DNA of 64,000 bases from contig CAVRWT010000003.1 in the NCBI GenBank assembly GCA_963724825.1, forward strand, positions 183,807-247,806, read 5' to 3'. How positions within the stretch are numbered: the first letter of the stretch is position 1; each line of letters begins with the position of its first letter. Origin of the DNA: an uncultured Acidobacteriota bacterium. Lineage in GTDB: Bacteria; Actinomycetota; Acidimicrobiia; Spongiisociales; ZC4RG35. A program made the translations under genes and the position numbers. This document shows, piece by piece, positions 1 through 64,000 of the stretch. The notes below the pieces were generated by a model, which was given only the letters and a program-made list of their open reading frames with translations, was not told where the DNA came from and did no database searches.

Positions 1-51
1 ACAGTGGTCTTACCCACTCCCCCTTTGCCAGTCACCAGCACGATTCGCATG

Positions 52-489
52 TCAGCTCGTCCCCGTGACTCTCTTGCGAAGCCCGCGAAGTGCAGTGGTC
101 ACGATCTGCTTCTCGGCCTGACGCATCAGGAAGCCGGGCATCGTGAACTTGAGACCCACCTTCAAACCGTATTGGACTTCGGTGACACCGTCATTCGCGG
201 TGAAGGTGTACGAGCCCTCCAGCATTTGGAGATCATCACTCTCCTCGGCGACCCAACTCAGCCGATTCGGCCGATCGTGGGTGTAGCGGAGGACGTATTC
301 GATTTCCTTGACGAAGACCTCGATTACGAAGCGGGCCCGGTCGACCCGGCCATCCGGCCCGCTCTCGAGGACCTCGACCTCCTTGACCCCCGTCGCCCAC
401 TCCGGATAGGAGGCGATGTCAGCGGCGGCGTCGTAGAGCACCTCAGGTGCGGCGTCTATCTCGAGCGTCTGGAAGGTTCCCTCGGCCAT
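52..489 (-). CDS. SRPBCC (START/polyketide-cyclase-like) family protein
   Basis: 145-aa ORF. Its length and fold-level sequence pattern are typical of small SRPBCC ligand-binding proteins. The overlapping + strand ORF 4..585 is antisense and spurious. Confidence 0.65.
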   Translation of the reverse strand: MAEGTFQTLEIDAAPEVLYDAAADIASYPEWATGVKEVEVLESGPDGRVDRARFVIEVFVKEIEYVLRYTHDRPNRLSWVAEESDDLQMLEGSYTFTANDGVTEVQYGLKVGLKFTMPGFLMRQAEKQIVTTALRGLRKRVTGTS

Positions 490-535
490 CTCTCCACGAT
501 CCTTGTCCAGGGAGCGAGACTAGCCAGATGCCGGG

Positions 536-1603
536 TTAGTCGCCCCGGGGCGAGTCGATGCGGAGAGGACGGCCCGTTGCCCTGAAATACCCGACGTTGC
601 GACACACGGTCGACCCGACCCGCCAGGTCGTGGCCTGAGGCTGGTGCACGTCACCGAACAGATGAAGACGGGGCTGTTCGCGCAGCAAATAGTCGAGGAT
701 CGGCGTCGAACCACGCTCGGCGCGTCCGGTGATGACGTCGGTGCGAAGGGGATGGACCGCCGCGGGGACATGGGTGCACAGGACGTCGACGTGCCCTATT
801 CGCTCGAGGAGCGAGGTCATCTCCTCGTCGGAAATCTCGCCTTCGGCTTGAAGTGGTGTCGGGGCTCCCCCGCCCACGAATCCGAACTCGAGGCCCTCGA
901 GCTCGACCACCCGGCCGTGGACGTACTCGAAGCCGCCGGGAAGGCTGGCCTGGAGACTTCGAGGGCGATCGACATTGCCGTGGATCACATAGCCGGTGCC
1001 GCCTTCGAGAGCGTTTCTGACGCCCTGATATTGCGCGTCGATCGCAGCGCCGATCTTCTCCCGGACCTCTTCGAACCTGCCCTCTGCGCTGTCGGCCCAG
1101 AGGTCTCGCATCCCCTGATAGTCCCCGGCGGCACGAGCTGCAGCCGTCGCCCGGGCGAAGTCGAGGCCGAGGACATCGGCGACAGCACCTTCTCCTGTGC
1201 GGTAGTCGGTCAGATTCACGAGATCGCCGAGGATCAGAATCGGCTCCCCCAAGCCGACCACCCTGCGCAAGGCGTCGAGAGCGAAATGAACGTCGGAAAT
1301 GACGAGAATCAACTGTCGGCCACCCCGGCGCCGTAGTACCCCCAGATTGCTCCACCGATGCCGCCCGTGACTGCGAGTAGCAACGCGACCACCCAGATCA
1401 AGCTCGAGTGGGGCGAACTCGGCGGACAGCCCGGCCATCCCCAACCCAACCAGTCCGCCGATCACGGCTCTGCCTGTCTTACCCAATCTCTTTTCCGGAT
1501 TGGCGTCGTCGCGGCCCAGGTTCTCTGCAAATGCGCCTCCGAGGACCACCACGAGAAGCCCGACCACACCAACTGCGAGTGAGACTGCGTACACCTTGAC
1601 CAT
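536..1603 (-). CDS. Metallophosphoesterase (calcineurin-like) with N-terminal hydrophobic extension; the catalytic domain may start internally (TTG near 1312)
   Basis: Motifs 'LILVISDVHF', 'ILGDLVN' and 'YVIHGNVD' match the phosphoesterase signature. The first ~75 aa are a TM-like segment that is in frame with no stop, so this may be one gene or two. Confidence 0.55.
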   Translation of the reverse strand: MVKVYAVSLAVGVVGLLVVVLGGAFAENLGRDDANPEKRLGKTGRAVIGGLVGLGMAGLSAEFAPLELDLGGRVATRSHGRHRWSNLGVLRRRGGRQLILVISDVHFALDALRRVVGLGEPILILGDLVNLTDYRTGEGAVADVLGLDFARATAAARAAGDYQGMRDLWADSAEGRFEEVREKIGAAIDAQYQGVRNALEGGTGYVIHGNVDRPRSLQASLPGGFEYVHGRVVELEGLEFGFVGGGAPTPLQAEGEISDEEMTSLLERIGHVDVLCTHVPAAVHPLRTDVITGRAERGSTPILDYLLREQPRLHLFGDVHQPQATTWRVGSTVCRNVGYFRATGRPLRIDSPRGD

Positions 1604-1659
1604 TCCCGGCGGAGGGTAACGGTCGCCACTCCATTTCCTTGATGCCTACTCCCGAGCGA

Positions 1660-1848
1660 TCAGCCGGTCTTGCGCTCCACCGGCACCAGGCGCAGCCGCG
1701 GGACCAGGCCCTCACCGGCAAGGTTGCGCAAGGCCTCGCTCTCCGACTCGTCGAGCTCGAGCGGTCCCTCGTCCAGAAGAAAGGTCACGACGCAGTCGTC
1801 GCAAGCACTGGTGTCCCGCATCGCACATTGCTGGCAATCGATGATCAT
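1660..1848 (-). CDS. Small hypothetical protein with two CxxC pairs (CQQC...CDDC), putative zinc-ribbon-like
   Basis: 62-aa ORF 'MIIDCQQCAMRDTSACDDCV...' lying in an intergenic gap between the metallophosphoesterase gene and opuAC. Confidence 0.3.
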   Translation of the reverse strand: MIIDCQQCAMRDTSACDDCVVTFLLDEGPLELDESESEALRNLAGEGLVPRLRLVPVERKTG

Positions 1849-1972
1849 CTCGACCTCCTGATGACAAGGTACGAGACGGGTGTGACAAGAAACCCGGGCG
1901 AAGGCCCGGGTTTCTGGTATCGCATATTGCGTTTGGCGTATTTGCTTAGTGCGATCTCCGTAGTTGCGCCGC

Positions 1973-2884
1973 TCAGCTCTCGATGAACCCGTTGTCTCTC
2001 AACCATTCCTCGGCCAGGAGGGCAGGATCCTCTTGATCGAGGTCAGCTCGCTTGTTCAACTCGGTCAAATCCTCGGTCGTCAATGCCTCCGAGTACGACT
2101 CGAGCAGAGCTACCAGGTCGTCGCCATACGCATCGACCACCTCGGTCCGGATTGCTGGCGCCAGATTGTCCGCTGGGTTGAGCCCCTTGTCATCCTCGAG
2201 CGACACCCAGCCATTGGCTGCGATTATTCCCTGAGTGCTGAACAGCAGTGCCACGTCGATGTCACCACCCTCGAGAGCGGCGATGGTGATCGGGCCTGCC
2301 GAGTCCAATGGGACGAACTCTGCGAACTCCAGCCCGTAGACATCCGTGAGGCCGATCAGGCAAAGAGGGCGCTCTGGGCACTCGGGTGGGCCGCCGAATC
2401 TGAGTTCACCGGCCACCGGCTGAAGGTCAGAGACGGTAGAAAGGCCCAGCTCGGACGCCGTCTCGGCGGTCACCACGTAGGCGTTCTTGTCCTGGGCCGG
2501 ACTGTACTGAAGCAGGGTCACGCCCAACTCCTCAAAGGCGGCTTTGGCGGCCTCCCACATCGCTGCGGAGTCAGCTGTCTGCTCGACGCCGAGAAAGCCT
2601 GCTAGCGACCCGATGTACTCGGGCACGAGATCGATCTCGCCGGACTCGAGGGCTGGTTTCACCACCTCGCGGTTGCCGAGGTTGAGTTTGCGCTCGACCT
2701 CATAACCGTTGGCTTCCAAACCTTGGGCATAGATCTCGGCCACGATCACCGATTCGTTGAAATTGAACGAGGCCACCTTGATTGGCTCGCCATCCACGGC
2801 GCCGTCACCCGATCCGCAGGCCGTGGCGACGAGCGCCAATGCCAGGACCGCCCCAACGGCGTTGGTGCGGAAGAATCTCCGCAT
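1973..2884 (-). CDS. Glycine betaine/proline ABC transporter substrate-binding lipoprotein (OpuAC/ProX-like)
   Basis: Lipoprotein signal 'LALALVATAC' followed by a 303-aa periplasmic-binding fold. It is the last gene of an opuA-type operon (ATPase-permease-permease-SBP). Confidence 0.75.
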   Translation of the reverse strand: MRRFFRTNAVGAVLALALVATACGSGDGAVDGEPIKVASFNFNESVIVAEIYAQGLEANGYEVERKLNLGNREVVKPALESGEIDLVPEYIGSLAGFLGVEQTADSAAMWEAAKAAFEELGVTLLQYSPAQDKNAYVVTAETASELGLSTVSDLQPVAGELRFGGPPECPERPLCLIGLTDVYGLEFAEFVPLDSAGPITIAALEGGDIDVALLFSTQGIIAANGWVSLEDDKGLNPADNLAPAIRTEVVDAYGDDLVALLESYSEALTTEDLTELNKRADLDQEDPALLAEEWLRDNGFIES

Positions 2885-2989
2885 GGGTCTCTCCTTCTAT
2901 TTGGTTACCAAACACAAGCGCCCAGTCGTTGGGTGACAACAACCGGGCGGCTGCGTCCACAAACCCTAAAAGCTCCCACACCATTCCCG

Positions 2990-3674
2990 TCATTGAGGAT
3001 CAGTGACGCCCCTGGGATGTGCGGACCGACCCAAACGCGATACACCCAACTCAGCCGCAATCGCGAGCAACCCGACCAGGACGGCGCCGACGATCAGTTC
3101 TCCGACGTCCTGTTGGGCAAATCCGTCGACGATGTATCGGCCGAGACCTCCCCACGCCACCAGGGCGCCCAGAGTGGCGGTGGCGATCACCTGCACCAGG
3201 CCAATCCTCACTCCTTCCAGGAGCAGCGGCATGGCGAGTGGGATCTCCACTCCGCGTAACACCCCGGTCTCGGTGAGGCCCATGCCCCGTGCCGCCTCGA
3301 CGGTCGCCGGCTCGACGCTCTGGATGCCGGCAATCGTGTTGGTGAACATGGGAGGTGCGGCGAGGGCAATCAAAGCCACGAGGACAGCCCACGGCTCGCC
3401 GACGCCAGCACCCATCTGCACGAGGATCAAGAACGATATGGCGAGGATGCCGAACGAGGGCACAGCCCGGCCGATGTTCACCACAGCAGTGGCTATATCT
3501 GATCCTTTGCGAATGTGCCCGAGCCAGAGTGCCAGCGGGAGCACCAGCAGCGCCAGCGACGATCACGGCCACCACCGAGATCCACACGTGCTCGGCCAGC
3601 CGAGTCCAGATCGAGTTTGGACCTGACCACGTGGACGGCTCGCTGAGAAACTCCTGAACCGAGTCCCACACCAT
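2990..3674 (-). pseudogene. ABC transporter permease (ProW/OpuAB-like), frameshifted near 3545-3565
   Basis: The N-terminus 'MVWDSVQEF...HVWISVVAVIVAGAAG' is in the frame of ORF 3051..3719. The remainder 'LPLALWLGHIRKG...' is ORF 2990..3544 in another frame. The ATG at 3674 overlaps the TGA of the upstream permease (TGATG). Confidence 0.65.
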
Positions 3675-4339
3675 CAACCCGCACTCCGCGACCAAGGCGT
3701 CAGCCACCGTTGCGCCCATACGAATCCGAGATCGAAGACCGTGGCCAACGCAACAGAGAGAGCGACGCCGACGATGATCTGGGTCCAGAAGAACGTATTG
3801 AGCCCGCGCAAGATGAAGTAGCCATAACCCCCCAGTCCGAGCACCGCGGTCACAGTGACCAGACCGACGGTGGTCACGGTTGCGATCCGAAGGCCAGCCA
3901 CGATCGCGGGCAGCGCGAGGGGGACTTCCATCTTCCAGAACCTCGCCCTTCGGGTGTAACCCATCCCGTCCGCCGCTTCGACAACGGATGACGGCACGCC
4001 ATCGATTCCGGCCACGGTGTTACGGATCAGTATCAGCAGCGTGTAGGAGGTCAGGGCGATTACAGCGTTGGACGCGTTGAGACCGACGATTGGTATCAGA
4101 AGCGCGAACAATGCCAGGGAGGGGATGGTGTAGAGAAGCCCCGTGATCCAAGTCATCGGTGCATATGTCCGCCTCCAACTGAGGGCGACGATGGAGAGGG
4201 CGAGGGAGAGGACCATTCCGATCCCAACCGACACCACAGTCAACGTGATGTGCTCCCAGGTGCGGTCCACGATCTGGTCCCAGTTGCGCACGACCCAGTC
4301 CCAGTCGAAAAGTGGGGCAGCCTCCTGGGCGAAGATCAT
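3674..4339 (-). CDS. ABC transporter permease (ProW/OpuAB-like)
   Basis: 221-aa polytopic membrane protein with a binding-protein-dependent permease signature, in operon context. Confidence 0.8.
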   Translation of the reverse strand: MIFAQEAAPLFDWDWVVRNWDQIVDRTWEHITLTVVSVGIGMVLSLALSIVALSWRRTYAPMTWITGLLYTIPSLALFALLIPIVGLNASNAVIALTSYTLLILIRNTVAGIDGVPSSVVEAADGMGYTRRARFWKMEVPLALPAIVAGLRIATVTTVGLVTVTAVLGLGGYGYFILRGLNTFFWTQIIVGVALSVALATVFDLGFVWAQRWLTPWSRSAG

Positions 4340-5452
4340 TCGGTGATCTCCTCGGCTATCGACTCGAGGTCCAACATCCCCCGGTAGACACCGTCGTCGA
4401 CCACCACCGCCACACGTGCATGACTGGTGACGACCGCGTCCAGCGCCGATCTGAGCGAGGAGTCACTGCGCAGGCTCACCAGGAACTCGTGCGGGGTCAG
4501 CTGAGCAAGCGGTCTCCCATCCACCTCTGCCCGGTCGACCCACCCCAGCAAATGGTCACCGGAAAGCAAACCCACCCAGGCGACTCCGTGCTCTTCCATG
4601 ACCTTGGTCGCCTCTTCGGGGGACCGTGTGACATCGATGACCGGGCCTCTGGTGATCTCCGCCCCGCTGATCGGATGCAGGGCAAGGCGCTTCAGACCCC
4701 GCTCACTCCCGATGAAGGACTCGACAAACGGGTTGGCCGGGCCTGGCCAGGATCCGCTCGGGGGTGTCGTACTGCTCGAGCACTCCCCCGACATTCAGGA
4801 TGGCGATCCTCGATCCCAACAGGATCGCCTCATCGATGTCGTGGGTGACGAAGACGACTGTCTTCGCCAGCCTGGACTGGAGGTCGACGAACTCCTTCTG
4901 CAGGTGGCCCCGGACGATGGGATCAACTGCGCCAAACGGCTCGTCCATGAGGAGGACGGGCGGGTCTGCCGCCAACGCCCGCGCCACTCCTACCCGCTGC
5001 TGCTGCCCTCCGGACAACTCTCCGGGGTACCGGCTGAGGAGGGACGGGTCCAGTCCAACCAGCTCGATCAGCTCGGCAACCCGGGCATCGACCCGTGGCT
5101 GGTCCCACCCAAGGAGACCGGGGACAGTCGCGATGTTCTGGCCGATCGTCCGGTGAGGAAAGAGCCCTACCTGCTGGATCACGTATCCGATCGAACGTCG
5201 AAGCTCGTGGGGCGGAATCGACATCACATCGCGCCCGTCGACCTCGATCCGTCCCGATGATGGCTCGACCAGACGGTTGATCATCTTGAGGGTCGTGGTC
5301 TTGCCACAACCGGATGGCCCGACCAGAGCCACCAACTCGCCCCGGCCGACCTCGAGGCTGAGATTGCTCACCGCTGCTGTCTGGGCGCCTGGAAACTCCT
5401 TGGCGACGTGCTCCAGCCGGATCATGGCTTCGGATGCGTCCTGGGCTCCCAC
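4336..5452 (-). pseudogene. Glycine betaine ABC transporter ATP-binding protein (OpuAA/ProV-like, C-terminal CBS pair), frameshifted near 4740
   Basis: ORF 4703..5452 carries Walker A 'GPSGCGKTT', 'LSGGQQQRV' and Walker B 'LLMDEPF', and ends '...ILARPGQPVCRVLHRE*'. ORF 4336..4794 in another frame continues '...PGPANPFVESFIG...' into the CBS domains. The junction is at a 'ggcccggcc' run. Confidence 0.75.
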
Positions 5453-5485
5453 GGTGGGTGAGACCCTACGTGCGGACCCGGTCGC

Positions 5486-6397
5486 TCACTCGAATTCTTG
5501 GATGAACCCCAGGACTTCCGAGATGTACTTCTGGGGATCGACGTCGTACGAGCCGACATGGTCGGCGCCATCGACCTGGATCAATTGCACCAGATCGGGC
5601 TGGGTCTCCTGGAGCTCGATGCTCTCGCTGATCGGGACCGTCAGATCCGCTGTCCCGTGATGAACGAGCGCCGATTGGCGCAACGAGTCGGCCGACTTCT
5701 CGACGTAGTCGACCGACTTCCAGTTGATCCCGATGCGGAGCGAGGTGAAGAACTGGGCCACTTTGCTGAGAGACGTCGGGACGTTGAACGGCAGGATCGG
5801 CAACTCTCGTTGCGAGGCGCGATAGTCGACCGTCGCGGCAAGGTCGATGTTGGGCGAGTCCAGGAGCACTCCGCTCACAGTGTCGAGGGACTGGTGGTAC
5901 ATGAACGAGAGGACATGGGCACCCCCTGTGGAGTATCCGTTGAGGATCACGCGCTCGGCCCCGTTGTCGAGGGCGTAGGTGACTGCGCCGGCAACGTCCT
6001 CCCACTCGGTGACTCCGTACTGGTAGTAGCCGGTCGGGTCGACTGGCTGGCCGTCATCGTTTCGATAGGTAATGGCCAGTTGCGGGTACCCGGCCTCCTG
6101 AAGCGGGGCGAACATCGGCTCTGCCTCGGCAGGTGTCGTGCCTTTGCCATGGACGTGGATGACCCAGGTGGTGCCGCTTGCAGGCAGATACCAGGCGTCC
6201 ATCGACCCGAGGGGCGAGGCATAGGCAACTTCTTCGAGCTGATAGCTGCCGGAAGGGACTACCAGAGGGTCGGCGTTGATCTCGAAACCATCCTCGATGA
6301 GCTGCCCTGAGAAGTACCAGCCGCCCACGACGTGGAAGACCACGGCAATGCCGATCAGGGTCCATACGACCCCCCAGAAAGTGATCCTGAGTTTCAC
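5486..6397 (-). CDS. Membrane-anchored alpha/beta hydrolase
   Basis: N-terminal TM segment followed by a 'GYSTGG' nucleophile-elbow-like motif; 303 aa. Confidence 0.55.
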   Translation of the reverse strand: MKLRITFWGVVWTLIGIAVVFHVVGGWYFSGQLIEDGFEINADPLVVPSGSYQLEEVAYASPLGSMDAWYLPASGTTWVIHVHGKGTTPAEAEPMFAPLQEAGYPQLAITYRNDDGQPVDPTGYYQYGVTEWEDVAGAVTYALDNGAERVILNGYSTGGAHVLSFMYHQSLDTVSGVLLDSPNIDLAATVDYRASQRELPILPFNVPTSLSKVAQFFTSLRIGINWKSVDYVEKSADSLRQSALVHHGTADLTVPISESIELQETQPDLVQLIQVDGADHVGSYDVDPQKYISEVLGFIQEFE

Positions 6398-6418
6398 GCC
6401 TGGTGATTCTGCCCGGAT

Positions 6419-7324
6419 TCAGGCCGCAGGCAATGACAAACCGCCAACGAGGTGCTCTTCGTGGTCGGTCACCGGTATCGGGTCCTCGCCGAAAGTGGGC
6501 TCCAGCTCCCGGGCTTCAGCAAGGGTTTCGTCGACCTTCGCCGACACCGCCTCCTCCATGATCGAGCCCACCACGGTGTCACCTGACTGCTCGAGCCGCT
6601 CTCGACGCACCAGCCCGATCAGCACGCCTTGATCGGCAACCGCCAACACCTTCTCGGTGTGGATGCGAAGCGTGTCGTTGGCCTGACGGAGCGGCCCCAC
6701 GAAGACCGGATCACCCATCCAACGGAAGACCCGCTCGGGGGCGCTGCGAACCATCACCGCCCCGGCCTGGGCCTTGCTTCTCAGGCGGGCGCCCGGTCCG
6801 AGCATCGAGCGTTGCAGCCATGACCCACCCGGAGCGCCGAGGACGAGGAGGGAGCCTTCATCGAGATCCTGGGCGAGGCTGCTGATGCCTTCCACGCCCA
6901 CCACCCGCCCCTTGAGTCGCGGGACGACGGCGGCGATGCGATCGAGGGTGAGCTGGGCGGCGGTCGGATCGTCGCCAGGGCCGGCGGCAGACACCATCTC
7001 GGCCTCGACTCCGAGGCTGGCTCCGACCAGAGCGGCAGTTTGGGCGGCGAGGATGGAGTGAGGGCCGCCGGCGACGGTTGCCACCACCCCGGTCACGTTC
7101 TCAGGCACGAAGGCGACCGGAACCGCGACATTGACCAGGTCGAAAGAGCCGGGGAGCTTTCGCGATACGAGCAGATCAGCGCGGTGGCTGATGCAGGCTT
7201 CGACGAGGTCGCCGGTAATGCGATTCGAGTGTGCACCGGCGAGGAGATCGGCCAACTCGGAGCACCCTTTGCCCCTGGTCCACACCACGGAGAACCCGCC
7301 TCCGGCTTGCCCACCGACCGTCAT
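6419..7324 (-). CDS. USP-like domain protein with C-terminal CBS domain (start inferred at 'MTVGGQAGGG')
   Basis: The motif 'LLVLGAPGGSWLQRSMLG' resembles the UspA C-terminal motif. The CBS-like tail is 'VLAVADQGVLIGLVRRERL'. The upstream 82 codons of ORF 6419..7570 look non-coding. Confidence 0.4.
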   Translation of the reverse strand: MTVGGQAGGGFSVVWTRGKGCSELADLLAGAHSNRITGDLVEACISHRADLLVSRKLPGSFDLVNVAVPVAFVPENVTGVVATVAGGPHSILAAQTAALVGASLGVEAEMVSAAGPGDDPTAAQLTLDRIAAVVPRLKGRVVGVEGISSLAQDLDEGSLLVLGAPGGSWLQRSMLGPGARLRSKAQAGAVMVRSAPERVFRWMGDPVFVGPLRQANDTLRIHTEKVLAVADQGVLIGLVRRERLEQSGDTVVGSIMEEAVSAKVDETLAEARELEPTFGEDPIPVTDHEEHLVGGLSLPAA

Positions 7325-7441
7325 TCGTCTCCCTCCATGATCCGCCCCGGCAACGGACTCGATCAACGATAAGCCCTTTGCCGGGCATTGTCCCCGACGC
7401 GCTCCCGACATCATCGTCGGCGTGAGTGACAAGATGGAGCG

Positions 7442-8038
7442 ATGGAGTTCAAAGAAGTGATCGCGGCACGCCGAATGGTGCGCAACTACCTCCCCGATCC
7501 GGTGGCAAAGGAGAGCTTGGACCGCATCGTGGATTCCGGGCTTCGGGCCCCGTCCGCAGGCTTCTCGCAAGGCCTCGGGTTTGTGGTGGTGACCGAGCCC
7601 GAGATGCGTCGGGCGATCGCGGAGCTTGCCGATGAGGCCGAATACGTGGCCAGTGGCTTCGATCCCTGGATCTCACGGGCCCCGGCTCACATCATCATCA
7701 CGGTCAGCGAAAAGGTCTACAGGGACCGGTACCGCGAGCCCGACAAACTCGGGCCGGACGGTGAGGAAATCGAGTGGCCGGTCCCATTTTGGTGGGTCGA
7801 TGCCGGAGCCGCGCTCATGGCGGTCCTCCTTGCGGCGGTAGACGAAGGGCTGGCGGCGGGCTTCTTGGGTGTGCACTCGCTCCCCGACCTCGCCACCCTT
7901 CTCCGGCTGCCACCGGACCACGTTCCGATCGGAGTGGTGACCGTTGGGGCCCCCGCGCCCGATCGCCGGTCGTCGAGCCTCAGTCGTGGCTGGAAGCGGC
8001 GAGACACGGTGGTTCATTCGGAAACCTGGAGCCAATGA
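7442..8038 (+). CDS. Nitroreductase family protein
   Basis: 198 aa beginning 'MEFKEVIAARRMVRNY...', the typical nitroreductase N-terminus; compact single-domain size. Confidence 0.7.
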   Translation: MEFKEVIAARRMVRNYLPDPVAKESLDRIVDSGLRAPSAGFSQGLGFVVVTEPEMRRAIAELADEAEYVASGFDPWISRAPAHIIITVSEKVYRDRYREPDKLGPDGEEIEWPVPFWWVDAGAALMAVLLAAVDEGLAAGFLGVHSLPDLATLLRLPPDHVPIGVVTVGAPAPDRRSSSLSRGWKRRDTVVHSETWSQ

Positions 8039-8811
8039 CTGAGACCGTCATCACCTCGGCGGCCAATCCGCGAATCAAGGCCCTGGTCGGATTGCGCGAT
8101 CGAGGGGCCCGCGACAGCCAGGGCCTATTCGTGGTGGAGGGGCCTCGCCTTCTCGATCGGGCCGTGGACGCCGGGCATCGACCGGTCGAGGTGTTCTACG
8201 ACCCGAATCGATTCGACCCCGGCCGGCTCTCCGAATCCGCCCTCATCGCCTGCTCGTCCGAGGTCCTCTCCCGTGCCTCGTATCGGGCCTCGGACGAGGG
8301 GGTAATCGCCGTGTTCCGCCAGTTCGATCTCGGCCTGAGCGGGCTTTCCCTCGAGGCGGTGCCCATGGTTCTGGTTGCGGAAGGCATCGAGAAGCCGGGG
8401 AATCTGGGTGCGATCTTGCGCACCGCTGACGCAGTCGGCGCCGACGCCGTGATCGTCGTCGATCCCGAGATCGATCCTTTCAACCCCAATGTCGTGCGGT
8501 CCTCGACAGGAGCACTATTCACGGTCCCCATCGCAGTGGCGGGTTTCGATGATGTCGTCGAGTGGCTTCGTGGGGCGGGGATCCGGCTCATCGGCGCGGA
8601 CCCAACCACAGACCGAGATCTCTGGTCGGTCGACCTCAGGGTGCCCTGTGCCCTCCTGATCGGATCCGAGCATGGCGGGCTCACGGACCGAGCCCGGGAG
8701 GCAGTAGATGTGTTGGTGTCGATCCCGATGCGGGGAGCGACCGATTCCTTGAACGCCTCGGTGACCATGGCCCTGCTCGCCTACGAAGCCCTCCGTCAGC
8801 GTCGGGCCTGA
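8035..8811 (+). CDS. TrmH/SpoU family RNA 2'-O-methyltransferase
   Basis: Starts at 'MTETVITSAANPRIK' inside ORF 7774..8811. SpoU motifs 'LVAEGIEKPGNLGAILRTADAVGA' and 'LLIGSEHGGL' are present. Confidence 0.8.
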   Translation: MTETVITSAANPRIKALVGLRDRGARDSQGLFVVEGPRLLDRAVDAGHRPVEVFYDPNRFDPGRLSESALIACSSEVLSRASYRASDEGVIAVFRQFDLGLSGLSLEAVPMVLVAEGIEKPGNLGAILRTADAVGADAVIVVDPEIDPFNPNVVRSSTGALFTVPIAVAGFDDVVEWLRGAGIRLIGADPTTDRDLWSVDLRVPCALLIGSEHGGLTDRAREAVDVLVSIPMRGATDSLNASVTMALLAYEALRQRRA

Positions 8812-8869
8812 GGTCACTCCCCCGTTCACTCCACCCTTGACATCGAACATATGTTCGAGTTAGCCTCGA

Positions 8870-10504
8870 ATGGGCGTGTCTGCCCTGCTCCAGCCCAGTT
8901 TCGACGAGCTCTCCACACCGCTCTACGCAGTCACCTTCTGCGTGCTCGACCTGGAGACCACCGGCGGCTCGGCCAAGGACTGCGCCATCACCGAGATCGG
9001 GGCGGTCAAGTACCGGAGTGGCGAACTGCTGGGCAGTTTCCAGACTCTGGTGGACCCCGGGCTCCCGATCCCTCCCTCGATCACCATCCTCACCGGGATT
9101 TCGGAGGCAATGGTCTTCAACGCTCCCAAGATCGAAACCGCGCTCCCCTCCTTCCTCGAATTCATCGGGGACGCCGTGGTTGTAGGGCACAACGTGCGGT
9201 TCGACATGTCGTTCCTCCAGGCCGCCGCCGGGCGGTTGGGCTATGAGCGCATCGCCAACGACACGGTCGACACCGCCGCCCTGGCCCGCCGCCTGGTTCG
9301 CGACGAGGTGCGAAACCTCAGGCTGCGGACCCTGGCCGCCCACTTCAGGAGCCCGGTGACCCCAATCCACAGGGCTCTCGACGACGCCGAGGCAACCGCC
9401 CATGTGCTCCACGCCCTCCTCGAGAGAGTGGGCAACCTCGGAGTCACCAACCTCGATGACCTACTCCAGCTCCCCAAGGCCCGGGGCTCCGCCTTCTACT
9501 CAAAGATCAGTCTCAGCGAAGGGCTCCCCCGGCGCCCCGGGGTTTACATCTTCCGGGACCGCCACGGCACCCCGATCTACGTCGGCAAGGCGACCAATCT
9601 CCGAGCCCGGGTCCGCCAGTACTTCTACGGCGACGAGCGACGCTCGATTGGGAACTTGATGCGCGAATTGGTGTCGATCGACCATGTGGTCTGCGAGACG
9701 CCGCTCGAGGCCGAGGTCACCGAGTTGAGGCTGATTCATGCCCATCGGCCCCGGCACAACCGGAGGTCGAGGCCGCCGAAGACCTCCCACTGGGTGAAGC
9801 TGACCCGCGAGCCGTTTCCCCGACTTTCCGTGGTTCGCACCCTCAAGGAGGATGGTCTGGCCCATCTCGGGCCATTTCGCTCGAAACAGGCAGCCGACCT
9901 CGTAGTGACTGCCCTGTGGGACGCAACGGCGATTCGCCGATGCCGATCCTCGCCCTCGAAACGAAGCGGCCCGTGCGCGGCGGCACAACTCGGCGTAGCC
10001 GCCTGTCCCTGCGACGGCTCGCTGCTCCCCGGCGACTACCGGCCGATCGTCGAGCAGCTCATCGAAGGCCTCGACCGTGATCCTGCCCTTCTCCTGACCC
10101 CACTGGCCGAGAAGATGGGCCAACTTGCGGATCAACATCGATACGAGGAGGCAGGCTGGCTGCGGGACCGCCACAACGCCCTTTCGCGGGCGATCGAGCG
10201 TCGCCAGGTCTGGTCCGCCCTCAGTGCCATCGGGCTCTGTGAGCTGGAGAGTCGCGACGGCTGCCGGGTGTTGATCGACCACGGGAAGCTGGTGTCGACC
10301 TGGCGGCTGGATCGGACTCCGCCGCTGCGCCCGGCGCCCGAAATCGGCGAGCACGGCAACCGCCAGGTCCCGGAGAGTGTCGAGATCGCCGAGGAAGCCG
10401 ATCTCATTTGGAGGTGGCTCGACACCACCGAGATCCGGCTGGTCGATGCGACCGGGTTTCTGGCGCTCCCTGCTCATCAGGTTCCCCGACTCCGGGCCAG
10501 TTGA
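8870..10504 (+). CDS. DnaQ-like 3'-5' exonuclease (DEDDh) fused to GIY-YIG nuclease domain (Cho/UvrC-N-like)
   Basis: Exonuclease motifs 'FCVLDLETTG' and 'VVVGHNVRFDMSFL' are followed by the GIY-YIG motif 'GVYIFRDRHGTPIYVGKATNLRARVRQYF'. Confidence 0.75.
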   Translation: MGVSALLQPSFDELSTPLYAVTFCVLDLETTGGSAKDCAITEIGAVKYRSGELLGSFQTLVDPGLPIPPSITILTGISEAMVFNAPKIETALPSFLEFIGDAVVVGHNVRFDMSFLQAAAGRLGYERIANDTVDTAALARRLVRDEVRNLRLRTLAAHFRSPVTPIHRALDDAEATAHVLHALLERVGNLGVTNLDDLLQLPKARGSAFYSKISLSEGLPRRPGVYIFRDRHGTPIYVGKATNLRARVRQYFYGDERRSIGNLMRELVSIDHVVCETPLEAEVTELRLIHAHRPRHNRRSRPPKTSHWVKLTREPFPRLSVVRTLKEDGLAHLGPFRSKQAADLVVTALWDATAIRRCRSSPSKRSGPCAAAQLGVAACPCDGSLLPGDYRPIVEQLIEGLDRDPALLLTPLAEKMGQLADQHRYEEAGWLRDRHNALSRAIERRQVWSALSAIGLCELESRDGCRVLIDHGKLVSTWRLDRTPPLRPAPEIGEHGNRQVPESVEIAEEADLIWRWLDTTEIRLVDATGFLALPAHQVPRLRAS

Positions 10505-10546
10505 GCCTGACTTGAGTCTCCCCCATCAGACCATGAGACTTGATCC

Positions 10547-11191
10547 GTGGGTCGTCTCGTCGATCTCAACCAAATAGCGGTCTCCCTGGGCGGGCTCCCT
10601 GTCCTTCGCGACATCGAGCTCGCCGTCGATGCCGGCGAGACCCTCGGGGTGACCGGGCCCAACGGAGCGGGTAAGACCACCCTGCTTCGGGTTCTCGCCA
10701 CGCTCCTGGCGCCTGCCACCGGCTCCGGGACCGTCCTGGGAGCCGAGCTGGGCACGGCTGCCGTCTATCCGGTTCGTCCTCGAATCGGGTTGCTCTCCCA
10801 TCGACCTGCCCTGATCCCCGAGCTGACCCTCGCCGAGAACCTGCGTCACGCCGCCAACCTCTCTGGCATCGAGTTCAGCAAGGCCGAAACCGCGTTGCGG
10901 GTGGTTGGCCTGGACGAGGTGTCTTCGAGGACGGCGGCCGCCAGCTCGTTCGGCATGCTGAGAAGGACTGAGGTCGCTCGGCTCTTGATCACCTCCCCCA
11001 CGATCCTCCTCCTCGACGAGCCGTTCACCGGGTTGGATCTCGAGGCCCAAGAGCTAATCGGGGCCCTCGCCGCTCGGACCACCTCGGGAGGCGGGGCCGT
11101 TGTGATGGTGTCCCACGACTTGGGTCAACTGGCTTCCCACACCAGCCGCTTGCTCACTATTTCCCTGGGCAGGTTGGAGCACGCATCGTGA
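10547..11191 (+). CDS. ccmA: Heme exporter ATP-binding protein CcmA
   Basis: Walker A 'GPNGAGKTT' and Walker B 'LLLDEPFTGLD'; first gene of a ccm cluster. Confidence 0.8.
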   Translation: MGRLVDLNQIAVSLGGLPVLRDIELAVDAGETLGVTGPNGAGKTTLLRVLATLLAPATGSGTVLGAELGTAAVYPVRPRIGLLSHRPALIPELTLAENLRHAANLSGIEFSKAETALRVVGLDEVSSRTAAASSFGMLRRTEVARLLITSPTILLLDEPFTGLDLEAQELIGALAARTTSGGGAVVMVSHDLGQLASHTSRLLTISLGRLEHAS

Positions 11192-11862
11192 GCTTTTGGA
11201 GTCAGACCAAGGAGATCGCACGTGTCGACCTCAAAGTCGAGCGACGCCTCGGGGACACGATGCGCATCGTTCTCCCGTTTGCGGTGGTCGCCCTCCTGGT
11301 GTTCCCCCTCACCCTCGGCGTTGACCTATCGGCCATTTCGCGACTCGGTCCCGCTGTCTTCTGGGCGATCGGGATCCTCTTCGGCATGCAGGTAGCTCTT
11401 CGCCAGGCCGCACACGACGATCAGGAGCGCAGAGACCTCTATGCCCTCCTCGGCGTGGACCCCGCAGCCCGCTTCGTGGGGCGGACCTTGTCGGGGGCAG
11501 TCCTGATGTCCGGATTCCTTGGAGTGTTGTTGGTGGCGATGATCGCCCTCTACAGCCCCGACCTTCCTGCTGGCTGGCTGGGCCCGGTGTTGCTCACGTC
11601 GATCCTGGTCGCAGTCGGGCTCACCGAGTTGGGGACCCTCGCCGGCGAGGTCACCGCCGACCTGCCCAACCGAGCAGGCCTGGCATCGCTGATCATCGCT
11701 CCGCTGGCATTACCCCTCGTCATCGGGGCATCTTCGACGCTGGAAGCAATGACGCGGGACGCCGGTATCCTCCCCTGGATATTGATCCTGGTCGCAACCG
11801 ACCTGGCGCTCGCGGTGGCGGGTGTTGGCCTGGCACGACCGCTCGAGGAGGCGTCAAGATGA
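11188..11862 (+). CDS. ccmB: Heme exporter protein CcmB
   Basis: 224-aa polytopic membrane protein whose start overlaps the ccmA stop; position is conserved in ccm operons. Confidence 0.7.
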   Translation: MSFWSQTKEIARVDLKVERRLGDTMRIVLPFAVVALLVFPLTLGVDLSAISRLGPAVFWAIGILFGMQVALRQAAHDDQERRDLYALLGVDPAARFVGRTLSGAVLMSGFLGVLLVAMIALYSPDLPAGWLGPVLLTSILVAVGLTELGTLAGEVTADLPNRAGLASLIIAPLALPLVIGASSTLEAMTRDAGILPWILILVATDLALAVAGVGLARPLEEASR

Positions 11863-12569
11863 CACGGGTTAGGGTTTTGCTCGCCATCGCCGCCGCAGCC
11901 ATGGGCGTAGGCCTCTGGTTCGCCCTCAGTGCCCCCACAGACACGCTCCAGGGCGAGTTCACCCGGATCATCAACATCCATGCCCCGTCGATGTGGCTCG
12001 CCTTCCTGGCATTCGGATTGACCGCCCTCGGATCCGCAATCTGGCTCATCCGGAAGCAGAGTCGATGGGATCGACTGGCGGAGGCCTCCGCCGAGCTCGG
12101 CGTCATGTTCACCGCGATCGGCCTATTCAGCGGAATGGTCTGGGGCCAGGCGGTTTGGGGGCGGGCCTGGGACTGGGGCGATCCCCGCCTTTCCACTACG
12201 GCGGTGATGTTCTTCGTCTACATCGGCTACCTGGCACTGAGGGCGGCCACCCCTGACCCGACGGTGCGGGCAAGACGTTCGGCGATCCTCGGGATCATCG
12301 CCGTGGTCCAGGTCCCCTTGGTCTATTTCTCAGTCAACATGTTTCGCACTCTCCACCAGACGCAGTCGATTCGCCCCGACGGGATCACCATGCCTCGGGA
12401 GATGGCCATCGCCATCTTCGTGAACGTCATCGCCTTCACCATCGTCTACATCGCCCTTCTCGTGGCGAGGATCGACGTCGCCAAGGCCGAAGAGAGGGCG
12501 GCCGCTGATGTCGCGCTCGCCGGAGACACGGTCAAACCACCTCGCTTGTCGGAGGTCAAGGATGTCTGA
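11859..12569 (+). CDS. ccmC: Heme exporter protein CcmC
   Basis: Trp-rich WWD motif 'WGQAVWGRAWDWGDPRL'; 236 aa. Confidence 0.85.
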   Translation: MTRVRVLLAIAAAAMGVGLWFALSAPTDTLQGEFTRIINIHAPSMWLAFLAFGLTALGSAIWLIRKQSRWDRLAEASAELGVMFTAIGLFSGMVWGQAVWGRAWDWGDPRLSTTAVMFFVYIGYLALRAATPDPTVRARRSAILGIIAVVQVPLVYFSVNMFRTLHQTQSIRPDGITMPREMAIAIFVNVIAFTIVYIALLVARIDVAKAEERAAADVALAGDTVKPPRLSEVKDV

Positions 12570-12666
12570 TGAATTGATCGTGTTCGGGACGTTCCTGATC
12601 TCGTATGGCGTCATCGTCGGGTACGCCGCATATCTCCACCTCCGACGGCGCCGAGCCGGGAACTGA
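12562..12666 (+). CDS. ccmD: Heme exporter protein CcmD (about 34 aa, not in the ORF track)
   Basis: The ATG overlaps the ccmC stop (ATGTCTGATGA). It encodes 'MSDELIVFGTFLISYGVIVGYAAYLHLRRRRAGN', a single TM helix with a basic tail like CcmD. The exact stop is uncertain by about 1-3 nt from my reading. Confidence 0.55.
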   Translation: MSDELIVFGTFLISYGVIVGYAAYLHLRRRRAGN

Positions 12667-12669
12667 CCT

Positions 12670-13077
12670 GTGGCCCATCGCCGGTTCGTGCTTCTCGGCA
12701 TTGCCGGGGTGATCGCCATAGTGGTCGGGCTCACGGTCACCAGCCTCGGGGAGAACCTCACCTACTACCTCTACCCCACCGAGGCCGTTTCCCAGCGCGC
12801 CGACTTTCCCGACGGTGAGCGGTTTCGACTGGCGGGGACGGTTGTTGCCGGAACGATGACGGAGTCCGAGAACGAGGTGACCTTCGACGTGACCGATGGC
12901 GGCGCCACGGTTCCGGTGGTTCTCACCGAAGCCGCCCCTGATCTCCTCACCGAGGACGTCCCGGTGTTGCTCGAAGGCGCCTGGTCGGGAGATGAGTTCG
13001 TTGCCGACGACGTTCTGATCCGACACGACGAGAACTACGTGACCCCCGAGCAGGGCGGGGCCTACCCGGCCAACTGA
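12670..13077 (+). CDS. ccmE: Cytochrome c-type biogenesis heme chaperone CcmE
   Basis: N-terminal TM anchor followed by an OB-fold region. The heme-binding His motif 'VLIRHDENYV' matches LxxHDExY. Confidence 0.8.
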   Translation: MAHRRFVLLGIAGVIAIVVGLTVTSLGENLTYYLYPTEAVSQRADFPDGERFRLAGTVVAGTMTESENEVTFDVTDGGATVPVVLTEAAPDLLTEDVPVLLEGAWSGDEFVADDVLIRHDENYVTPEQGGAYPAN

Positions 13078-15095
13078 TGCTCTCCTTGCTCGGCACTCTG
13101 GGTGTCCTCGCCGCCCTCGTCGGGTCGCTGTTGCTCATCGTTCGCGGGATCTCCAACGCCAGGGGGCGGTCGGCGGATCTGGTCGGCCCGGGACGACTGA
13201 TGCTCGGTGGGGCGATTGCGGCGATGGCGGCGATGCAGATCGGCCTGCTCACCGACAACTTCACCCTCGCCTACATCGCGAACCATCACTCGACAACGAC
13301 ACCGTTCCCGTTCGATGTCGCGACCGCGTGGGCGGCCCTCGAGGGCTCGATCATCCTCTGGGGTCTGATCCTCGCCGGCTTCACCTGGGCCGTCCTCGGC
13401 AGATACCGACGCTTTCCCGACCCGTTGGGAGCAGCTGCCCTTGCGGTGTTGGGCGGTATCGGGATCTTCTTCTTCGGATTGATGATCACCGTCGCCAACC
13501 CATTCGAAGTCTGTGTCAGCGCCCTGACGTCGGGGTGCGGCGCCTCTAGCCCGTGGCCGCTTGCGGCCGCGGACGCACCACTCAACGGTCCGGGCCCCAA
13601 CCCGCTCCTTCAAAACCACATCCTGATGGCGATCCACCCGCCAATGCTCTACCTGGGATACGTGGGCCTCTCGGTGCCGTTTGCCTACGCCATCGGGGCA
13701 CTGGCGCTGGGGATGCCGGGGCCGGAGTGGCTCAGGCGCAGCCATCGCTCGACGCTGGTCGCCTGGTCCTTCCTCACCGTTGGCATCACACTCGGTGGAT
13801 GGTGGGCGTACGAGGTCCTCTCCTGGGGCGGATATTGGGCATGGGATCCGGTGGAGAACGCATCCTTGATGCCCTGGCTGATTGCCACCGCCTTTCTCCA
13901 TTCCGGTCTGGTCCAACAGCGGCGCGGCATGCTCCAGGCCTGGAATTTCGTCCTGGTGATCTCCGCGTTCTCATTGACCATCCTCGGGACGTTCCTCACC
14001 CGATCGGGGACCATCAACTCGGTCCATTCCTTCACCCAGTCTGCGATCGGGCCGGCCTTGCTCGGGTTCCTGGTCCTGGTGCTCGTCGGCTCGTTCGCCT
14101 TGTTCACGATGAGAGCGCACCTGGTCGCTTCCTCGCCCCGCATCGAGAACTTCGTATCCCGGGAGGGGCTGTTCCTGGTCAACAACCTCCTGCTGGCAGT
14201 CTTCGGGTTCGTGGTTCTGATCGGGACCACCTATCCCCTGCTGGTGGAGGCGTTCACCGGCACCCAGGTCGGGGTGGGTGAGCCGTTCTTCAACCGCCTC
14301 GCCGTGCCTCTCAGCTTCTTGCTCCTGTTGGTCATGGGCTTCGGCCCGGTAACGCCGTGGAGAGGGGCGCCGCCCGGGCTGTTGTGGCAGCGCCTGCGCT
14401 GGCCGGCGCTGCTCGCCCTCGCGGTCGGCGTCACCACCGCCACCCTGGTCACCAGGCTGGGTTGGGTGGTCCTGGCCGTGGTCTTGGGGACCTTCGTGGC
14501 CACCTCGATCATCGGGCTGCTGATCGAGATGACGTCCACCCGTGCCAGGAAGACCGGACTCTCGTTCTTCGCCGAAGTGAAGACGGTGGTCGGAGCCGAC
14601 CAACCCTTCTGGGCTGGACAGCTCAGCCATCTCGGAGTCGTCCTGGTGGCGATCGGCATCGCATTTGCCTCCAACCTGGCCAGTCACAGCACAGTGGATC
14701 TCGAGCCGGGTGACAGTGTCGACTTCGTCGGGTACACCATCACCTACGAGTCTCCGTTCCGACGGGTCGAGCCGAACCGGGTCGTCGAAGGAGCCCGGCT
14801 GACCATCATCAAGGGTGACCGGGTAGTGAGTGAGCTCGAGCCGAGGGTCAATCTCTACGGGCCGGACAGCTTCGCTGTCTTCACCCCGGCCGTGATGAGC
14901 AGGCCCGGAGGTGACCTCTACGTGACCCTCCGTTCACTTGATTCGACCCAGGTGAGTTTGAACCTGGATACCAGCCCGCTGGTGTGGATGCTCTGGCTGG
15001 GGGGTCTCACCACCGCGGCAGGAGGCGCCTGGTCGTTGGCCGCCCGAAGACGGGAACGAGCCACCGCGCTCGAGCGTCAAAGCGCCGATGTCTGA
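13077..15095 (+). CDS. ccmF: Cytochrome c-type biogenesis protein CcmF
   Basis: 672-aa polytopic protein with the WWD domain 'WGGYWAWDPVENASLMPWL'. Confidence 0.9.
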   Translation: MLSLLGTLGVLAALVGSLLLIVRGISNARGRSADLVGPGRLMLGGAIAAMAAMQIGLLTDNFTLAYIANHHSTTTPFPFDVATAWAALEGSIILWGLILAGFTWAVLGRYRRFPDPLGAAALAVLGGIGIFFFGLMITVANPFEVCVSALTSGCGASSPWPLAAADAPLNGPGPNPLLQNHILMAIHPPMLYLGYVGLSVPFAYAIGALALGMPGPEWLRRSHRSTLVAWSFLTVGITLGGWWAYEVLSWGGYWAWDPVENASLMPWLIATAFLHSGLVQQRRGMLQAWNFVLVISAFSLTILGTFLTRSGTINSVHSFTQSAIGPALLGFLVLVLVGSFALFTMRAHLVASSPRIENFVSREGLFLVNNLLLAVFGFVVLIGTTYPLLVEAFTGTQVGVGEPFFNRLAVPLSFLLLLVMGFGPVTPWRGAPPGLLWQRLRWPALLALAVGVTTATLVTRLGWVVLAVVLGTFVATSIIGLLIEMTSTRARKTGLSFFAEVKTVVGADQPFWAGQLSHLGVVLVAIGIAFASNLASHSTVDLEPGDSVDFVGYTITYESPFRRVEPNRVVEGARLTIIKGDRVVSELEPRVNLYGPDSFAVFTPAVMSRPGGDLYVTLRSLDSTQVSLNLDTSPLVWMLWLGGLTTAAGGAWSLAARRRERATALERQSADV

Positions 15096-16089
15096 GCGTC
15101 GGCTCAACACTCTTTTCATTGTCGCCATCGCCGTCCTGGCGGTAGCCCTTGGCTTCATGATCTCCACGCGGCCGGTCGACGTCGATCGTGCCCAGGAGAT
15201 AGGGGCCCGGATCAGGTGCCCGGTCTGCCAGGGCGAATCGATAGCCGACTCACCGTCGCAGATGGCGCAGGACATGATGGCCCTCATCACCGAGGAGGTA
15301 GCCCAGGGCGCCACCGACGCCCAGATCATCGATCAACTCCTCTCTTCGTACAGCGGCGCCGTCCTGCTCGACCCGCCGGCATCCGGGGCCACTCTCTGGC
15401 TCTGGCTTGCGCCGCTGGCCGCGATCGCAGTCGGGGTCACCGTCATCCTCTGGTGGCGGGGCCACCCCGGCACGAGCGAGGAGACGACCGCAGAGCCAAG
15501 AAGCAAGAAGCGCCTGCTCATAGGGGGCGTGCTCCTGGTGGCGATGTTTGCCGTCATCGTCGGTGTCGCCGGGAACTTCCTCCAAGAGCGTGAAGGAGCC
15601 ACGGAAGGGGTTGCCGATCTCGGCAACCAGGACCTCTCACAGGTGAGCAACGAGACGATGGAGGCGGTGATCGCAGCCAACCTCGACAACCCGCAGATCA
15701 ACGGGATGCGAATGGCCCTTGCCGAGCGTTACTACGAGGAGGGCGATTACCGGGCTGCTTTCCCCCACTATCTGGCCGTTGCGCAGAGTGAGACTGCGAC
15801 CAGCACCGAGGCCGCCGGGGCCCTCACCCGTCTCGGTTGGATGGCCTTCGAGGGCAACGGCGAAGTGGATACTGCCCTCAATCTCCTCGACCAGGCCCTG
15901 GCCATCGAACCCGACGCTCCGGTCGCCCTCTACCTGAAAGGGCGGGTCCAGTGGTGTGGGGCCGGGGACACCGAAGCCGCGATAGCCCTATTCGACGAGG
16001 TCCTCGCCAACCCGTCCTTGCCCGACGACTCACGAACCGAGATCGAGGCAGACCTGGAGCAGGCGACCGCCGGAGAGGCGTGCACATGA
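15088..16089 (+). CDS. ccmH: Cytochrome c-type biogenesis protein CcmH with C-terminal TPR (CcmI-like) domain
   Basis: 'RCPVCQGESIADSPSQMAQDM' matches the CcmH LRCxxCQ motif. A TM segment and a TPR-like C-terminus follow. Confidence 0.75.
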   Translation: MSERRLNTLFIVAIAVLAVALGFMISTRPVDVDRAQEIGARIRCPVCQGESIADSPSQMAQDMMALITEEVAQGATDAQIIDQLLSSYSGAVLLDPPASGATLWLWLAPLAAIAVGVTVILWWRGHPGTSEETTAEPRSKKRLLIGGVLLVAMFAVIVGVAGNFLQEREGATEGVADLGNQDLSQVSNETMEAVIAANLDNPQINGMRMALAERYYEEGDYRAAFPHYLAVAQSETATSTEAAGALTRLGWMAFEGNGEVDTALNLLDQALAIEPDAPVALYLKGRVQWCGAGDTEAAIALFDEVLANPSLPDDSRTEIEADLEQATAGEACT

Positions 16090-16131
16090 ACGGGCGCGTG
16101 TCTGAGGTGGGTCGGGATCGGCGTCATCGCC

Positions 16132-16680
16132 GTGACCGTGGTCCTCGCAGTGGTCCTTGCCTCTCGATTCGGGACCGACCCCGGGCTGGTCGACTCCCCG
16201 TTGATCGGGCACCCCGCGCCCGACTTCGACCTGGAGACGCTTGACGGGACCGGCCGGCTGGCGTTGGCCGACCTGAGTGGTGACATCGTCGTGGTGAACT
16301 TCTTTGCGTCCTGGTGTCTGGAATGCCGCAACGAGCACAGCGACCTGGTTGCAACCTCAGACTCGTTCGCCGAGGACGATGTCAGCTTCGTCCAGATCGC
16401 ATACCAAGAACAGCCCGAACAGTCCCTCGCCTACCTTGCCGAAGCCGGAACTTCACCGGCAACCACGTACCTGGCCGATCCCGGCAGCCGGACCGCCATC
16501 GCGTATGGCGTCTATGGCATCCCCGAGACCTTCTTCATCGACCCCGAAGGGACGGTTGTCGGAAAGATCATCGGCCAGGCCGACGCTTTGACCCTGGGTG
16601 CCACCATCGACGCAATCAAGAGAGGCGAGAAACCCGGCCAGCAGGTCACCGGCGACACCCAGCAGCGCCCCGACAGCTGA
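16132..16680 (+). CDS. ccmG: Thiol:disulfide interchange protein CcmG/DsbE (TlpA-like thioredoxin)
   Basis: Thioredoxin active site 'FFASWCLECRNEH'; the cis-Pro region 'YGVYGIPETFFID' follows. Confidence 0.8.
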   Translation: MTVVLAVVLASRFGTDPGLVDSPLIGHPAPDFDLETLDGTGRLALADLSGDIVVVNFFASWCLECRNEHSDLVATSDSFAEDDVSFVQIAYQEQPEQSLAYLAEAGTSPATTYLADPGSRTAIAYGVYGIPETFFIDPEGTVVGKIIGQADALTLGATIDAIKRGEKPGQQVTGDTQQRPDS

Positions 16681-16691
16681 CCTGCCATCGT

Positions 16692-18089
16692 TCAGTCGGG
16701 GCGGATGACCTCGACAGTCACCTCCTCGAAACTGGCCGTGTCCAAAGCAGCCGATCCCGTCTCCAACAAGAAGACATCGAAGAATCCGAGGACATAGCGA
16801 TCGACGATCGGGATCACCCTTCCGGCCGGAATGGTGCCGGTGAGCCCGAGTTGCTCGCTGATCGGCGACCAGAGTGGGGCCACGGTGAAGTCGCTCTGCA
16901 CGGTGCCATCCACTCCGATCCAATAGGTCACGTTCTCACTGCGCTCGGCGATGCCCCTGAGCACGGCGTCGTTCTCATTCGCCTGCCACTCCTCCGACCT
17001 CATGAACAGCGCCGGACGGGTGGCCGATGCCGAAATCGTGCGGTCAGGGATCGGCTCGACCCAGGGATCGAGGCCGAGCACGGCATCGCATCGCTCGTCC
17101 ACGAGGCAGACCTCGACCGCCGCCCCACCGCCGATCGAGTTTCCGTAGATGCCGATCTTGCTCACATCAGCGCTGGCGGCCAGGGCACCGAACGGTCCGT
17201 CACCTCCCAGGTCGAGGGCGTCCAGGATCGAGGTCAGGTCGGCAACGTAGACGTCCATGAGGTTGGCGCTGGCCTCCGCATACGCCTCCTCGCCGGCGTC
17301 CGCCTCGTCCGGGAGGGCCTCAGGGTCGTAGGGCACCACATCGCCATTCTCGAAACGGGTGGTCACCGCCGAGTAGGTGTGGTCGGGGGCAACGACGATG
17401 TAGCCGTGGCTGACCAGATTCTCGATCTGATTCACAGTGATCGCCCGGAAGCCGGTCCAGGCGTGGCTGTAGATCACAATGGGAAACGTGCCTTCGGCGA
17501 CAGGCAGTGACACCGTCGCGTGCGACGGCGTGTATCGGGTGTAATTGAGGAACCAGCCCGGATAGCCGAGCAGCAGTGAGAGCGCCGGTGCCACCACGTC
17601 CCAGTCCTCGGCCCACACGGTTGGCTCGACCTCGTTCGACGGCACGGCCGGGTACCAAACCTGGACTCGCAGCTTGCGAGGCCCACCGGGAACCGCCCCG
17701 TAGGTCTCCTGTCGGTCCACATCGACCAGATCGAAGGTCACGGTCCCAATTGCCTCCGGACCGGATGGCAAGGGAAGCTCGGGCACCGGAAGCACCAGGG
17801 GCAGGATCGCCGCCAGGCCAACACCTGCGACGCCGAAGATCCCACGAGCGATCCGACTCGTCCAATCCAATCGACGCTCGACGACGATGATGTCGCCGAT
17901 CGCAAGGCCGAGACAGACCCCGTAGAGCGGGAGCATCTGCCATCGCAGGCCCTCCACGCGCCAATGGACGATGAACAACACGAGAAGCACGAGAGCGACG
18001 ATTCCTCGCCGGGTGCGGACTCCGAAAACTGCCGGCCAGCCGACGGCAAACAGGGCGCCGAAGACCATGAGCAGTTCGAATCGCCTCAC
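16692..18089 (-). CDS. Membrane-anchored alpha/beta hydrolase (PAF-acetylhydrolase/lipase-like)
   Basis: N-terminal TM helices, then 'IYSHAWTG' and 'GNSIGG' serine-hydrolase-like motifs; 465 aa. Confidence 0.55.
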   Translation of the reverse strand: MRRFELLMVFGALFAVGWPAVFGVRTRRGIVALVLLVLFIVHWRVEGLRWQMLPLYGVCLGLAIGDIIVVERRLDWTSRIARGIFGVAGVGLAAILPLVLPVPELPLPSGPEAIGTVTFDLVDVDRQETYGAVPGGPRKLRVQVWYPAVPSNEVEPTVWAEDWDVVAPALSLLLGYPGWFLNYTRYTPSHATVSLPVAEGTFPIVIYSHAWTGFRAITVNQIENLVSHGYIVVAPDHTYSAVTTRFENGDVVPYDPEALPDEADAGEEAYAEASANLMDVYVADLTSILDALDLGGDGPFGALAASADVSKIGIYGNSIGGGAAVEVCLVDERCDAVLGLDPWVEPIPDRTISASATRPALFMRSEEWQANENDAVLRGIAERSENVTYWIGVDGTVQSDFTVAPLWSPISEQLGLTGTIPAGRVIPIVDRYVLGFFDVFLLETGSAALDTASFEEVTVEVIRPD

Positions 18090-18131
18090 CGGCGCCGCAA
18101 CCTCAGTTCTCCATCGATTCCGTCAGCAGGC

Positions 18132-18524
18132 TCAGCCCTGGGAGAGACGTCCCGGGATCTTGGTGCCTTGGTGGAAGATCACCTGCCAGCGACCTTCGTC
18201 CCTGACCCACACCGAGCTCCGTCGGGCTTCATTGCCTTCTCCAACCGAGCGATAGCTGACCAAGCAGACGTCCGCTGACAGCATCCGGGCATCGAAATCC
18301 CGAATCGTGATCTGCCCCGAGGTCTCCCGGTTCATCATCTTGATCATGGTGTCCCGGTCGTAGACCCGGCCCGAGCTCCCGAATTCCTTGAATTGGGAGT
18401 GGAGGAGCAGTTCAACCGCAACCCTGGAATGCCGGACCTCGGGGTCGAGGAGCATCCTCTCCAGATCGAGCAACTCGTTCTGAGATCTGGTCTGTTGTCG
18501 GCTGAGTCGGTTCTGGTCTGTCAT
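18132..18524 (-). CDS. SnoaL-like/DUF4440 (NTF2-fold) protein; start inferred at 'MTDQNRL'
   Basis: About 130-aa NTF2-like pattern. The upstream part of ORF 18132..18632 would overlap the divergent + gene. Confidence 0.45.
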   Translation of the reverse strand: MTDQNRLSRQQTRSQNELLDLERMLLDPEVRHSRVAVELLLHSQFKEFGSSGRVYDRDTMIKMMNRETSGQITIRDFDARMLSADVCLVSYRSVGEGNEARRSSVWVRDEGRWQVIFHQGTKIPGRLSQG

Positions 18525-18573
18525 TGCCTGCCAGTTCGATGTCGGGGCGTCCTTCGAGGCGCCTGACTTTACG

Positions 18574-19215
18574 GTGCTCAGATCCCGGGGCAAGAGCGAC
18601 TTGAACGGGCCTGACCAAAAGGCCCGGTACAATCCGGTGCCCGTGCCGAGAACGACGCTGTACTTCGCCTACACCGCCTTCCTGGATCCCGACCGACTCC
18701 ACGCCGTGGCTCCGGGTGCCAGGTTCGCATTCACCGCTCATTTTCCGGAGACCAAGCTCGCCTTCGTCCATTCCGAGGAAGTGGGGGCTGTCCCCTCCCT
18801 CGTCCCCGATTCGGGTCACACAGTGTGGGGGGGCGTGTTCGAGATCCCGGACGACCAGGTCTCGTCACTGACCGGGGCCGAGGAAGCCGAGGGCCGGGTG
18901 GCAGGTTGGGATCAGAAGGCCGTTGATCGCGAGGGCAACAAGTACGACTGCCTGACGTTCGTGGCCAAAGGCTCACCGAACGGCGAGCACCGACCCGACA
19001 GCGACTATCTCGAAGTCGATGATCAGCGGCGCCCGTCATTGGGCCCTGCCCGCAGGCTGGGTGATGGGTCTCGAGGACCTTGGAGAAGATTCTTTCTTCT
19101 CTTAGACCTCGACCCGGGATGTCGCATCGGCGGCCGGTACCGAGAACAACCGGTACAGGCCGTAGGCGATGAGGCTCCCCACCAACGGGAAGACGATGTA
19201 TACCCAGAGTTGTGA
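18574..19215 (+). CDS. Gamma-glutamylcyclotransferase-like (AIG2/GGCT fold) protein; true start probably near 18640
   Basis: 'TTLYFAYTAFLDPDRL' matches the GGCT 'YFAYGSN' motif. The 3' end overlaps convergent aqpZ by about 110 nt. Confidence 0.45.
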   Translation: MLRSRGKSDLNGPDQKARYNPVPVPRTTLYFAYTAFLDPDRLHAVAPGARFAFTAHFPETKLAFVHSEEVGAVPSLVPDSGHTVWGGVFEIPDDQVSSLTGAEEAEGRVAGWDQKAVDREGNKYDCLTFVAKGSPNGEHRPDSDYLEVDDQRRPSLGPARRLGDGSRGPWRRFFLLLDLDPGCRIGGRYREQPVQAVGDEAPHQREDDVYPEL

Positions 19216-19776
19216 GAGCGCCGTCGATGATCCGGAGACCACGGCAGGAGCGAAGGACCGCGCCGGGTTCACCGACGCTCCCGAGAACGGAATGCCTGCG
19301 ATGTGGACGCCGACCAGGGTTAGGGCAATCGCCAGAGGTGCGTTACCCGGATTGCGCTTGGTCACCGCCAGGATCACCCACACGAAGACCGCCGTGAGCG
19401 CCACCTCGACCAGGATTCCCGTCGACAGCTTGTTGTACGTCGTGACAGTCGACTCCACAGCCACCCGGTTCGAGGCAGCCCACACCACCAGCGAGGCGAC
19501 ACCGGCTCCGGCGAACTGGGCCACCCAGTAGCCGATAGCGTCACTGAAACTGGTTCGGCCATCCAGGAGCATGGCCAGTGTGACCGCCGGGTTGAAATGG
19601 GCACCGGAGACGTGGCCCACAGCCCAGATCCCGGCGAGAAGGGCCAGGCCGAAGCCGAGACCCACGGACACCAGGATCGGGCCCTCGGTGGCGAGGTTGG
19701 CGAGAATCGCCATCGAGCCGAAGAACACCAGGATGAAGGTCCCCATGAACTCGGCGAGGTACTTGTTGATTACCAC
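19102..19776 (-). CDS. aqpZ: Aquaporin Z (MIP family water channel)
   Basis: Two NPA boxes, 'HFNPAVT' and 'SVNPARS'; 224 aa, six-TM pattern. Confidence 0.9.
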   Translation of the reverse strand: MVINKYLAEFMGTFILVFFGSMAILANLATEGPILVSVGLGFGLALLAGIWAVGHVSGAHFNPAVTLAMLLDGRTSFSDAIGYWVAQFAGAGVASLVVWAASNRVAVESTVTTYNKLSTGILVEVALTAVFVWVILAVTKRNPGNAPLAIALTLVGVHIAGIPFSGASVNPARSFAPAVVSGSSTALSQLWVYIVFPLVGSLIAYGLYRLFSVPAADATSRVEV

Positions 19777-19902
19777 GAGGTATTCCTCCCTAAAGGGGTC
19801 TCTAATTGGACACGGGTCGGTTTGCGGAGGTTTCTGCCCTTTCAGGCTATTTCGCGATCTCGCGACAACCTCGGATTTCCAACAGGCGACGCGCGAAATA
19901 GC

Positions 19903-19930
19903 GAGAGGGCTCCCGTTGGGGAGCCCTCTC
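19903..19930. terminator. Perfect 12-bp hairpin GAGAGGGCTCCC-GTTG-GGGAGCCCTCTC between rnpB 3' end and aqpZ
   Basis: Seen directly in the sequence. Not followed by a U-run, so it is a candidate factor-independent-like terminator or processing hairpin. A second inverted repeat, CTATTTCGCG...CGCGAAATAG (about 19847-19901), flanks it. Confidence 0.35.
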
Positions 19931-19934
19931 CACG

Positions 19935-20310
19935 TCTGCGAGCCCGTCTGTAAGCCGGATTCTGTCTAGGACGACCATCCATCTTGGCGCACCGTTGCCG
20001 TTGCGCTCATGCGGCCTACCCGGGACTTGATCGGCGGGCCACCGACGTCCCTGTTTGGCCTTGCTCCCGGTGGGGTTTGCCGAGCCACCCCGGTTGCCCG
20101 GGATGCTGGTGAGCTCTTACCTCACCGTTTCACCCTTGCCTGTTCCCGCAAGCGGGCCATCGGCGGTCTGCTCTCTGCTGCACTTTCCGTCGGGTCACCC
20201 CGCCTGGGTGTTACCCAGCACCGTGCCCTGTGGAGTCCGGACTTTCCTCGATCTTGCGACCGCGGCCGTCCGACGGGCTCACCATCGGGATTCTACGGGG
20301 CCGGCCGCTT
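19935..20310 (-). ncRNA. rnpB: RNase P RNA (bacterial type A), approximate ends
   Basis: The minus strand carries the universally conserved P4 strands. AGGAAAGUCCGGACUCC is the reverse complement of + 20231-20250. ACAGAAUCCGGCUUACAG is the reverse complement of + about 19951-19969. The 280-nt spacing matches a roughly 375-nt M1-type RNA. Overlapping + ORFs (20009..20725, 20055..20450, 20230..20589) are spurious. Confidence 0.75.
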
Positions 20311-20667
20311 GCGTCTACCGGCGAGCCATCCCGCTCCACCCGCCACCACCACGGCGACGAGGGCCAACCCGAGCACCGAGCCGGTCCCCGCTGTGCTCCC
20401 CCCGAGACTGGCAACCACGATGTACACCCCTGCAAGAAGCAGTCCGGTGACCGCGCCATGGAACCGCTCCGAGTGCGGTGCCAGGTGCCCCGCAACCCAG
20501 CCCCCAACCGCAAAGCCCAGAATTATCCCAATCAAAAGGCCGGCATCCGGTGTCTCAGCCCCGGCCAGGCTGAGCAGGAAGCTGAATAGAAAGGCGGCGA
20601 CCGTCGCCGTCAAGCCCCCAGCGCCGACACCCAAGCCCAGTGCGACGATGTTCAGGGCTGCAAGCAT
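20293..20667 (-). CDS. Hypothetical small membrane protein
   Basis: 124 aa with 3-4 predicted TM helices and a basic C-terminus. Its 3' end slightly overlaps the estimated 5' end of rnpB. Confidence 0.35.
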   Translation of the reverse strand: MLAALNIVALGLGVGAGGLTATVAAFLFSFLLSLAGAETPDAGLLIGIILGFAVGGWVAGHLAPHSERFHGAVTGLLLAGVYIVVASLGGSTAGTGSVLGLALVAVVVAGGAGWLAGRRKRPAP

Positions 20668-20688
20668 GTTGAGGCGATGTTGGCAGGC

Positions 20689-22131
20689 TCAGGTGATCGA
20701 GAGTCGAGCCTTCCACGATCTCTGAGCCGACCGCACCTCGACAAAGGCCTGCGTGAGACGCACGCGTTCGATCTTGCCCAACTCGCCTACACGCACCTGT
20801 TCGTCAATCGTCTCGCCGGCCTTCCAACGCCGCAATTGATGGAGGAGGCGCACTTCCGTCAGCACCTCGAACGCCTCTTCGAGCGCGGAGGCCTCCTCGG
20901 GATCAACCACAGAGGCGACCGCTGCCGCCTGCAGTCGCCCCCGCGTGGAAGTGGAGGTGCTGCCCGCCTCGATCCCGAATAGGCGTCCAAACTCGGTGAG
21001 GGCACGCAGACCCCCAGCCTTGACGTCCACTCGACCACCCTTGGCAACGAGACGGGACCCGAAGCGTCGCAGGGGCGTGTCGTGTTTCACGGTCAACAAG
21101 GCGAGTCGGTGGACGAACGGGATTTGATGACGTGCGAGCTCCAAGGCATCTCCCAACACCGCGTCGCCGGGGAAGGACCCTGCGATCTGTCGGAAGTCGA
21201 ACACGATCTCGGTCATGAAGGCACGCTCCAGGCCGGGCTCCATGATCCACCTGCGAGTCCGCTCTATCCAGATCTCCGCAGGCAACCGCCATCCAGGCTC
21301 GGATGCCATGACCCCCGATTCGCAGCGGGGAATCCCACAGGCTTCCAGCCCAGCGACGACTCGTGATGCCAGATCGGCGAAATAGGGGTCCTGTTCGACA
21401 TCTTCGAAGACGAGGGCGTGGTCCTGGTCGGTTGCGATCGCCTGCTCGCGTCGGCCTTGGCTGCCCAGAGCCATCCAGGCCCAGCCACACGGCGCCGATC
21501 CGATGTCGTCTTGGGCGTGTTCGAGGAGTCGTCTCGTGAGACTGTCCGTCACGAGGCTTCTGACCTCAGAGGCACGAATCGGGCTCAGGCCGGCGCTGAC
21601 TATCGCGGCCAGCGCCGCCGGCACGTCTCTGGCGACCTCCGCCAGAGCCGATGGAGTGGTCGCCTCCGCTATCTCGCTCATCATTCGAAAGGGCTGGAGT
21701 GCCTCAGCACCAAGTATGTCGAAGTGGGAGATCAGCCCTACCAGGCGATGGCCATCCATCACGGGGAGGTGGTGATGATTGGTGTGAAGCATGTCCATGA
21801 CCACGTCCTCGACCAAGCGATCCGGGGTGACGACGTGCGCATTCCGGCTCATCACCTGCGAGATCGGGCCTTCACCCGAAAGCCCTGCCGCAACGACTCT
21901 GTGCCGAAAGTCTTCATCGGTGACGATTCCGATCTCATCCCCGTCGCGCACCAGGATCGCCGTCGATCCGGCGACACCCATCAGACGGGCGGCGTCGGCA
22001 ATCGTGGTGTCGGGCAGGCATTCAGGCACCGTCCGAGCCAGGTCGGCGGCATTCTGCAATCTGGGAGCCGCGATCACGTCTGTGTCAAGACTAAGTCCAG
22101 CTTCGGCGCGACATACGATGCGGCCAGCCAA
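20689..22131 (-). CDS. CBS-pair + DUF294 putative nucleotidyltransferase signal-transduction protein
   Basis: Two CBS-like segments ('GIVTDEDFRHRVV', 'LVGLISHFDILGAE') are followed by a DUF294-type nucleotidyltransferase region ('WAWMALGSQGRREQAIATDQDHALVF'). Confidence 0.6.
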   Translation of the reverse strand: MAGRIVCRAEAGLSLDTDVIAAPRLQNAADLARTVPECLPDTTIADAARLMGVAGSTAILVRDGDEIGIVTDEDFRHRVVAAGLSGEGPISQVMSRNAHVVTPDRLVEDVVMDMLHTNHHHLPVMDGHRLVGLISHFDILGAEALQPFRMMSEIAEATTPSALAEVARDVPAALAAIVSAGLSPIRASEVRSLVTDSLTRRLLEHAQDDIGSAPCGWAWMALGSQGRREQAIATDQDHALVFEDVEQDPYFADLASRVVAGLEACGIPRCESGVMASEPGWRLPAEIWIERTRRWIMEPGLERAFMTEIVFDFRQIAGSFPGDAVLGDALELARHQIPFVHRLALLTVKHDTPLRRFGSRLVAKGGRVDVKAGGLRALTEFGRLFGIEAGSTSTSTRGRLQAAAVASVVDPEEASALEEAFEVLTEVRLLHQLRRWKAGETIDEQVRVGELGKIERVRLTQAFVEVRSAQRSWKARLSIT

Positions 22132-22133
22132 TC

Positions 22134-22844
22134 ATGATCGAGTTTCTCGCCTCTGTGCCATCACTTCTGGTGGCATCCGACTTCGACGGCACCCTCAGTG
22201 AGCTGATCGATGACATTCTGGCTGCCACGCCCCTCCCCCGATCGCGGGACGCCCTGAGCCGATTGGCGGGGACACCGGGAACCCATGTCGCCATCGTCTC
22301 GGGGAGGCGCCGCTCAGACCTCGTCGAGCGCTTTCCTGACAGGCGACTGATCCTGATCGGCGAGCATGGCGCCGACGCCGGTGGGGGTGTCCAGACCGAG
22401 GCTCCGGTACTCGACGCGGTGCGGGGCCGGATCAGCGAGCTCGGAGCCCAGGTCCCCGGCTCGGTTGTCGAGCAGAAGAACCACTCAGTCGTGTTCCACT
22501 ACCGAACAGCACACGATTACGTGTCGGCGGTGGATGAGATACGTCGGATGGCTGCGGATTCGGTGGGTATCACGCTGCTGGACGGAAAGAATGTCCTCGA
22601 GTTGACCGACTCCACCACCAACAAGGGAAAGGCGATATCGGCCCTGCGCCTGTCCCTGGCCGCCGGCCACGTCCTCTTCATCGGGGACGACGTCACCGAT
22701 GAGACGGTGTTCGCCACACTCCGCCCGCCGGACGTGACGGTCCATGTCGGCAGCGGGCCGACTGCGGCCCAATTCAGCGTTCCCGACGTGGAGGCGGTGG
22801 CCGACCTCTTGGAAGCCTTGGCCACGGCACGGGAGGGCATCTGA
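22134..22844 (+). CDS. otsB: Trehalose-6-phosphate phosphatase (HAD-IIB)
   Basis: HAD motifs: motif I 'LVASDFDGTLSE', 'HVAIVSGR', and the 'GK...DSTTNKGKA' / 'LFIGDDVTDE' pair. Confidence 0.7.
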   Translation: MIEFLASVPSLLVASDFDGTLSELIDDILAATPLPRSRDALSRLAGTPGTHVAIVSGRRRSDLVERFPDRRLILIGEHGADAGGGVQTEAPVLDAVRGRISELGAQVPGSVVEQKNHSVVFHYRTAHDYVSAVDEIRRMAADSVGITLLDGKNVLELTDSTTNKGKAISALRLSLAAGHVLFIGDDVTDETVFATLRPPDVTVHVGSGPTAAQFSVPDVEAVADLLEALATAREGI

Positions 22845-23522
22845 ATGTGCGGGCGATTCTCGATCACGGGTGACCTCGACTTCTACGCCGAGTACTTCGG
22901 GGTAGATGACGTCGCGACGGAGCCACTGGCCCCGAATTGGAACGTCGCCCCCACCGACCCGGTCTACGTCATCGCCGAGCGCGATGGCAGGCGATTTCTC
23001 GACACCATGCGCTGGGGTCTCGTCCCCTATTACGCCGAAGACGACAAGAAGATCCACATCAACGCCCGGCTGGAGACGGTGGACACCTCAGCTGCCTTTC
23101 GCGAGTCGTTTGCCCGTCGTCGCTGCCTGATCCCCGCCGACGGGTTCTACGAGTGGGAGCCCGCCGAGCAGGGCCGGGCCCCACATTGGGTCTACCGGGC
23201 CGACGGGTTCCCGATGACCTTTGCCGGGATCTGGTCGACGAGGAAGGTCGGGGAGCAATGGGATCGATCCTGTTCGATCATCACCACCTCGGCCGAGGGC
23301 GTGATCCGGGGCATCCACGACCGGATGCCGGTGGCCCTGGTCCCCGATTCCTGGGATGTCTGGCTGGACCGCGAGATGCGGGACACCCAAGCCGCCCGGA
23401 GCCTGGTCCACGTGATCGATGCCGACCTGATCATGGAGCATCCGGTGTCCAAGAAAGTCAACTCGGTCCGCAATAACGGCCCGGATCTCCGGGAACGGGT
23501 GGAGCCGGAAACACTGTTTTGA
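22845..23522 (+). CDS. SOS response-associated peptidase (SRAP/YedK; abasic-site DNA-protein crosslink protein)
   Basis: Starts 'MCGRF' (catalytic Cys2) and continues '...WNVAPTD...MRWGLVP...PADGFYEW...'. Confidence 0.85.
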   Translation: MCGRFSITGDLDFYAEYFGVDDVATEPLAPNWNVAPTDPVYVIAERDGRRFLDTMRWGLVPYYAEDDKKIHINARLETVDTSAAFRESFARRRCLIPADGFYEWEPAEQGRAPHWVYRADGFPMTFAGIWSTRKVGEQWDRSCSIITTSAEGVIRGIHDRMPVALVPDSWDVWLDREMRDTQAARSLVHVIDADLIMEHPVSKKVNSVRNNGPDLRERVEPETLF

Positions 23523-25243
23523 TTCCGGACCAGGTTTACCCTGCCGATCGGTCCGGTACTCCCATGAAAACCATCTGCCTCTGCTTGGCCGCGCTGACGA
23601 TCGTCTCGTGCAGTGCCATCGTTGGCGAGACACCGACCGAGACCAGTGTCGGCACCACTCAGACATCCGAGCCGACGACCAGCACGCCCGCCGACCGAGC
23701 TTGTGTTCGAGTGACCGGCGGCTCGGCCCCAATCGCCACCGGGTCGATCGCCGGAGACGCTCTCTCGATGTCAGGGGAGATCTTTGTCTGCGCCGATGAC
23801 GTGGTCGTCGTCGGCGAGGACAGCGTCAACGAGGTGGCCGCGGCTGCACAGCTCGCCGCTGCTCTCGGAGGGCCGCTGCTGCACCCGCATCCCCAGCTCG
23901 CCGCCGAATTGGGCCGGCTCAAGCCAACCCGTATCCACTTGGTCGGCGACCTCGATGTGGTGACTCCCCCCGATGCCACGGTCCTACAGCACAGCATCAG
24001 CAGCGCAGTCGACGAGACCAAACTCGCCCTAGGGGTCGCCGACGAGCTCCGGCTTCCCTCCACTCCCGACGCCTCGACCATCGTCGAGACCATTGGGGCC
24101 ATCAACGCCCAGGATCGGGTGGTGCTCCCTCAGACCTCCCCGTCATCCACCTCGATTCCCCCCGAGGGCGCCTTCGAACCGACTCAGATCCTCGAGGGCC
24201 TGGCCCGGCCCACCGATGCCTCGACGATCTGGCTCATGGATGCGGCCAACCCTGTCGCCCTGCTCTCGGCCGCGGGCACCGGCAGAGCCGTCGGAGCCGG
24301 TGTGGTCGCCTACGACCCGGCTGACATCCTGGGCCACCCCGAGGTGGGCGCCGCCCTCGCCGGCAGGGCGCCAGAGGCGATCCGCTACATGGGCACCGCA
24401 CCTGAGGCCGACCCCTGGGAGCTCGCCGTTCTCGTGAAAGGCCAGCAGGTCCCGGGAGGCGGCTTCTTGGTCTATCCCGAGGGCCAGCCCAGGCGTTATG
24501 TCGCCTTCTACGGGCACCCCGAGACCACCGGACTGGGTGTACTCGGCCAGCAGGGACCGGAGGAGACCCTGGCCCGGATGCAGCCCTTCCTCGAGGAGTA
24601 CGCGGCCGACGGCTATCAGATCATCCCGACCTTCGAGATGATCGCCAGTGTTGCCAGCGCCAAAGCCACCGACGACGGCGACTACAGCTTCGAATGGCCG
24701 ATTTCCACCTTCGATGCGTGGATCGAAGTGGCCCGGGAAAACGATATGTACGTCGTGCTCGACCTCCAGCCAGGGCGGGAGGACTTCCTCACCCAGGCCA
24801 AGCAGTACGAAGAGCTCCTGAAGTTGCCGTTCGTCGGCCTCGCCCTTGACCCCGAATGGCGGATCAAGGACGACCAGGTCCATCTGGTTCAGACCGGTCA
24901 GGTCACCGCCGCCGAGGTGAACACGGTGGTCGACTGGCTCGGCGACCTGGTGCGGGACAACTCGCTTCCCCAGAAGATGCTCCTGATCCAGCAGTTCCAG
25001 AGCCGGATGATCGTGGATCGGGAGACGCTCAAGGCACGACCCGAGCTTCAACTGGTGATCCAGATGGATGGTCAGGGGCCGATCGCCACCAAAGACGACA
25101 CCTACGGGTTCCTCACCGAAGGCACCGAGAACGCCCCCTGGCGCTGGGGCTGGAAGAACTTCTTCACGATGGACCCCGAAACCCCCACACCCGCCTACAC
25201 CATCGCCAAGGTGCCCACCCCGGTCTTCGTGTCTTACCAATGA
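23519..25243 (+). CDS. Secreted lipoprotein, function unknown (Thr/Ser-rich linker, large C-terminal domain)
   Basis: Lipobox 'LAALTIVSCSA' after an internal Met (start probably about 23564). 574-aa ORF with no frameshift evident. Confidence 0.45.
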   Translation: MIPDQVYPADRSGTPMKTICLCLAALTIVSCSAIVGETPTETSVGTTQTSEPTTSTPADRACVRVTGGSAPIATGSIAGDALSMSGEIFVCADDVVVVGEDSVNEVAAAAQLAAALGGPLLHPHPQLAAELGRLKPTRIHLVGDLDVVTPPDATVLQHSISSAVDETKLALGVADELRLPSTPDASTIVETIGAINAQDRVVLPQTSPSSTSIPPEGAFEPTQILEGLARPTDASTIWLMDAANPVALLSAAGTGRAVGAGVVAYDPADILGHPEVGAALAGRAPEAIRYMGTAPEADPWELAVLVKGQQVPGGGFLVYPEGQPRRYVAFYGHPETTGLGVLGQQGPEETLARMQPFLEEYAADGYQIIPTFEMIASVASAKATDDGDYSFEWPISTFDAWIEVARENDMYVVLDLQPGREDFLTQAKQYEELLKLPFVGLALDPEWRIKDDQVHLVQTGQVTAAEVNTVVDWLGDLVRDNSLPQKMLLIQQFQSRMIVDRETLKARPELQLVIQMDGQGPIATKDDTYGFLTEGTENAPWRWGWKNFFTMDPETPTPAYTIAKVPTPVFVSYQ

Positions 25244-25282
25244 TCCTTTAGCGTTGGGCCACCAAACGCCAGGAAAGCCTCG

Positions 25283-26268
25283 ATGACCAAGTTCGCCTAT
25301 TTCTGCGGCCACGAGCAGTGGCAGCCCGAGGTCCTGGTCGAGCACGCCCGCCTCGCCGAGGACGCCGGATTCGACATGGTCGTCGTGTCCGAGCATTTCC
25401 ATCCCTGGGTGGACGACTTCTCGGCTTCCGGCTTCGCCTTCTCGACGATCGGGGCGATGGCCGCCGCCACCCAGCACATCGAATTCGCCACCGGGGTGAC
25501 CACTCCCCTGTTCCGCTACCACCCGGGAGTCGTGGCCCAGGCCGCGGCCACTCTCGATCGCCTGTCCGGAGGCCGGTTCACTCTCGGGGTGGGCACCGGT
25601 GAGAACATCAACGAGGGCCCTCTTGGCTACGACTTCCCCGACTATGCCGAGCGCAACGCGCGAATGACCGAGTCGCTCGAGATCATGCGTCGACTCCTCG
25701 ACGGGGAGAAGCTGCACATTCAACGGCCAGTACTACCGGACCGACCGGGCCAAGCTCTACTCGCCACCGCTGGGGCCGGTTCCGATCCTGATGGCAGCAG
25801 GCGGTCCCAAGTCGGCGACTCTCGCTGGAGAGCATGGCGCAGGGCGTGATCGCCTCGGTCAAGGACCCGGCAGAAACCATCGAGAAGGTGGTGGTCCCGG
25901 CCCAGGAGGGAGCGGCCGCCGCGGGCCGGCCGGCGCCGATCATCCTGGCCACGAGATGGTCGATCCTCGCCCAGGACGAGGAAGAGGCCTGGCAGGCCAT
26001 CTACCCGTGGCGGGGACTGCGGGCTCCCGGAAGGCTGGAGGCGGTTGACCCGGCTGATCTGAGGGCAATGGCCGATGCCATGCCCCGTGACGAGATCCTT
26101 GGCCGATACACCGTGGTGCGATCCCACGAAGACATCTTCTCGACCTATCGGCCCCTGGTGGAGGATCTCGGCGCCGACATCGTCGCTCTCCAGATGGCAT
26201 CACTCGACCAGCCCGATTTGATCCAGTTGCTGGGGAGCGATGTGCTTCCTCGCCTTCGGGCACTCTGA
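25283..26268 (+). pseudogene. LLM-class F420-dependent oxidoreductase (luciferase-like), interrupted by two +1 frameshifts
   Basis: The N-terminal part is ORF 25283..25849 '...GEKLHIQRP'. The middle 'FNGQYYRTDRAKLYSPPLGPVPILMAAGGPKSATLAGEHGAG' lies in a second frame (ORF 25791..26048). The C-terminus 'VIASVKDPAETIEK...' is ORF 25834..26268. Junctions are at 'cacattcaa' and 'gggcgtgatc'. Confidence 0.7.
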
Positions 26269-26274
26269 ATCCGG

Positions 26275-26937
26275 TCAGCCAACCCGGGTTATCAGTTCGA
26301 CCAATTTGAGGACGTTCTGTCCCGCCTCCGGGCTGAGGGTTTCGTCCGAGGCCGCCAGGAGCAACGAGGGCACCACATCCTGGAGGGCAGCGAGAATCAC
26401 CGCGTTGTCGCCGGTCGGAGTGTCCACCAATATCTCAACCGGCGAGATCAGCCGATCGGCAAGACCAGCCCCGAACGACGCGAAGAGGTCGAGCCGATGC
26501 CCATCCACGTCCTGGGTGACCAAATGGCGGGCGTTGCCCGAGTCGGGAGTCACGTTGATCAGGTGGAACTCCACCCCCGAATTGGTGGCGGTTCCCGCGT
26601 CGTCCACGGCGATGTCACCCGACAACACCTCGCCGAAACCTTGGGCGAACCCGCTCCAGAAGTTGGCGGCTATCGCTTCGTCGCCGTTCTCGAGCGCATC
26701 GGCGACCTCAGCCGAGCTCGCCCCCTCCGCCAGGGAAGCGAGGGCGGCATGGCCGGGCATCGCCAGCGAGCTTGCCGCTGCGAAGTCACCATCGACGAGA
26801 AGATCGTGCAGTTCCTCGACCGCTTCCACTGCCGACGCGGCGCCGGGGCCGCGGGTGATGGTGGTGTCGACACTCTCCGCACCCCGGCAGGAGACTGCCG
26901 CCACCACCAGAAACGCCAGGGCGGCCCGCCTACGCAT
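26275..26937 (-). CDS. Hypothetical lipoprotein (start inferred at 'MRRRAALAFLVVAAVSCRG')
   Basis: Signal/lipobox followed by an acidic Ala-rich domain. The upstream 26 codons overlap the next gene. Confidence 0.45.
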   Translation of the reverse strand: MRRRAALAFLVVAAVSCRGAESVDTTITRGPGAASAVEAVEELHDLLVDGDFAAASSLAMPGHAALASLAEGASSAEVADALENGDEAIAANFWSGFAQGFGEVLSGDIAVDDAGTATNSGVEFHLINVTPDSGNARHLVTQDVDGHRLDLFASFGAGLADRLISPVEILVDTPTGDNAVILAALQDVVPSLLLAASDETLSPEAGQNVLKLVELITRVG

Positions 26938-27469
26938 CCTCAGTGACCAGCTCGGGGATGCGCCCGGTGCGGTAGAGGGCTGCCCGCTTGGCGCGATCGG
27001 TGAGGCCCGTGGCAAACCAGAGCCAGATCAGATAACCCAACCCCACGAGGTCGAGGATCCACCGCCATGGGTCGTGCAGAGCCCGCTCCCAGGCCGATGC
27101 CCAATAGGGCATGACGCCGGCGGCAATGTCCCAGCCGAAGAAGGGCCAGAACAGGACCTCGGGCTCGGTCCACATCCCGTCGAGCAGGAGATGGAACAGC
27201 CAGCCGACGCCGAGGGCCATGAAAGCGCGCCGCCTTCTCCCCCGGCGGGTCGCCAGCAGGACGACTGCCATGTAGAGGGTGGGAAGCAGCAGGGTGTGGA
27301 AGTAGAGCTCGCCGGTCGAGAACCGCCTCGGAAAGAAGACGGTCCCCACGAGGAGATCCACCAGGTCGGGGAGGATCGCCCCAAACAGGAGAAACCTGAC
27401 GTCTACTTTCGGGTCCCGAAATATCCATCTGAACAGCCACAGGGTTGCCCCTGCGTGCCAGAAGAGCAT
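26930..27469 (-). CDS. Membrane-bound metal-dependent hydrolase, YdjM/DUF457 family
   Basis: 179 aa with four TM segments and conserved His/Asp positions ('FHTLLLP', 'HLLLDGM') typical of DUF457. Confidence 0.6.
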   Translation of the reverse strand: MLFWHAGATLWLFRWIFRDPKVDVRFLLFGAILPDLVDLLVGTVFFPRRFSTGELYFHTLLLPTLYMAVVLLATRRGRRRRAFMALGVGWLFHLLLDGMWTEPEVLFWPFFGWDIAAGVMPYWASAWERALHDPWRWILDLVGLGYLIWLWFATGLTDRAKRAALYRTGRIPELVTEDA

Positions 27470-27472
27470 TGC

Positions 27473-28180
27473 TCAGGGAACCAGGATCCGACGGCAGTGG
27501 ACGCACCGCGGGATCTCGGCGTCGAGGGCTTCGGCGGCTTCGGCGGCGGACAGCGCCATGTGACAACCGCCGCAGACGCCATGTTCGAACCGCCCGATGG
27601 CGACGCCCTCCTTTGACAGGCGCAGCTTCTCGTACATCTCGAGGAGGTCGGGAGGAATGGGGACGATCGCTTCCTTCTTCCGCTCCTCTTTGCGAGCCAG
27701 TTCGGCGTCGATCTGCTTCCACTCCGCCTTGATCACCTTTTCGAGCGATTCCTTCTCGGAGGTCAGCAACCCGATCTCATCGGTGAGTTTCTGGGCCGTA
27801 TCCCGGGCCGGATCGAGGTCGTCGAGCAGGGCTAGAACCCGCTCCTCCATCGCCGAACGTTGCCCTTTGAGGCTTTGCACTTCGAGACGCATGTATTCGG
27901 TTTCTCGGGCGCTCATCCCACCGGCGTAGAGCCTGGTCTCATGTTCGGTGAGCTTGCTCTCCAACATCTCCAACTCGCCCTCGCTCTTGTCGAAGTCGAG
28001 CTCCATCGTCTTCAGAATGTCCGACGCCTCGACCAGCTCCTTCTCGAGGGCGGCCTGCTTCTCGTGGGCCTGGCGATAGGCGTCGAGCTCGGGCAGTGAC
28101 TTGCGCCTGTCGAGGAGGCGATCGATCTGGAGATCTAGGTCTTGGACATCGAGCAGGTCGGCAAGGCTCGTGATCTCCAT
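27473..28180 (-). CDS. Zinc-ribbon/coiled-coil protein (COG1579, DUF164), conserved partner of Nif3
   Basis: Long coiled coil, then the C-terminal C4 ribbon 'CGGCHM...CVHCRRIL'. Starts at 'MEITSLADLL' within ORF 27473..29173. Confidence 0.75.
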   Translation of the reverse strand: MEITSLADLLDVQDLDLQIDRLLDRRKSLPELDAYRQAHEKQAALEKELVEASDILKTMELDFDKSEGELEMLESKLTEHETRLYAGGMSARETEYMRLEVQSLKGQRSAMEERVLALLDDLDPARDTAQKLTDEIGLLTSEKESLEKVIKAEWKQIDAELARKEERKKEAIVPIPPDLLEMYEKLRLSKEGVAIGRFEHGVCGGCHMALSAAEAAEALDAEIPRCVHCRRILVP

Positions 28181-28203
28181 GAAGGCCGGAGGGTAGCGGT
28201 GGC

Positions 28204-28984
28204 TCAAACCCAAGTCTGCGGGTCGAGTTGGGTCAGATCGACCACTTCGACGCCGACTCGGGACCGGATCATCTCGAGCAGTGATGCCATGCCCGGGCGC
28301 TCGGTGGCGATGTGCCCCGGGGTCGATGACCGACAGACCCGCATCCAGTGCCGCCACCGCCTTGTGATGGCCCACATCTCCGGTGACGAGGACGTCGGCG
28401 AGAACTGCAGCCTGATCGACGAAATCCGAGCCGGATCCGGGAACGACGGCCACCCGGCCCACCAGTTCGTCGAGGTTCCCCGAGACCCGGGGTGAGGTCG
28501 TCGCCAGGACTTTGGCCACCAATCCCGCCAGATCGCGAAGACTCCCCTGGTAACTCCCGACCCGCCCGATGTCGGGCAGTCCTTGCTCTTCGTCGGCCCC
28601 AAACGGCACCGGTGTCAACAAGCCGAGGGCCGCGGCGAGGGAATCGGCGGCCCCACCTGGCGCGGCGTCGAAGTCGGTGTGAGCCACGACCACATTGACC
28701 CGGGCCTGTATCAGGCGAACGGCACGCGCCACCGGCGAGCGACCCGCGGTCAGGCGATTGGTGGGCGCGAACAAGAGGGGGTGGTAGCTGATCAGGAGGT
28801 CGATCGGGGCGGCCTCGATTGCCGAGACGACGGCCTCGGTCACTTCGTGACAGACGCCGATCTGGGCCACCGTGGCATCGGGGTCTCCGATCTGAAGCCC
28901 CACCGGGTCCCAGGCCGCAGCCGTCTCGGGGCGAATGACTTCGGCGAGCGAGGCCAGAACGTCGGCAACGGTGGTCACCATGAG
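28204..28984 (-). pseudogene. Nif3-like dinuclear-metal protein (GTP cyclohydrolase I type 2 family), +1 frameshift near 28330
   Basis: The body '[12 protein letters not shown]...HTDFDAAPGG...' is in the frame of ORF 27473..29173. The true C-terminus 'GHIATERPGMASLLEMIRSRVGVEVVDLTQLDPQTWV*' is in ORF 28204..28602. The junction is at a 'ccccggggc' run. Confidence 0.7.
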
Positions 28985-29099
28985 GATGGTAGGAGTGTCC
29001 GGCCCCCGTCGACCGTTGTCCCCCCTTTCCAAGGGGGGACCGCCCGAGCTCCGCTCGGGCGATGGGGGGTTAGCCACCGTCCCTATCCTCCTCATCCAA

Positions 29100-30138
29100 A
29101 TGGATCTCACCGCCCCCCTCGCCTTCCAGCCTCCGAGCGGATGGCAAAAGGTGGTCGTCGTCGACTCCCACACCGGTGGTGAGCCATTCCGGATCGTGGT
29201 TTCAGGGGTCCCCCAGCCCGTTGGCGATACCGTCCTCGAGCGGCGTCGCTACGCCGAATCGCATCTCGATCATCTGCGTCGGATCCTGATGTGGGAGCCG
29301 AGAGGGCACTCAGACATGTATGGAGCATTGATCGGGCCCCCAACGGCCGAGGACAGCGACCTGTCCGTGCTCTTCATGCACAACGAGGGCTTCTCGACCA
29401 TGTGCGGCCACGGGATCATCGCTCTCGACCAAGGTCGCCCTCGACACCGGCATCCTCCCCGTGACCGGGCCGGAGACCACGATTCGCATCGACACCCCGG
29501 CGGGTCAGGTGGTGGCCACGGCGAGCGTGTCCGGCGGGGTGGTCGACCGGGTTCGCTTCCGCAACGTGCCCTCGTTTGTCCTCGAACTCGACGCCACCGT
29601 GGAGGTGCCTGGCCACGGCACGGTCGCCTACGACCTGGCCTTCGGCGGTGGCTTCTATGCCTACGTCGATGTGGCGACCGTCGGGCTGACCTGCACTCCC
29701 GCCGACGCTGCCGGTTTGATCGAGATGGGGCGCCGGATCAAGCAGGCGGTCAACGCCTCCCGGGAGATGCGCCACCCGTTGGAGGAGGATCTGAGCTTCC
29801 TCTACGGCGTGATCTTCGTCGGGCCTCCCCAGGACCCGGCCAACCACTCCCGCAACGTCTGCATCTTCGCCGAGGGCGAGCTGGATCGGTCACCTACGGG
29901 CACCGGGGTCAGCGGCCGGCTTGCCATCCACCACGCCCGGGGAGACATCGGGATCGACGAGCCGATCGTCGTCGAGAGCATCGTGGGGAGCACCTTCACG
30001 GGGCGCGTCGCCAAGACCGTCGAATTCGAGGGGCTGCCGGCGATCATTCCGGAGATCGAGGGGCAGGCCCACATCCTCGGCCGAAGTGAGTACTGGATCG
30101 ACGCTGCCGACAAGCTCGCCGAGGGGTTCCTGGTGTGA
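29100..30138 (+). pseudogene. Proline racemase / 4-hydroxyproline epimerase / trans-3-hydroxy-L-proline dehydratase family protein, one frameshift near 29425
   Basis: N-terminal part 'MDLTAPLAF...[19 protein letters not shown]...CGHGIIAL' (inside ORF 28935..30089). C-terminal part '[17 protein letters not shown]...' is ORF 29461..30138 in another frame. Confidence 0.7.
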
Positions 30139-30262
30139 TCAGGTCCACCCCGAATTCATCACGTTCGACCAGTGAATGCGTCCGGCAGTAGATTCTGCCG
30201 ACACGCCACGTCCGCGACTGTTCCTCGCTGTGGTCAACGACCGGCCAACGTGAAGGACCGTC

Positions 30263-31254
30263 TTGCATCTCCTGATGGGTTTCGACAGCAACTACGCCAT
30301 GCCGGCTGCAGTCACGATTCGCTCATTGGGCCGATCACTGTGCCGCGCGAGTCCACAACCATCCACATTCTCGGTGTCGATTTGAGCGCCGAGGCCCGCG
30401 GACGGATCGAAGAGTCCGACAACCCCTTCAATCCAGCTGGTCTGGTAACGACTTCGACCCGAGTCAGATCGCCGATCTCCCCGATCTCCTCGATCAAAGA
30501 TGAGATCTACATCACAAGGTCGGCCTACACCCCGATCTTCTTCGATCACTACATCCACCCCGAAGTTGACCGGTTCCGCCTTCCTCCTGGACAGCGGACA
30601 CCCTGGTTCGACAGTCGCCTCTCGCCGTCATCCTGAATCTCGGTGACGCACCCTGGCGGCGGTGCAGGACTTCGGTTGCTCCACCGCGATCGGGCTGCCC
30701 AGAGGAGTCGCCGGATGGCGGGAAATGGGGCTGGACGGACGGCTGCCCGCCTTCAACACCCAGGGTTCGTGCTCATCGACCGTGCGGCGTGGAAGGCAAG
30801 CCGGGTCGAGGACCGGTGCATCGACTATCTGACTCGTTTTGGGTCTTCGATGACGAACTACGGGACCGACCCCCTCCACCAACGCCGGCGGTATCACCAC
30901 CTCGACTCGAAGTGGAACTACCAGGTCGTGATCGAGTGGGCGTTTGGAGGCGACAAGGCCATGGCCTACGCCTTCATCGCACACGACCAACTCGACGAAG
31001 CTCGCTCCAACCCGGCGATCGTTCACTACAACGGTGACCTCAAACCGTGGCTCACAAAAGGAAGCAAGTTGCCATTCCTCGCCGAGTGGCAGGCCGCACT
31101 CGATGAAACGGCGTGGCGGGGAACCCCACCGGCCGCTCCGAAGCGAGCTTCGCCCTGGCAAATCGCCAAATACCGTGGCCGAAAGGCGAGTCGCGCCCGT
31201 TCGGACGTTGACCACCTATGGCGCGGGCTACGCAAGGTGATCGTCTGGCGGTGA
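30263..31254 (+). pseudogene. Glycosyltransferase family 8 (LgtC/RfaJ-like) pseudogene with at least five frameshifts
   Basis: GT8 signature pieces lie in successive frames: 'LHLLMGFDSNYAMPAAVTIRSLG', 'TIHILGVDLSAEARGRIEE', 'AFLLDS', 'ADTLVRQSPLAVILNLGDAP', 'LAAVQDFGCSTAIGLPRG', then 'GFVLIDRAAWKAS...HYNGDLKPW' (ORF 30643..31254). Confidence 0.65.
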
Positions 31255-31369
31255 TCGGCTGGGGCCGCAGCTGAAAAGATACCATCCCCGGCTCTGAAAC
31301 GGATCGGATGGAAACCGTCCTCCTCGTCGATCCGAATCTCGATAGGGCGCAATTGCTGGCTGCGGAGGT

Positions 31370-31443
31370 TGGGCGTTGAGGGACTTGAACCCCCGACCCC
31401 TGCCTTGTAAGGGCAGTGCTCTAGCCAACTGAGCTAAACGCCC
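31370..31443 (-). tRNA. tRNA-Val (anticodon TAC)
   Basis: The minus-strand sequence GGGCGTTTAGCTCAGTTGGCTAGAGCACTGCCCTTACAAGGCAGGGGTCGGGGGTTCAAGTCCCTCAACGCCCA forms a cloverleaf. The anticodon loop is CTTACAA. There is no encoded CCA. The overlapping ORF 31228..31428 is spurious. Confidence 0.85.
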
Positions 31444-31465
31444 GGGATGATCAGTTTACGAGGGA

Positions 31466-32305
31466 TCAGTATCCGCTCAGTGCGCCGATCTTTCGCCCGT
31501 AGTCGAGGGTGCGCCCGAAGGTCCACATGGCTATCGGGTACATCACTAGCGAGAACACGGCCAGGGCGCCGATCGCCTGCAGAGCCGTCGGACCGGCAAG
31601 CACCTCACCCTGAGGCATCATCACGCGCCGCAGGGCCTGGATCACGTAGGTGTGTGGGATCACCCAGGAGAAGGCACGAACCCAACTCGGCAGCAGCTCT
31701 AAGGGGAAGAAGGCGCCCGACAGGACCGAAGCCGCAATGGTGTAGAGCTGCAACACCGGGTCGCTGCGCTTGGAGATCACCTTGATGCTCGCCCCGAGTA
31801 TCCCGATGGACAACGTGGCCAGAAGACCCATGATGACGATCACGATGGCGGCGGGTATGCCCGAGGCGGCGTACTCGGCTCCCAGTGGGATCGACAGCAA
31901 CACCATGACCGAGACGGTGGCGACATTCTCGACGAGCGGCCAGGGCAGGATCGCAAAGGGCAGCGCCCGCCATGGCACTGGCTCGACCAGGAACATCTCC
32001 AACTGCCCCTGGGTGACGAAGGCAAGCATCGCGCTGCCGAACGCATTGAGGGTCACACCCAGGAGCGTCATCGCTGCGACTCCGAGCACGACAAACGTGT
32101 AGTAGTCGAAGGCCACGTCGCGGCTGTCGTTGCCCACCAGTTCGGCGACGAATTTGAAGGTGATCACGGGGACGAAGGCGGAGAGCCCGTGCATCACCAG
32201 CGCCAACGGGTAATTGAGGGAGTCCCGCACCGCGATCAGGAAGAAGGCGTTCCCGATCTGACCCCACCGCCTCACCCGCTTCACGGGACCTGAGAGGACG
32301 CTCAT
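31466..32305 (-). CDS. ABC-2 type transporter permease
   Basis: 279 aa, six TM segments, directly downstream of the ATPase gene with an overlapping stop/start. Confidence 0.7.
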   Translation of the reverse strand: MSVLSGPVKRVRRWGQIGNAFFLIAVRDSLNYPLALVMHGLSAFVPVITFKFVAELVGNDSRDVAFDYYTFVVLGVAAMTLLGVTLNAFGSAMLAFVTQGQLEMFLVEPVPWRALPFAILPWPLVENVATVSVMVLLSIPLGAEYAASGIPAAIVIVIMGLLATLSIGILGASIKVISKRSDPVLQLYTIAASVLSGAFFPLELLPSWVRAFSWVIPHTYVIQALRRVMMPQGEVLAGPTALQAIGALAVFSLVMYPIAMWTFGRTLDYGRKIGALSGY

Positions 32306-33297
32306 TCCTCTTCGTCCCCGGTGACGCGAAGCATGTTGCGCAGCACCTCACGCAAGCGGGGCTGTGTGAGCCCGATCGAATGGATGTGATCGACATGAGC
32401 ATCGATCTCACGGATGATGAGCCCCATCGGCAGCTCGGTGCTCACCACCAGATGCGACCCATCCAAGTCGACGCCGTTGACTCCTGGCAGCCGTTCGAGC
32501 AGGGTCATGACGTTCCCAGCCGATTGCTCGCCGTCGAATTCGATCTCGATCACCGGCTTCTTCGCTTGGGCGAGCATCAGGTCGAGGTCGCCGGAGTGGA
32601 CGACGTGTCCCTTGTTGAGCAAGACGACCTTGTCGTCCAGAAGTTCGACCTCGTCCAAGCGGTGGGAGCTGATCAGGACTGCGAGCTTTCGCTCTCTGGC
32701 GATCCCCTGGATGAGGGTGAGCAACTCGAAGGAAGCGATCGGATCGACCGCAGCTGTCGGCTCATCGAGGATCAGGACCGCCGGCTCGTGGAAGATCGCC
32801 CGAGCCAGCATGAGGCGAGCCAGCATCCCCGAGGAGAGGGCGAAACCCACACGATCTCGGGCCTCGTACAGCCCGACCTGCTCCAGAGTCTCGTCGACCC
32901 GGTCCTTTAGGTCATGCTTCGAGACCCCCTGGAGACGACCATGAAATGCCAGGTTCTCCCGACAGGAGTGCCTCAGCAGCAGAGTCCGGTTCTCGGCCGG
33001 CATGAACCCGATCAGGCGCCGCACCGCCGTCGACTGGGTGGTGGTGTCGTATCCGAGGATCGACGCCGACCCGCTGGTTGGGGTAGTCAAACCGGTGAGC
33101 ACCCGGAAGAGCGTCGATTTCCCGGCGCCGTTCGGGCCGAGGACCGCCACCATGTCGCCAGGGTGCACTTCCAGCGAGATCTCGTCGACGGCTACCACCG
33201 CCTCTTTGACCGAAGTTCGGAGCAGCAGCTTCATCCACCGGGTGTACGGCTCATAGACCTTGCGTAAATGGTCGATGATGACGATGGGATCAGACAT
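32302..33297 (-). CDS. ABC transporter ATP-binding protein (ABC-2 exporter family, C-terminal accessory domain)
   Basis: Starts 'MSDPIVIIDHLRKVY'. Walker A 'GPNGAGKST', 'LSSGMLARL' and Walker B 'LILDEPTAAVD'. The upstream 163 codons of ORF 32302..33786 look non-coding. Confidence 0.75.
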   Translation of the reverse strand: MSDPIVIIDHLRKVYEPYTRWMKLLLRTSVKEAVVAVDEISLEVHPGDMVAVLGPNGAGKSTLFRVLTGLTTPTSGSASILGYDTTTQSTAVRRLIGFMPAENRTLLLRHSCRENLAFHGRLQGVSKHDLKDRVDETLEQVGLYEARDRVGFALSSGMLARLMLARAIFHEPAVLILDEPTAAVDPIASFELLTLIQGIARERKLAVLISSHRLDEVELLDDKVVLLNKGHVVHSGDLDLMLAQAKKPVIEIEFDGEQSAGNVMTLLERLPGVNGVDLDGSHLVVSTELPMGLIIREIDAHVDHIHSIGLTQPRLREVLRNMLRVTGDEEE

Positions 33298-33438
33298 GTA
33301 TTCCTTCTTGCGATCCCGTGTCGGGCCGAAACAGGGAGCGAGACTACCGGCAGACCAGCCATTTGCTATCGGCGGAACTTGCCCTCGCCTGTAAGGCGTC
33401 GCCGATCGCGGCCACTCGCCTGCTGAACTGGACCGAAG

Positions 33439-34340
33439 ATGACAGATGCCGTGAAGCTCTATGGAGTCCTCGTGACCTACGCCAGGACTGCCTCGCTCGC
33501 TGTCACGTTGGAGCGGCTTCGGGCACAGACCCGCCAGCTCGATCACCTCTATGTCGTGGACAACGGGAGTAGCCCCGAGGCCCGCCAACTCGTCGAGCAA
33601 TGCGCCTTCGCCGCCACCTATCTCGACGCCGGAGACAATGTCGGCCCGGCCGGTGGTTATGCCCTTGGCATGGAAACGATCCTCCAAGAGGCCAACGATT
33701 CCTGACTGGATCTTCCTTTTCGACGACGATGACCCGCCCTTCTTCGACGATGCCCTAGAGAACGCAGGGCTTTTCGCGGAACGCATGACGATGGCTCATC
33801 GAGAGGTTGGTGCGGTCGGCATCAGCGGAGGTCGATTCGACTTCGGCTCGGGCCGTGTGATCCGGATTGGCGACGCCGACATCAAAGGACCGGTCTCCGT
33901 CCACCACATCACGGGAGGCGGGCTGCCCGCCTATCGGGTCGGTGCCGTTCGACAGGTCGGCGTATTCCTGGCCGAGCTCTTCTTCGGCTTCGAAGAGCTC
34001 GAATACGGATTGCGGCTGACTGCTGCCGGCCACGGGTTGTTTGCCGACGGGGACGAGTGGGCACGGTCGGAAGTCGGTAAAACGGGAAGCCGGGCTCCTC
34101 CAATCCGAGGAGGACTCCGTCGCAGTGTCCGAAGCAGACCTCGCTTCGCCTCAGTGGGACCCCATGGCGTCGGTACTACAGCCTCCGCAACATGATCTAC
34201 TTGCTGCGCCGCCATGGCCGCACCGCCACCGCAATCAAGGTCGCTGCAAGCCGTGGCGTCGGGAAACCGCTCGCCAACATCGTCACCAGCCCTGGGCTGG
34301 CATGGGAATCAGCTCAGACTGAACTTGCGAGCGATCCGTG
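33439..34340 (+). pseudogene. Glycosyltransferase family 2 (rhamnosyltransferase-like) with at least three frameshifts
   Basis: 'VLVTYAR...YVVDNGSS' is ORF 33439..33705. 'DWIFLFDDDDPPF...' is ORF 33551..34195. The conserved C-terminus 'YYSLRNMIYLLRRHGRTATAIKVAASRGVGKPL' is in a third frame ending about 34340. Confidence 0.6.
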
Positions 34341-34380
34341 ATGGCTTCGGTGGCCGAATGGGGCGGACCGTCGAGCCCGG

Positions 34381-35158
34381 CTAACCGGAGTCGAACCAGA
34401 CCCGTTTCTGACCGGTGCCGGTGGCAAGCAGGTCCCCAACGCTGCGTGGCATGCAGCCCCTTTCCCGCGAGACCGACCAGGACTGCCTCCACCACGTCCG
34501 CCTTGCCGCCTGGCGGGTGTGGAATCCTCCTGGGCCGGGAGTCGGTGTCCAGCCATCGTGGAGCAAGACGACCGACCCGAGACCCGATTGCTCGACTGCC
34601 CGTCCCACGATCTCGTCGGTGCCCTTCTGATCCCAGTCGTGAGGATCGACCGACCACATGATCACTTTCATGCCCCGAGACCGCGTCATCAGAAAGCTGC
34701 TAATCGTTTGCGCCCCGTACGGCGGTCGGAAGAGCCTGATCGGGCCTCCAACCACGGCTGACAACCGGTCCCGGCCGCCGTGAATCCTGTCAGCCACCTG
34801 ACGGCTGCCAAGACGAGTCAAGTTGTCGTGGTTCGCCCCATGCAGGGCTGCCTCGTGGCCCTCGGCGACCACGCGCTCGCGCAATCTCGGGATATTGCTC
34901 GGCCCGCTCGGAGAGCATGAAGAAGGTCGCCGTGGCACGACGTTCCGCGAGCAGGTCGAGGACCGCGGGGGTGACCACGGGGTCGGGGCCGTCGTCAAAC
35001 GTCAGCGCAACGATGGGCTTCGTGGTACGACCGCTGTTATCGAGCCCAATGCCTTGGTCGCGAGCGGTGGAACCCATCCCCAACTGGCGCAACGGCGTCG
35101 GCAGACTCTGAGCTTTGCGCTCCACCTTGACGACTGCGTTGCGAACCCGATCCGGCAT
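34381..35158 (-). pseudogene. Polysaccharide deacetylase (CE4/NodB) with at least two frameshifts
   Basis: 'IVALTFDDGPDPVVTPAVLDLLAERRATATFF' is ORF 34790..35158. 'HGANHDNLTRLG...RLFRPPYG...VVLLHDG' is ORF 34381..34998. The tail 'GGKADVVEAVLVGLAG' is in ORF 34283..34657. Confidence 0.6.
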
Positions 35159-35276
35159 CTACCCCACCATTCCTCGACGCCCACGCCTCCCCGGCGCGAC
35201 AATCGCGATCCTACAAGAGGGGGTTCAAGCCACCCCAGCTTGACCTACCGGTTGTCTCCGTGAGAATGCGTGAGCC

Positions 35277-36264
35277 ATGACTTCGCCATTGGTAACTGTT
35301 GTGATCACCACCAAGGACCGCCACCAACTGGCTGACCGGGCCCTGGCCGGCTCTCCAGCAGACCTTCTCCGACCTCGAAGTGGTCGTTGTGGACGACGGT
35401 TCCACCCCTGCCTACGAGCCATCTGTCACCGATGGCCGGATCCGTCTTCTACGCAATGACTCATCTCGCGGCGTTTCCCGGCACGGAATGCCGCTCTTGC
35501 GGTCGCGAATGGGGAATGGATCGCCTTTCTCGATGACGACGATGCTTGGCGCCCTCAGATGCTGGAGGTGTCGCTACAGGCAGCAGCCGAGTCGAACCTC
35601 CCCGAACCGGTGTCGGTGCTCTCCGGAGCAGAGATCAGAGATCCCGATGGGAAAGTTCTGAGGACACGTTTCCCGCCGACTCTTTCCCGGGGACAGCACT
35701 ACTTCCTCGAAGACCTCTCCGAAGGTGGGAGCTTCCAGACCCACGCAACCTTGGTTGCTCCGACTGATGTGGTGCGGGCCATCGGTGGCTTCGACGAAGC
35801 GCTGTTGGCCAGCGTCCACGACGACTTCTACCTTCGCCTCAATGCGGTGAGCTCGATTCAGGGCACGCCGATCGTCACCTATGAGATCACAGCCCACCCT
35901 GGGTCACGGGTCTCCAAGTCCGTCCTGGCCCGAGCGGAGGCGATGGAATCGAACAGTCGCCAAACACAAGGAGAAGTTCAGCCAGCACCCGCGGCGCTAC
36001 GCCAAGTACTTGTCGATGATGGGAGCCACTTATCTGCGGGCCGGCAAATGGGGGCCGGCGGTCAAGGCGACGACACGTTCGATCGTGGTCGACCCGGGTC
36101 GTGGAGAGTCCTATCGCTGGTGGCTGGCGTCCCTTGGTGGTCCATGGACTCTCCGGGTCGGGCGCCGGGTCCTCGGTGAAGACACCGAGAAGGCCGAACG
36201 ACGAGTCAAGTATGCGGGGTCGGACCCGGAACCGGACCGGTCGCAAGCCGAAATGGAAGGCTGA
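35277..36264 (+). pseudogene. Glycosyltransferase family 2 with at least three frameshifts
   Basis: Fragments in four frames: 'PLVTVVITTKDRHQLADRAL', 'LEVVVVDDGSTPAYEPSVTDGRIRLLRNDSSRGVS', 'AARNAALAVANGEWIAFLDDDDAW...' (my translation, joining ORF 35559..36179), and 'AKHKEKFSQHPRRYAKYLSMMGATYLRAGKW...' (ORF 35881..36264). Confidence 0.6.
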
Positions 36265-36269
36265 CCATC

Positions 36270-36998
36270 GTGGCGAGATACAGAAAGACCGCGCGGCTGG
36301 TTCACACCCTGGGCCTCGACTCGATCGCCCATCGACTTGCAGGCTCGCTCTGCGAAGTCGCCACCGACCGACCGGTGTTTCATCTCACCTTCGACGATGG
36401 CCCCCACCCCGAGGTCACGCCCCGGCTTCTCGACCTCTTGGAAAGCCGCCAGGCTCCGGCAACGTTCTTCGTCCTCACCGAGGCGGCGGCGGCGAACCCT
36501 GAGCTGGCCCGGGAGATCTTGGGGCGTGGGCATGACATCGGGCTGCACAGCCGAACCCACCCCCGCCTCTCGACCGCCCCGTTCTCGACGCTCGTCGACG
36601 AGATTTGGAAGGCGCATCACGAACTCGAGGCACTCGTCGAGCGGCCCATTTCGCTCTTCCGCCCGCCCTACGGAGCTCACGGGATTCGCTCGACATACAT
36701 GGTCAAAGCGAGAGGGATGGAAACGGTGCTCTGGTCGGTCGACTCCGAGGACTGGAAGGGATTGCCGCCCGACGAGGCGTTGGACGCCAAGAAACTTCGC
36801 CCCGGTGGGATCCTGCTGCTCCACGACACCCCAGCCAGGGGTTCTGTAGTCGCCGATCAAGACCTTGGTTTGATAGACAAGGTGGAATTGACGGGGCTCT
36901 ATCTCGACGAGCTGAGCAGCCTTGGTCTGAGCCCGGTGTCCCTCGGCGACCTCAGATCAGGCGGCAGTCCTGTGCTCCGGGCCAAGGTCGCCAAGTGA
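36270..36998 (+). CDS. Polysaccharide deacetylase (CE4/NodB), intact
   Basis: 'VFHLTFDDGPHP', 'HSRTHPRL', 'LFRPPYG' and 'ILLLHD' present; 242 aa in a single frame. Confidence 0.8.
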   Translation: MARYRKTARLVHTLGLDSIAHRLAGSLCEVATDRPVFHLTFDDGPHPEVTPRLLDLLESRQAPATFFVLTEAAAANPELAREILGRGHDIGLHSRTHPRLSTAPFSTLVDEIWKAHHELEALVERPISLFRPPYGAHGIRSTYMVKARGMETVLWSVDSEDWKGLPPDEALDAKKLRPGGILLLHDTPARGSVVADQDLGLIDKVELTGLYLDELSSLGLSPVSLGDLRSGGSPVLRAKVAK

Positions 36999-37023
36999 TT
37001 GAGTTCCATCCGGCGAGCCCGAG

Positions 37024-37332
37024 TTGAACCGGCTGGCCATTGCCGAGAGTCTCTTCTCGACCCTCGACAAAGAGCACATCAGATACAGCCACTGGAAGAG
37101 CAACGAGCATCTAGTAGCCGCACTCCAAGGTCTGACCGATCTCGACCTGCTGGTGATGCCGGCCGACAAGGATCGATTCACGGCCATCGTCGCGGATCTC
37201 GGCTTCGTTCCCATGGTGGCTGCCGAGATAGAGATCCCGGAAGTGGAGAGCTACCTGGGATTCGATCCGGATACCGGCACGCTCCTCCACCTCGACGTCC
37301 AATACCGTCTGATCGTCGGTGAGCAGTTATAA
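37024..37332 (+). CDS. Hypothetical protein, nucleotidyltransferase-like N-terminal fragment (102 aa)
   Basis: 'HIRYSHWKSNEHL...GLTDLDLLV'. It ends at TAA. The next ORF (GTG, 37378) is in the same frame after two stops, so this may be a nonsense-split gene. Confidence 0.3.
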   Translation: MNRLAIAESLFSTLDKEHIRYSHWKSNEHLVAALQGLTDLDLLVMPADKDRFTAIVADLGFVPMVAAEIEIPEVESYLGFDPDTGTLLHLDVQYRLIVGEQL

Positions 37333-37377
37333 AACCATCACTTGCCGGTCAGGATTGGCTCTTCGGGTGGTAGTTAG

Positions 37378-38257
37378 GTGTCAGACCCCGGAAGGAAGGC
37401 CGAGGTCACCGGCTTCAAGGAGCGTGTCGTACTCGACACCGTCGACTGGCGTTACGTCCTCGACCGCAGACAGTCGCTCCGGAAACGACTCAGACAGCAC
37501 GAACGCCTCCGGCGTTATCAGGCGATCTCGAAACGGCTGGGCTTGTGGTTTCGCTCGACCTCAATGGCGAGGAGGCTCGGCTGGGGCATCCCGAAGAGGA
37601 AGCTGGCCGGAAAAGCCCCTCTGGTCGCCACGGTTGGCGCCGACGGTTCGGGCAAGAGCCGGCTGACCAAAGACCTGGAGCGATGGCTGGGGTGGAAGCT
37701 CGAGGTGCGACACGTCTACTTCGGCCAGCCCAAAGGCGGGGTGGTTTGGAGGCTGCTCAGCAAACCAGGGAGCCTTCACGCGCAAAGGTGGGGACAGTCC
37801 GGGCAGTATCCGCAAAGTGGCCACACGCACCGATACCTGGAAGTGGTTGTGGCTGGCCAGACACCGGCGTCGGCTGGCTCAGAAGGCGCGGGATGACACC
37901 CGGAATGGAGTGACCGTCATCGCCGAGCGCTTCCCGCTCGCCGAGTTTTACCCCATGAGCGAGCCGATGGATGGCCCGCGGCTTCAAGGGTCCTCAGGCG
38001 GTACTGCGAGGAGAGAGCTCGCCATATATCGAGGCATCGAGCCGCCCGACTTAACGATCATTCTCCAAACCGACTTGGGAACCCTCCGCGATCGCAAGCT
38101 CGATCTCACTCTCGAGGAGCACACAGCGAAAGTGGAGGCAGTGGCCGGACTGACGCCGGGTCCGGGTCGTGTCATCATCGACGCCGGTCCCCCATACGAA
38201 AGAGTCCTTCTCGAGGCAAAGGCCGCAGTCTGGGAGGCGATCCTTGCGACACGTTGA
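37378..38257 (+). pseudogene. P-loop NTPase/kinase-like protein, one frameshift near 37810
   Basis: Walker A 'VGADGSGKS' is in ORF 37378..37896. The continuation 'VTVIAERFPLAEFYP...LTIILQTDLG' is ORF 37817..38257. Confidence 0.45.
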
Positions 38258-38990
38258 GTTCCTTGGCCTGCCCGGGTCCGGGAAGACCACTCTCGTCACC
38301 AAGGTGGTGGCGGCCTTGGATGGTGCGATCGAGCTCGAGGATGCGGTGCGCTCGGCCGTCGCCGCCGGCGGCATCGATGCCACTTCCAGGACCGCAGCCC
38401 GGGTTTCAAGGTCGAGCTCGAGCCGTCTTTGGAAGAGCGCCTACGCCCGATCTACTGACCGCTTCGATGCACTGAAGAGGTTCCTCTCGGCGCATCCCCA
38501 GCTCATGGAGACCGTCCTCGCCGCTCAAAGGGAACGCCGTGATCGTGACCGCGGTCAGGACCTGGTCTTGGGGTGGGTGATGAATCTGTTCGCTCGATAC
38601 CAACTCGCCACCGAGGCCGAAGCTTCCGAGTTTCTGCTGATCGATGAAGGGTTCTGCCAGCGGGCGCTGGCCCTGTTTGGATACGGCTTCGCCCCGGAGG
38701 ATCAACCTCGCCTCAATGACTATCTCACCGAGATGCCGAGACCCGAGGTAGTCGTCCTGGTCGAGACGCCGCTCGCCAGATGTGTGGAGCGTCTCGACAA
38801 GAGAGGTTGGTCGGAGCGACTCATCGGGCTCTCGCCTGACGTTCGCCGCGGCTTCCTCGACACTTCGTTCGAGGTGTTGGGACAGGTGGCCGACCAAGCT
38901 GAAAGGCTGGGCTCCCGGGTCATCCGCGTTGACGGCGAGCAACCGGCAGACGTCGGAAGCCAGGCCGTGGTCGTTCTCCTCGCTGGCTGA
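38244..38990 (+). CDS. P-loop NTPase (sulfotransferase/kinase-like), TTG start inferred at 'MRHVEFLGLPGSGKTT'
   Basis: Walker A 'GLPGSGKTT' sits at the extreme N-terminus. The upstream part of ORF 38169..38990 overlaps the preceding gene. Confidence 0.45.
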   Translation: MRHVEFLGLPGSGKTTLVTKVVAALDGAIELEDAVRSAVAAGGIDATSRTAARVSRSSSSRLWKSAYARSTDRFDALKRFLSAHPQLMETVLAAQRERRDRDRGQDLVLGWVMNLFARYQLATEAEASEFLLIDEGFCQRALALFGYGFAPEDQPRLNDYLTEMPRPEVVVLVETPLARCVERLDKRGWSERLIGLSPDVRRGFLDTSFEVLGQVADQAERLGSRVIRVDGEQPADVGSQAVVVLLAG

Positions 38991-39099
38991 CCCAGCGCCC
39001 GAAGTCATAATTCTGGGAACTTGGTAGCGTCCGCGAAACTTATCGAGATAACCACTTGGAGTGGTCGAACAACCCTCTTAGTATTCACGAACAGAAGCT

Positions 39100-42025
39100 G
39101 TGGGGCTTCTCCAAACAACGGGCATGGGAGACAAATCAATGGGCAGCCGGATCGCTCCGGATGGGGGCACGCGTTTCTTCGTTTCGCTACTAGTCATCGC
39201 ACTGGTGGCATCAATGGTCCAATTCGTGGCGGTGGCACCGGCCTCCGCAGTGGCCGGAGATCTCGGCCCAACCATCGTTCCTGGGACCAGCACCGCTGCC
39301 CTTGAAGACGAGGACGGGCAATGGGATACCAAGAACCAACACCGTTCCTGGTTCGTGGAGAACCGCTGGGACGCCATTCTCCCGATGAAGTCCGTCGCCA
39401 ACGGCGGGGTTGCCTCCGTCGAATCGGCATGGTGGATAGTGAGAAGGCGATCCCCGAAGCCTTCGGGAATCAACCGATCACCACCGGCGGCGCTGAGGTC
39501 AGCGCCGCCCCCACCCACCGCCCGGACGTCTTCTGGGACGACACCGCAAACACTCTCTACATTCTTATGAGCGGCGCCGCCACCACCACCCTCTACGTCT
39601 ACACCTACGACGACGGTACCGACACCTACACCTTCTCCCACAGCTCCGACGTCCCCGATTTCGAGGCGTCCAACTCCCGGGCCGCGATCTTCAAGGACAG
39701 CAACGGCGACCTCTGGGCATCGAAGATGGATGGTGGCGGCCTTGACGTCAGTCGCTCCGGTGACAACGGGGTGTCCTGGTTGACGCCAGTCACCCTGACC
39801 TTGCCGGTGGACGAGGGTCAGACCGCGATCACCGAGGTTGGCGGCACCCTGGCCGTAGCCGCTGCCGAGAACGGAGATGGGCTCGACGTCGCCGAGGCCG
39901 GCCGCTTCTCCAAATACCTCTTCTACACCCTGCCGCTGGCTCAGGCCGCCAACTTTGCCAATGTCATCTACGGGACCGGGACCCTCACATTTACCGGTGT
40001 CGTCACGCCCGGTGAGACCGTGACCATCGGCTCTCGCACCTACCAGTTCGTCGCCACCATGGTCGGGGCGGTCGAGAACGACGTCCTAATCGGGGGCAAC
40101 GCTCGAGCGAATCTGGCGTTGGCGATCAACCACGAGGGAACGCCCGGACTGCAGTACCACGCCGACACCGAAGCCCATCCCGACGTGTTCGCCGAGGACA
40201 CGGGGACACTGCTCCTCACCGCCAAGGCGTCGGGCACGGAGGGGAACGTCGCTACCACAGAGACCATGGTCAATGGCGCTTTCGGGGCGGCGACCCTCAC
40301 CGGCGGCGCCTCGACATGGACTCGAGAGAACGTCCCCCTCGCCCAGATCGGTGTCGACCCCGACCAACGTGGCCGTGTATCACGCTGATGACGAGATCAG
40401 TCTGGTGCGGAGCGACCGACATCTACATAGCCACCGAGACCTCACGCACTTGCACCGGAGCCGGCTGTGGCAACTCGGGGTACTTCACGTCAAACCCACA
40501 GGTGATCCTGTACAAGCGGACCTCGGCGGGGGTGTGGACTCAGCACAACGTGAAGCTGGATCAAGCCAGCTCGACGCTGGACCGCAAGCGTCCGGTAGTG
40601 ACCATTCTCGACACCAACCTCTACATCTTCTCGATCGACAACAACCGGACCAACAGCGCCTACTGGGTCAGATCACTCACCACCGCCCTTCCCACGGGGT
40701 CATGGGGAGGGACCAACGGGTTCGCCTTCAACACTCAGTTCGAATCGTTTCCGAAACAACATCCTCCCCCGGGACCCGGTGACTACCGCTCAGCGGCTCC
40801 CGGTCCTGATCGACTGGGCCAACGAGGATCCGAGTCAGGACGCCACCATTTGGCAAACCAGCTTCCCCAACTCGGGCAACCAGGTGCCCGGCGTGTTCGC
40901 CGGTGAGGACAAGACGGTCAACCTGACACCGGCCACCAGTCTCGGCGGTGTTGTCACCAACGACGGCTGGGCGGTGCGGTGACCTCGCAATGGACTGTGG
41001 TCTCCGTTCCTCCCACAGGATCGGCAATCATCACCAACCCGGCGAGCCCGACCTCGACCGTGTCCTTCACCCTGAGCGGGGTATACGTGTTGCGTCTCAC
41101 GGCGACCGAGACCGTGGCGAACACGCTGACCAACTCCGACGACGTGACGATCAACGTGACCGGGATCAACAACACCCCACCGACAGTCTCGGTGGCCGAG
41201 CCTGACAACGGCGACAGCGCCACGCCGGGCTCGGTGGTGTTGTTCCAGGCCACAGCCAGCGACCCCCAGGATGGTGATATCTTCAGGTGCCATCGTGTGG
41301 ACCTCGAGTCGCGACGGAGTCATCGGGTTCGGTGGATCCTTCGCCGAAGACCAATCTCAGCACCGGAGTCCACGTCATCAAGGCCACCGTCTCCGATGGT
41401 GAGTTCTCGGTGTCCTCGCCGAACATATCCCTGACCATTGGGACCGGTGGCGGCGGAGGAGGTGGCGGTGGTGGCACGCCGGACAACCCGTTCATCGACG
41501 ATGACGGCAACGTGTTCGAGAACGCCATCGAATGGCTTTATGCGCAGGGGATCACCCAGGGATGCAACCCTCCCACCAACAACAGGTTCTGCCCCAACGA
41601 CTTCGTGACCCGGGGACAGATGGCCGCCTTCCTGGTTCGAGCCCTGCACTACACGGCAGGGGGCAACACCAATTACTTCGTCGATGACAACGGGAACGTC
41701 TTCGAAGGCGCGATCAACAAGCTGCGCACCGCGGGCGTGACCCTGGGCTGCAACCCCCCGACCAACAACCGGTACTGCCCCAACGACTTCGTGACCCGGG
41801 GACAGATGGCCGCCTTCCTGGTCCGGGCCTTTGGCTACTCGGCCGGTGGGAGCACCAACTACTTCATCGATGACAACGGAAGCGTGTTCGAGACCGCCAT
41901 CAACCGGTTGCGCACCGCGAGTAACCCAGGGCTGCAACCCGCCAGCCAACAACCGGTACTGCCCCACTGCCAATGTCACCAGGGGCCAGATGGCCGCCTT
42001 CCTGAAGCGGGCACTCGGTGGTTAG
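39100..42025 (+). pseudogene. Large secreted surface protein: signal peptide, BNR/sialidase-like repeats, PKD/Ig-like domains, poly-Gly linker, three Cys-containing SLH-like repeats; at least five frameshifts
   Basis: Signal 'FFVSLLVIALVASMVQFVAVAPASA'. BNR motif 'SRSGDNGVSW'. Ig-like 'TINVTGINNTPPTVSVAEPDNGD'. 'GGGGGGGGGG' linker. SLH-like 'VFENAIEWLYAQGITQGCNPPTNNRFCPNDFVTRGQMAAFLVRAL' x3. Fragments are in ORFs 39100, 39321, 40316, 40779, 40979, 41287 and 41831. Confidence 0.6.
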
Positions 42026-42080
42026 AGCTCGGATCTGATCATCGAGTGCCCGTACACGGGCTAGAGAGGGGAAACAGGGG

Positions 42081-44413
42081 ATGTTTGGGAGGATGAGGCG
42101 GCGGCTGACGCTGGTCGGGTTGGCGTGTTCATTGGTGGTGACCGGAGCGCTCCCCGGTGGCCTCGGGATTGCACTGGCGATCGACGATCCGGCCGATTTG
42201 GTGCAGGTGGTCGACACCACGACTGCTTTCACTCCGAGTTCGCCCGGGCCGGCGGATGGCGTGTCGACCGGCACATGACGGCTTGAACGCAAGCCTGATC
42301 GTGGTCGACTCCGATACGACCACCCGGGGACCTTCTTCGTTCGACCTCACCACCGGTCTCATCCGCTACACCAGCGACCCCGCTCTTGGCGGGGTCAACC
42401 ATGACGCCACAGGGTGTCGCCTATGACAGTGCGAGCGGGACTCTGTTCATTTCCAGCGGCAGCAGTTCGACGTCTTCCTTTTCCACGCCGGGACAGATCG
42501 AAGATTCGACACCGGCGACGACAGCGCCGTGACCCAGATCAAGTCGGCAGTGACACGGAGGACCCGGCCTTCAATCCCGACAATGGTCATCTCTGGTTCT
42601 GGACGGTGAGACCGGAACCGTTCTATGACATCGACCCCGTCGTGAACGGATTTGGTGATCTAGACGACACGATCACTCCGTTTTCCATACCTCAGGATGA
42701 CGACGGCAACCTTCCCGGGACTGGGAAGGGCTTGCCTACGACCCGGTCAGTCACAACCTGATCGCCGGCGCCAAGTTCAACAACCAAATCATCTTCGAGT
42801 TCACCACCGCCGGGGTCTACGTCCAGCAACACGACACCTCGAGCCTCGGCGATCTGCAACAGATATCGGGTCTCGGCGCCCAACCCGAAACCGACCCGTA
42901 CCCGGTCACGTACTGGATCGCCGACCGAGGGGTCGAGGGCTCTGTTCAAGATGGCAAGCTCTTTCGAGTCACCTTTGGCCCAGCTCCGGTCCTGCCCCCG
43001 GCCCCGCCGGTGCTGACAACGATTCCCCCGATCCCGGCAGTCAACGAGGGGACACTGGTCACTTTCGACGCCAACGCCACCGACCCGAACATCGCTGACA
43101 CGTTGACCTTCTCCATCCATCCCACGCTCCCGGGGTCACCCCCCGGCGCGACGATCAACGCCACCACCGGAGTGTTCACCTGGACCCCGACCGAGGCCCA
43201 AGGGCCTGGGTCCGGCGCCTACATAATCAGAGTGGTCGTCAGCGATGGCGCCGAGACGGACTTCCAGGATGTGTCGATCACTGTCAACGAGGTCAACTCG
43301 CCGCCGGTGATCACCGGCGGCCCCTTCACTCCACTCCACGGTGAGGGGGAGGCAGTCACCTTTGACATGCACGGCACCGACTCCGATCTCCCGGCACAAA
43401 CCAAGACCTGGAGCGCCACTGGGCTGCCTCCAGGGCTGGGGATCAACACTGCCACCGGGCGGATCTCGGGAACCGTGAGTGCCGGCGCCACTTCTGGTTC
43501 GCCGTACTCGGTGCAGGTCACGCTCTCCGATGGAATCGCCCAGGACATCGAGAACTTCGATTGGACGATCCAGAACACCAATCCACACGCCCCAGTGTTG
43601 AACCCCATCAGCAACAAGACCATCACCCAGGGTTCGGCGTTGACCTTGAAAGCGACCGCCAGCGATGCGGATAGTGGCCAGACTCTGACGTTCTCGCTGG
43701 TGAACCCACCCGGCGGGGCCACCATCTCGAGCAACGGCAATTTCAGCTGGACTCCAAGTCAGGCCGGCAACTACCAGGTGACAGTGAAGGTGACCGACAA
43801 CGGAAGTCCGGCCCGGAGCGACAGCAGGACATTCACGGTGACCGTTCAGGCCCAGCCTCCAGTGAATATCAACCCGTTCGTCGATGACGACGGAAGCGTT
43901 TTCGAGAACTCGATCGAGTGGCTCGACTCCCAGGGAATTACCTCTGGATGCAACCCCCCAATGAATGATCGCTTCTGCCCCGATGACTACGTGACCAGGG
44001 GCCAGATGGCCGCCTTCCTGGTCCGGGCACTCCACTACAGCGACGGGGGCAACGTCAACTACTTCATCGACGACAACGGTCACGTCTTCGAGAACGCGAT
44101 CAATCGGCTGCGCACCGCTGGGGTGACCCAGGGATGCAACCCACCGACCAACAACCGCTACTGCCCCAATGCTTTCGTCACCCGGGGACAGATGGCAGCG
44201 TTCCTGGTCCGGGCGTTCGAGTACACCGCTGGGGGGAGCACCAACTACTTCATCGATGACAACGGGAACGTGTTCGAATCGGCCATCAACCGATTGAGGA
44301 CAGCCGGGGTCACTCTCGGTTGCAACCCCCCTGTCAATGACCGGTACTGCCCCAATGCCTTGGTCACCCACGGACAGATGGCGGCCTTCCTAAAGCGCGC
44401 CCTCGACGGTTGA
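42081..44413 (+). pseudogene. Secreted surface protein: signal peptide, YjiK/phytase-like beta-propeller region ('WEGLAYDP'), three Ig/cadherin-like domains, three SLH-like repeats; frameshifts confined to 42250-42760
   Basis: Signal 'LTLVGLACSLVVTGALPG' (ORF 42081). The broken N-terminal third is spread over ORFs 42157 and 42414. The intact 467-aa C-terminus (ORF 43010..44413) includes 'FVDDDGSVFENSIEWLDSQGITSGCNPPMNDRFCPDDYVTRGQMAAFLVRAL'. Confidence 0.6.
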
Positions 44414-46112
44414 CATGGGCCGTCGTGTGTAGGCGAGCTTTGGGGGGTGGGTCGGTTCTCGTCGTTCTTCTGGCCGGGCTGCTCCTGCTTGTCGGGACAG
44501 GCGTTGCCTGGGCGGACATCTCCGTTAGCCGATATCTCGAGGTCGAAGCCGATCAATGGGAGGTCTGGGCGCCCGGGCCTTCGGGGGTGGCTCGGAAAGA
44601 CGCGAACACGATGTTCGTGGTCGACACCGACCGCAACAACTACGCGGAATGGGAAGACGACGGGATCAACCTCTGGGAGATCTCCATGACCGGGAGCGTG
44701 ATACGAACCGGGGCACTCTCATTCCGCGAGCCCACCGGCGTCGACTTTGTGCCCGCCACAGGCACCCTGTATGTGTCTTCCGACAGCACGCGGGTGGTGT
44801 GTATGCCATAACCGCAGGTGGTGACGGCAATTTCGGGACCGGAGACGATGTCGAGCACCTCATAGACATAGGGAGCGGTGACGTCGAAGACCCCGTCTAC
44901 GACCCAGTGTCCGGCGACCTCTTTGTACTGAACGGCGGCAACAGCGGAGTGATCTACCGGGTAGACCTGCCTTCTGAAAGTGTGCTTCCCAACCCGATCG
45001 AGCTGTCCGACTACGGGGCCGACTGGGAGGGCCTGGCACTGACCCCTGACGGGAATCTGTTGGCCGGCAACAACTTGGGCCAGGAGATTCATGTCTTCGA
45101 CAAGGCGGGCAACCATCTCCAAGTGATCGACCTTGCGGGGATCAACGACGGCGAATCCGGTGGCGATGAGCTCATTCGCATCTCTGGACTTGGTGTGTCC
45201 ACCCCTGGTGCGGGCGGTACCGGATACGACATCTGGGTCGCCGATCGTCAGGCGACATGCAACTGCGACGAGCCCGACAACATCGACGGACGGGTGTGGC
45301 GGCTCAGCACCGATGGGACACCGCCACCTCCGACTTCCACCTCCTCGTCCTCTTCGTCTTCCTCGTCGTCCTCCTCAAGCAGTAGTTCCTCTTCTAGTTC
45401 CAGCTCCAGCAGCGAGTTCGACCTCCAGTTCGACATCGTCCACGACGTCTTCAACCACATCGAGCACGACCTCGACCACGACCACCACAACGATGCCGAC
45501 CACGACAACCACCAACCCCGGCACGACCACAACTACCACCCAGCCCAGCGGCGGGGGTGGCGGGAGCAACCAGAACCCGTTCACCGATGACAACGGGTCG
45601 GTCTTTGAGAACTCCATCGAGTGGCTGGCGGCCCAAGGGATCACGCAGGGTTGCAACCCACCGGCCAATACCAAGTTCTGCCCCAACGACCAGGTCACCC
45701 GAGGCCAGATGGCGACTTTCCTGGTCCGAGCCCTCGACTACCCGAGCACCAACAACGATTGGTTCATTGATGACCAGGGCATATCTTCGAAGGTGCGATC
45801 AACCGACTCCGTGAGGCCGGTGTGACCCAGGGTTGCAACCCGCCAGACAACAACCGCTTCTGCCCCAACACCTACGTGACACGTGGGCAGATGGCCGCCT
45901 TCATGGTTCGGGCCTTCGGCTATTCAGGTGGAGCCTCGACCAACTACTTCGTCGATGACAACGGCCACATCTTCGAAGGCGCCATCAACCGGCTTCGCAC
46001 CGCCAAAGTGACCCTGGGCTGCAACCCGCCGGCCTACAACCGATACTGTCCCGACGAATACGTCACCAGGGGACAGATGGCGGCCTTTCTGAAACGGGCC
46101 CTGGAGGGCTGA
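44410..46112 (+). pseudogene. Secreted surface protein: signal peptide, YjiK-like propeller ('ADWEGLALTPDG'), poly-Ser/Thr linker, three SLH-like repeats; at least three frameshifts
   Basis: Fragments are in ORFs 44410..44811, 44556..45590, 45133..45825 and 45822..46112. The last junction looks like 'DDQGHIFEGAINRLREAGVTQGCNPP' with one base missing near 45780. Confidence 0.6.
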
Positions 46113-46145
46113 CCACCGGTCGCTGCCACCCGCCAGGAGTCACGC

Positions 46146-47132
46146 TTGGCCAGTCAAGACAAGAACCAGGACCTGCCGACTCTCGGGGTTGTCATACCAA
46201 CCATCGGTCAGCGGCTCGAGCTGAAACGGATGCTGGAGTCAGTCCTCGAACAGACTCGCCCCGTCCACGCGATACGGGTCGTCGTCGACGCGGCGGACAC
46301 CTCGCTCGTCGAAGGCATCGTCTCCCAGCTCAGCGGCCAACTCGGCGCCACGGATATCGAGGTGCTCAGCACCGGTGCCAATCGTGAAGAAGGGGCGTAT
46401 CTGGTCGAAACGGGCTACGGGTATGCGGTCAATCGCGGCCTCGAGCGTCTCGAGACCGATCTTGTCGCCTTCCTCGACGACGACGATGAGATCCGTCCGA
46501 CCCACTTCGCCGGTTTGGAGGCGGCCCTCGATCCCACCGCAGGACGAGGTGTTGCCTACGCCCGGGTACTGATCCGCCCCACCAGCGGCAAGGAAAGATT
46601 GTTTCCCGAAGGCGAAATGCCCGAAGGCAAGATCGGCATCGAGCTTCTCATCGACCCCCAGGCAGTCCTGCTCCCGGCCACGCTCATACACCGCACGGTG
46701 CTCGAGAAGACAGGCCCCCTCGATCAGACACTCGACCGTCTCGCCGACACCGACATGCTGGTCAGGCTGGGTCTCGCCACCCTTATCGCTGCGGTGGACG
46801 ATCCGACGTACGTTTATTACCGGATCTCGCGCAGAGATGTGGTGAGCGAACGGGTGTTGACCGAGAGGTCCCGGCTGCTCCACAAACACCACAACCACCT
46901 CAGCTGGCGTCAACGAGTGATGTTCTGGGACGTGCAGGCCCGGTCAACCCTCCGCTCGGGAATGGAAGAACTGGGCCGTGAGGCCGGACACGAGGTCGTA
47001 TCGGCCTTCTGGCCAAACCCGCCAAGACTCCTGGTCGATTGGTACGTGGCCATCCGTCGCCGCCAGACCCCGAAATTCGTGACCTCAGCCGCCAAAAGAT
47101 TCAACCGGCTTTTCTCGTTGAAAGGCAGATGA
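46146..47132 (+). CDS. Glycosyltransferase family 2, intact
   Basis: 'LGVVIPTIGQR' and the 'FLDDDDE' DxD motif; 328 aa in one frame. Confidence 0.7.
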   Translation: MASQDKNQDLPTLGVVIPTIGQRLELKRMLESVLEQTRPVHAIRVVVDAADTSLVEGIVSQLSGQLGATDIEVLSTGANREEGAYLVETGYGYAVNRGLERLETDLVAFLDDDDEIRPTHFAGLEAALDPTAGRGVAYARVLIRPTSGKERLFPEGEMPEGKIGIELLIDPQAVLLPATLIHRTVLEKTGPLDQTLDRLADTDMLVRLGLATLIAAVDDPTYVYYRISRRDVVSERVLTERSRLLHKHHNHLSWRQRVMFWDVQARSTLRSGMEELGREAGHEVVSAFWPNPPRLLVDWYVAIRRRQTPKFVTSAAKRFNRLFSLKGR

Positions 47133-48087
47133 TCACAAGCCCAACCGACTTCAACGAGCTCCTGGTCGCCCTTCAAGAACAGTTCGCCTGGCCGAGAACA
47201 CGCGGTGGCATACGAGGAAATCTCGACGTGGGAACGTGAGCGCTCGGGATCAATGTTCCACCGCCTACACGGCCTACCTGAAGGTCCCGATGTTGTAGTG
47301 AAAACAGTGCGTAGTTGGACAGCTCTCGAAGCTGAATCCACCTTCGAAGCCATGGTTGACCTGGCGGACACCCTCGATGAGGCAAGGATCGCCGGAGCCG
47401 AAGCGGTGCGACCCTTAGCCTGGTCCGGTGAGCCGCCGACGCTTGTCATGCCCTTTGTTGAAGGAATCGACTTGATTTCCCTCCTCCGCCAACCCGACCA
47501 CCCGGCCTGGCGAAATGAGGTCGCGGTATGGCCGAGATCAGCCGGAGGAATGCTCGCCGCGTACCACACCAGGCATCGCGCTCCCGGGTCTGCCACAGCA
47601 GCAGCCAGCGAAGTCAAAGATCTGGCAAACCGATTCCGGATCGGCCGGACCTTCGACGGGTCGACTGGAGCGACCGACTCGCAGGCTCGTACGGCGACTT
47701 CGGCCCCGGGAACCTCCACGCCTCCGTCGACGGCGATCTCTACCTGCTCGACCCACCCTGACCCCGACTCCGGGCCCCATACACCGTGACCTGGGGAATT
47801 TCATCTTCGAGCTGCGACGCCAACTCGCCGGACGGGGGTTCACTCCGAGCCCTCCGATCCCCGGAAATTTCGAACGGCTGTGCGATTCCTTCCTTCAGGG
47901 CTATTCCGATGCCCGGGGCTCGACCCTCGACGACACCGATCTGGCATTGATCGCGCTCTTCGAGCTGCGGCGCGCCGCCGGCATGGCCCGCAAGCGCTTT
48001 CCCAGGCGTCCCGGCGACGCCCTCTGGTTCGCACGCTCCGCAATGGCGAGCCGGCGTGAGGTGGTGGCGAGTCCAGATCATCCGTAG
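47129..48087 (+). pseudogene. Aminoglycoside-phosphotransferase/protein-kinase-like (APH fold) gene with at least three frameshifts
   Basis: The ATG overlaps the GT2 stop (AGATGA). Fragments 'MITSPTDFNELL', 'AYEEISTWERERSGSMFHRLHGL...VVVKTV', 'YGDFGPGNLHASVDGDLYLLDPP' and 'PIHRDLGNFIFEL...' lie in four frames (ORFs 47039, 47205, 47528, 47515). Confidence 0.55.
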
Positions 48088-48116
48088 AAGGGGGCAATCT
48101 CGGTTTCCAGTGCTCG

Positions 48117-49791
48117 TCACCAAGTAGCTGAAAAGCGGTGCCATCCGCGTTCTGAACCCGGAACACCGACGACCGCATGCCGAGTTCCCAGGTCGAAGTC
48201 CTCGGGCTGTAGGTCACAGTTCACGAAGTCGTAATGCGCCCGGGACGCGCTCCCGTCGTCGTCGGCCACCAGCACCGAACCGAAATCGCAGTTCATGAAT
48301 CGCACCGGCACCTCGGGTTGGGTGGCGTGCTTGTCGATGATCAGCGTGGCTCCGTTACTGGTGACGTTGGTCCAGGTCTGGGTGTCGGCCTCCCCCTGGG
48401 CGCTCTCGCTTCCCAGGGCGTGAGAGATGATGGCCACACCGTTCTCAAGGAGGGTCAGATCGTCGTACTGATAAGAGTTCTCGTAGGCCCCATGCTCGAT
48501 GCCGGCCTTGCCGTTGTAGTACCCGACGAACCCTTGACGGGGTGGATCTCGGAGTTGTTCTGCCAGACAAACACCCCGTTCGAAAGATTGTTGTGACCGA
48601 CGTTGTTCTCGAACTTCCAGACATCCCCGGCGCCTTCTGGCCAAATGAACCCGGAGCTCTCCGAGTCGGGCTCGCCGCGGACACCGACGGCAACCGAGTT
48701 GCTCACGGTCATGTTCGAGCCGTTGCCGAGAAAGAACCCGGCGAGCCGAAACTTGTTGCCTTCGACGCCAAGGTCAACTCCGGCCACGACCGCCCTATCC
48801 CAGATCAGGTCGTCGGTGTCGTTGGTCGGATCGTCCTCCTCAGGCGGGGGGTCCCACCAGTAGGCCTCGTTGAGCACGTTGTAGGCGATCGTGTCGCGGA
48901 AGGTGATGCCGTGGGAGGCATGGGGGACGAAGGCGTGGTTCCCGGCGTCCCGGACCACCACACCTTCCACGATCGATCCCCGACTCCCCTCGCCCGCCAT
49001 GTGGAAATGGAGCCCGTAACGACCGGTCGCGGTCGCTGTCGCCGAAATGTGGGGCCATGTAGCGGAGGGCGACGTAGCGGATGGTCTGGGGCTGGGTGGA
49101 GCGGAGGAAGACGTGGGCTGAAACCCTCCGGTGTCCCTTCGATCCGAACATTGCGGGTCAGGTTCATCAACTCAGTGGGGTAACCCAATTCATTGGGTGG
49201 CGGAGTCGATGTCACTTCCTGGAATACCAAGTAGTCGCCTTGAGTGTTGGGAGCGGCCATCACCTCATCGCCCTGCCACGACGGGTCGTATTCGTAGCCC
49301 CAGGCAGGTTTCTCTTCCCCCTCGAGATCCAACCGACCGTCTCCCATCACCCACAGCCCGACATCTGTAGGCACCGGGTCCATCCCGCCACCGACGAAGG
49401 CCGAGTTGTCGACGCCCTGAAATATCAGTGCGTGCTCGATGTCGCCCGATGCCGGCTTCATCACCAGCTCCCCCAGAACCAACACGTTTCCAGATGCGGT
49501 CAGCGTGATCGACTTGTTGGGGTCGAGCACCCAGGACTCGCCAGCGGGGACCGTGAAACCTTCGGGGTAATCCTGGTCGGCGCTGATCACGACTTGGGTG
49601 AGACCCGCTGTCCCCCCGCTGATCGATGTGGTCGACTGATGATCGTGCGAGGTGGTGGTTGAGCCTTGGACCTCGGTCGTCGATGTCGAAGTCGAATCGA
49701 CCGCTCCCGAGGTGCAACCAACAACCACCATCAGCAAGGCGCCGATGACTGCTCGACCTTGGCGGTGTGACTTCATGTTGCCAAAGCACAC
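48117..49791 (-). pseudogene. Secreted right-handed beta-helix (pectate-lyase-like) protein, paralog of 49773..52079; at least two frameshifts; no SLH-like tail
   Basis: Lipobox 'LLMVVVGCTS'. 'NNVGHNNLSNGVFVWQNN' beta-helix motif. Fragments are in ORFs 48805..49791, 48455..49000 and 48117..48644. Confidence 0.55.
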
Positions 49792-52079
49792 CAGATCGAC
49801 ATCGGGGCGTCATCGGGTGCCGCCACCGACCGCTGGCCGTTGAAAGTGACCGCCAGGGCGTTGCCACCGGATCGCGCCACCAGGGCCGATGACGTTGCAG
49901 AAGCGGTGGAGCTTCCTTCGATGGCCCGTTTGAGGAAGGCAGCCATCTGCCCTCTCGTCACGTAGTTGTCGGGACAGAACCGATTGTTCGTCGGCGGATT
50001 GCACCCCTGGGTGACTCCAGCGGCGCGCAGCCTGTTGATCGCGTTTTCGAAGACGTGACCGTTGTCGTCGACGAAGTAGTTGGTGTTGCCGCCAGCGTCG
50101 TAGCCGAATGCTCGCACCAGGAAGGCCGCCATCTCGCCACGGGTCACTCTGCGATCAGGACAGAACCTGGTGCCTGAGGCGTTGCACCCCTGGGTCACCC
50201 CGGCCGCACGGAGCTTGTTGATCGCTGCTTCGAAAACGTGGCCATTGGTATCGGTGAAGTAGTCGCCGCTGCCTTCACTGCTGTATTTGAGGGCCCGCAC
50301 CAGGAACGCCGCCATCTGTCCCCTGGTCACGTAGTCGTTGGGGCAGAAACGGCTGTTGGCCGGTGGGTTGCAACCCTGGGTGATCCCCTTGGTGGCCAGC
50401 CAATTGATGGCGGCCTCGAAGACGTGCCCGTTGGTGTCCGAGAATCCGCTGCCAGGCACGCTGCCGTTGTAGAAGGCGTTGATGCTGGTGACGGTCCCGT
50501 TCCCCATCAGCCGATAGGCGGTGCCGTTGGAACGCTGGACCCGGAACACCGAATCGGCCCGGGAGCCGGACAGATCGAAGTCGGAAGGCTCCAGCCCGCA
50601 TCGGATGAAGTCGTATTCGCTCGGCTCAGGCCCTCCCGAGTCGTTGACGTCGACCTTGCCCAGGTCGCAATCGACGAATCGCACAGGTCGTTCGGCGTTT
50701 CGGGCGTGCTCATCGATGACCAGGGTCCCACCGTTGGTCTTGATCTTCGACCAGATCTGGGTGTCGGCTCCGGCATCACCAGGCTCGCCCATGGCGTGGG
50801 AATGAATCGCCGCGCCGTTGCCGAGCAAGGTCAGGTTCTTGTAGACGTAGGAGTTGGTGTAGGCACCGTGCTCGACGCCGGCCTGGGCGTTGTAGTAGGC
50901 GACGTAGCCGTCGATCACGTGGGGCATCTCGTTGTTCTGCCAGACGAAGATCCCGTTGGTCTCGTTGTTGTGGGCCCGGTTGTTCTTGAAGGTCCAGGTC
51001 GCCTCGTCGTCCTCAGGCCAGATGTACCCGGAGCGGCTGGCGCCGTCCTCCCGTCTGAGACCGACCACCACCGAGTTGGTGACCGAGACGTTGTCTCCTT
51101 GACCGAGGTAAAAGGCGCCGAGCCGATGAGTGTTGCTCGGGTTGCTGGTGGCCGTCATGATCGCCACCACTGCGCGATCGAAGCTGATGTCGTCGGACGA
51201 CGTGCCCTCATCCCACCAGTAGGCCTCGCCTTTCACGTTGTAGGCGATGGTGTTCTTGAAGGTGATCCCGTTCGACATGTGGGGCACGAAGGCGTGACCC
51301 TTGGTGTCGCGGATGAGCAGACCGTCGACCACGCTCCCACGACTGCCGTTCCCCGCCATGTGGAAATGGATCCCATAACGCCCGGTGATGTCGCTGCTCC
51401 CGAAGTCGGGAGCCATGTAGCGGAAAGCGGCGTTCTTGATCGTCGAGGGGACCGAGGACCTGATGAAGACATGGGTGTAGCCGGTGGTGGTTCCTTCAAC
51501 CCTGACGTTTCGAGTCAGATTGAGCAGTTCGGCGCTGTAGCCGAGGGCGTTCTTGGCCGGGGTCGAGGTGACTGTCGGAAACTGGTGTAGTTGCCGGGCT
51601 TGTTGGGAGCGGCCACGACGGTGTCCCCGGCCCACGAAGACTGATAGGTGTAGGACCAGGCCGGCTTCGACTCCCCCTGGAGGATGATCTTCCCGGCGCC
51701 CATGACCCAGAGCCCGACATCGGTGGCGATCGGGTCCATCCCCCCGCCGACGAAGTTGTTCTCGTTGATCCCGGTGAAGCGAAGGAGGTGAGTGATGCTG
51801 CCGTTGGCCGGCTTCATGATCAGAGTGCCGCGAACGATGATGTTCGCCGCTCGAGGTCACGGTGGTGTTGACGTTCGGGTCGAAGGTGACGGTGGTGCCG
51901 GCGGGGACCGTGTATCCAGCACTGCCCAGGTTGACCGTTCCCGACCAGGTGATCGTCGCCGCTTCGGCTACCGGGGTGTTGGTGGCGAAGTGCACGCCAA
52001 GGACCATCGAAATCGCCCCCAGCATGGCGAGCAACAGGAATCGCACCGGCCAAGCCCGGAAGCGTGGTGAGTCAGTCAT
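49773..52079 (-). pseudogene. Secreted right-handed beta-helix (pectate-lyase-like) protein with three C-terminal SLH-like repeats; two frameshifts near 51600-51830
   Basis: True start 'MTDSPRFRAWPVRFLLLAMLGAISM' within ORF 49773..52628. The segment 'MKPANGSITHLLRFTGINENNFVGGGMDPIATDVGLWVMG' is in another frame (ORF 51515..51817). 'NNRAHNNETNGIFVWQNN'. SLH-like repeats 'GCNPPANSRFCPNDYVTRGQMAAFLVRAL' x3. Confidence 0.6.
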
Positions 52080-52289
52080 CACATTGGCTCCTTCTCCGCT
52101 CCGGACCGAGGCCTCCCATACACATGCACTCCCATGGGCCCGCACCGGCACGCCGGACTCGGTCAAACCGAACCATAACTGGGATTTCGGACATCGTGAC
52201 ATACCCGCAATCGCAAGCCGGTAACCCAGATCTGGGTCTGTTGGTCGAACCACCTCGGAGTTAGCATTTTCCGGGAACTGGGAGGTTTC

Positions 52290-52957
52290 ATGGCGGAGGG
52301 CACCACTGAGCGTGGTCACATGGCTGTTCTGAGCCGTCTCGTGTTCCGGGTGTTGCTCCCGGTCACCGCGGTGTTCGTCCTTGTCATGGGCGTCGCCTAC
52401 ACCAGCGACGTGCCGGTGACCGACCTGCTTCGCGACCCCAGCGCCACTCTCGAGGGCCCCTGGTACATCGGGCTGGTCTCGATCGCCGGGGTTGCCCTGT
52501 GGGCGGCTGCGGCGGCGATCTGCATGATCTGTATGAGTGCAAACCCGACTCCCGGCGAGCGCTCGCTTCTCTTCGCCGGCGCGGTCACCAGCGTGATTCT
52601 CGGTGCCGACGACGCTTTCCTCGGGCATGAGGCCATCAAGAACATCATCGGCATCCCCTCGCCGATCACCATCGGCGATCTACGGGATCATCACCATTGT
52701 CCTGTTCTGGCGGGCCTGGCCCTATCTGAGAACCAGGCCGGATCTCGTGGTATTCGGGATGGCAGTTGCTCCTTTTCGGGATATCTGTGGTGCTTGACGC
52801 CGCTGGTGAAGCCGATCTGCCAACACCTCCCTACTCGGCAGTGATCGAGGACACGGCGAAGTTCCTCGGTCTGGTCACCTGGGTCACCTTCTTCGCCGGT
52901 GTCGGCAGAGATTTGATCCGGGGAGGGGAACAAGCTGATCGCTACGCGGCCGCTTGA
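52290..52957 (+). pseudogene. Hypothetical polytopic membrane protein, two frameshifts
   Basis: Hydrophobic segments continue across ORFs 52290..52844, 52603..52797 and 52766..52957. Confidence 0.35.
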
Positions 52958-53031
52958 GCTTCGCTCTCAGTCACCGACGACCACATCGCTGAACCGAAGG
53001 CGTAGGGTGGCTGCTCTCAACACCATAGGAG

Positions 53032-53810
53032 GTGACTATGAGACGAGCAGCCCTGATCATCTCGGTCTTCGCTGTGCTATTGGCGATGACGGCGGCGGGA
53101 GCAGTCGTCGCCGGCTTCCCCGACGTTCCCGACGACCACGTCCATGCCAACGGCATCGAGTGGGCTGCCGAGAACGGGTTGATGGTCGGATACAACAACG
53201 GCAACTTCGGGCCTGACGACCCGGTAACCCGAGGCCAGTTGTCCACCATCTTCCTCCGTTACGACAACACGCTCGATGACTCGGGCAGCGGTGGTGGAAC
53301 CCAGGGACCTCCTGGGCCGGAGCTCCCGGAGCACCCGGAGCACCCGGCGACGACGCCCAGGTGACGGCGCAGGTCGGAATCGGTGTCATTCCGCTGCTCG
53401 ACGGGCTCACAGTCGGAGGCCCGATCGCGGACCAATCACACCCCACTCCCGGGCGCGACGCTTGTCGCTCGCACGCCGGTGACTACATGATCGAGGTGTA
53501 CGGCGCATTTCAGATCCCCGGGGACGGCGCAGCCCGTGGAATGTGACCTCTTCGGAGTGGGAGTAGTGGTGTGGCCTCAGCTCACGTTCTGGATCGACGG
53601 CACTGACGGACAGTCGACGGCCCTACGACAGTGGTGAGGGACTCATCTCCCCCAACGTCCTGATGCCCGACTGCAACGACAGACACGCCAATGTGTCGGG
53701 TGAGATAGTGATCAGCCTCGACGCAACGACCAGTGTCGGCTTGATCGCCTTTGGCTACCCGAGCGACGATCGGTGCGCACTGCAGGGGACGGGATGATCC
53801 AAGGCGGCGG
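53032..53810 (+). pseudogene. Canonical SLH-domain protein with collagen-like G-A-P repeat and small C-terminal domain; several frameshifts
   Basis: Signal peptide, then SLH 'FPDVPDDHVHANGIEWAAENGLMVGYNNGNFGPDDPVTRGQLSTIFLRY'. '(GAP)3GDDAQ' appears in a shifted frame. Coding-like segments continue in three frames to about 53810. Confidence 0.45.
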
Positions 53811-54054
53811 CGGGCTCATCGCCTCACCGCTCGGATCGCTCACCTTGGTGGCGCTGCGCGATACCTTCGCCTTCGAGGGCGAAGGCGGCGAGCTGACAAA
53901 TCGACAGGAATCTTCACCTCCCTTCGTTCGGGAGGTGAAGATTCCTGCGCAAGACCCCACCTGCGCAAGGTCTCCATCCGTCGACCACGCGTCGCCTGAG
54001 GGAACCCATCCTTCCCTGGAAAACGTCCAACGGGGAGAATGAGGAGATGACCTG

Positions 54055-55582
54055 TTGGTCTTGCGCCGACTGAACGCAATCGTTGTTGCATTCTTCGTCG
54101 CTTTTGGCGTCCTGATTCAGGGCGCCCTCCCCGCTCATGGCTGTAGTTGTGCGCCACCCAACCCCTACGCCGGTCTCGCCCAGGCCGATGGGGCCTTCGT
54201 CGGCACCCTCGTGGATGTCGATCGAGGCGTGCTACCGCTCACCGACTCGGGTCAGCTCATCGACTTCTACTTCGAGGTCGAGGCCGCCCTGAAGGGCGAC
54301 ATCGGCGAGACCGTTCTGGTCAAGAGTGCGTCAGATGGCGCCGCCTGTGGAATCGAGGTCCCGATCGGTACCCGGGCCGGGTTCCTTCTCTACCAATCGG
54401 ACGGCCACTGGGAAGGAAACCTCTGCGCCACCCTCGACGCCGACGCCCTGCTCTCCGCCGCCCAAGGGCTGCCTGAGCCCGTGGCCGGCTCACCTCCCCA
54501 CCTGATCGTCGCTGCCGAGATGGGAATGGCCGGCCTGGTCGCCATGGATCGCCAGGGCCGGATCGTTGGATATGGCGAAGGCCCCTTTCCCTACATGGTG
54601 AGCTCCTGCCCGGACGACGAGACCTTCATCGGTTCGGCATCGGACCCAACGGTGAAGGTCTGGTCTTACACCGATCTCGGCCTGATCGACCAGCACCTGA
54701 TCGACCCCAGTGGCACCGCCTGGATCAACGAGTTGATCTGCACCGGTCCCGCCGGTGAGTCCTTCCTGGCGACCAAGGGCCTCACCGGTGTCGAGGGAAG
54801 CTCTCTGGTCCGTTACGCAGACGGGCACAGCCGAGGTCGTTGCCGAAGACATCGAACGACTCGTTCCAACCACGGATGGCCCTGTGGCGGTGGGGAGCGA
54901 TGGCGTCATCTATCGAGTCGACGAGACGACTGGGAAGCTCACCCCTCTGAATGAGCCGGTTGGGGATGTCAAAGGCCAGGTCGTTGCCGCTGTCCCCTCC
55001 CCCGATGGATCGCATCTCGCCCTTTCAGCGATGGACTACGACACCAACCCCTACGAGGGTCGGGTCTACGTGATCGACCTCGAGGACGGAGAGAGTGTCG
55101 AAAGAGACTTCGCGTGCGACATCTATCCCATATGGCTCGACAGTGAGACGCTTCTCATCCAGGACCACTGCACCACTGAGGTCGGTGTCACCTACACCAC
55201 CGAGCTGGAAGTGGTTGGTGAGGGCCAAGCTCCCGACTACGCCTACACCGCATACGTCACCGACGAAACCGGCGCCCTCTTCTACCCGAGTGAGTTCGCG
55301 ATCCGAGTTGTCGATCCTGGCACCGAGGAATCGACCGAGCTGGCCCGCCTCGTCACCTATCCGGGAGCGATCCTGGTGGTTCCGGAGTCGGTTCGCCCCA
55401 AATGGGAAGGCTCGGCGTTCACCGCCTCGGTCCAATACCCACCAACGACCTTCATGGAAGCCCCCGCGCCAGGGGTTCCCGGGCCCGAGGCGGTTGCCTC
55501 GGAATCACCGGCCTGGCTTCTGCTTTTGGCACTGATTTCAGCCGGTGGGGTGTTCTGGCTCCTGTTGCATCAGCGTTCTTAG
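54055..55582 (+). pseudogene. Secreted protein with C-terminal TM anchor (beta-propeller-like), one frameshift near 54830
   Basis: Signal 'IVVAFFVAFGVLIQGALPAHGCSC' (ORF 54055..54954). The continuation 'TAEVVAEDIERLVPTTDGPVAVGSDGVIYRV...' with C-terminal 'AWLLLLALISAGGVFWLLL' is ORF 54755..55582. Confidence 0.45.
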
Positions 55583-55633
55583 CCCACCTGAGCAACAGCC
55601 GGGTCAAACCTCAACAATCGCCTGGGGAAACGG

Positions 55634-55697
55634 TTGACAAGTAGGTCGCTAGGCCTATTTACCTCTTGTGGATAAACGGTCGATACCCCTGTTGACA
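55634..55697 (+). promoter_or_regulatory. Two TTGACA -35-like hexamers (55634-55639, 55692-55697) upstream of the sigma factor gene
   Basis: Seen directly in the sequence. The -10 elements are not convincing. Confidence 0.25.
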
Positions 55698-55750
55698 ATC
55701 CCCAGGACTGACCACATCTGTTCCTACGCTGGCTGGAGGCTCGAAGGACC

Positions 55751-56679
<929 letters not shown>

Positions 56680-56683
<4 letters not shown>

Positions 56684-56994
56684 GCGGTCTTAACCAGCTC
56701 CCAGAGCTCCTTCAGGTCGGCCTCGATCGGTAGCGTCGAGTCGATTCGTGAGGGGCGACCCCGTCCCCGCCGTCTGTAGAACGGCTGTCCGTCCCAGAAG
56801 ATGACACCGCCCCAAACTCCCCACTCGTGACGTTCACTGAGGGCGAGCTCGAGGCACTGCACCTTCACCGCACAGCCATCACAGATGCGCTGCGCTTCGG
56901 CGAGGTCCGATGGACGCTCGGAGAAGAAGAGCTCATTGAGCCCTTCCTCACTACATCGTCCGTGGTCGTGTAGCTCTTTGAGTTGTGTGTTCAT
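56680..56994 (-). CDS. WhiB-family (Wbl) Fe-S transcriptional regulator
   Basis: Four Cys ('C...CDGC...C') with 'ELFFSE', 'GVWGG' and a basic C-terminal tail 'RRRGRGRP'; 104 aa. Confidence 0.85.
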
Positions 56995-57303
56995 GTCGAG
57001 TCCTTGTCGTGTTGTTGGTTTCGGGAAAAGAAAAACCGCCGGATTTCGCCGGCGGCCTCACAACAGACTGTTTGCTGGTGTCACATCATGTGACGAGAGG
57101 TCGCCGGTTTGGCTGATCGCCGAGGGCAGCGGGCGCGGGCGCGCCAAAAAGGGCTGCGATTCCGTTTGGATTCATAGTCCGCTGCTTCATTGTTGGTGAC
57201 CTCATTGCTCGACCGGGCCAGATTGCCGTCTCAGCGGCGTTTCGTCAAGGCAATTACGGCGATTCTTCTCGTGACGTTCCCGTAACCCCGGTCGACGTAG
57301 CTT

Positions 57304-58464
57304 GTGACGGTGGAAACGACTCGGTGGTGGTCCCGGACCTGGGTGTGGTGGCTCGCCCTCACTGTCGCCGTGATCGTCGGAATCGGGGCTCTGGCCCTCG
57401 CTATTGCCAACAGCTACGTGGTGGTCGCCTATCTGGTGGCCTCGGCGGTATGGGCTCCACTCGGGCTCCTGGTCTGGCGACGTCGCCCGGAACACCCAAT
57501 CGGGCCCCTGATGTATCTGGTCGGGCTTCTGAACATGTCGGTGATCCCGGGCTTCGTCATGGGGGCCCTGTTGGCCCAGTTCGAAGCGACGATCCCCCAA
57601 ATCCCTTGGGCGATGCTGGTGACTGCGGCGTTGAGCGGCGCTTATAGCTACGTGTTTCTGCTCCCCATCCTGCTCTTTCCCGAGGGCAGGCCCACCACCG
57701 GGTTCCAGCGAGGACTGACCTGGGCGATCCTCGCTGGCAGGCCCTGGTCGCGACAGCTGTCAGGGCTTCTGGCCGAACCACTGGGCCCGGTGACACATCC
57801 CTTTGCCTCACCGGCCGTGGCGGACACGGCCCGGTCGGTCTACGACGCCATGACCCAGGCCTACGGATTTGCCCTGGTCGCTGTGATCGTCCTCAAGGTT
57901 GTCCAGTACCGGCGAAGCGAATCCCTGAAACGGACCCAGCTCAAATGGCTGATGTACGTCCTCAGTGTCTACCTGGTGTCCACAGTCATCGCCTTCGGAG
58001 TAGTCGGTGTCCAGAACTTCGAGGCCAACGGCCTGGTGGTGGACGCCATCTTCGTCGCGCTGATCCCGACCGCCATGGCCGTGGCCATTCTCCGTTACCG
58101 ACTGTATGAGATCGATCGTCTGGTGTCGCGGACAGTGACCTATGCCCTGGTCGCCGTGGTCGTGGCTGCCATCTTTGCGATCCCCGTGATCCTCATCCCT
58201 TCGTTGATGGGGCAGACCAGTGACGTCGTGGTTGCAGGCGCCACGCTGCTCGCGGCCGCCGCATTCACACCGATTCGCAACCGCATCCAGACCCGCGTCG
58301 ACCGGCGCTTCAACCGAGCCCGATATGACACGGCCCGCGAAATCGATGACCTGGCCCGCAGGCTGAACGAGACGCCGGACGCCGAGGCACCGGTCGAGGA
58401 GACGATCGACCTGGTCAGTCGAACCCTGCAACCGGCCACGATCGGCTTCTGGGCGAAAGGTTGA
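57304..58464 (+). CDS. Polytopic membrane protein (sensor-kinase-like membrane domain, no kinase domain)
   Basis: About 8 TM helices, then a charged tail 'RVDRRFNRARYDTAREIDDLARRLN'. Confidence 0.45.
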   Translation: MTVETTRWWSRTWVWWLALTVAVIVGIGALALAIANSYVVVAYLVASAVWAPLGLLVWRRRPEHPIGPLMYLVGLLNMSVIPGFVMGALLAQFEATIPQIPWAMLVTAALSGAYSYVFLLPILLFPEGRPTTGFQRGLTWAILAGRPWSRQLSGLLAEPLGPVTHPFASPAVADTARSVYDAMTQAYGFALVAVIVLKVVQYRRSESLKRTQLKWLMYVLSVYLVSTVIAFGVVGVQNFEANGLVVDAIFVALIPTAMAVAILRYRLYEIDRLVSRTVTYALVAVVVAAIFAIPVILIPSLMGQTSDVVVAGATLLAAAAFTPIRNRIQTRVDRRFNRARYDTAREIDDLARRLNETPDAEAPVEETIDLVSRTLQPATIGFWAKG

Positions 58465-59063
58465 GCTCGACCCTCGACCTGTGGGACTACCGGCGCCGGG
58501 TCCACGCCATCTACCGACGGGTGCGGGAGGGCGAAGGCGAAGAGGCGTGGCAGGAATGGCGGCGAGCTCGCGATGCGCTGTTCTCTGAACACCCTCAGTC
58601 CCCGATCGAAGACCGCACCGCCTTCCGGGGGCTCGACTATTTCGACTACGACCCGGAATGGCGAACCCACGCCGCCTTCACACCGGTGGAAAACGAATCG
58701 ACGCTGATCAACACATCTGACGACGGCACCGCCCGCTTCGTGAAAACCGGGACCCTCCAATTCGAGGTGAAGGGCAACCTTGCCTCGCTCGATGTCCTCT
58801 GGCTCGACGCTTACGGAGGCGGGGTGTTTCTCCCGTTCCGGGACACCACCAGCGGTGTTTCCACCTATGGCGGGGGCCGTTACCTGCTCGACACCGTCAA
58901 GGGAGCCGACCTCGGCCACACCGGCGAGGAGGTCGTCCTCGACTTCAACTACTCGTACCACCCGTCCTGTGTCCACTCACCGCGCTGGGCTTGTCCTCTG
59001 GCTCCGCCCGCCAACCATCTCGGGTTCGCCGTGGAGGCCGGCGAACGCCTCTCCACCGGCTAG
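58461..59063 (+). CDS. DUF1684 domain protein
   Basis: 200 aa with 'FRGLDYFDYDPEWR...' and a C-terminal 'HPSCVHSPRWACPL' Cys/His cluster typical of DUF1684. Confidence 0.6.
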   Translation: MSSTLDLWDYRRRVHAIYRRVREGEGEEAWQEWRRARDALFSEHPQSPIEDRTAFRGLDYFDYDPEWRTHAAFTPVENESTLINTSDDGTARFVKTGTLQFEVKGNLASLDVLWLDAYGGGVFLPFRDTTSGVSTYGGGRYLLDTVKGADLGHTGEEVVLDFNYSYHPSCVHSPRWACPLAPPANHLGFAVEAGERLSTG

Positions 59064-59093
59064 CTCAACATGAGGGTCACGTAAGGTAGGGCC

Positions 59094-59555
59094 GTGTTCA
59101 GATTCATTTTCAAGACGATTCGTCTCGCGTTCTTCACCATGTTGGGGACCGCTGCGGTCGCCAAGTTCATGCTGAAATCCAACGCCGGTCAGGAGACCCA
59201 GGAAATCGACCTGGTCACGATCTTCGCCGGCGACAACCTCATCTCCTCAGCCAATCCGTTCTACGGCGGGAAGATCCTGACCCTCTACGGAGGCACCGTC
59301 CTCGACCTGCGCAAGGCGACCCCGGCGCCGACGGGCATCTATCTCGACGCCCTGGTGTGGATGGGCGGGGTGGATCTGGTTGTCCCCGAAGGTTGGAGGG
59401 TCGAGTTCACCGGCAAGGTGATCTTCGGCGGTTTCACCGACGCCACGAGGACCACTGCGGATCCCGATGCGCCCACGGTCCGGATCGGTGGCTTGATCCT
59501 CTTCGGTGGCCTCCGGGCGACCACCAGGTCACCTCTGGAAGTGGTGACCGCTTGA
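59094..59555 (+). CDS. Hypothetical protein with N-terminal TM anchor (LiaF-like C-terminal beta-rich domain?)
   Basis: 153 aa: hydrophobic N-terminus, then a Gly-rich beta-strand-like domain. Lies near the PspC/LiaS-like system. Confidence 0.3.
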   Translation: MFRFIFKTIRLAFFTMLGTAAVAKFMLKSNAGQETQEIDLVTIFAGDNLISSANPFYGGKILTLYGGTVLDLRKATPAPTGIYLDALVWMGGVDLVVPEGWRVEFTGKVIFGGFTDATRTTADPDAPTVRIGGLILFGGLRATTRSPLEVVTA

Positions 59556-60820
59556 CCACGACCCGGATCGAAGCCAAACGCCTGATCCCGGGTCGCGGCG
59601 AGCCGATCGCCGACGCCGTGGTCCTCCTCGAGGACGGGGTCATCAAGTTTGCCGGAGCCGCCTCCGATGCCCCCGCCGGGGAGGGGACGGACACGGTGAC
59701 TACTGACACCGTGATGCCAGGCATGTGGGAGTGCCATGGGCATTTCATCGGCGGCTACACCGCAAACATCGCCGAGATACACACCCTCCGACCGCAGTTG
59801 GGGGCGATGCGGGTCACCGCCGATGCCAGACGGGTCCTCGACGCCGGGTTCACCTCGGTCCGGGAGATGGGCGGCATGGGGACCTTCCTCGGGCGCGCCA
59901 TCGAGGAGGGCCAGGTGGTGGGGCCGAATGTCTACGCCAGCGGAGGGATGCTCTCGATGACCGGCGGGCACGGTGACGAGCACGGGATGGATCTCGACGC
60001 CTCCCGGGCTTCGACCGCCCGCCAGTGGGGCGAGGACAACATCTGCGACGGCCCCGATGAATGCCGGGCCGGCGTGCGCCGCATGCTCCGGCTTGGCGCC
60101 AAGGTCATCAAGATCCATGCCTCCGGCGGGGTGATGAGCGAGTTGGACGACCCGCTGCTCCCCCAGTTCTCCAAGGCCGAATTGGAGGCAATCGTCGACG
60201 AGGCGACCCGGATGGAGCGTCTGGTTGGAGCCCACTGCCACGGGAAGCGAGGGATCATGGCCGCCCTCGAGGCAGGGGTGAAGACCATCGAGCACGGCAC
60301 CTATCTCGACGAGGAGGCGGCCGACGCCATGATCGAGAACGAGGCGATCCTGGTGCCCACCAGATGGATCGTCGAGTACCTGATGGCAGAGGGCGAGAAG
60401 AACGGGATGCCCGAGTACGCCAAGGTCAAGGGCGAGGTCGCCTCCCAGCACCATGCCGGTGCAGTGGCAACGGCCGTGGACAAAGGGGTGAAGATCGCAT
60501 TGGGCACCGACATCTGGGCCACCGGTCTCTGGGGAAGAAATGCCGAAGAGCTTGCCTATCTGGTGCAGGCCGGCCTCACCCCGCTCCAGGCGATCGAGTC
60601 CGCCACCGCCAATGGGCCGGACACCCTGGGCCCTCAGGCCCCGAAGAGCGGTCAGCTGGTCGAAGGATTCGACGCCGACGTGATCTGTGTCAAGGGCGAC
60701 CCGACGGCGGATGTGACCGTGCTGGCCAAGCCGGAGAACATCACACACGTGTTCAAGGGTGGAGTCGGTAAGCTACAAGGGGTAGCTCCGGCGGCCGGCG
60801 TCTGTTCGCCCGAGGTGTGA
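59552..60820 (+). CDS. Amidohydrolase family metal-dependent hydrolase
   Basis: TTG start 'MTTTRIEAKRL'. His-x-His metal-site motif 'GMWECHGHF'. 'IKIHASGG', 'GAHCHG' and 'LGTD' are present. Confidence 0.75.
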   Translation: MTTTRIEAKRLIPGRGEPIADAVVLLEDGVIKFAGAASDAPAGEGTDTVTTDTVMPGMWECHGHFIGGYTANIAEIHTLRPQLGAMRVTADARRVLDAGFTSVREMGGMGTFLGRAIEEGQVVGPNVYASGGMLSMTGGHGDEHGMDLDASRASTARQWGEDNICDGPDECRAGVRRMLRLGAKVIKIHASGGVMSELDDPLLPQFSKAELEAIVDEATRMERLVGAHCHGKRGIMAALEAGVKTIEHGTYLDEEAADAMIENEAILVPTRWIVEYLMAEGEKNGMPEYAKVKGEVASQHHAGAVATAVDKGVKIALGTDIWATGLWGRNAEELAYLVQAGLTPLQAIESATANGPDTLGPQAPKSGQLVEGFDADVICVKGDPTADVTVLAKPENITHVFKGGVGKLQGVAPAAGVCSPEV

Positions 60821-60973
60821 AGTAGCCAGAGTGCCCCTCCGTCTCGGCCTCGGCCGATCCACCTCCCCCAATGTCGCTTCGCTCCTGGGGGAGGAAACAT
60901 TTCCCCCAGCGAACGAAGTGAGCGTGGAGTACCGGCGGAGCCGGGGAGGGGGGAACGTCCGCCGGCAATTGGA

Positions 60974-61609
60974 TCAGACAATCCTCCTCTTGCTTGCCCA
61001 CCTCGCCAGTTCGTGGCGATTGGACAGCTGGAGCTTGCGGAGAACCGAAGACACATGTGTCTCCACGGTCTTTACCGAGATGTTGAGCTTGCGCGCCACC
61101 TGTTTGTAGGCAAAGCCCCTGGCGATCAACCGAAGAACATCCTTCTCCCGTGAGGTGAGTTGATCCAGCTCGGGGTCCTCCTCCGAGGGCATGGCGCCAG
61201 CGAAGGCGTCGAGCACGAAACCGGCGAGCCGCGGTGAGAAGACGGCGTCGCCCGAGTCGATCCTCTTGATCGCATCGGCGAGGTCGGCGGGCTCGATGGT
61301 CTTGGTGACGTACCCCCTCGCCCCCGACCGGATCATGGCGATCACGTCCTCTGCCTGATCGGAGACCGAAAGCGCGAGGAACTTGACGTCGGGGTTGGTC
61401 TCGGTGACCCCGTCCACCACTGCGATACCCCCACCGTCAGGCATGTGAACATCCACCAGGACCACCGCAGGATTGAGGCCACGGATCTCCTCGATCGCAG
61501 TGTCGACGTCATAGGCCGAGCCGACGATGTCGAACTCCTCCTCCAGCTCCGCTTTCACGCCGGCGAGGAACAGGCGGTGATCGTCCACGAGATAGACCTT
61601 GATGCTCAT
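60974..61609 (-). CDS. LuxR/NarL-family two-component response regulator
   Basis: Receiver domain 'VYLVDDH...VLVDVHMPDGGG'. HTH 'LTSREKDVLRLIARGFAYKQVARKLNISVKTVETH'. Confidence 0.85.
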   Translation of the reverse strand: MSIKVYLVDDHRLFLAGVKAELEEEFDIVGSAYDVDTAIEEIRGLNPAVVLVDVHMPDGGGIAVVDGVTETNPDVKFLALSVSDQAEDVIAMIRSGARGYVTKTIEPADLADAIKRIDSGDAVFSPRLAGFVLDAFAGAMPSEEDPELDQLTSREKDVLRLIARGFAYKQVARKLNISVKTVETHVSSVLRKLQLSNRHELARWASKRRIV

Positions 61610-62772
61610 TCGGCACTCACCGGCATGCGAAGGATGACCTCGGTTCCCTCTCCGGGATCGCTGTTGATCTCGACCGTTCCCCCCGCTCGTTCCACTCGGG
61701 CCAGTATCGACTGGGCGATGCCCTTTCGATCCTTGGGAACCGCAGTCTTGTCGAAGCCCTTGCCATGGTCGGTCACGAACACCGACATCTGGTCCTCCTC
61801 GGCCTCGAAATAGAGGGAGAGCCGGTCGGCGCCCGAGTGTTTGGCGGCGTTGACCAGCGCCTCGCTGGCGGCGCTGACCAGTGCCCGCGACGGCTCATCG
61901 ACCGGATGGTCCCCAACCGTCACCACATCGATTGGCACCTGATGATCCGACTCGATGCGGGTGGCCGCTCCCTTCAGGGCGGTCGAGACCAGGTCGGCCC
62001 CTTCGAGCGGTGCGTTCCCATAGAGCCAGTCCCGCAACTCGTTCTCTTGATGGCGGGCGAGAATCGTCATGCGAGCCGGGTCGTCCGTGCGCTGGATCAG
62101 GGCCAGTGTCTGCAGGACGGAGTCGTGGAGATGTGCAGCCATTTCGGCCCGTTCCTCCTGGCGGATCCGCTCTCTGCGCTCGGCACCCAGGTCCCGGGCG
62201 AGGCGGTTCACCCAGGGGCCGAAGGCGATCAGGATCCCGAGCAGGGTTAGCCCCACTGCGAGCAACACCGGGCCTACGTCGAGGAGGGGGCCGACGTTGG
62301 TGGAGAGGATCGCCAATCCCCCGATTAGGAGCCCGACTCCGATGAGCAAGCGCCACCGCCCAGGTTGGGTGGCGTTGGGGTCGAAGAACGAAGCGATCGA
62401 GTTCGGCATGTCCCGGCTCGACACTGCGGCCAGCCCGAAGGAGATCGCGGAAACGGTGAGTACCAGGGCATTCGATGGCCACCACCCGAGAAAGCCCAAG
62501 AGCAGCATCAGACCGGTAAATGCAAGACCCAGGCCGATCATCTGGCTGGGCTCGGCGGGGACGGGCTCGACATCATCGACGCGGTCGATCGCCGACAGCC
62601 ACAGCCCGACATAGATCAGGACGCCGAGGCCCCAGACCATGCTCAGGCTGACGAAGGCGGCCCGGACGAAGGCGTCACTGACCCCCAGTCCGTCGGCCAA
62701 TCCACCGGCCACTCCGGCGACCATTCGATCGGTCCGACGGCGGTGGAGCTCGAAGGCCCGTCGTTGACTCAC
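61606..62772 (-). CDS. PspC-domain sensor histidine kinase (HisKA_3/HATPase_c)
   Basis: N-terminal PspC motif 'RMVAGVAGGLADGLGVSDAFVRAAFV'. H-box 'ERIRQEERAEMAAHLHDSVLQTL'. ATPase 'GKGFDK...GIAQSILARVERAGGTVEINSDPGEGTEVILRMP'. Confidence 0.8.
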   Translation of the reverse strand: MSQRRAFELHRRRTDRMVAGVAGGLADGLGVSDAFVRAAFVSLSMVWGLGVLIYVGLWLSAIDRVDDVEPVPAEPSQMIGLGLAFTGLMLLLGFLGWWPSNALVLTVSAISFGLAAVSSRDMPNSIASFFDPNATQPGRWRLLIGVGLLIGGLAILSTNVGPLLDVGPVLLAVGLTLLGILIAFGPWVNRLARDLGAERRERIRQEERAEMAAHLHDSVLQTLALIQRTDDPARMTILARHQENELRDWLYGNAPLEGADLVSTALKGAATRIESDHQVPIDVVTVGDHPVDEPSRALVSAASEALVNAAKHSGADRLSLYFEAEEDQMSVFVTDHGKGFDKTAVPKDRKGIAQSILARVERAGGTVEINSDPGEGTEVILRMPVSAE

Positions 62773-62882
62773 AGGGAGATGATGGCGGGCCTTGCCCCCA
62801 ACCTCAATCGGGGAGAACCCTGAGCAATCAAGGGGTATCTCAGGGTGGTCCCCGATTGCCCCGATTCGTGAAGCCTGGCCAT

Positions 62883-64000
62883 ATGGAGCCTATGGAACAG
62901 AACAACACAACTACCGAGGCGCCTGAGCCCACGGTCGCAGCTCCTGCGGAATTGATTCGGCCCACCGAGGGCCGGATGCTCGCCGGTGTCGCCCAGGGTC
63001 TAGCGGACCGCTTCGGGATCACACCATGGATCGTGCGGGTCGCTTTCGTCCTGACGGCGTTCGCCGGCGGTGTCGGCGTGGCCCTTTACGCCGCAGGATG
63101 GTTTCTCATTCGTTCCGAAGATGAGACGGAGTCCGCCGCCGAGCGAGTGTTCAGCGGGGCCACCACCTCCCGATCGTGGGTCGGGATCGGCCTGATATTT
63201 CTCGCCGCACTGATCCTGCTCGACAACTTCACCTTCCTCGATGGAGGGGTGGTATGGGCCGTAGGCCTGCTGATTGTGGGCCTTCTCCTCTACACGGGCG
63301 ATCTCCCGCGCCTGATAAATAGATCGTCGGAGCAGGCCGCTGACAAGGAGGGAGTTCAACAAATGACAACTGACACCAAGGTCACCACGACCGAGATCCC
63401 AACCACCCCACCCATCTTCCCCCCGGCCGGAGGCACGGTCGGCGGCGGCGTCCCTCCGACTCCGACGCCCACCCCGCCGATCCTGCCTCCGGCGGAGCAA
63501 AAACCAAAGGAACACTCACTTCTGGGACGTCTCACCATCGGCTTCATGCTGCTTGGCCTGGGCATCCTCGCCCTGCTCGACAACATCCCCGGGGTGCCGA
63601 TCGAGGCTGACCCCCGTCACTACATGGCGCTGGCGGTGACCATCCTCGGCATCGGGCTCCTGGTCGGAGCCTGGGCCGGCCGGGCCCGGTGGCTGATCCT
63701 GCTCGGCGTGATCATGGTCCCCACCTTGCTCTTCTCCCCGGTGTTCGAATACCAGTGGAACAGCGAGGACTTCGAGCGGTCGGTGACGCCAGTGACGTTC
63801 GCCGAGCTAGATGAGTCCTACACCCTCGACGTCGGCAATCTCCTGATCGACCTGAGGCAACTCCCATGGGATGGCCGCGAAATCGACCTGACGGTGTCTG
63901 TCGACGCCGGCAACGTCGAGATCCGGCTCCCCGAGGGTGTCGGTCTGGATGGAAAGGCCGAAGTCTCGGTCGGTCGGGTAGCGGGGCCGGGCCGCGAGTC
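62883..64000 (+). CDS. PspC-domain membrane protein (partial; runs off the 3' end of the window)
   Basis: Not in the ORF track (open at the window end). 'GRMLAGVAQGLADRFGITPWIVRVAFVL' is a PspC motif. A Pro/Thr-rich linker and a second TM cluster follow. In frame for more than 1.1 kb. Confidence 0.55.
   Translation, partial: MEPMEQNNTTTEAPEPTVAAPAELIRPTEGRMLAGVAQGLADRFGITPWIVRVAFVLTAFAGGVGVALYAAGWFLIRSEDETESAAERVFSGATTSRSWVGIGLIFLAALILLDNFTFLDGGVVWAVGLLIVGLLLYTGDLPRLINRSSEQAADKEGVQQMTTDTKVTTTEIPTTPPIFPPAGGTVGGGVPPTPTPTPPILPPAEQKPKEHSLLGRLTIGFMLLGLGILALLDNIPGVPIEADPRHYMALAVTILGIGLLVGAWAGRARWLILLGVIMVPTLLFSPVFEYQWNSEDFERSVTPVTFAELDESYTLDVGNLLIDLRQLPWDGREIDLTVSVDAGNVEIRLPEGVGLDGKAEVSVGRVAGPGRE

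Follow-up and report, generated by a model that had tools for sequence, protein, structure and literature searches.

The single-base frame breaks that divide about 20 genes between reading frames at 2.99-55.6 kb of the window (the whole 64,000-nt stretch analyzed here) are very probably consensus errors of a long-read metagenome assembly, arising where read depth was low or strains were mixed. The breaks themselves, described earlier from the reading frames, are present in the sequence and were verified by homology. Alignment to intact orthologues placed 47 events in about 20 genes, and there are further breaks in genes that have no good homologues. All of the mapped events are gains or losses of one nucleotide, 34 insertions and 13 deletions (p = 0.003 for the insertion excess). 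Most lie in an island at 30.1-55.6 kb, adjoining a tRNA-Val gene, which carries an ABC-2 exporter, glycan enzymes of the GT2, GT8 and CE4 families and SLH-anchored surface proteins; outside this island, all 7 breaks are insertions. Two other indels, at 23559 and 28978, were rejected as breaks, both being upstream of start codons. The broken genes outside the island are as follows:

2993-3719, minus strand: ProW/OpuBB-type ABC permease, in two frames; +1 C at 3553 (GCG[C]CAG)
4339-5452, minus strand: OpuAA/ProV-type ABC ATPase with a CBS tail; +1 C at 4742 (GGG[C]CTG)
18583-19102, plus strand: GGACT (AIG2-like) family gene (PF06094); +1 insertion near 19012-19015
25283-26265, plus strand: luciferase-like monooxygenase (LLM oxidoreductase); +1 at 25715 (CTG[C]ACA) and +1 at 25833 (GAG[C]ATG)
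28207-28981, minus strand: Nif3 (DUF34) gene; +1 C at 28315 (CCC to CCCC)
29100-30138, plus strand: proline-racemase-family gene (ProRac); +1 G at 29427 (CTC[G]ACC)

Pairwise alignment of the permease with a Logan short-read contig (L098, 88.8% nucleotide identity) shows a lone 1-nt gap, at 3553, and the ABC ATPase has an intact orthologue of 362 aa in the same contig. For the LLM gene, the Pfam domain Bac_luciferase is matched as separate fragments (3-145 and 185-312), and a four-way nucleotide alignment with L097, L002 and L001 gives both breaks, with which nine orthologues concur. The shift in Nif3 fuses the gene in frame to a downstream CT398-like gene, forming a 566-aa ORF. ProRac is likewise matched in two parts by Pfam (1-90 and 89-324); about 80 orthologues and a nucleotide alignment agree on its break, across which an intact 348-aa protein (P0207) is 96% identical. 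The single breaks reported earlier for the permease, opuAA, Nif3 and ProRac, and the double break in the LLM gene, were all confirmed and their exact positions fixed. The GGACT-family gene was missing from that list; its final ~29 codons are shifted to another frame, as three orthologues (L030, L052 and L062) concur in frameshift-aware alignment.

The island holds the following features:

30263-31197, plus strand: GT8 glycosyltransferase; deletions 30342, 30646, 30759; insertions 30418, 30446, 30480, 30583, 30593
31233-31373, plus strand: GFO_IDH_MocA oxidoreductase gene, reduced to a 5' remnant of ~48 codons that abuts tRNA-Val (tblastn with an L095 GFO fragment)
31370-31443, minus strand: tRNA-Val(TAC), a landmark within the variable region
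31466-33300, minus strand: intact Wzm/Wzt-like pair of ABC-2 permease and ABC ATPase
33439-34381, plus strand: GT2 glycosyltransferase; +1 insertions 33703, 34067, ~34125, ~34310
34384-35158, minus strand: CE4 polysaccharide deacetylase; insertions 35065, 34876, 34444; deletions 35027, 34523
35277-36246, plus strand: GT2 glycosyltransferase; insertion 35349, deletion 35480, insertion 35949
36270-36998, plus strand: second CE4 deacetylase, intact (244-aa relatives, full coverage)
37012-38251, plus strand: 475-aa-type gene with a GADGSGKS P-loop; TAA at 37330-37332; frameshifts near 37350-37420 and 37760-37790
38244-38993, plus strand: AAA/P-loop kinase-like gene, intact
39029-42016, plus strand: 964-aa-type surface protein ending in three SLH-like repeats; 7 or more events
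42066-44410, plus strand: He_PIG/Ig-domain surface protein with SLH-like repeats (coding-potential path; Pfam)
44458-46112, plus strand: SLH-repeat protein; verified -1 deletion at 45776-45782
46146-47132, plus strand: GT2 glycosyltransferase (GT2c), intact
47295-48056, plus strand: APH-like kinase gene; -1 deletions 47647, 47760, 48011
48116-49761, minus strand: CEMIP-type beta-helix protein (Pfam); insertions 49116, 49028, 48173; deletion 48531
49774-52172, minus strand: beta-helix protein with SLH repeats (SLH 61 bits); deletion 51573, insertion 51845
52290-52921, plus strand: membrane protein; +1 insertions 52674, 52771
53050-53895, plus strand: SLH-domain gene; several frame changes suggested by the coding-potential path, the single homologue being weak
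54047-55567, plus strand: 522-aa-type secreted or anchored protein; +1 insertion ~54823

When frameshifts are allowed, the identity of GT8 to its intact 315-aa orthologue in L095 rises from 40-46% to 64%, with no stops. The same four events in the GT2 gene at 33439 are recovered from seven independent homologues, also with no stops, and for the GT2 gene at 35277 the orthologues of L089, L095 and L097 concur, the corrected identity being 76%. Events in the CE4 gene at 34384 were placed against an intact 258-aa L097 orthologue and against L095, L001 and L090, and those in the APH-like gene, whose fragments had no match in a Pfam search, against a 268-aa L096 orthologue. The multiple breaks reported for GT8, both GT2 genes, CE4 and the APH-like kinase were thus borne out, GT8 having eight events between 30342 and 30759. 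A P-loop gene had also been called broken, which is correct for the gene at 37012-38251 and incorrect for that at 38244-38993, where no frameshift was found against the L087, L095 and L097 orthologues. The ABC-2 permease and ATPase have full-length single-frame matches in more than 10 relatives, the permease with 92-93% identity to JGI proteins.

Among the surface proteins, comparison with L095/L096 fragments places a deletion at 39443 and insertions at 40353, 40417, 40457, 40485, 40748 and 41920 in the 964-aa-type gene, which is intact in a JGI contig. The He_PIG/Ig protein probably changes frame several times in its N-terminal 650 nt, with 563 C-terminal codons in a single frame, and the SLH-repeat protein at 44458-46112 is likely to contain additional frame changes. 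The CEMIP-type protein, compared with L089 and with a 559-aa L096 orthologue, is 70% identical to the latter. The pair of breaks at 51573 and 51845 is concealed within an open 951-aa ORF. L096 orthologues also confirmed two insertions in the membrane protein at 52290 (217 aa; corrected identity 77%) and one in the gene at 54055 previously called a propeller (522 aa), for which a Pfam search gave no match.

The clustering of the breaks is real. Their density is about 1.6 per kb at 30-55.6 kb vs about 0.04 per kb elsewhere, and at 5.5-25.2 kb plus 55.6-64 kb one event was observed vs 20.6 expected under uniformity (p = 2e-8). The preliminary description had noted this higher density in the accessory envelope region than in the core, correctly; its G+C content of 68% is in fact 0.637 when measured, and its zone of zero breaks contains one, at ~19015 in the GGACT-family gene. 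It had also proposed that a uniform density, once G/C-run content was taken into account, would favor error. The density is strongly non-uniform and run density is equal, yet the other evidence still favors error; uniform density is therefore no valid discriminator between error and pseudogenes.

Could the breaks be real and very recent, so that the osmoprotectant transporter and most of the surface-glycan/S-layer programme are being lost through single-base frameshifts? We consider this unlikely. The density of breaks in the accessory island is at least 30 times that in core operons, as relaxed selection would predict, and two lesions in the island also speak for real loss. Translations compared with L097, L084 and L087 show that the gene at 37012-38251, the sole gene damaged beyond ±1 nt, has an in-frame TAA and is without ~200 nt present in all relatives; this may be a real lesion. 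The same may hold for the GFO_IDH_MocA gene truncated to a remnant at 31.23-31.37 kb, at the site of which gene order in L095 and in the JGI contig Ca4SiDcb shows a complete gene and an epimerase gene; in L007 and L020, the sigma-factor gene found here at 55.7 kb directly follows tRNA-Val. Lesions elsewhere, however, are ±1 nt, insertion-biased and without preference for homopolymers, whereas natural 1-bp indels in mutation-accumulation studies fall mostly at mononucleotide runs. All frame-corrected alignments together contain one in-frame stop vs the 7-27 expected from natural decay (2.9% of substitutions in these frames creating a stop, 5-20 substitutions per indel, 47 indels). Against the conspecific L097, LLM has a dN/dS of 0.047 and Nif3 one of 0.16, unchanged from intact neighbors (0.04-0.18), and substitutions are not in excess on the window lineage (325 vs 397 for L002). 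Genes with 3-8 breaks, up to 8 of them in 0.9 kb, are otherwise undecayed, with 61-77% identity to orthologues over their full length; broken genes (GT8 64%, GT2a 70%, GT2b 76%, CE4a 61-71% by homologue) resemble intact island genes (GT2c 79%, CE4b 70%). This lesion spectrum, the paucity of stops and the unchanged dN/dS make the breaks unlike gene decay.

The relatives lead to the same conclusion. All four core genes that are broken here, LLM, Nif3 and ProRac among them, are intact in L097, which is 95.5% identical at the nucleotide level; L097 has a private +1 insertion of its own, in a gene intact here, L001 has a different one, and the short-read contig L002 has none. Broken genes do occur in the same island on the contigs of two other relatives, but all relatives broken there are long-read: the island is fragmented at other positions in L095/L096, and other long-read "contig_N" relatives have private breaks of their own. 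All short-read contigs are intact, the island genes being whole in L081, L084, L085, L087, L089, L098 and in Ca4SiDcb (314, 258, 329, 244, 475, 249 and 964 aa in the short-read and JGI contigs). Moreover, an independent k-mer assembly (Logan, ERR12036786) encodes an identical GT2c protein and is without one of the breaks, the ORF upstream of GT2c (the 44458-46112 gene) being open for at least 203 codons vs 112 in the window. The breaks are private to this contig, and the real accumulation of pseudogenes that had been offered as one option is contradicted.

Miscalled homopolymer lengths in G/C runs, with errors following run content, are a very improbable cause. Three of the six base-resolved insertions do duplicate a neighboring C (3553, 4742 and 28315), but the other three lie between unlike bases and one of the six extends a run of at least 3. 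Many junctions had been said to sit in short G/C runs; 14.9% of breaks have a run of at least 4 no more than 5 nt away vs a background of 14.4%, and none of the 47 sites is near a run of at least 5. Clean regions contain 10.5-11.1 runs of at least 4 per kb and the island 9.9, about the same frequency. Of the two options left undecided earlier, the evidence supports assembly or sequencing indels; it does not support the homopolymer mechanism (no enrichment, 34:13 in favor of insertions).

Phase-variable contingency loci (slipped-strand mispairing in repeats of surface-glycan genes), or frames restored by programmed ribosomal frameshifting or transcriptional slippage, are scarcely credible: the broken genes are mostly glycosyltransferases and surface proteins, classes known to be phase-variable in Campylobacter, Neisseria and Haemophilus, but the sequence contexts effectively refute such switching or recoding, since all 47 sites are without long mono- or oligonucleotide tracts (longest run nearby, 4), the six base-resolved sites have no common slippery motif, +1 and -1 shifts are both present with up to 8 per gene, and housekeeping-type genes are affected as well.

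Under the consensus-error reading, the contig would come from a long-read-only metagenome assembly, a platform suggested by data-source labels and by the identity of its relatives. The window is part of a 274-kb contig whose nearest relatives in NCBI/ENA are assemblies in the "contig_N" style of Flye, and one of these is labelled a Microflora Danica MAG. For that long-read catalogue, Nanopore reads alone were assembled with Flye --meta and polished in one Medaka round without short reads, and when its authors checked for Nanopore errors they saw that coding density was lower in MAGs of lower coverage (PMC12313526); a Nanopore-only assembly free of frameshifts needs ~40x depth (PMC9262707). Single-base indels, mainly insertions, would have entered the consensus at sites with few reads or with diverged co-occurring strains. 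Read support would be thin or mixed in and beside the hypervariable envelope island: island alleles of conspecific genomes are just ~70% identical, so that reads of one strain alone would support the island, and thin reads per strain allele would be expected to give the non-uniform break density. Several observations count against error. The textbook Nanopore consensus error is a homopolymer deletion, whereas here insertions prevail without a homopolymer link; the island density of ~1.6 per kb is several-fold above that of other long-read relatives; the conserved flank at 25.7-29.4 kb, in which reads from other strains ought to add depth, holds four breaks; and ten frame-corrected peptides had no exact match when looked up in the protein collection.

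The TAA and the ~200-nt deletion in the 37.0-38.25 kb gene make some real decay in the island possible. The broken genes as a whole, however, have almost certainly not been lost by the organism, the errors being concentrated in a strain-variable cell-envelope island.

The reading-frame breaks of the preliminary description were confirmed by translation, Pfam matches, tblastn and frameshift-aware alignment, and their extent is larger than was reported there. The breaks in the permease and opuAA-type ATPase genes are visible in the translations alone, and Pfam domains are divided between fragments lying in different frames (Pro_racemase, positions 1-90 and 89-324; Bac_luciferase, positions 3-145 and 185-312). 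In tblastn searches with unbroken orthologues drawn from as many as 80 loci, collinear matches switch frame at identical positions of the window. A GC3 frame plot was too noisy at 64% G+C and a self-trained codon-usage Viterbi path was used instead; the computed base composition is 63.7% G+C over the 64 kb, not 68% as first stated. With a frameshift-aware protein-to-DNA aligner, which permits 1-nt insertions and deletions and was run with every orthologue available, 47 frame-shifting indels (hereafter, events) were mapped in about 20 genes, 34 of them insertions and 13 deletions. Further frame changes at 42.07-42.72, 44.46-45.5 and 53.05-53.9 kb, in three genes without good homologues, are indicated by coding potential. 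Five genes are intact in the envelope-glycan/SLH-protein region that adjoins tRNA-Val (hereafter, the island; ~30.1-55.6 kb): those for an ABC-2 permease, an ABC ATPase, a second CE4 enzyme, an AAA protein (38244-38993) and a GT2 enzyme (at 46146).

A deletion at 51573 and an insertion at 51845 are concealed within an open 951-aa ORF (ORF region 49773-52628, minus strand); homology shows that the segment between them is read in another frame while the ORF remains open, and such breaks are thus invisible on an ORF map. One break also lies at ~19015, in a GGACT-family gene, within a zone first described as free of breaks; three orthologues agree on it. Indels at 23559 and 28978 were rejected as breaks, both being upstream of start codons. 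The +1 insertion at 28315 joins Nif3 in frame to a downstream CT398-like zinc-ribbon gene (27473-29173, minus strand); the resulting 566-aa ORF is an artificial fusion, which gene-calling software would list as a single protein.

The proteins of the window are represented in the public protein collection by one 274,222-bp contig (sources NCBI and ENA), and all loci related to the window are on Acidimicrobiia-type MAG contigs. The two RNA genes and the loci compared are as follows.

RNA genes (Rfam/ARAGORN) and loci related to the window
19935-20281, minus strand: RNase P RNA, bacterial, class A, full length, 294 bits
31370-31443, minus strand: tRNA-Val
23.5-30.1 kb: L097, ENA ERZ25039492 contig_23673, 95.5% nucleotide identity
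23.2-30.1 kb: L002, short-read contig, 86.8% nucleotide identity
19.4-30.1 kb: L001, Microflora Danica long-read MAG (MFD02242, by title), 82.8% identity
3.1-6.5 kb: L098, Logan k-mer assembly of SRR19175045, 88.8% identity
From 28.1 kb through the rest of the island (to ~55.6 kb): L095/L096, ENA ERZ25039469 contig_105666, syntenic; ~70% nucleotide identity where alignable (28.1-46.8 kb), synteny beyond via protein orthologues
Parts of the island: L081-L092, several JGI and ENA short-read contigs

A block of ~580 nt is still 82% identical in distant relatives because it holds the RNase P RNA. The only indel of this RNA against relatives (~20150) falls in a variable hairpin loop; it is uninformative and was rejected as an independent marker of error.

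Breaks identical to those of the window were found in no relative compared. When orthologues in close relatives were examined, the core genes that are broken in the window proved intact in L097, which, at 95.5% nucleotide identity, is of the same species as the window or nearly so; LLM (luciferase-like monooxygenase; 327 aa), Nif3 and the proline racemase (348 aa; 96% identity with the frame-corrected protein of the window) are all uninterrupted there. The insertions resolved to the base in the window (see below) are missing from L097, L002, L001 and L098. L097 carries a private +1 insertion of its own, GGT[C]GAC, in a lipoprotein gene whose window copy is intact; a private insertion is also present in L001, and none in the short-read L002. 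A JGI short-read contig (Ca4SiDcb; permease 92% identical) has the gene order of the window with its genes intact (314, 258, 329, 244, 475, 249 and 964 aa), and the island genes of L081, L084, L085, L087 and L089 have no breaks of their own. In the long-read L095/L096 the island genes are themselves fragmented: GFO_IDH_MocA oxidoreductase (hereafter GFO) into pieces of 153 and 142 aa and the 964-aa gene into 527, 90, 120 and 224 aa, with the ABC ATPase at 204 aa and CE4 at 177 aa; the break positions differ from those of the window. The fragmented genes of L095/L096 and of the likewise long-read L097 fall mostly in the same envelope island, at positions unlike the window's, and fragmentation seems general for this locus in this assembly type. 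As a separate observation, L092 differs from L087, a public contig 99-100% identical to it, by two 1-nt deletions (~1711 and ~3403) that break a GT2 gene and an ABC-2 permease gene; frameshifting indels are thus occasional in older short-read or hybrid assemblies too.

Metagenome and genome scans yielded no near-identical, independently assembled copy of the island; the best matches had 77-92% protein and ~80% nucleotide identity. In the Logan k-mer assembly of ERR12036786, a 1,695-bp contig encodes a GT2 identical to the product of 46146-47129, and the ORF upstream of it stops 33 nt short of GT2, precisely as in the window. That ORF runs open for 203 codons or more, whereas the window frame is closed after 112 codons by a TGA (45771-45773); the break at 45776-45782 is thus absent from that assembly, in a comparison that rests on the gene geometry of the contig. 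An exact look-up in the protein collection, made with ten frame-corrected forms of the 203-aa peptide that precedes the intact GT2 gene, gave no match.

The breaks are very probably consensus error and, most probably, do not belong to the organism itself. Indels in long-read-only assemblies (Nanopore or PacBio CLR) fragment gene calls. The window resembles such cases in that genes are split by ±1 nt only, with conservation otherwise good and several events per gene, in that the damage is confined to a single assembly while short-read relatives are intact, and in that other long-read contigs of related organisms carry private breaks of the same kind. Frameshifting indel errors of this type are a problem measured by the IDEEL test, and a depth of ~40x is needed before Nanopore-only assemblies are free of them (PMC9262707). 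Relatives labelled in the same way as the window contig are Flye-style contig_N assemblies, and L095 and L097 share the contig naming of the MFD long-read catalogue. That catalogue, to which L001 belongs by its title, is Nanopore-only (Flye --meta assembly, a single round of Medaka, no short reads); in a check for Nanopore errors, its authors saw coding density fall in lower-coverage MAGs (PMC12313526).

All 47 mapped events are of ±1 nt; the exception to this lesion type is a gene at 37.0-38.25 kb with a stop codon and a gap of ~200 nt (see below). Six sites could be fixed to the base by close relatives, each of them a +1 insertion seen in the window alone.

Base-resolved +1 insertions (inserted base in brackets)
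3553: GCG[C]CAG, permease gene, pairwise nucleotide alignment
4742: GGG[C]CTG, opuAA-type ATPase gene, pairwise nucleotide alignment
25715: CTG[C]ACA, LLM gene, nucleotide alignment
25833: GAG[C]ATG, LLM gene, nucleotide alignment
28315: GTG[C]CCC, Nif3 gene, nucleotide alignment
29427: CTC[G]ACC, proline racemase gene, nucleotide alignment

Insertions exceed deletions overall (34:13, p = 0.003), and outside the island all seven events are insertions. Tandem SNP alleles, considered as a signature of mixed strains, occur at three of eight base-resolved insertions (25833, 29427 and that of L097); by rough estimate (~0.17 per site) this is not above chance, and the signature was not used.

The concentration of breaks in the accessory envelope region, already noted in the preliminary description, was borne out: event density is ~1.6/kb at 30.15-55.6 kb, 0.8/kb in the adjacent flank (25.2-30.1 kb) and ~0.04/kb elsewhere, and the 28 kb formed by 5.5-25.2 and 55.6-64 kb hold a single event against 20.6 expected (p = 2e-8). 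The neighbourhood of tRNA-Val (30136-55650) is a mosaic hotspot and is hypervariable. The sigma-factor gene that lies at 55.7 kb in the window comes immediately after tRNA-Val in two distant relatives, L007 and L020. L097 is 95.5% identical up to 30131, by the proline-racemase stop, and then 67-73% identical at the nucleotide level with a different gene content; in its island allele (L097 7735-17734) an AMIN-like gene replaces GT8 and there is no ABC-2 exporter. L007 and L020 also connect ~57272 of the window straight to ~58455, and the 386-aa ORF between (57304-58464) was thus inserted in the window lineage or lost in theirs.

Surface polysaccharide and S-layer islands (O-antigen, capsule, SCWP-type) are exchanged between strains and often adjoin tRNA genes. 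The island has the same features, with an ABC-2 (Wzm/Wzt-like) exporter, GT2, GT8 and CE4 enzymes and SLH-domain proteins at tRNA-Val, and with a conspecific that is 95.5% identical in the flank but 67-73% identical, with other genes, in the island. This likeness concerns the setting of the breaks and not the breaks themselves, the function being predicted from the genes. A ~60-aa module with a conserved Cys pair, 'NPF.DD.G..FE..I.WL...GIT.GCNPP.N..FCP...VTRGQMAAFL.RAL', is present in two or three copies at the end of at least five island proteins (41.4-42.0, 43.8-44.4, 45.55-46.1, 49.9-50.5 on the minus strand, and 53.1-53.3 kb). Its matches to Pfam SLH are weak to moderate (29-61 bits), and it appears to be an SLH variant specific to this lineage, predicted to anchor Ig-domain and beta-helix proteins.

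So uneven a density calls for an additional cause of error, either low local depth or strain mixing. In a metagenome, the island would be supported solely by reads of the one strain with this allele, and diverged reads of sister strains may disturb the consensus nearby; thin or mixed read support would then concentrate errors in the island. The published depth requirement and the lower coding density of low-coverage MAGs agree with this view.

Real, recent pseudogenisation is unlikely. Pseudogenes accumulate in recently host- or niche-restricted bacteria (Mycobacterium leprae, Sodalis, Shigella, Salmonella Typhi), with nonsense mutations, deletions of various sizes, IS insertions and raised dN/dS. 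The window is like these genomes in having many disrupted genes, among them genes for transport and surface structures, but differs from them in having essentially one lesion class. A stop would be created by 2.9% of random substitutions in these frames; at the natural ratio of 5-20 substitutions per indel found in mutation-accumulation work, 7-27 stops are expected beside 47 natural indels, and all the frame-corrected alignments together contain one, TAA 37330-37332. No IS elements and one larger deletion, of ~200 nt, were found among the lesions. Between the window and L097, dN/dS is 0.047 for the twice-broken LLM and 0.16 for Nif3, against 0.04-0.18 for intact neighbours, and a relative-rate count gave no excess of window-specific substitutions (325, vs 397 for L002). 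Genes with 3-8 events retain 61-77% identity to orthologues over their full length, like intact island genes, and coding potential and homology are retained in every fragment. The broken genes do not have the appearance of decaying genes.

Two places in the island may nevertheless be real decay. The gene at 37012-38251, orthologous to a 475-aa P-loop-containing gene, has the in-frame TAA, in an A-rich stretch, and lacks ~200 nt (~70 codons, including the conserved 'VRVP..RE.LLLYVR..LKTT.RQ') present in L097, L084, L087 and L095; all other damage in the window being of ±1 nt, this is possibly a real lesion, or else a local mis-assembly. At 31233-31373, ~48 codons homologous to the N-terminus of GFO_IDH_MocA end at the tRNA-Val gene, in a place where L095 and the JGI contig have a full GFO_IDH_MocA gene and an NAD-dependent epimerase gene.

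Several features count against consensus error: the insertion-biased, non-homopolymer spectrum is not that of textbook Nanopore consensus error, the density of breaks, besides being very uneven, is several times that of related long-read contigs, and four events are inside the conserved flank. It is quite unlikely that a sub-population of the species really went through a very recent burst of mutations that were single-base, mostly +1 and outside homopolymers; such a burst would have targeted the island and the adjacent flank and knocked out about 20 genes ahead of any further decay, possibly through a mutator state or through localised error-prone repair or recombination at the tRNA-Val hotspot.

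That homopolymer miscalling is the main cause is very unlikely. The preliminary description had placed many junctions in G/C runs, but the association is not above chance: 14.9% of the 47 events lie within 5 nt of runs of at least four, vs 14.4% of random island positions, and none lies near runs of at least five, vs 2.8% in the background. Only one of the six base-resolved insertions lengthens a run of three or more. The absence of run enrichment means that classical homopolymer miscalling is not the mechanism; mononucleotide runs are as common in the clean stretches as in the island, and error scaled to run content cannot account for clustering at ~1.6 against ~0.04/kb.

Phase-variable loci carry poly-G tracts, as in the capsule and LOS loci of Campylobacter jejuni, or repeats, as in Neisseria and Haemophilus. 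Phase variation or recoding is extremely improbable here: although frameshifts in glycosyltransferase and surface-protein genes recall such loci, there are many breaks per gene, the sites lack hypermutable tracts (no run above 4 occurs within 5 nt of any of the 47), and, against programmed frameshifting or transcriptional slippage, the six exact contexts share no slippery motif and both +1 and -1 events are present. A methylation-like motif common to the six was likewise not found.

Taken at face value, the breaks would lead to an annotated loss of osmoprotectant uptake, of Nif3, of a proline-racemase-family enzyme and of nearly all of the S-layer/glycan programme, and to low completeness and coding-density scores; polishing of the contig, or reference-based repair of its frames, is due before any metabolic or evolutionary claim is made. 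Errors can be distributed extremely unevenly in long-read MAGs, with density peaks in strain-variable islands, the regions most tempting for biological interpretation, and uniform density, which the preliminary description had proposed as the mark of error, is not a valid criterion when indels are called errors. The finding is of low scientific interest, but it is a warning for this contig and for long-read MAGs. The underlying biology is ordinary of its kind: a mosaic SLH-protein/glycan island at tRNA-Val in soil Acidimicrobiia.

Follow-up and report, generated by a model that had tools for sequence, protein, structure and literature searches.

The window (the whole 64-kb stretch of DNA analysed here) carries at 10547-16680 on the + strand a complete, tightly packed cytochrome c maturation operon with the genes ccmA, B, C, D, E, F, H-TPR (CcmI-like) and G (Table 1). 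This is very probably the canonical, chromosomally native System I of an Acidimicrobiia bacterium, vertically inherited within its class. The original prediction, that all eight Ccm functions lie in one co-directional block with overlapping stops and starts, is borne out by profile matches and motifs on a single strand and by junctions of -4 nt (A/B and B/C), -8 nt (C/D), +3 nt (D/E), -1 nt (E/F) and -8 nt (F/H), negative values being overlaps of a start with the preceding stop. Every catalytic motif was found, namely the WWD domains and histidines of CcmC and CcmF, H119-x3-Y123 of CcmE, RCPVC of CcmH and WCLEC of CcmG. All eight genes match their families (ccmD, a putative member, on the grounds given below), and the catalytic residues are intact.

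Table 1. Genes of the ccm operon, with window coordinates and the match or reading that identifies each.
Gene	Position	Strand	Product	Evidence
ccmA	10547..11191	+	214 aa, GTG start, ATPase of heme-release ABC complex	PF00005 ABC_tran 5.6e-27
ccmB	11188..11862	+	224 aa, ABC complex membrane subunit	PF03379 CcmB
ccmC	11859..12569	+	236 aa, heme-handling WWD protein, CcmE loader	PF01578 4.5e-28; TIGR01191 8.5e-43
ccmD (putative)	12562..12666	+	34 aa MSDELIVFGTFLISYGVIVGYAAYLHLRRRRAGN, single TM, Arg-rich tail	direct reading of sequence
ccmE	12670..13077	+	135 aa, membrane-anchored heme chaperone, His type	PF03100 1.5e-21; NF009727 1.7e-25
ccmF	13077..15095	+	672 aa, holocytochrome c synthase core	PF16327 4.3e-64 and PF01578 1.7e-34
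ccmH-TPR (CcmI-like)	15088..16089	+	333 aa	PF03918 7.4e-29 over residues 11-137; TPR_14/TPR_16/TPR_19 over 245-308
ccmG (DsbE-type thioredoxin)	16086..16680, unbroken ORF body 16132-16680	+		TIGR00385 dsbE 3.5e-27; Redoxin, AhpC-TSA

CcmA passes the TIGR01189 cut-off narrowly (133 bits against 131.6), has Walker A (GPNGAGKT) and Walker B (LLLDEP) motifs that were read from the sequence, and is 75% identical to its counterparts in the related loci L001 and L009. Most of the window Ccm proteins fall under the NCBIfam equivalog cut-offs, among them CcmC (146 versus 186) and CcmF (386 versus 569). CcmB, which matches PF03379 with 57.3 bits (cut-off 24.9), reaches only 37.8 bits on TIGR01190, so far below the cut-off of 156 that the protein is divergent. 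When CcmC is aligned with its E. coli counterpart (7f02_C, 2.6e-21), IHAPS pairs with LHVPA, WGRAWDWGDPRLS with WGTWWVW-DARLT and TLHQT with TLHQG. In this alignment H41, WGRAWDWGDPRL and H166 fall in the contexts of H60, WWD and H184 of E. coli CcmC, the pattern of a WWD domain flanked by two heme-ligand histidines.

CcmE (PF03100, 77 bits) has a directly readable N-terminal TM segment and the sequence HDENY at 119-123 (H119-DEN-Y123). The best solved relative of CcmF is Thermus thermophilus CcmF (6zmq_A, 3.7e-118), which aligns over residues 3-660, nearly the full length, although Thermus belongs to another phylum; Deinococcales CcmFs reach just 37-42% identity and branch outside the actinobacterial clade. 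Across 77 homologues, WGGYWAWDPVE (250-260), H187, H275, H317 and H518 are invariant, and N261 is kept in 76. CcmH (PF03918, 100 bits) has RCPVC at residues 43-47 and continues into a TPR region at about 210-310, where TPR_14 matches residues 253-286 with 30.1 bits (cut-off 23.5). The TPR module may, from its sequence, fill the role of CcmI; the related locus L081 encodes a CcmH of the same 333-aa architecture. The heme-His motif of CcmE, the WWD domains of CcmC and CcmF and the CcmH-TPR fusion, all expected beforehand, were thus recovered.

A 34-codon ccmD had been proposed to lie in the operon, missed by the ORF track, and such an ORF can indeed be read between ccmC and ccmE. Neither this peptide nor its counterparts in other phyla matches a Pfam, NCBIfam or PDB profile. 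By tblastn it was found at 43-82% identity in L001, L002, L003, L005, L007, L008 and L009. Across phyla, most loci in which ccmC and ccmE could both be placed have a small ORF between the two that encodes one TM segment and a basic tail. Its position, size and topology, and its conservation in relatives, point to the peptide being CcmD. The CcmD of E. coli is 69 aa long.

The operon has the same components (CcmD as a candidate) and catalytic motifs as System I of E. coli and Rhodobacter (CcmABCDEFGH plus CcmI, with CcmABCD solved in PDB 7f02 and others): HxxxY in CcmE, WWD and two His in CcmC, WWD and four His in CcmF, and CxxC in CcmH and CcmG. The fusion of CcmH to a TPR/CcmI domain is also shared with E. 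coli. It differs from these systems in its gene order (F-H-G at the end, rather than F-G-H), in its presumably monoderm actinobacterial host and, compared with E. coli, in a putative CcmD of 34 aa that profiles do not detect. System II (ResB/CcsB and ResC/CcsA with CcdA and ResA; Mycobacterium, Corynebacterium, Bacillus) makes the same product, with heme attached to CxxCH outside the membrane, and shares the WWD family, as seen in weak matches of CcmC (2.6e-12) and CcmF (1.5e-11) to TIGR03144 CcsB, but System I is marked off from it by CcmE and CcmABD. A Pfam scan of the roughly 55 ORFs in the 64-kb window found no ResB (PF05140), CcsA/ResC-type WWD protein or CcdA. Two variants were considered and rejected: the archaeal or variant System I*, in which CcmE has CxxxY and CcmH is absent, as CcmE here has HDENY and CcmH is present, and a dedicated heme lyase of the NrfEFG type, a CcmF/H/G-like module that lacks neighbouring ccmABCDE and sits beside its own (multi)heme cytochrome, as ccmABCDE lie directly upstream and the window holds no plausible c-type cytochrome gene.

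The closest counterparts are ccm operons of other Acidimicrobiia (among them L081, ERZ25039492 contig_18338; L001, JBBDQO010000083; L009, DATDPP010000031), which have identical genes, order, flanks and lengths (214/224/236/135/672/333 aa). Their CcmFs are 85-93% identical to that of the window, and public annotation already names CcmF, CcmE and others in them. More than 120 protein clusters lie at 70-93% identity to the window CcmF, and those with names are called Acidimicrobiia. The window is collinear with L009 over 7074-21023 (76% nucleotide identity) and with L081 over 3743-23014 (81%), and around the operon also with L001 and L007. The flanks are constant, since even species with only 68-81% nucleotide identity have a DEDDh/GIY-YIG exonuclease gene before the operon and a PAF-AH-like hydrolase gene after it. 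In a neighbour-joining distance tree of the 80 nearest CcmF hits, which includes no alpha-/gammaproteobacterial or archaeal sequences and has no objective root, clades A and B each have 100% bootstrap support and all Actinomycetota group together at 88%, separate from Gemmatimonadota, Acidobacteriota, Myxococcota, Deinococcota and Chloroflexota. The suggested check by CcmF phylogeny therefore gave monophyletic actinobacterial sequences within this sample. The A-B-C-D-E-F-H-G order recurs in about 20 further clade-A species, and the same operon type is present in Haloechinothrix, Amycolatopsis ultiminotia, Pseudonocardia sp. 73-21 and Tersicoccus phoenicis, so System I is not confined to deep-branching classes. 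In other loci of Actinomycetota, namely L011, L012 and L018, modules of F-H-G only are present.

The one irregularity of the operon is in ccmG. CcmG scores 95 bits on TIGR00385 (cut-off 123), and WCLEC at 61-65 and GIPETF were read directly. In L081, L001, L009 and L007, ccmG starts with an ATG or GTG that overlaps the ccmH stop (an ATGA overlap, at window position 16086), and the Acidimicrobiia loci named above have an intact CcmG of 197 aa, which in L081 reads MNGRALKWVGIG... In contrast, the window has an extra base near 16102 relative to these four relatives, with no compensating indel. The 16086 start is consequently out of frame, the start codon and half of the membrane anchor are cut off as the sequence stands, and the 16132 start of the ccmG ORF is an artefact of truncation. 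The uncompensated insertion, and the room that a 64-kb window leaves for System II elsewhere in the genome, would fit an operon that is decaying or non-functional in its host while System II does the work. This is improbable: in the seven other ccm genes the frames are intact and the catalytic residues invariant, past the insertion the CcmG body still closely resembles that of L081, CxxC and cis-Pro motifs included, and at least three unrelated genes of the window are also split by frameshifts (an insertion at 4743, and 25283-26268 and 29151-30138), a pattern that suits sporadic assembly indels. The three split genes and the similarity of the CcmG body favour an error in an indel-prone assembly over gene decay as the most likely source of the insertion. 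Together these splits are a practical warning of indel errors in this assembly.

The WhiB gene had been taken to mark the host as an actinobacterium, possibly of an Acidimicrobiia-like class, and both ideas held up. The gene at 56680-56994 (-) matches PF02467 (4.5e-14), and 14-19 kb round the operon are collinear with Acidimicrobiia metagenome-assembled genomes (MAGs), whose taxon labels are as given by their submitters. That the contig is not actinobacterial, through mis-binning or mislabelled relatives, is very unlikely. The close relatives are all MAGs with submitter names, and one clade-A locus (L022) is labelled Gemmatimonadales; but the same class name comes from several independent MAG projects, the cultured Haloechinothrix, Amycolatopsis, Pseudonocardia and Tersicoccus fall within the same CcmF clade, and the WhiB-family gene is on the same contig. 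Equally hard to credit is the idea that this organism recently took up the operon from a Gram-negative donor, an idea that draws only on the textbook tie of System I to such bacteria and is already refuted by conserved synteny, the same genes flanking the operon in other species. The nearest CcmFs are all from Acidimicrobiia, and the operon borders showed no integrase, transposase or tRNA. The comparison of codon usage and GC3 with neighbouring genes, also suggested at the outset, gave native values: the RSCU correlation of the operon with other genes is 0.977, against a null from blocks of 7 contiguous genes with mean 0.976 and range 0.951-0.988, and GC3 is 0.78-0.84 in the operon and 0.785 +/- 0.037 in other genes. 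Of the two alternatives offered by the original prediction, lineage-specific retention thus stands, on the collinear flanks, the native codon usage and GC3 and the monophyletic CcmFs, whereas recent horizontal acquisition does not.

An older event is harder to separate from vertical descent, and on the sampling of the tree, with no root, an ancestral actinobacterial system and one ancient transfer into the Acidimicrobiia stem are not separable. A scenario in which the ancestor of Acidimicrobiia acquired the whole operon once and passed it on vertically, with System I not ancestral to Actinomycetota, would be in keeping with the use of System II by model Actinomycetes that reviews describe. The actinobacterial CcmF clade also adjoins sequences of Gemmatimonadota and Acidobacteriota, at only 40-43% identity. 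There is said to be a precedent, as Goldman and Kranz reportedly proposed in Mol Microbiol in 1998 that the whole pathway was transferred between phyla. Nevertheless the data indicate no donor, and we regard such a transfer as possible but rather unlikely. The split between clades A and B is deep, yet the two are monophyletic, so any transfer would be older than the diversification of the class and, for this window, operationally the same as vertical inheritance. Tentatively, and with slightly less than even confidence, vertical descent may be extended to the whole class, with System I both ancestral in Acidimicrobiia and their only route of cytochrome c maturation. It would have had one old origin, a later split into F-H-G and F-G-H operons, and export to a few Actinomycetes (Pseudonocardiales, Tersicoccus). 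No statement of System I as ancestral and sole in Acidimicrobiia was found in the literature searched.

The predicted pathway follows the motifs and the established model of E. coli, Rhodobacter and Thermus. CcmC, with CcmD, would use its WWD domain and two His to present heme on the external side of the membrane, and CcmE, the membrane-anchored chaperone, would receive this heme covalently at His119. ATP hydrolysis by CcmA2B2 would release holo-CcmE, whose heme CcmF (WWD, P-His1/2, TM-His1/2) and CcmH would accept and join by two thioether bonds to the CxxCH of the apocytochrome. The TPR domain of CcmH may act as a CcmI-type apocytochrome chaperone, and CcmG (WCLEC) and CcmH (RCPVC) would keep the CxxCH cysteines reduced, with reductant presumably from CcdA/DsbD encoded elsewhere. 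The 64-kb window encodes neither a c-type cytochrome substrate (CxxCH protein) nor CcdA/DsbD; its sole CxxCH match is in the zinc-ribbon domain of the protein at 27473-29173 (-).

The original prediction flagged the operon as unusual, which did not survive comparison, since ccm genes are routine in close relatives: when species-representative genomes are ranked by their CcmF match, about 56 of the top 80 belong to Actinomycetota, mostly Acidimicrobiia, and have the A-B-C-D-E-F-H-G gene order. With dozens of related species having the same operon at the same chromosomal place, it is an ordinary textbook system that standard pipelines already name in many Acidimicrobiia genomes. The spread of System I is of modest value in itself. 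It occurs in at least 50 species-representative genomes of Actinomycetota, mostly Acidimicrobiia, with two types of operon, and a few cultured Actinomycetes have it as well. This corrects the simplified rule of reviews in which System I belongs to Gram-negatives, and Gram-positives and mycobacteria have System II. Tersicoccus phoenicis and Amycolatopsis ultiminotia are cultivable entry points to System I in an actinobacterial envelope. Should System I prove ancestral and sole in Acidimicrobiia, a whole Gram-positive class of Actinomycetota would break that rule.

Eight co-directional genes occupy 10547-16680 of the window, as expected from the original prediction of a complete, tightly packed ccm block, and seven of them matched Ccm families in Pfam and NCBIfam (see table). 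Successive junctions along the operon measure -4, -4, -8, +3, -1 and -8 nt, a translationally packed arrangement. Characteristic motifs are present in CcmE (H119-DEN-Y123), CcmH (RCPVC) and CcmG (WCLEC and GIPETF). In the alignment with E. coli CcmC (7f02_C), the window CcmC keeps the WWD segment and the surroundings of both histidines. The window CcmF was matched by Thermus CcmF 6zmq (3.7e-118), and its WWD segment (residues 250-260) and H187, H275, H317 and H518 were invariant in an alignment of 77 sequences. Between 8600 and 17000, a search for promoters and terminators gave no promoter-like sites and two terminator-like sites, below the number in shuffles (4.2 +/- 2.3), and was uninformative.

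Features of the window, with the profile matches or descriptions that identify them
Feature	Position	Strand	Match or description
ccm operon	10547-16680	+	eight genes
CcmA		+	TIGR01189 133 bits (cut-off 131.6)
CcmB		+	PF03379 57 bits
CcmC		+	PF01578; TIGR01191 8.5e-43
ccmD	12562-12666	+	34 codons; ccmC stop overlapped by 8 nt
CcmE		+	PF03100 77 bits
CcmF		+	PF16327 4.3e-64; PF01578
CcmH		+	PF03918 7.4e-29, then TPR repeats
CcmG (ORF covering part of gene)	16132-16680	+	DsbE-type thioredoxin; TIGR00385 3.5e-27
ABC-ATPase/CBS gene, split	4336-5452	-	one-base insertion at 4743
Luciferase-like monooxygenase, split between frames	25283-25849 plus 25834-26268	+	Pfam positions 4-145 and 185-312
Proline racemase, split between frames	29151-about 29430 plus 29461-30138	+	positions 1-90 and 103-324
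SLH-domain protein	41287-42096	+	
SLH-domain protein	43010-44413	+	
Family 2 glycosyltransferase	46146-47132		
SLH-domain protein	49773-52628	-	
WhiB	56680-56994	-	PF02467 4.5e-14

The WhiB gene, taken originally as the mark of an actinobacterial contig, was confirmed, and the guess of an Acidimicrobiia-like class was correct, as the contig is collinear with Acidimicrobiia species. A database search returned more than 120 clusters at 70-93% identity to the window CcmF, and every cluster with a named source was labelled Acidimicrobiia or Actinomycetota. When one genome per GTDB species was scanned, about 56 of the best 80 loci were from Actinomycetota, mostly Acidimicrobiia, including Microthrixaceae, Iamia and Acidimicrobiaceae. 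Close relatives thus routinely carry ccm genes, and while the original prediction was right about the class and about retention of the operon, it was wrong to regard the operon as unusual for its lineage. Elsewhere in the window is a cluster of secreted-looking SLH-domain proteins, one also with He_PIG/Ig-like repeats and another with a 951-aa beta-helix, near a glycosyltransferase gene; the cluster probably serves the S-layer or cell envelope of the Acidimicrobiia host.

Collinearity with different Acidimicrobiia species reaches far past the operon. Nucleotide identity is 76% between L009 and window positions 7074-21023, with L001 and L007 similar, and about 81% between positions 3743-23014 and L081 (ERZ25039492 contig_18338), a further close-relative locus. 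All collinear loci share a SpoU methylase and a DEDDh/GIY-YIG exonuclease upstream, and a PAF-AH-like hydrolase, DUF4440 and aquaporin downstream. L081 carries a ~2-kb insertion (16876-18940), absent from the window (about 19940-19966), which encodes an LPXTG (Gram_pos_anchor) protein and a phage-type integrase.

Searches with the eight proteins (tblastn) distinguished two operon types among the 80 loci, comparing L001-L031 with L028 and L034-L074. The order A-B-C-D-E-F-H-G (clade A) is found in the window, in all matches whose CcmF is at least 47% identical, and in four other Actinomycetes, and the order A-B-C-D-E-F-G-H (clade B) in Acidimicrobiales, Iamia and Acidimicrobiaceae; the F-G-H order of clade B also occurs in Gemmatimonadota, Deinococcales and others. 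In a neighbour-joining tree of 77 full-length CcmF sequences, clades A and B each had 100% bootstrap support and together formed one actinobacterial clade (88%), with Gemmatimonadota, Acidobacteriota, Myxococcota, Deinococcota and Chloroflexota outside it. The proposed CcmF phylogeny thus set the actinobacterial proteins apart from those of Deinococcota and other phyla. It is a distance tree drawn from the 80 nearest matches; it lacks an objective root and samples neither Archaea nor Alpha- or Gammaproteobacteria. Given this sampling and rooting, the tree does not separate an operon ancestral to Actinomycetota from a single ancient entry into the Acidimicrobiia stem.

Lineage retention and horizontal acquisition had both been put forward as the origin of the operon, with GC3 and codon usage suggested as a check. 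The operon and the remaining genes of the window correlate in codon usage with r = 0.977, within the range for contiguous 7-gene blocks (mean 0.976, range 0.951-0.988). GC3 is 0.78-0.84 in the operon and 0.785 +/- 0.037 in other genes, and GC is 0.650 in the operon and 0.637 in the window. The operon therefore resembles its flanking genes and, together with the collinearity and the CcmF clades, gives no sign of recent transfer. Both recent horizontal acquisition and a non-actinobacterial contig were rejected on synteny, codon usage and WhiB, and retention was borne out by synteny, the actinobacterial CcmF clade and codon usage. Judged from these comparisons, the class carries the ccm operon as a stable part of the chromosome that is inherited vertically.

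Four of the best 80 loci belong to other Actinomycetes, three of them isolates (L017, Haloechinothrix sp. LS1_15; L023, Tersicoccus phoenicis; L024, Amycolatopsis ultiminotia) and one a MAG (L027, Pseudonocardia sp. 73-21). Each has a complete clade-A ccmABC(D)EFHG operon with 47-51% CcmF identity, and their CcmFs group beside a Microthrixaceae sequence (78% bootstrap). These operons may have been transferred from Acidimicrobiia to lineages in which System II (the ResB/ResC-CcdA pathway) would be expected. The CcmF and F-H-G operon of L022, labelled as uncultured Gemmatimonadales, nest within Acidimicrobiia clade A beside L016; this is probably a mis-binned contig, otherwise an inter-phylum transfer.

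The 34-aa ORF had no profile match in Pfam (E <= 10), NCBIfam or PDB (26-sequence profile), so its assignment rests on position, topology and conservation. Most loci with both ccmC and ccmE located have a small ORF between them whose product has a single TM helix and a tail rich in Arg, and counterparts in the closest loci are 43-82% identical. On these features the ORF is taken as the predicted ccmD. In public gene calls of the close relatives L081 (9492-9594) and L082 (2447-2566) the ccmC-ccmE gap lacks annotation, so the short ccmD is systematically missed in this lineage.

In L081, L001, L009 and L007, ccmG starts at an ATG or GTG overlapping the ccmH stop (ATGA) and encodes an N-terminus, MNGRALKWVGIG..., with a full membrane anchor (197 aa in L081). 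The counterpart ATG is present in the window at 16086, but compared with these four loci there is one extra base at about 16102, uncompensated in the pairwise comparison with L081, which puts the start codon and first ~5 codons out of frame with the gene body. The first in-frame start is GTG 16132, leaving about 12 hydrophobic residues and a shortened anchor. Stop-codon read-through, prompted by the shared frame of ccmH and the ccmG body in the window, was rejected because in the relatives these genes lie in different frames and overlap at ATGA, and because the window differs from them by a single inserted base. A second uncompensated insertion splits the ABC-ATPase/CBS gene, unbroken in L081 (362-aa product), and the luciferase-like monooxygenase and proline racemase genes are also split. 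These three suggest that the assembly is prone to indels or that the window holds several pseudogenes. With four genes broken in 64 kb whose bodies are otherwise well conserved, a sporadic assembly indel is a likelier source of the ccmG insertion than gene decay.

By analogy, the content of the operon matches the standard model of System I (the Ccm pathway) throughout. CcmC and CcmD would load heme onto His119 of CcmE, CcmA2B2 would free holo-CcmE through ATP hydrolysis, and CcmF/H would pass heme to reduced CxxCH. CcmG and CcmH would form the thiol-reduction relay, and the TPR domain of CcmH would serve as the CcmI-type chaperone, like that of the fused E. coli CcmH. Among about 55 window ORFs scanned there was no substrate cytochrome, CcdA/DsbD, ResB or CcsA. 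Multiheme cytochrome genes (4-9 CxxCH motifs) lie beside ccm genes in L011 (4063-4575), L012 (9933-12489), L018 (2995-4869) and L031 (6759-8309). L031 has ccmABCE divergently upstream of ccmF. L011, L012 and L018 have a ccmF-H-G module without adjacent ccmABCDE (the L011 contig starts at ccmF), an arrangement resembling a dedicated lyase set of the NrfEFG kind.

Reviews assign System I to alpha- and gammaproteobacteria or many Gram-negatives, and System II to Gram-positives and mycobacteria (PMC9145763; PMC13170271). The literature searched yielded nothing linking Acidimicrobiia or Actinobacteria with System I or ccm genes. Public annotation of many Acidimicrobiia MAGs already labels proteins as CcmF, CcmE and so on, and the operon is thus an ordinary example of a textbook pathway and the rule in its class. 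It is conceivable, if somewhat doubtful, that System I is the sole and ancestral pathway of the whole class Acidimicrobiia, which would be mildly novel.

Follow-up and report, generated by a model that had tools for sequence, protein, structure and literature searches.

A predicted envelope-glycan locus conserved among Acidimicrobiia lies within a block of single-base frameshifts

The window, as we call the whole 64-kb stretch of DNA analysed, contains a set of predicted envelope-glycan genes: a GT8 gene next to tRNA-Val, an ABC-2 exporter pair, two GT2 and two CE4 genes, and genes for P-loop proteins (Table 1). We consider it probable that this is a conserved and fixed locus whose decay reflects mainly technical indels, and that its present variant was exchanged by recombination without insertion at the tRNA gene. 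The original prediction of a tRNA-linked, acquired island which is now being lost is contradicted by an orthologous locus at the same place in related genomes and by a JGI short-read contig, in which all locus genes are intact and in unchanged order.

Table 1. Features of the locus and its surroundings (window coordinates).
Feature	Position	Strand	Remarks
Dense ±1-nt frameshift block	25715–54900		~29 kb; non-glycan genes, glycan locus and SLH proteins
GT8-family glycosyltransferase	30211–31254	+	~332 aa after repair; Pfam Glyco_transf_8
tRNA-Val(TAC)	31370–31443	−	intact; ARAGORN; Rfam 72.5 bits
ABC-2 type permease	31466–32305	−	279 aa, intact; Pfam ABC2_membrane above chance
ABC ATPase	32302–33297	−	331 aa, intact; DrrA/NodI/ABCA-like; Pfam ABC_tran E=3e-31
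GT2a (first GT2)	33439–34384	+	315 aa in relatives, soluble; weakly GlfT1/rhamnosyltransferase-like
CE4a (first CE4 deacetylase)	34381–35158	−	258 aa in JGI relative; without signal peptide
GT2b (second GT2)	35277–36264	+	~329 aa, soluble; WcaA/TuaG/EpsD-like
CE4b (second CE4 deacetylase)	36270–36998	+	242 aa, intact; NodB/PdaB-like; Polysacc_deac_1 E=1e-30
Kinase-fusion gene	37003–38257	+	~480 aa in relatives; NTP_transf_5-like N-terminal and thymidylate-kinase-fold C-terminal domain
P-loop protein	38244–38990	+	248 aa, intact; predicted nucleoside-monophosphate-kinase fold; Pfam AAA_33 at 38169–38990
Surface-protein region	39011–53361		large N-terminally anchored protein, then at least five SLH-domain proteins

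Gene content of the locus

The predicted module for glycan synthesis and export is supported by matches of the glycosyltransferase, CE4 and ABC-2 exporter proteins to polysaccharide families in Pfam and NCBIfam, and the tRNA-Val gene was confirmed by ARAGORN and Rfam. In the GT8 gene, Glyco_transf_8 is matched above chance at 30637–31251 (E=1e-10); the full-length L010 orthologue covers positions 1–251 of the 253 in the profile. At least five indels had been proposed for this gene and seven single-base frameshifts were mapped, all inside 30342–30762. The exporter pair is intact as predicted. Its permease, with about five hydrophobic segments in the hydropathy profile, is 87.5% identical to that of L010 and has no frameshift. 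The ATPase is matched in NCBIfam by drrA (192 bits) and also by GldA and NodI, all under cut-off, and in the PDB it comes closest to ABCA nucleotide-binding domains and 4yer.

Both GT2 and both CE4 genes of the two proposed GT2–CE4 pairs are present, but the pairs are not equivalent: CE4a lies on the minus strand, convergent with GT2a. Fragments of Glycos_transf_2 were found above chance at 33427–33702 (GT2a) and 35305–36176 (GT2b). The broken frames are borne out by alignment: four single-base insertions in GT2a (33703, 34067, 34131 and 34306), three frameshifts in GT2b (35349, 35480 and 35949) and three in CE4a (34876, 34523 and ~34450, aligned to L002 and L005). In CE4a, the Polysacc_deac_1 match (34384–35158) is divided between two frames; the gene is unbroken in the JGI contig. 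The L010 orthologue of CE4b matches PdaB (133 bits) and NodB (129 bits), both under cut-off. No transmembrane segment and no signal peptide was found by hydropathy analysis of the glycosyltransferases and CE4 proteins.

The P-loop trio of the original prediction has the expected kinase folds but consists of two genes, as the ‘nucleotidyltransferase-like’ and ‘P-loop kinase’ pieces form a single gene in all relatives. Homologues of this kinase fusion constitute a family of 350 proteins (471–523 aa), and PF14907 gave a sub-threshold match in 23 of 45 members. Structure models assign a nucleotide-kinase fold to the products of both genes. For the kinase-fusion protein (AF2 pLDDT 92.6), Foldseek retrieved the thymidylate kinase 4f4i with a TM score of 0.71; the second protein (pLDDT 95.5) has its best matches among adenylate and thymidylate kinases. 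The family of the latter, with 62 homologues, is limited to Acidimicrobiia, and one homologue (P0241) is identical to the window protein. This gene is intact too, not only CE4b and the exporter as had been stated.

The kinase-fusion gene carries lesions of another kind. Besides a +1 frameshift at 37777, the sole one mapped in this gene, it contains a TAA at 37330–37332 and an internal deletion of ~50–57 codons around 37350–37400. The deletion and the stop codon do not fit an explanation by ±1 assembly errors.

Conservation and origin of the locus

At least six metagenome genomes of related Acidimicrobiia carry this locus after the same proline-racemase gene. The flank consisting of the proline-racemase, Nif3, zinc-ribbon and LLM genes adjoins the orthologous locus in L007, L009 and L010, and the proline-racemase gene does so in L001 and L002. 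Judged by such comparisons, the envelope-glycan locus is conserved in the lineage, chromosomally fixed and intact in related soil Acidimicrobiia. Orthologues at the same position in these five genomes, and the intact genes in unchanged order of the JGI contig, largely remove the case for an island.

Insertion of a classical integrative genomic island at tRNA-Val by a site-specific recombinase is very improbable, even though the tRNA gene borders a variable region, relatives differ in the genes found between proline racemase and exporter, and G+C is ~2 points lower at 30–58 kb than in the flanks. The 3′ end of the tRNA faces GT8, away from the exporter block. The glycan cluster occupies the same site without any tRNA in L001, L002, L009 and L010, whereas L007, with tRNA-Val at the matching boundary, combines it with the other locus type. 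As already noted in the original prediction, no integrase remnant was seen: no ORF scanned gave an integrase-family match. The att-like repeats for which a search had been suggested did not appear; no tRNA fragment of at least 12 nt recurs in the window (best 11 nt, E=0.78) and no repeats of note flank the locus.

What stands of the proposed horizontal acquisition is recombinational exchange of the locus variant, not insertion at the tRNA. In four genomes, the trees of the flank genes are discordant with those of the glycan genes. Flank genes pair the window with L007 (85–96%) and L010 with L009 (79–91%), against 67–82% across groups; GT2a, ATPase and permease pair the window with L010 (70–87%) and L007 with L009 (75–84%), against 49–65%. 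Further, the module of GT2a and the ATPase–permease pair is inverted between the two locus types, the type of the window has GT8, GT2b and CE4a in addition, and nucleotide colinearity with L007 ends at 30131, the end of the proline-racemase gene. The discordance indicates that the variant was exchanged by recombination at a conserved site. That a variable ‘glycotype’ region was swapped by homologous recombination among related Acidimicrobiia therefore appears somewhat favoured. The comparison rests on the four genomes with enough flank, the right-hand junction was not found, as every pair shows equal divergence of the downstream genes, and unequal evolutionary rates may also play a part in the discordance. 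Such a replacement concerns the origin of the locus and is compatible with technical errors as the best explanation of its decay.

Extent and nature of the frameshifts

Frameshift-aware alignment to intact orthologues revealed ~28 robust frameshifts at 25715–40417, all of ±1 nt and each flanked by conserved residues. Decay had been described for the locus at 30263–38990, but frameshifts run from 25715 to ~54.85 kb, reaching ~2 per kb. The block starts mid-gene, does not respect functional boundaries and includes broken genes unrelated to glycans (LLM oxidoreductase, Nif3, proline racemase). The sequence is clean on either side (1–25 kb and 55.7–64 kb), with intact genes for CcmF, CcmH, an exonuclease and others on one side and for sigma-70, an amidohydrolase, a response regulator and a histidine kinase on the other. 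No frameshift occurs in the full-length genes outside the block (~15 kb; P ~5e-13 at the rate of the block).

Compared with L007 (nucleotide identity 83%), each of the four flank-gene frameshifts is an insertion of one base, and all remaining coding-sequence gaps are multiples of 3. Frameshift sites show no enrichment of homopolymers (mean longest run 2.32 vs 2.52 in the background) or of k-mers. Among the 2,422 codons of seven broken genes with 23 frameshifts, none is an in-frame stop, where ~6.5 would be expected if 10 substitutions are assumed per indel (P=0.0015). The dN/dS values of frameshifted flank genes are 0.10–0.12, compared with 0.05–0.09 for intact neighbours. That the frameshifts extend beyond the locus, are all ±1 nt, lie off homopolymers and coincide with near-zero nonsense and low dN/dS points to consensus errors of long-read sequencing. 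The apparent decay is thus most likely due to single-base assembly errors across the 29-kb stretch and carries a technical signature, not that of island loss or locus-specific pseudogenisation. The likely cause is a consensus of low quality, brought about by shallow coverage, mixed strains or a lack of polishing when long reads were assembled into a metagenome; both platform and coverage are presumed for this contig.

Residual errors in polished Nanopore assemblies usually occur at homopolymers, and natural indels caused by replication slippage favour repeats; the random indel context in the window resembles neither. In Nanopore-only metagenome-assembled genomes, as in the window, ORFs are broken by single-base indels while nonsense codons are missing and constraint is not relaxed. 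Flye and Medaka assemblies from Nanopore reads only were the source of the related MFD genomes, for which Nanopore-associated errors are acknowledged (PMC12313526). Their frameshifts are sporadic, whereas those of the window form a 29-kb block off homopolymers. L010 and L009 have frameshifts of their own.

The frameshifts could also be true mutations in a strain which is losing its surface-glycan and SLH region. Such recent pseudogenisation, which we regard as unlikely, would account for the indels off homopolymers, for the deletion and stop codon in the kinase-fusion gene, which are not ±1 events, and for the clumping of frameshifts by gene, with none in the exporter pair, CE4b, YdjM and the AAA_33 and zinc-ribbon genes; frameshift-free genes are also expected under selection on still-functional genes. 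Window-specific replacements are raised in the kinase-fusion gene and the large downstream protein (62 vs 17, 117 vs 51 and 84 vs 47), although there the L010 references are themselves frameshifted. In the flank genes (34 vs 39), GT2a (169 vs 140) and GT2b (15 vs 21), however, there is no such excess of window-specific replacements or branch length. Real decay would moreover imply an indel:substitution ratio of at least 1:1, with a local indel density of 1.7% in GT8 (7 in 420 nt) and almost no substitutions there. Together with the damage to unrelated conserved genes, the uniform ±1 events, the absence of nonsense codons from the seven broken genes and the low dN/dS, this argues for assembly errors as the main cause.

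Proposed function and relation to known systems

The biochemical function proposed here is an inference throughout, and every equivalog score falls far under cut-off. Three soluble GT-A enzymes (GT8, a GlfT1/WbbL-like and a WcaA-like GT2) would assemble a glycolipid or lipid-linked glycan on the cytoplasmic side of the membrane, and from this product two cytoplasmic NodB-type CE4 enzymes may remove some N-acetyl groups. The product would be exported by the DrrAB/NodIJ-type ABC-2 transporter, and the two nucleotide-kinase-fold proteins, always co-encoded, might modify it or supply precursors. Neither a priming transferase nor a pyruvyl transferase was seen in the window.

Mycobacterial Rv3781–Rv3782–Rv3783 (Wzt, GlfT1, Wzm) combine a soluble GT2, which uses a lipid-linked primer, with an ABC-2-type exporter pair for flipping the finished lipid-linked glycan (PMC13649706). 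The window shares the actinobacterial arrangement of a soluble GT2 beside such an exporter pair, and GlfT1 is the best NCBIfam match of GT2a, although at 77 bits (cut-off 330). The window ATPase, in contrast, resembles DrrA, NodI and ABCA nucleotide-binding domains, with no Wzt among its 44 PDB matches at E<=1e-30; Glf and GlfT2 are absent from the window, and the CE4 and kinase-fold proteins have no mycobacterial counterpart.

The combination of a GT2, a signal-less cytoplasmic CE4 and an ABC-2 exporter also recalls the Nod-factor module (NodC, NodB, NodIJ), with matches well under cut-off (NodB 129 bits, cut-off 240; NodI 125 bits, cut-off 521). NodA acyltransferase is absent, as is a membrane-embedded processive NodC-type synthase, since the GT2 proteins have no transmembrane segment. 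In PNAG systems (pgaABCD, icaADBC), a GT2 is likewise paired with a CE4 for partial de-N-acetylation of a HexNAc glycan. Unlike the extracytoplasmic PgaB and IcaB, the CE4 proteins of the window lack secretion signals; its GT2 proteins are soluble, export is by an ABC-2 pump and the PgaC/IcaA model scores 24 bits (cut-off 422).

In loci for SLH-anchoring secondary cell-wall polymers of Bacillus and Paenibacillus, as here, glycan genes and an ABC-type exporter stand directly beside several SLH proteins; unlike these loci, the 64-kb window showed no CsaB pyruvyl transferase, no TagO/TagA-like primer enzymes and no LCP ligase. From position, we infer a probable role of the glycan for the SLH-domain surface proteins, whose genes follow directly downstream. 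These proteins carry He_PIG/Ig repeats or a beta-helix, and several are frameshifted; the large anchored protein preceding them has 964 aa in the JGI relative. The linkage of glycan locus and SLH genes is kept in L003, L009, L010 and the JGI contig.

Composition of the glycan locus

Gene families were assigned by Pfam scans of stop-to-stop fragments; the features of the region are listed in the table below. The scans bore out the families named in the original prediction (GT8, ABC-2 exporter, GT2, CE4 and P-loop proteins), and the glycan module is real. The proposed pairing of GT2 and CE4 genes holds for the families but not for the orientation of the first CE4 gene (CE4a), which lies on the opposite strand and is convergent with the first GT2 gene (GT2a). 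The genes described as ‘nucleotidyltransferase-like’ and ‘P-loop kinase’ correspond to one ORF of about 480 residues in relatives, here termed the fusion gene. It is undivided in the short-read assembly L008, in an intact short-read relative (the JGI contig) and also in 350 homologues in the databases. Nor are the second CE4 gene (CE4b) and the exporter the only intact genes: the last P-loop gene, of the AAA_33 family, encodes a product identical to the 248-residue protein called on the source contig.

Features of the glycan locus and its surroundings, with the frameshifts mapped in individual genes
Feature	Position	Strand	Basis	Frameshifts	Remarks
ccmF and ccmH	13077-16089				Intact; cytochrome c maturation
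RNase P RNA	19935-20281	-			Bacterial class A, full length, 294 bits
LLM oxidoreductase				2	
Nif3				1	Frameshift fuses Nif3 in-frame to the zinc-ribbon gene (one 566-aa ORF, 27473-29173)
Proline racemase				1	
GT8	30211-31254	+	Pfam, stop-to-stop fragments	7	All inside 420 nt
tRNA-Val(TAC)	31370-31443	-			Sole tRNA of the window
ABC-2 permease	31466-32305	-	Pfam		
ABC ATPase	32302-33297	-	Pfam		
GT2a	33439-34384	+	Pfam	4	
CE4a	34381-35158	-	Pfam	3	
GT2b	35277-36264	+	Pfam	3	
CE4b	36270-36998	+	Pfam		Intact
Fusion gene	37003-38257	+	Pfam	1	P-loop protein
AAA_33 gene	38244-38990	+	Pfam		P-loop protein; intact
Large downstream protein				5	964 aa in the JGI contig
SLH-domain proteins	41287-53361				At least five, with He_PIG/Ig repeats
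Third GT2	46146-47132				Intact, 328 aa

A block of frameshifts

Frameshifts were mapped with a dynamic programme that allows for changes of frame and aligns the DNA of the window to the proteins of intact orthologues. It took the place of a per-frame plot of G+C at third codon positions, which was too noisy at the window's G+C content of about 63%. After removal of weak calls, about 28 frameshifts were located between 25715 and 40417. All are of ±1 nt, and the residues on either side match the reference. Calls at 26854, 35273, 36145, 36230, 37352, 37380, 38088 and 40485 were dropped as alignment artefacts or errors of the L010 reference, a related Acidimicrobiia genome. Several SLH genes contain further frameshifts, as does a gene at about 54.85 kb. 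In a nucleotide alignment of 23563-30131 to the related genome L007 (83% identity), the four flank frameshifts are single-base insertions in the window, and the remaining gaps in coding sequences are all multiples of three.

The genes before 25.2 kb are full length (CcmF with 672 residues, CcmH, a 544-residue exonuclease, SpoU methylase and others), as are those after 55.7 kb (sigma-70, DUF1684, amidohydrolase, response regulator and histidine kinase). At the rate of the block, the complete lack of frameshifts in the approximately 15 kb outside it has a probability of about 5e-13. Because the flanks are clean and the frameshifts dense, the lesions make up an approximately 29-kb block which starts inside a housekeeping-type gene, that for the LLM oxidoreductase, and is blind to functional boundaries. 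A decay specific to the glycan locus, as originally proposed, does not agree with lesions that extend from 25715 to about 54.85 kb and also break the LLM oxidoreductase, Nif3 and proline racemase genes.

The ccmF and ccmH genes served as sequence-quality controls outside the block. The RNase P RNA is located downstream of the Nif3/zinc-ribbon pair, an arrangement also present in other Actinomycetota. The G+C content is about 0.62 across 30001-58000, about 2 points below that of the flanks (about 0.65); the limits of this stretch differ from those of the frameshift block.

Decay or consensus error

In seven broken genes with 23 frameshifts, no in-frame stop was found in 2,422 aligned codons. 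If ten substitutions accompany each indel, about 6.5 stops are expected in these codons (P=0.0015), and if five do, 3.2 (P=0.04), the ratio being taken from general bacterial mutation spectra. Compared with L007, dN/dS is 0.10–0.12 for the frameshifted flank genes and 0.05–0.09 for intact ones. Relative-rate counts revealed no excess on the window branch (34 versus 39 for the flank genes, 169 versus 140 for GT2a and 15 versus 21 for GT2b). Low dN/dS and the lack of a relative-rate excess argue against relaxed constraint, the fusion gene and the large downstream protein being exceptions. The longest run at indel sites averages 2.32, compared with a background of 2.52, so that the indels are not at homopolymers. 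A search for a motif shared by the indel sites, for example the methylation motif GATC, revealed no k-mer enriched after correction for multiple tests. The absence of homopolymer and k-mer bias is unlike replication slippage. Indel density locally reaches 1.7% while substitutions are nearly absent. Instead of the mixed lesion spectrum of pseudogenes, we thus find only ±1-nt changes outside homopolymers and no stops, again with the fusion gene as the sole exception.

These data indicate that the decay of the locus described in the original prediction is probably an artefact, although several observations weaken this conclusion. The frameshifts cluster in certain genes and leave the exporter, CE4b and the AAA_33 gene unaffected. 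In the fusion gene, a TAA occurs at 37330-37332, and about 50–57 codons that are conserved in all homologues of 471–523 residues are missing near 37350-37400. Single-base errors do not explain this stop and deletion, which represent either a real lesion or a misassembly. Window-specific replacements are raised in the fusion gene and the large downstream protein, in part because the L010 references are frameshifted themselves. Moreover, errors that ignore sequence context are not what usually persists in Nanopore assemblies after polishing. A different form of real damage would be a regional, nearly indel-only and context-independent mutational process that very recently inactivated a contiguous 29-kb envelope segment in this population. 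The segment would comprise the glycan locus, the SLH proteins and a few neighbours, and the process would have passed over the exporter, a single deacetylase and one of the kinase-like genes. No such process is known in bacteria, and we consider this highly improbable.

Consensus errors are the likely source of the ±1-nt indels. Several of the relatives belong to the MFD genomes, assembled with Flye and Medaka from Nanopore reads only (PMC12313526), and related genomes of this type contain isolated frameshifts like those of the window. In L010, frameshifts affect the ATPase, CE4a, the fusion gene and a GFO/IDH/MocA oxidoreductase (at about 10439, 8305, 8375, 5822, 5038 and 13480-13503), and the related genome L009 has one in the fusion gene (at about 12020); these positions differ from those in the window. 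The most plausible cause would be that one stretch of a long-read metagenome assembly had low coverage, combined several strains or was left unpolished; such a stretch may overlap a surface region that varies between strains.

At face value, a free-living soil actinobacterium would here be losing a glycan island that it had acquired horizontally, but the evidence is to the contrary: the glycan module stands, while the apparent decay is most likely a problem of assembly quality limited to one block of the contig. Such blocks in long-read metagenome genomes can distort counts of pseudogenes, give rise to false claims of genome reduction and mislead metabolic reconstruction, and they may coincide with strain-variable surface loci.

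Chromosomal position and probable exchange of locus variants

A scan of species-representative genomes identified ATPase matches with 63–79% identity in Acidimicrobiia metagenome genomes. Colinearity between L010 and the window extends from 24.2 to 44.4 kb. L007 and L009 have both the upstream flank (LLM oxidoreductase, hypothetical protein, YdjM, zinc-ribbon protein, Nif3 and proline racemase) and the downstream genes in common with the window. On the JGI contig, whose ATPase is 86% identical to that of the window, no gene is broken and the gene order is that of the window: SLH/He_PIG protein, 964-residue protein, 249-residue AAA protein, 475-residue protein, CE4 (244 residues), GT2 (329 residues), CE4 (258 residues, opposite strand), GT2 (314 residues), ATPase, permease, epimerase, GFO/IDH/MocA oxidoreductase and GT8. 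The common flank and the intact JGI version indicate that the locus has a fixed chromosomal position in the lineage and that intact versions exist. By sequence comparison, it is a conserved, putative envelope locus.

The genomes differ in what lies between proline racemase and the cluster. This slot contains GT8 and tRNA-Val in the window; GT8, oxidoreductase and epimerase in L010 and the JGI contig; an amidase-like protein and tRNA-Val in L007; and in L009 a 356-residue ORF which is methyltransferase-like by eye only. In the short-read relatives L001 and L002 the slot is empty, with neither GT8 nor tRNA, and the permease is directly beside proline racemase.

Insertion of an island at the tRNA is not supported. 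Across 30–56 kb, Pfam scans of ORFs and of fragments detected no recombinase or integrase family. The att-like repeats of the tRNA-Val 3' end expected for an island were sought in the entire 64 kb, with no match of at least 12 nt (the best has 11 nt, E=0.78), and a search for repeats at the limits of the locus or of its inverted module, in either orientation, yielded chance matches only. The 3' end of the tRNA points toward GT8, and its 5' end toward the exporter and the GT2/CE4 block, which therefore does not lie on the 3' side as an island would. In L007, this boundary carries the same tRNA, identically oriented. An empty site was not encountered, as L001, L002, L007, L009, L010 and the JGI contig all carry the cluster beside the same flank.

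Horizontal acquisition can be retained in a weaker form, as flank and glycan genes group discordantly. In the flank genes, the window groups with L007 (85–96% identity) and L010 with L009 (79–91%), with 67–82% across groups. In GT2a, ATPase and permease, the window groups with L010 (70–87%) and L007 with L009 (75–84%), with 49–65% across groups. Colinearity with L007 stops at 30131, the end of proline racemase. The module of GT2a and ATPase-permease is inverted between the two locus types, and GT8, GT2b and CE4a are extras of the window's type. This pattern suggests a replacement-type variable glycan locus (glycotype), exchanged by homologous recombination among related Acidimicrobiia. The biological value of the analysis is modest and lies in the conserved gene set and in the evidence given here for two locus variants that appear to have been swapped between lineages.

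Kinase-fold proteins and possible function

A PDB sequence search with the P-loop proteins gave no matches, which made fold prediction necessary. The C-terminal domain of the fusion protein is predicted to have a thymidylate-kinase fold (pLDDT 92.6; Foldseek probability 1.0 and TM 0.71 to thymidylate kinases); its N-terminal domain has a sub-threshold match to NTP_transf_5. The 248-residue protein is modelled with a nucleoside-monophosphate-kinase fold (TM 0.5–0.6 to adenylate and thymidylate kinases). The Walker A motifs, GxDGSGK and GxPGSGK, are invariant in the two proteins. Both would thus belong to the thymidylate/adenylate-kinase fold. An identity as sulfotransferases was rejected, since both have a canonical Walker A motif and kinases are the best fold matches.

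GT2a weakly resembles GlfT1/rhamnosyltransferases; GT2b is similar to WcaA/TuaG and CE4b to PdaB/NodB, all far below equivalog cut-offs. Hydropathy analysis of the glycosyltransferases, CE4 and kinase-like proteins detected no transmembrane segments or signal peptides; assembly and de-N-acetylation would therefore be cytoplasmic. The locus differs from the PNAG systems (pga/ica) in lacking the membrane-embedded PgaC/IcaA synthase (TIGR03937, 24 bits with a cut-off of 422): neither GT2 has a transmembrane segment, and the CE4 proteins are unlike the secreted PgaB/IcaB. Cytoplasmic de-N-acetylation would resemble that by NodB in Nod factor synthesis, but the scores are low (NodB 129 bits, cut-off 240; NodI 125 bits, cut-off 521) and a NodC-type synthase is lacking. 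As in the Wzm/Wzt pathway, an ABC-2 permease and ATPase lie beside cytoplasmic glycosyltransferases, an adjacency kept in 10 relatives. However, the ATPase is closest to the nucleotide-binding domains of DrrA, GldA, NodI and ABCA type and not to Wzt/TagH/KpsT. No priming phosphoglycosyl transferase was seen in the window.

Our best guess from these comparisons is that the locus produces a lipid-linked envelope glycan or glycolipid. The glycan would be partly de-N-acetylated in the cytoplasm, possibly phosphorylated and exported by the ABC-2 pump, and may then serve the SLH proteins as a wall polymer. The set conserved in Acidimicrobiia comprises the GlfT1-like GT2, the ABC-2 exporter, the cytoplasmic CE4 proteins, the NTP_transf_5-like/thymidylate-kinase-fold fusion and the second kinase-fold protein. 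It always adjoins SLH proteins and is a candidate pathway for the cell-wall polymer of these bacteria. That it is an uncharacterised Acidimicrobiia pathway for an SLH-anchoring polymer, with two new kinase-fold enzymes, is a tentative proposal which we would not yet favour, but which we regard as likelier than a real burst of indels.

SLH proteins downstream of the locus

Pfam SLH domains were found in five ORFs from 41.3 to 53.4 kb, downstream of the glycan locus, and this linkage is kept in relatives. No CsaB-like pyruvyl transferase was detected among the scanned ORFs of the window; it may be encoded outside the window. The SLH region also includes two paralogous beta-helix proteins (48.4–52.7 kb) and a poly-Ser linker (near 45.4–45.5 kb). 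The third GT2 gene lies among the SLH genes, and its orthologue in L008 directly adjoins a CE4 gene of the glycan cluster.

Follow-up and report, generated by a model that had tools for sequence, protein, structure and literature searches.

To our knowledge, nearly all that is understood of how S-layer homology (SLH) domains anchor proteins to the cell wall comes from Firmicutes. The solved trimers (Sap of Bacillus anthracis, 3PYW/6BT4; SpaA of Paenibacillus alvei, 6CWC; SbsB of Geobacillus stearothermophilus, 4AQ1; PF00395/PS51272) consist of three tandem two-helix repeats of ~55-60 aa, located at a terminus of exported proteins with varied passengers. In these proteins, SLH-Gly29 (through its backbone) and SLH-Arg43 contact the pyruvate carboxylate, SLH-Trp13 stacks on ManNAc in SpaA, and the loop connecting the two helices is flexible in solved Firmicute trimers (PMC6081394). 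Among Actinobacteria, the SLH/CsaB system is described as kept in "a few" (Witwinowski et al. 2021, bioRxiv 10.1101/2021.05.31.446380, also citing Mesnage et al. 2000), and these surveys record only whether PF00395 and PF04230 are present, without a Cys-bearing subfamily. Tethers of the OmpM/Slp type from diderm Terrabacteria (OmpM1 SLH, 8BZ2) belong to the same Pfam family, but OmpM has a single SLH, a coiled-coil trimer and a porin fusion, whereas the proteins described below have three repeats per chain and no porin.

The window analysed here, a 64,000-nt stretch of DNA from a metagenome-assembled genome (MAG) of the Acidimicrobiia type (Actinomycetota), carries an island of surface-protein genes (A to E; Table 1). 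Genes A, B, C and E end in a repeat with a period of ~62 aa and a core of ~54 residues, which contains a pair of cysteines and is hereafter called Cys-SLH. With an HMM derived from its own copies, the window as a whole is found to contain 12 of them, namely four triplets in four genes with exactly three repeats per gene, which score 101-124 bits, far above chance. The repeat announced by an earlier, sequence-only reading of this DNA is thus present, and the consensus written at that time also fits 236 repeats from other genomes; the 15 copies in five or six genes counted in that reading were too many, and the frameshifts in the island genes had been overlooked. Grouping by three is the rule elsewhere as well, as 138 of the 141 representatives of 50%-identity clusters contain three (131 proteins), six (six proteins) or nine (one protein) copies, the other three containing five.

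Table 1. Features of the surface-protein island and its surroundings (positions in the window).
Feature	Position	Strand	Description
Cell-envelope glycopolymer cluster	30637..36995		GT8, ABC-2 permease and ABC ATPase, two polysaccharide deacetylases, GT2 (Pfam); beside the island
Gene A	39100..42025	+	Signal peptide …LLVIALVASMVQFVAVAPASA|VAG, passenger, weak PKD/Ig-like segments, poly-Gly linker, C-terminal Cys-SLH triplet
Triplet of gene A	41491..42019	+	123.8 and 120.4 bits; split third copy, 26.6 + 70.1 bits
Gene B	42081..44413	+	Signal peptide, frameshifted N-terminal part, three He_PIG/Big_9/cadherin-like Ig domains, Cys-SLH triplet
Triplet of gene B	43877..44410	+	Intact; 118.1, 123.4 and 113.5 bits; copy chosen for modelling
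Gene C	44410..46112	+	Signal peptide …LLLLVGTGVAWA|D, passenger, Ser/Thr-rich linker, Cys-SLH triplet
Triplet of gene C	45580..46109	+	117.9, 104.1 and 119.2 bits
Family-2 glycosyltransferase	46146..47132	+	Inside the island; Glycos_transf_2 5e-10
Gene D	48117..49791	-	Beta-helix paralogue of gene E; CEMIP_beta-hel 1e-8
Gene E	49773..52079	-	Signal peptide …NTPVAEA|AT, right-handed beta-helix passenger, Cys-SLH triplet, 47-aa tail
Triplet of gene E	49914..50444	-	119.0, 101.1 and 120.4 bits
Small secreted protein	53032..53364	+	Single Cys-free canonical SLH (…GLMVGYNNGNFGPDDPVTRGQL…), then Pro-rich region; Pfam SLH 47.1 bits

The passengers were assigned with unequal success. For gene B, which starts with an ATG at 42081 directly preceded by a purine-rich stretch, the cadherin/Ig-like passenger proposed earlier is borne out by a He_PIG match (1e-33), and the same holds for the beta-helix passenger of gene E (CEMIP_beta-hel 3e-11). 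The BNR/sialidase-like passenger proposed for gene A finds no such backing: this gene shows weak Big_7/PKD matches, and Pfam returns nothing for positions 39306-40906 of its passenger, even at E≤5. At the same threshold, the gene C passenger yields sub-threshold matches to Secretin_N_2 (E 0.058) and Phytase-like (E 0.09) only; the latter is the sole pointer to a propeller-like passenger, which gene C may have, and the YjiK-like assignment is not confirmed. Gene D carries no SLH triplet according to the window-wide search with the repeat HMM, and its N-terminus resembles a lipoprotein signal (…LLMVVVGC). Genes A, B, C and E have signal-peptide-like N-termini; the sequence-only reading rightly took the products for secreted proteins, whose most likely place is the surface of the wall. 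In addition, the cluster contains the expected canonical SLH protein (53032), to whose single SLH the Cys-repeat HMM gives 22 bits. At the DNA level, the window is matched only by locus L001, from a separate metagenome assembly, and by none of the 79 species-representative loci. L001 carries a family-2 glycosyltransferase gene at the matching place (14919-15896) and a protein, P0005, which shares 83% aa identity with the gene A triplet and is the gene A orthologue from a related organism; the C-terminal ORF of gene A is itself identical to database protein P0021.

The repeat is a bona fide SLH domain. Pfam PF00395 matches the isolated gene B triplet at 37.1 bits, gene B at 30.4 bits and gene E at 59.6 bits (gathering score, 20.8 bits), and an SLH match at E≤1e-4 is found in 62 of 64 relatives. 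A profile of the triplet covers all three repeats of SbsB (4AQ1, E 2e-13) and of Sap (3PYW/6BT4, E ~2e-10); the match to the OmpM1 SLH is weak in profile comparison (E 0.009) and insignificant in Foldseek. An AlphaFold2 model of the gene B triplet (pLDDT 95.5, pTM 0.89) has two helices per repeat and a confidently placed Cys loop, and Foldseek places the Sap trimer 3PYW at the top for this predicted model (TM 0.80; 173 aligned columns with an rmsd of 2.1 Å), together with the SLH domains of SpaA in complex with pyruvylated ManNAc. Like the Firmicute trimers, Cys-SLH thus combines a predicted spindle fold and a terminal triplet on exported proteins with the two ligand-contacting residues: SLH-Gly29 (the second Gly of G-[IV]-T-x-G) and SLH-Arg43 of the T-R-x-x box are both present in 100% of 236 repeats, and the six Cys, the three Gly preceding a Cys and the three Arg are invariant in 64 triplet proteins from other genomes.

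Differences from the Firmicute trimers concern the loop and position SLH-13. The inter-helix loop has the signature G-C-N-P-P-x-N-x-x-[FY]-C-P and is three residues longer than in SbsB (profile alignment); the Cys pair starts directly after SLH-Gly29 and ends just before a conserved Pro. Both cysteines occur in all 12 window copies, in 363 of 363 repeats from 80 related loci and in 436 of 437 repeats from the 141 representatives, so that the pair stands as a conserved addition to SLH, as the sequence-only reading had it. The residues between them number eight, seven or five across the 80 loci (G-C-x5-8-C-P), and the middle repeat of gene E has a loop one residue shorter (GCNASGTRFCP); thus, the pair persists though the length of the loop changes. 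Loop residues N26, P27, P28 and N30 are 97-100% conserved in the 236 repeats. SLH-13, located by counting back from Gly29 through the helix without a gap, is V (47%) or I (32%) in place of Trp, followed at position 14 by F (80%) or H (16%). SbsB has Gln at the column matching SLH-13 in the profile alignment, indicating that an aromatic Trp13 is not universal in the SLH family. The replacement of TRAE by TRGQM, previously given as a defining change, does not set the repeat apart, as TRGQ is the commonest reading of a box which also occurs as TRGE, TRAQ, TREQ and canonical TRAE within the same subfamily, and as TRGQ is found in the Cys-free SLH at 53032, too. Boxes vary in solved proteins too, being TRGD in SbsB (profile alignment) and TRAQ and TVEE in SpaA (PMC6081394).

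Relatives are abundant: we found 3,628 in a protein search at the 90%-identity-cluster level, 5,479 representatives of 50%-identity clusters in an exhaustive search (E≤1e-30) and at least 577 genomic matches. The best matches are nearly all labelled as Acidimicrobiia or Actinomycetota MAGs, so the best-matching hosts are uncultured Acidimicrobiia, a common group in the sampled metagenomes from soil, sediment and water, and not Firmicutes. PF00395 is already tagged on almost all of the best 120 of the 3,628 relatives, and some carry the NCBI name [quoted passage not shown]. Hence the repeat turns out to be an ordinary, already annotated SLH, an outcome which the sequence-only reading had itself named as counting against novelty. 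NCBIfam contains no dedicated model, its only match being the SLH tail of inl_like_NEAT_1, far below cut-off, and literature searches for SLH together with Acidimicrobiia, conserved cysteines or disulfide returned no description of the Cys variant; for LysBT1, a Firmicute prophage endolysin with SLH, no disulfides are reported (PMC12285257). Given its frequency in uncultured Acidimicrobiia and the SLH label that it already has in databases, Cys-SLH is a modest lineage-specific structural variant, not a new module. Passengers in relatives include S8 proteases, M15 and SpoIID wall enzymes, PD40/DPPIV propellers, GSDH and Ig, PKD, fn3 and cadherin domains. The earlier idea of a glycan-processing surface proteome therefore holds in part only, as the anchors of relatives carry proteases, peptidoglycan enzymes, dehydrogenases, phosphatases and adhesin-type domains too. 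This diversity argues for Cys-SLH as the general-purpose wall anchor of the lineage.

We propose the following reading, to which we assign a probability of about 0.75: the island encodes Sec-exported Acidimicrobiia surface proteins, four of which end in a standard SLH trimer that the cysteines would staple. Judging from homology and the predicted fold, the three repeats pack into the known three-pronged spindle, with SLH-Gly29 and SLH-Arg43 lining the inter-repeat grooves. [quoted passage not shown] The predicted ligand is possibly supplied by the glycopolymer cluster beside the island. Pfam scans of the larger ORFs of the window (~60 stop-to-stop segments) detected no PF04230 pyruvyl transferase, a result that applies to 64 kb, a small part of the genome, in which frameshifted fragments could hide one; in this the window differs from the SLH/CsaB system. 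Among 79 related loci, PF04230 was found near two in a narrow motif screen: L041 and L052, both from Acidimicrobiia, carry a GT2 fused to PS_pyruv_trans (61-82 bits) within 10 kb of Cys-SLH genes and thus resemble the actinobacterial SLH/CsaB system, which also has many SLH proteins.

Two alternatives concern the anchors themselves. The identity of the triplet to solved SLH trimers is only 17-25% (Foldseek), as could be expected of a new domain resembling SLH through chance or convergence, the "novel SLH-like module" of the sequence-only reading. Kinship to SLH was correctly perceived in that reading (37-60 bits in Pfam searches), but the score above the curated threshold, the three-repeat alignments with SbsB and Sap (E 1e-13 to 1e-10), the fold match and the retention of the functional Gly and Arg rule out a merely similar domain, which we regard as practically excluded. 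A second concern is the state of the genes, since every one of the surface-protein genes A to E has at least one frame disruption in this assembly, as would be the case if the island consisted of decaying pseudogenes with real frameshifts and non-functional anchors. The ORF fragments of gene A follow frames 0/2/1/0/1, with at least four frame changes in 2.9 kb, including a net shift at ~41918 in the third repeat, the length of which fits a 2-nt deletion. In gene C, passenger and linker are both broken and a further shift lies at ~45760; gene D runs through frames -2/-3/-1/-3/-1, as seen in its translation and in a tblastn search with the L001 orthologue, which is contiguous; and positions 51515-51817 inside gene E lie in another frame. 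However, breaks occur window-wide and affect metabolic genes as well: a luciferase-like monooxygenase is split into 25244-25846 and 25792-26265, and the N-terminal parts of the profiles are missing from proline racemase, GT8, GT2 and a deacetylase. Moreover, protein similarity to the repeat model stays high across breaks, and L001 is broken at other sites, with uninterrupted frames for gene D and the gene A triplet and splits in genes B and E. Window-wide breaks at sites that differ between two assemblies fit the indel errors of long-read assembly, and the frameshifts look like assembly errors. We therefore rejected the pseudogene island, a most improbable one, as main reading; as all surface genes are disrupted here, we infer their intactness in the organism.

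Other alternatives accept the anchors and bear on the loop and the ligand. Strict co-conservation of two cysteines also occurs at metal sites, so the pair could be free thiols or a metal-binding pair instead of a disulfide. Each repeat would provide only two ligands, however, as the 236-repeat alignment contains no conserved His or Cys partner besides the pair, and the pair outlasts shortening of the loop from eight to five intervening residues. Firmicutes keep Cys out of exported proteins. The proteins considered here are exported, judging by their N-termini, and exported actinobacterial proteins have even-numbered Cys and undergo Dsb-type oxidation (PMC2823432). A staple thus fits Actinobacteria, and a thiol or metal role is quite unlikely; the Cys pair of each repeat would form an intra-loop disulfide, as suggested by co-conservation, export and actinobacterial oxidative folding. 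Whether stapled or not, a loop with N-P-P-x-N conserved beyond the needs of a simple staple, combined with V/I at SLH-13, could bind a ligand other than pyruvylated ManNAc. The remodelled loop and the lost Trp13 would then recognise another wall component of Acidimicrobiia, not a SCWP containing 4,6-pyruvylated ManNAc. The negative PF04230 scan of the larger ORFs points the same way. Against such a change, SbsB, which reportedly binds pyruvylated SCWP, has no Trp at SLH-13 either, Gly29 and Arg43 are invariant in all three repeats, and PF04230 fusions lie beside Cys-SLH genes in L041 and L052. SLH specificity does vary by lineage, as the OmpM of Negativicutes reportedly uses cadaverinated peptidoglycan (bioRxiv 10.1101/2021.05.31.446380), and we consider a changed ligand possible, if on the unlikely side. 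More doubtful still is a loop re-engineered as a ligand wall with another polymer specificity, or a redox-sensitive anchoring that would free the surface enzymes under reducing conditions. In either case, a large and abundant uncultured actinobacterial class would display its whole surface proteome via an uncharacterised variant of the SLH-SCWP pair.

Uncultured Acidimicrobiia thus use the SLH anchor in one stereotyped Cys-bearing form, which they place on proteases, wall-remodelling enzymes, propellers, beta-helix enzymes and adhesin-like proteins. As the function is already predicted by homology and the domain already labelled in databases, no new mechanism is opened, and the practical uses of Cys-SLH are modest. 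A subfamily HMM would mark the surface proteome of Acidimicrobiia MAGs and provide a clean lineage marker. In addition, ligand binding in SpaA is controlled by the flexible loop that lines the groove, and the stapled form amounts to a natural experiment on that loop.

The Cys-containing repeat was located by scanning the six translated frames for the motif, and a hidden Markov model (HMM) built from ten of its copies confirmed it. The 64-kb window contains exactly 12 copies, arranged in four triplets, one in each of the island surface-protein genes A, B, C and E, where a reading from sequence only had counted 15 copies in five or six genes; the repeat consensus proposed in that reading was accurate. 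Individual copies score between 101 and 124 bits with the repeat HMM, and one further, far weaker match (22 bits) is found at 53131-53259, inside the small secreted Cys-free SLH protein listed below.

Location of the Cys-SLH triplets and of other SLH and glycopolymer genes in the window and in two other Acidimicrobiia loci with Cys-SLH genes (L041 and L052)
Feature	Position	Strand	Evidence
Cys-SLH triplet (gene A)	41491-42019	+	HMM
Cys-SLH triplet (gene B)	43877-44410	+	HMM
Cys-SLH triplet (gene C)	45580-46109	+	HMM
Cys-SLH triplet (gene E)	49914-50444	-	HMM
Small secreted protein, single canonical Cys-free SLH	53032-53364		Pfam SLH, 47 bits
GT8, ABC-2 permease + ATPase, two polysaccharide deacetylases, GT2	30.6-37 kb, upstream of island		Pfam
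GT2 + PS_pyruv_trans fusion	L041:3913-6591	+	Motif screen, Pfam
GT2 + PS_pyruv_trans fusion	L052:1-2571	-	Motif screen, Pfam

Long poly-Gly or Ser/Thr-rich low-complexity linkers lie directly 5' of the SLH triplets of gene A (41440-41480) and gene C (45350-45570). The Cys-free SLH protein runs on into a Pro/Glu/His-rich stretch (GPPGPELPEHPEHP…), followed down to about 53797 by high-GC3 ORF fragments in other frames, and 53032-53797 may be a longer, frameshifted gene with its own passenger. No SLH triplet was found in gene D (48117-49791, minus strand), the second beta-helix gene and a CEMIP_beta-hel paralogue of gene E. As its N-terminus resembles a lipoprotein signal with a lipobox (…LLMVVVGC), these neighbouring paralogues seem to use two different modes of surface attachment, a lipid anchor versus SLH.

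These repeats are true SLH domains. With a cut-off of 20.8 bits, Pfam PF00395 recognizes the isolated triplet at 37.1 bits, gene B at 30.4 bits and gene E at 59.6 bits; the module had been proposed as novel, and it thus scores as an ordinary, already annotated SLH. A profile built from the triplet, 112 database homologues and one further gene E repeat aligns over all three repeats with the SLH parts of both SbsB (4AQ1, E 2e-13) and Sap (3PYW/6BT4/9G93, E about 2e-10), the sole systematic indel being a 3-residue gap in SbsB facing the Cys loop. The AlphaFold2 model computed from the same alignment (pLDDT 95.5, pTM 0.89) has two helices per repeat, and its only significant Foldseek matches in the PDB are SLH trimers, namely Sap (TM 0.80, rmsd 2.1 Å, 25% identity for the predicted model) and SpaA with pyruvylated ManNAc ligands. 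In the numbering of Blackler et al. (PMC6081394), pyruvate is bound by the backbone of SLH-Gly29, the second Gly of GIIxG, and the other key contact is SLH-Arg43 of the TRAE box (PMC6081394). Both equivalents are 100% conserved in Cys-SLH repeats, and all defining SLH features tested are present except Trp13. This position is occupied by V/I, with F/H as its neighbour. Trp is also missing from SbsB where the profile alignment pairs it with this position; Trp13 is not universal in the SLH family. The box, too, varies: TRGQ is its most frequent form, but TRGE, TRAQ, TREQ and TRAE occur within the same subfamily, and the Cys-free SLH at 53032 has TRGQ too.

The module belongs to the family of the Sap, SpaA and SbsB SLH trimers and is predicted to work as they do. 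Its novelty lies in the loop, which defines a new subfamily by being longer than that of SbsB, bracketed by Cys and marked by N-P-P-x-N. NCBIfam holds no model specific to this subfamily, and no mention of the variant was found in 8 million full texts, a collection without most subscription journals.

The loop, C-N-P-P-x-N-x-x-[FY]-C-P, immediately follows Gly29. In other genomes, 236 repeats show 100% conservation of G24, C25, P27, C34 and R41, and N26, P28, N30 and P35 reach 97-99%. Both Cys are present in all 12 window copies, in 363 of 363 full repeats from 80 related loci and in 436 of 437 repeats from 141 representatives of 50%-identity clusters, so that the pair is indeed kept in homologues. 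Spacing between the two in repeats of the 80 loci is 8 (343 repeats), 7 (3) or 5 (11) residues. In the gene B triplet, the pairs are C27-C36, C89-C98 and C151-C160. As neither Cys is lost alone despite this change in loop length, and as the proteins are exported in a phylum known to oxidize exported Cys pairs (PMC2823432), the conservation pattern points to a disulfide. The corresponding connecting loop of SpaA forms the lining of a ligand groove, adopts variable conformations and affects how ligand is bound (PMC6081394). A stapled, Pro-rich loop would pre-organize its wall of this groove; as N-P-P-x-N is nearly invariant, the loop may also contact the ligand directly. We consider it improbable that the loop alters ligand specificity or renders anchoring redox-dependent. 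Elsewhere in the window, a cytochrome c maturation (System I) cluster at 10544-16677 encodes an ABC ATPase and CcmC/CcmF-type proteins (Cytochrom_C_asm, CcmF_C). A thioredoxin-like AhpC-TSA/Redoxin protein of this cluster (16090-16677) is a probable extracytoplasmic thiol-disulfide oxidoreductase of the CcmG/ResA type.

Searches with the triplet returned 3,628 relatives at E≤1e-5. Almost all of the best 120 listed carry a precomputed PF00395 match; those with a name are listed as "S-layer homology domain(-containing protein)", and some come from Acidimicrobiia MAGs. An exhaustive HMMER search of 1.84 billion cluster representatives gave 90,596 matches at E≤1e-3, 34,156 at ≤1e-10 and 5,479 at ≤1e-30. 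In addition, when each GTDB species was represented by a single genome, scanning yielded at least 599 stretches, at least 577 of them confirmed. The best 80 of these all come from assemblies of uncultured organisms, often with several loci from one genome, and are mostly labelled Acidimicrobiia, Acidimicrobiaceae or Actinomycetota (a few have another or no phylum label). Carriers include closed Acidimicrobiia chromosomes such as OZ244213.1 and OY970200.1. The 80 loci contain 143 repeat-bearing ORFs, of which 124 have exactly three copies; the repeat block is C-terminal in 87 and near the N-terminus in 32. Of 141 representatives, 138 carry 3, 6 or 9 repeats, and the representative P0170 has a length of 2,852 aa. 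Passenger domains, surveyed in 64 proteins, include Big_9, cadherin, PKD, fn3, He_PIG, PD40/DPPIV propellers, S8 subtilases, M15 peptidases, SpoIID, GSDH, pectate-lyase-like domains, purple acid phosphatase and LRR. Given this wide distribution and passenger diversity, the module would be the lineage's general anchor for display on the wall. The window island is typical, since related loci often have SLH genes in tandem.

Pfam scans of the larger predicted ORFs did not find PF04230 (CsaB-type pyruvyl transferase) in the window, where the island itself contains one more GT2 gene. Screening related loci by motif identified two fusions of about 860-890 aa, with an N-terminal GT2 and a C-terminal PF04230 domain (61 bits in L041 and 82 bits in L052), each less than 10 kb from Cys-SLH genes and each from a different Acidimicrobiia MAG. 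Both proteins are candidates for synthesis of a pyruvylated wall polymer that could serve as ligand. Published surveys use PF04230 as a CsaB proxy and report SLH/CsaB in "a few" Actinobacteria (bioRxiv 10.1101/2021.05.31.446380). Thus, the proximity of these fusions to Cys-SLH genes supports, without proving, a pyruvylated polymer as the ligand of the anchor.

None of the island's surface-protein genes has an uninterrupted reading frame. Gene A shows at least four frame changes, one of which, near 41918, falls within the third repeat; shifts affect the N-terminal part of gene B and, in gene C, the passenger, the Ser/Thr linker and a site near 45760; gene D runs through frames -2/-3/-1/-3/-1; and gene E switches frame for 51515-51817. 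Such breaks could reflect pseudogenization of the island. They extend beyond it, however: a luciferase-like monooxygenase is split (25244-25846 / 25792-26265), and the open frames of proline racemase, GT8, GT2 and polysaccharide deacetylase lack the N-terminal part of the Pfam profile. Moreover, L001, a syntenic island from a separate metagenome assembly (ENA ERZ25039492; 73-87% nucleotide identity), is fragmented at other sites, with gene D and the gene A triplet contiguous and genes B and E split. We thus read the frameshifts as assembly indel errors rather than pseudogenization. As ordinary metabolic and envelope genes are also split or N-terminally incomplete (25244-26265, 28935-30135, 30637-31251, 34384-35001 and 35460-36176), such errors appear to occur throughout the assembly and to affect any gene call on the window. 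The frameshifted ORF at 41287-42096 is a public database protein (P0021, on a 274-kb contig). A frame change falls in the Ser/Thr run of gene C, making this run a probable hotspot of indel errors in the assembly.

Divergence between the window island (39100-52079) and L001 is very uneven: protein identity is 91-96% for gene E and for parts of gene D and 80-90% for the SLH triplets, versus only 50-77% for the gene A and B passengers. This unevenness suggests that some surface-exposed passengers evolve fast or get exchanged. Small ORFs flank the island at 37003-38987, with P-loop/AAA-type kinase-like matches at 38154-38987, and at 47205-48087, where a pair of frameshifted ORFs has no Pfam match. 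DNA alignments with L001 also cover the flanks of the island.
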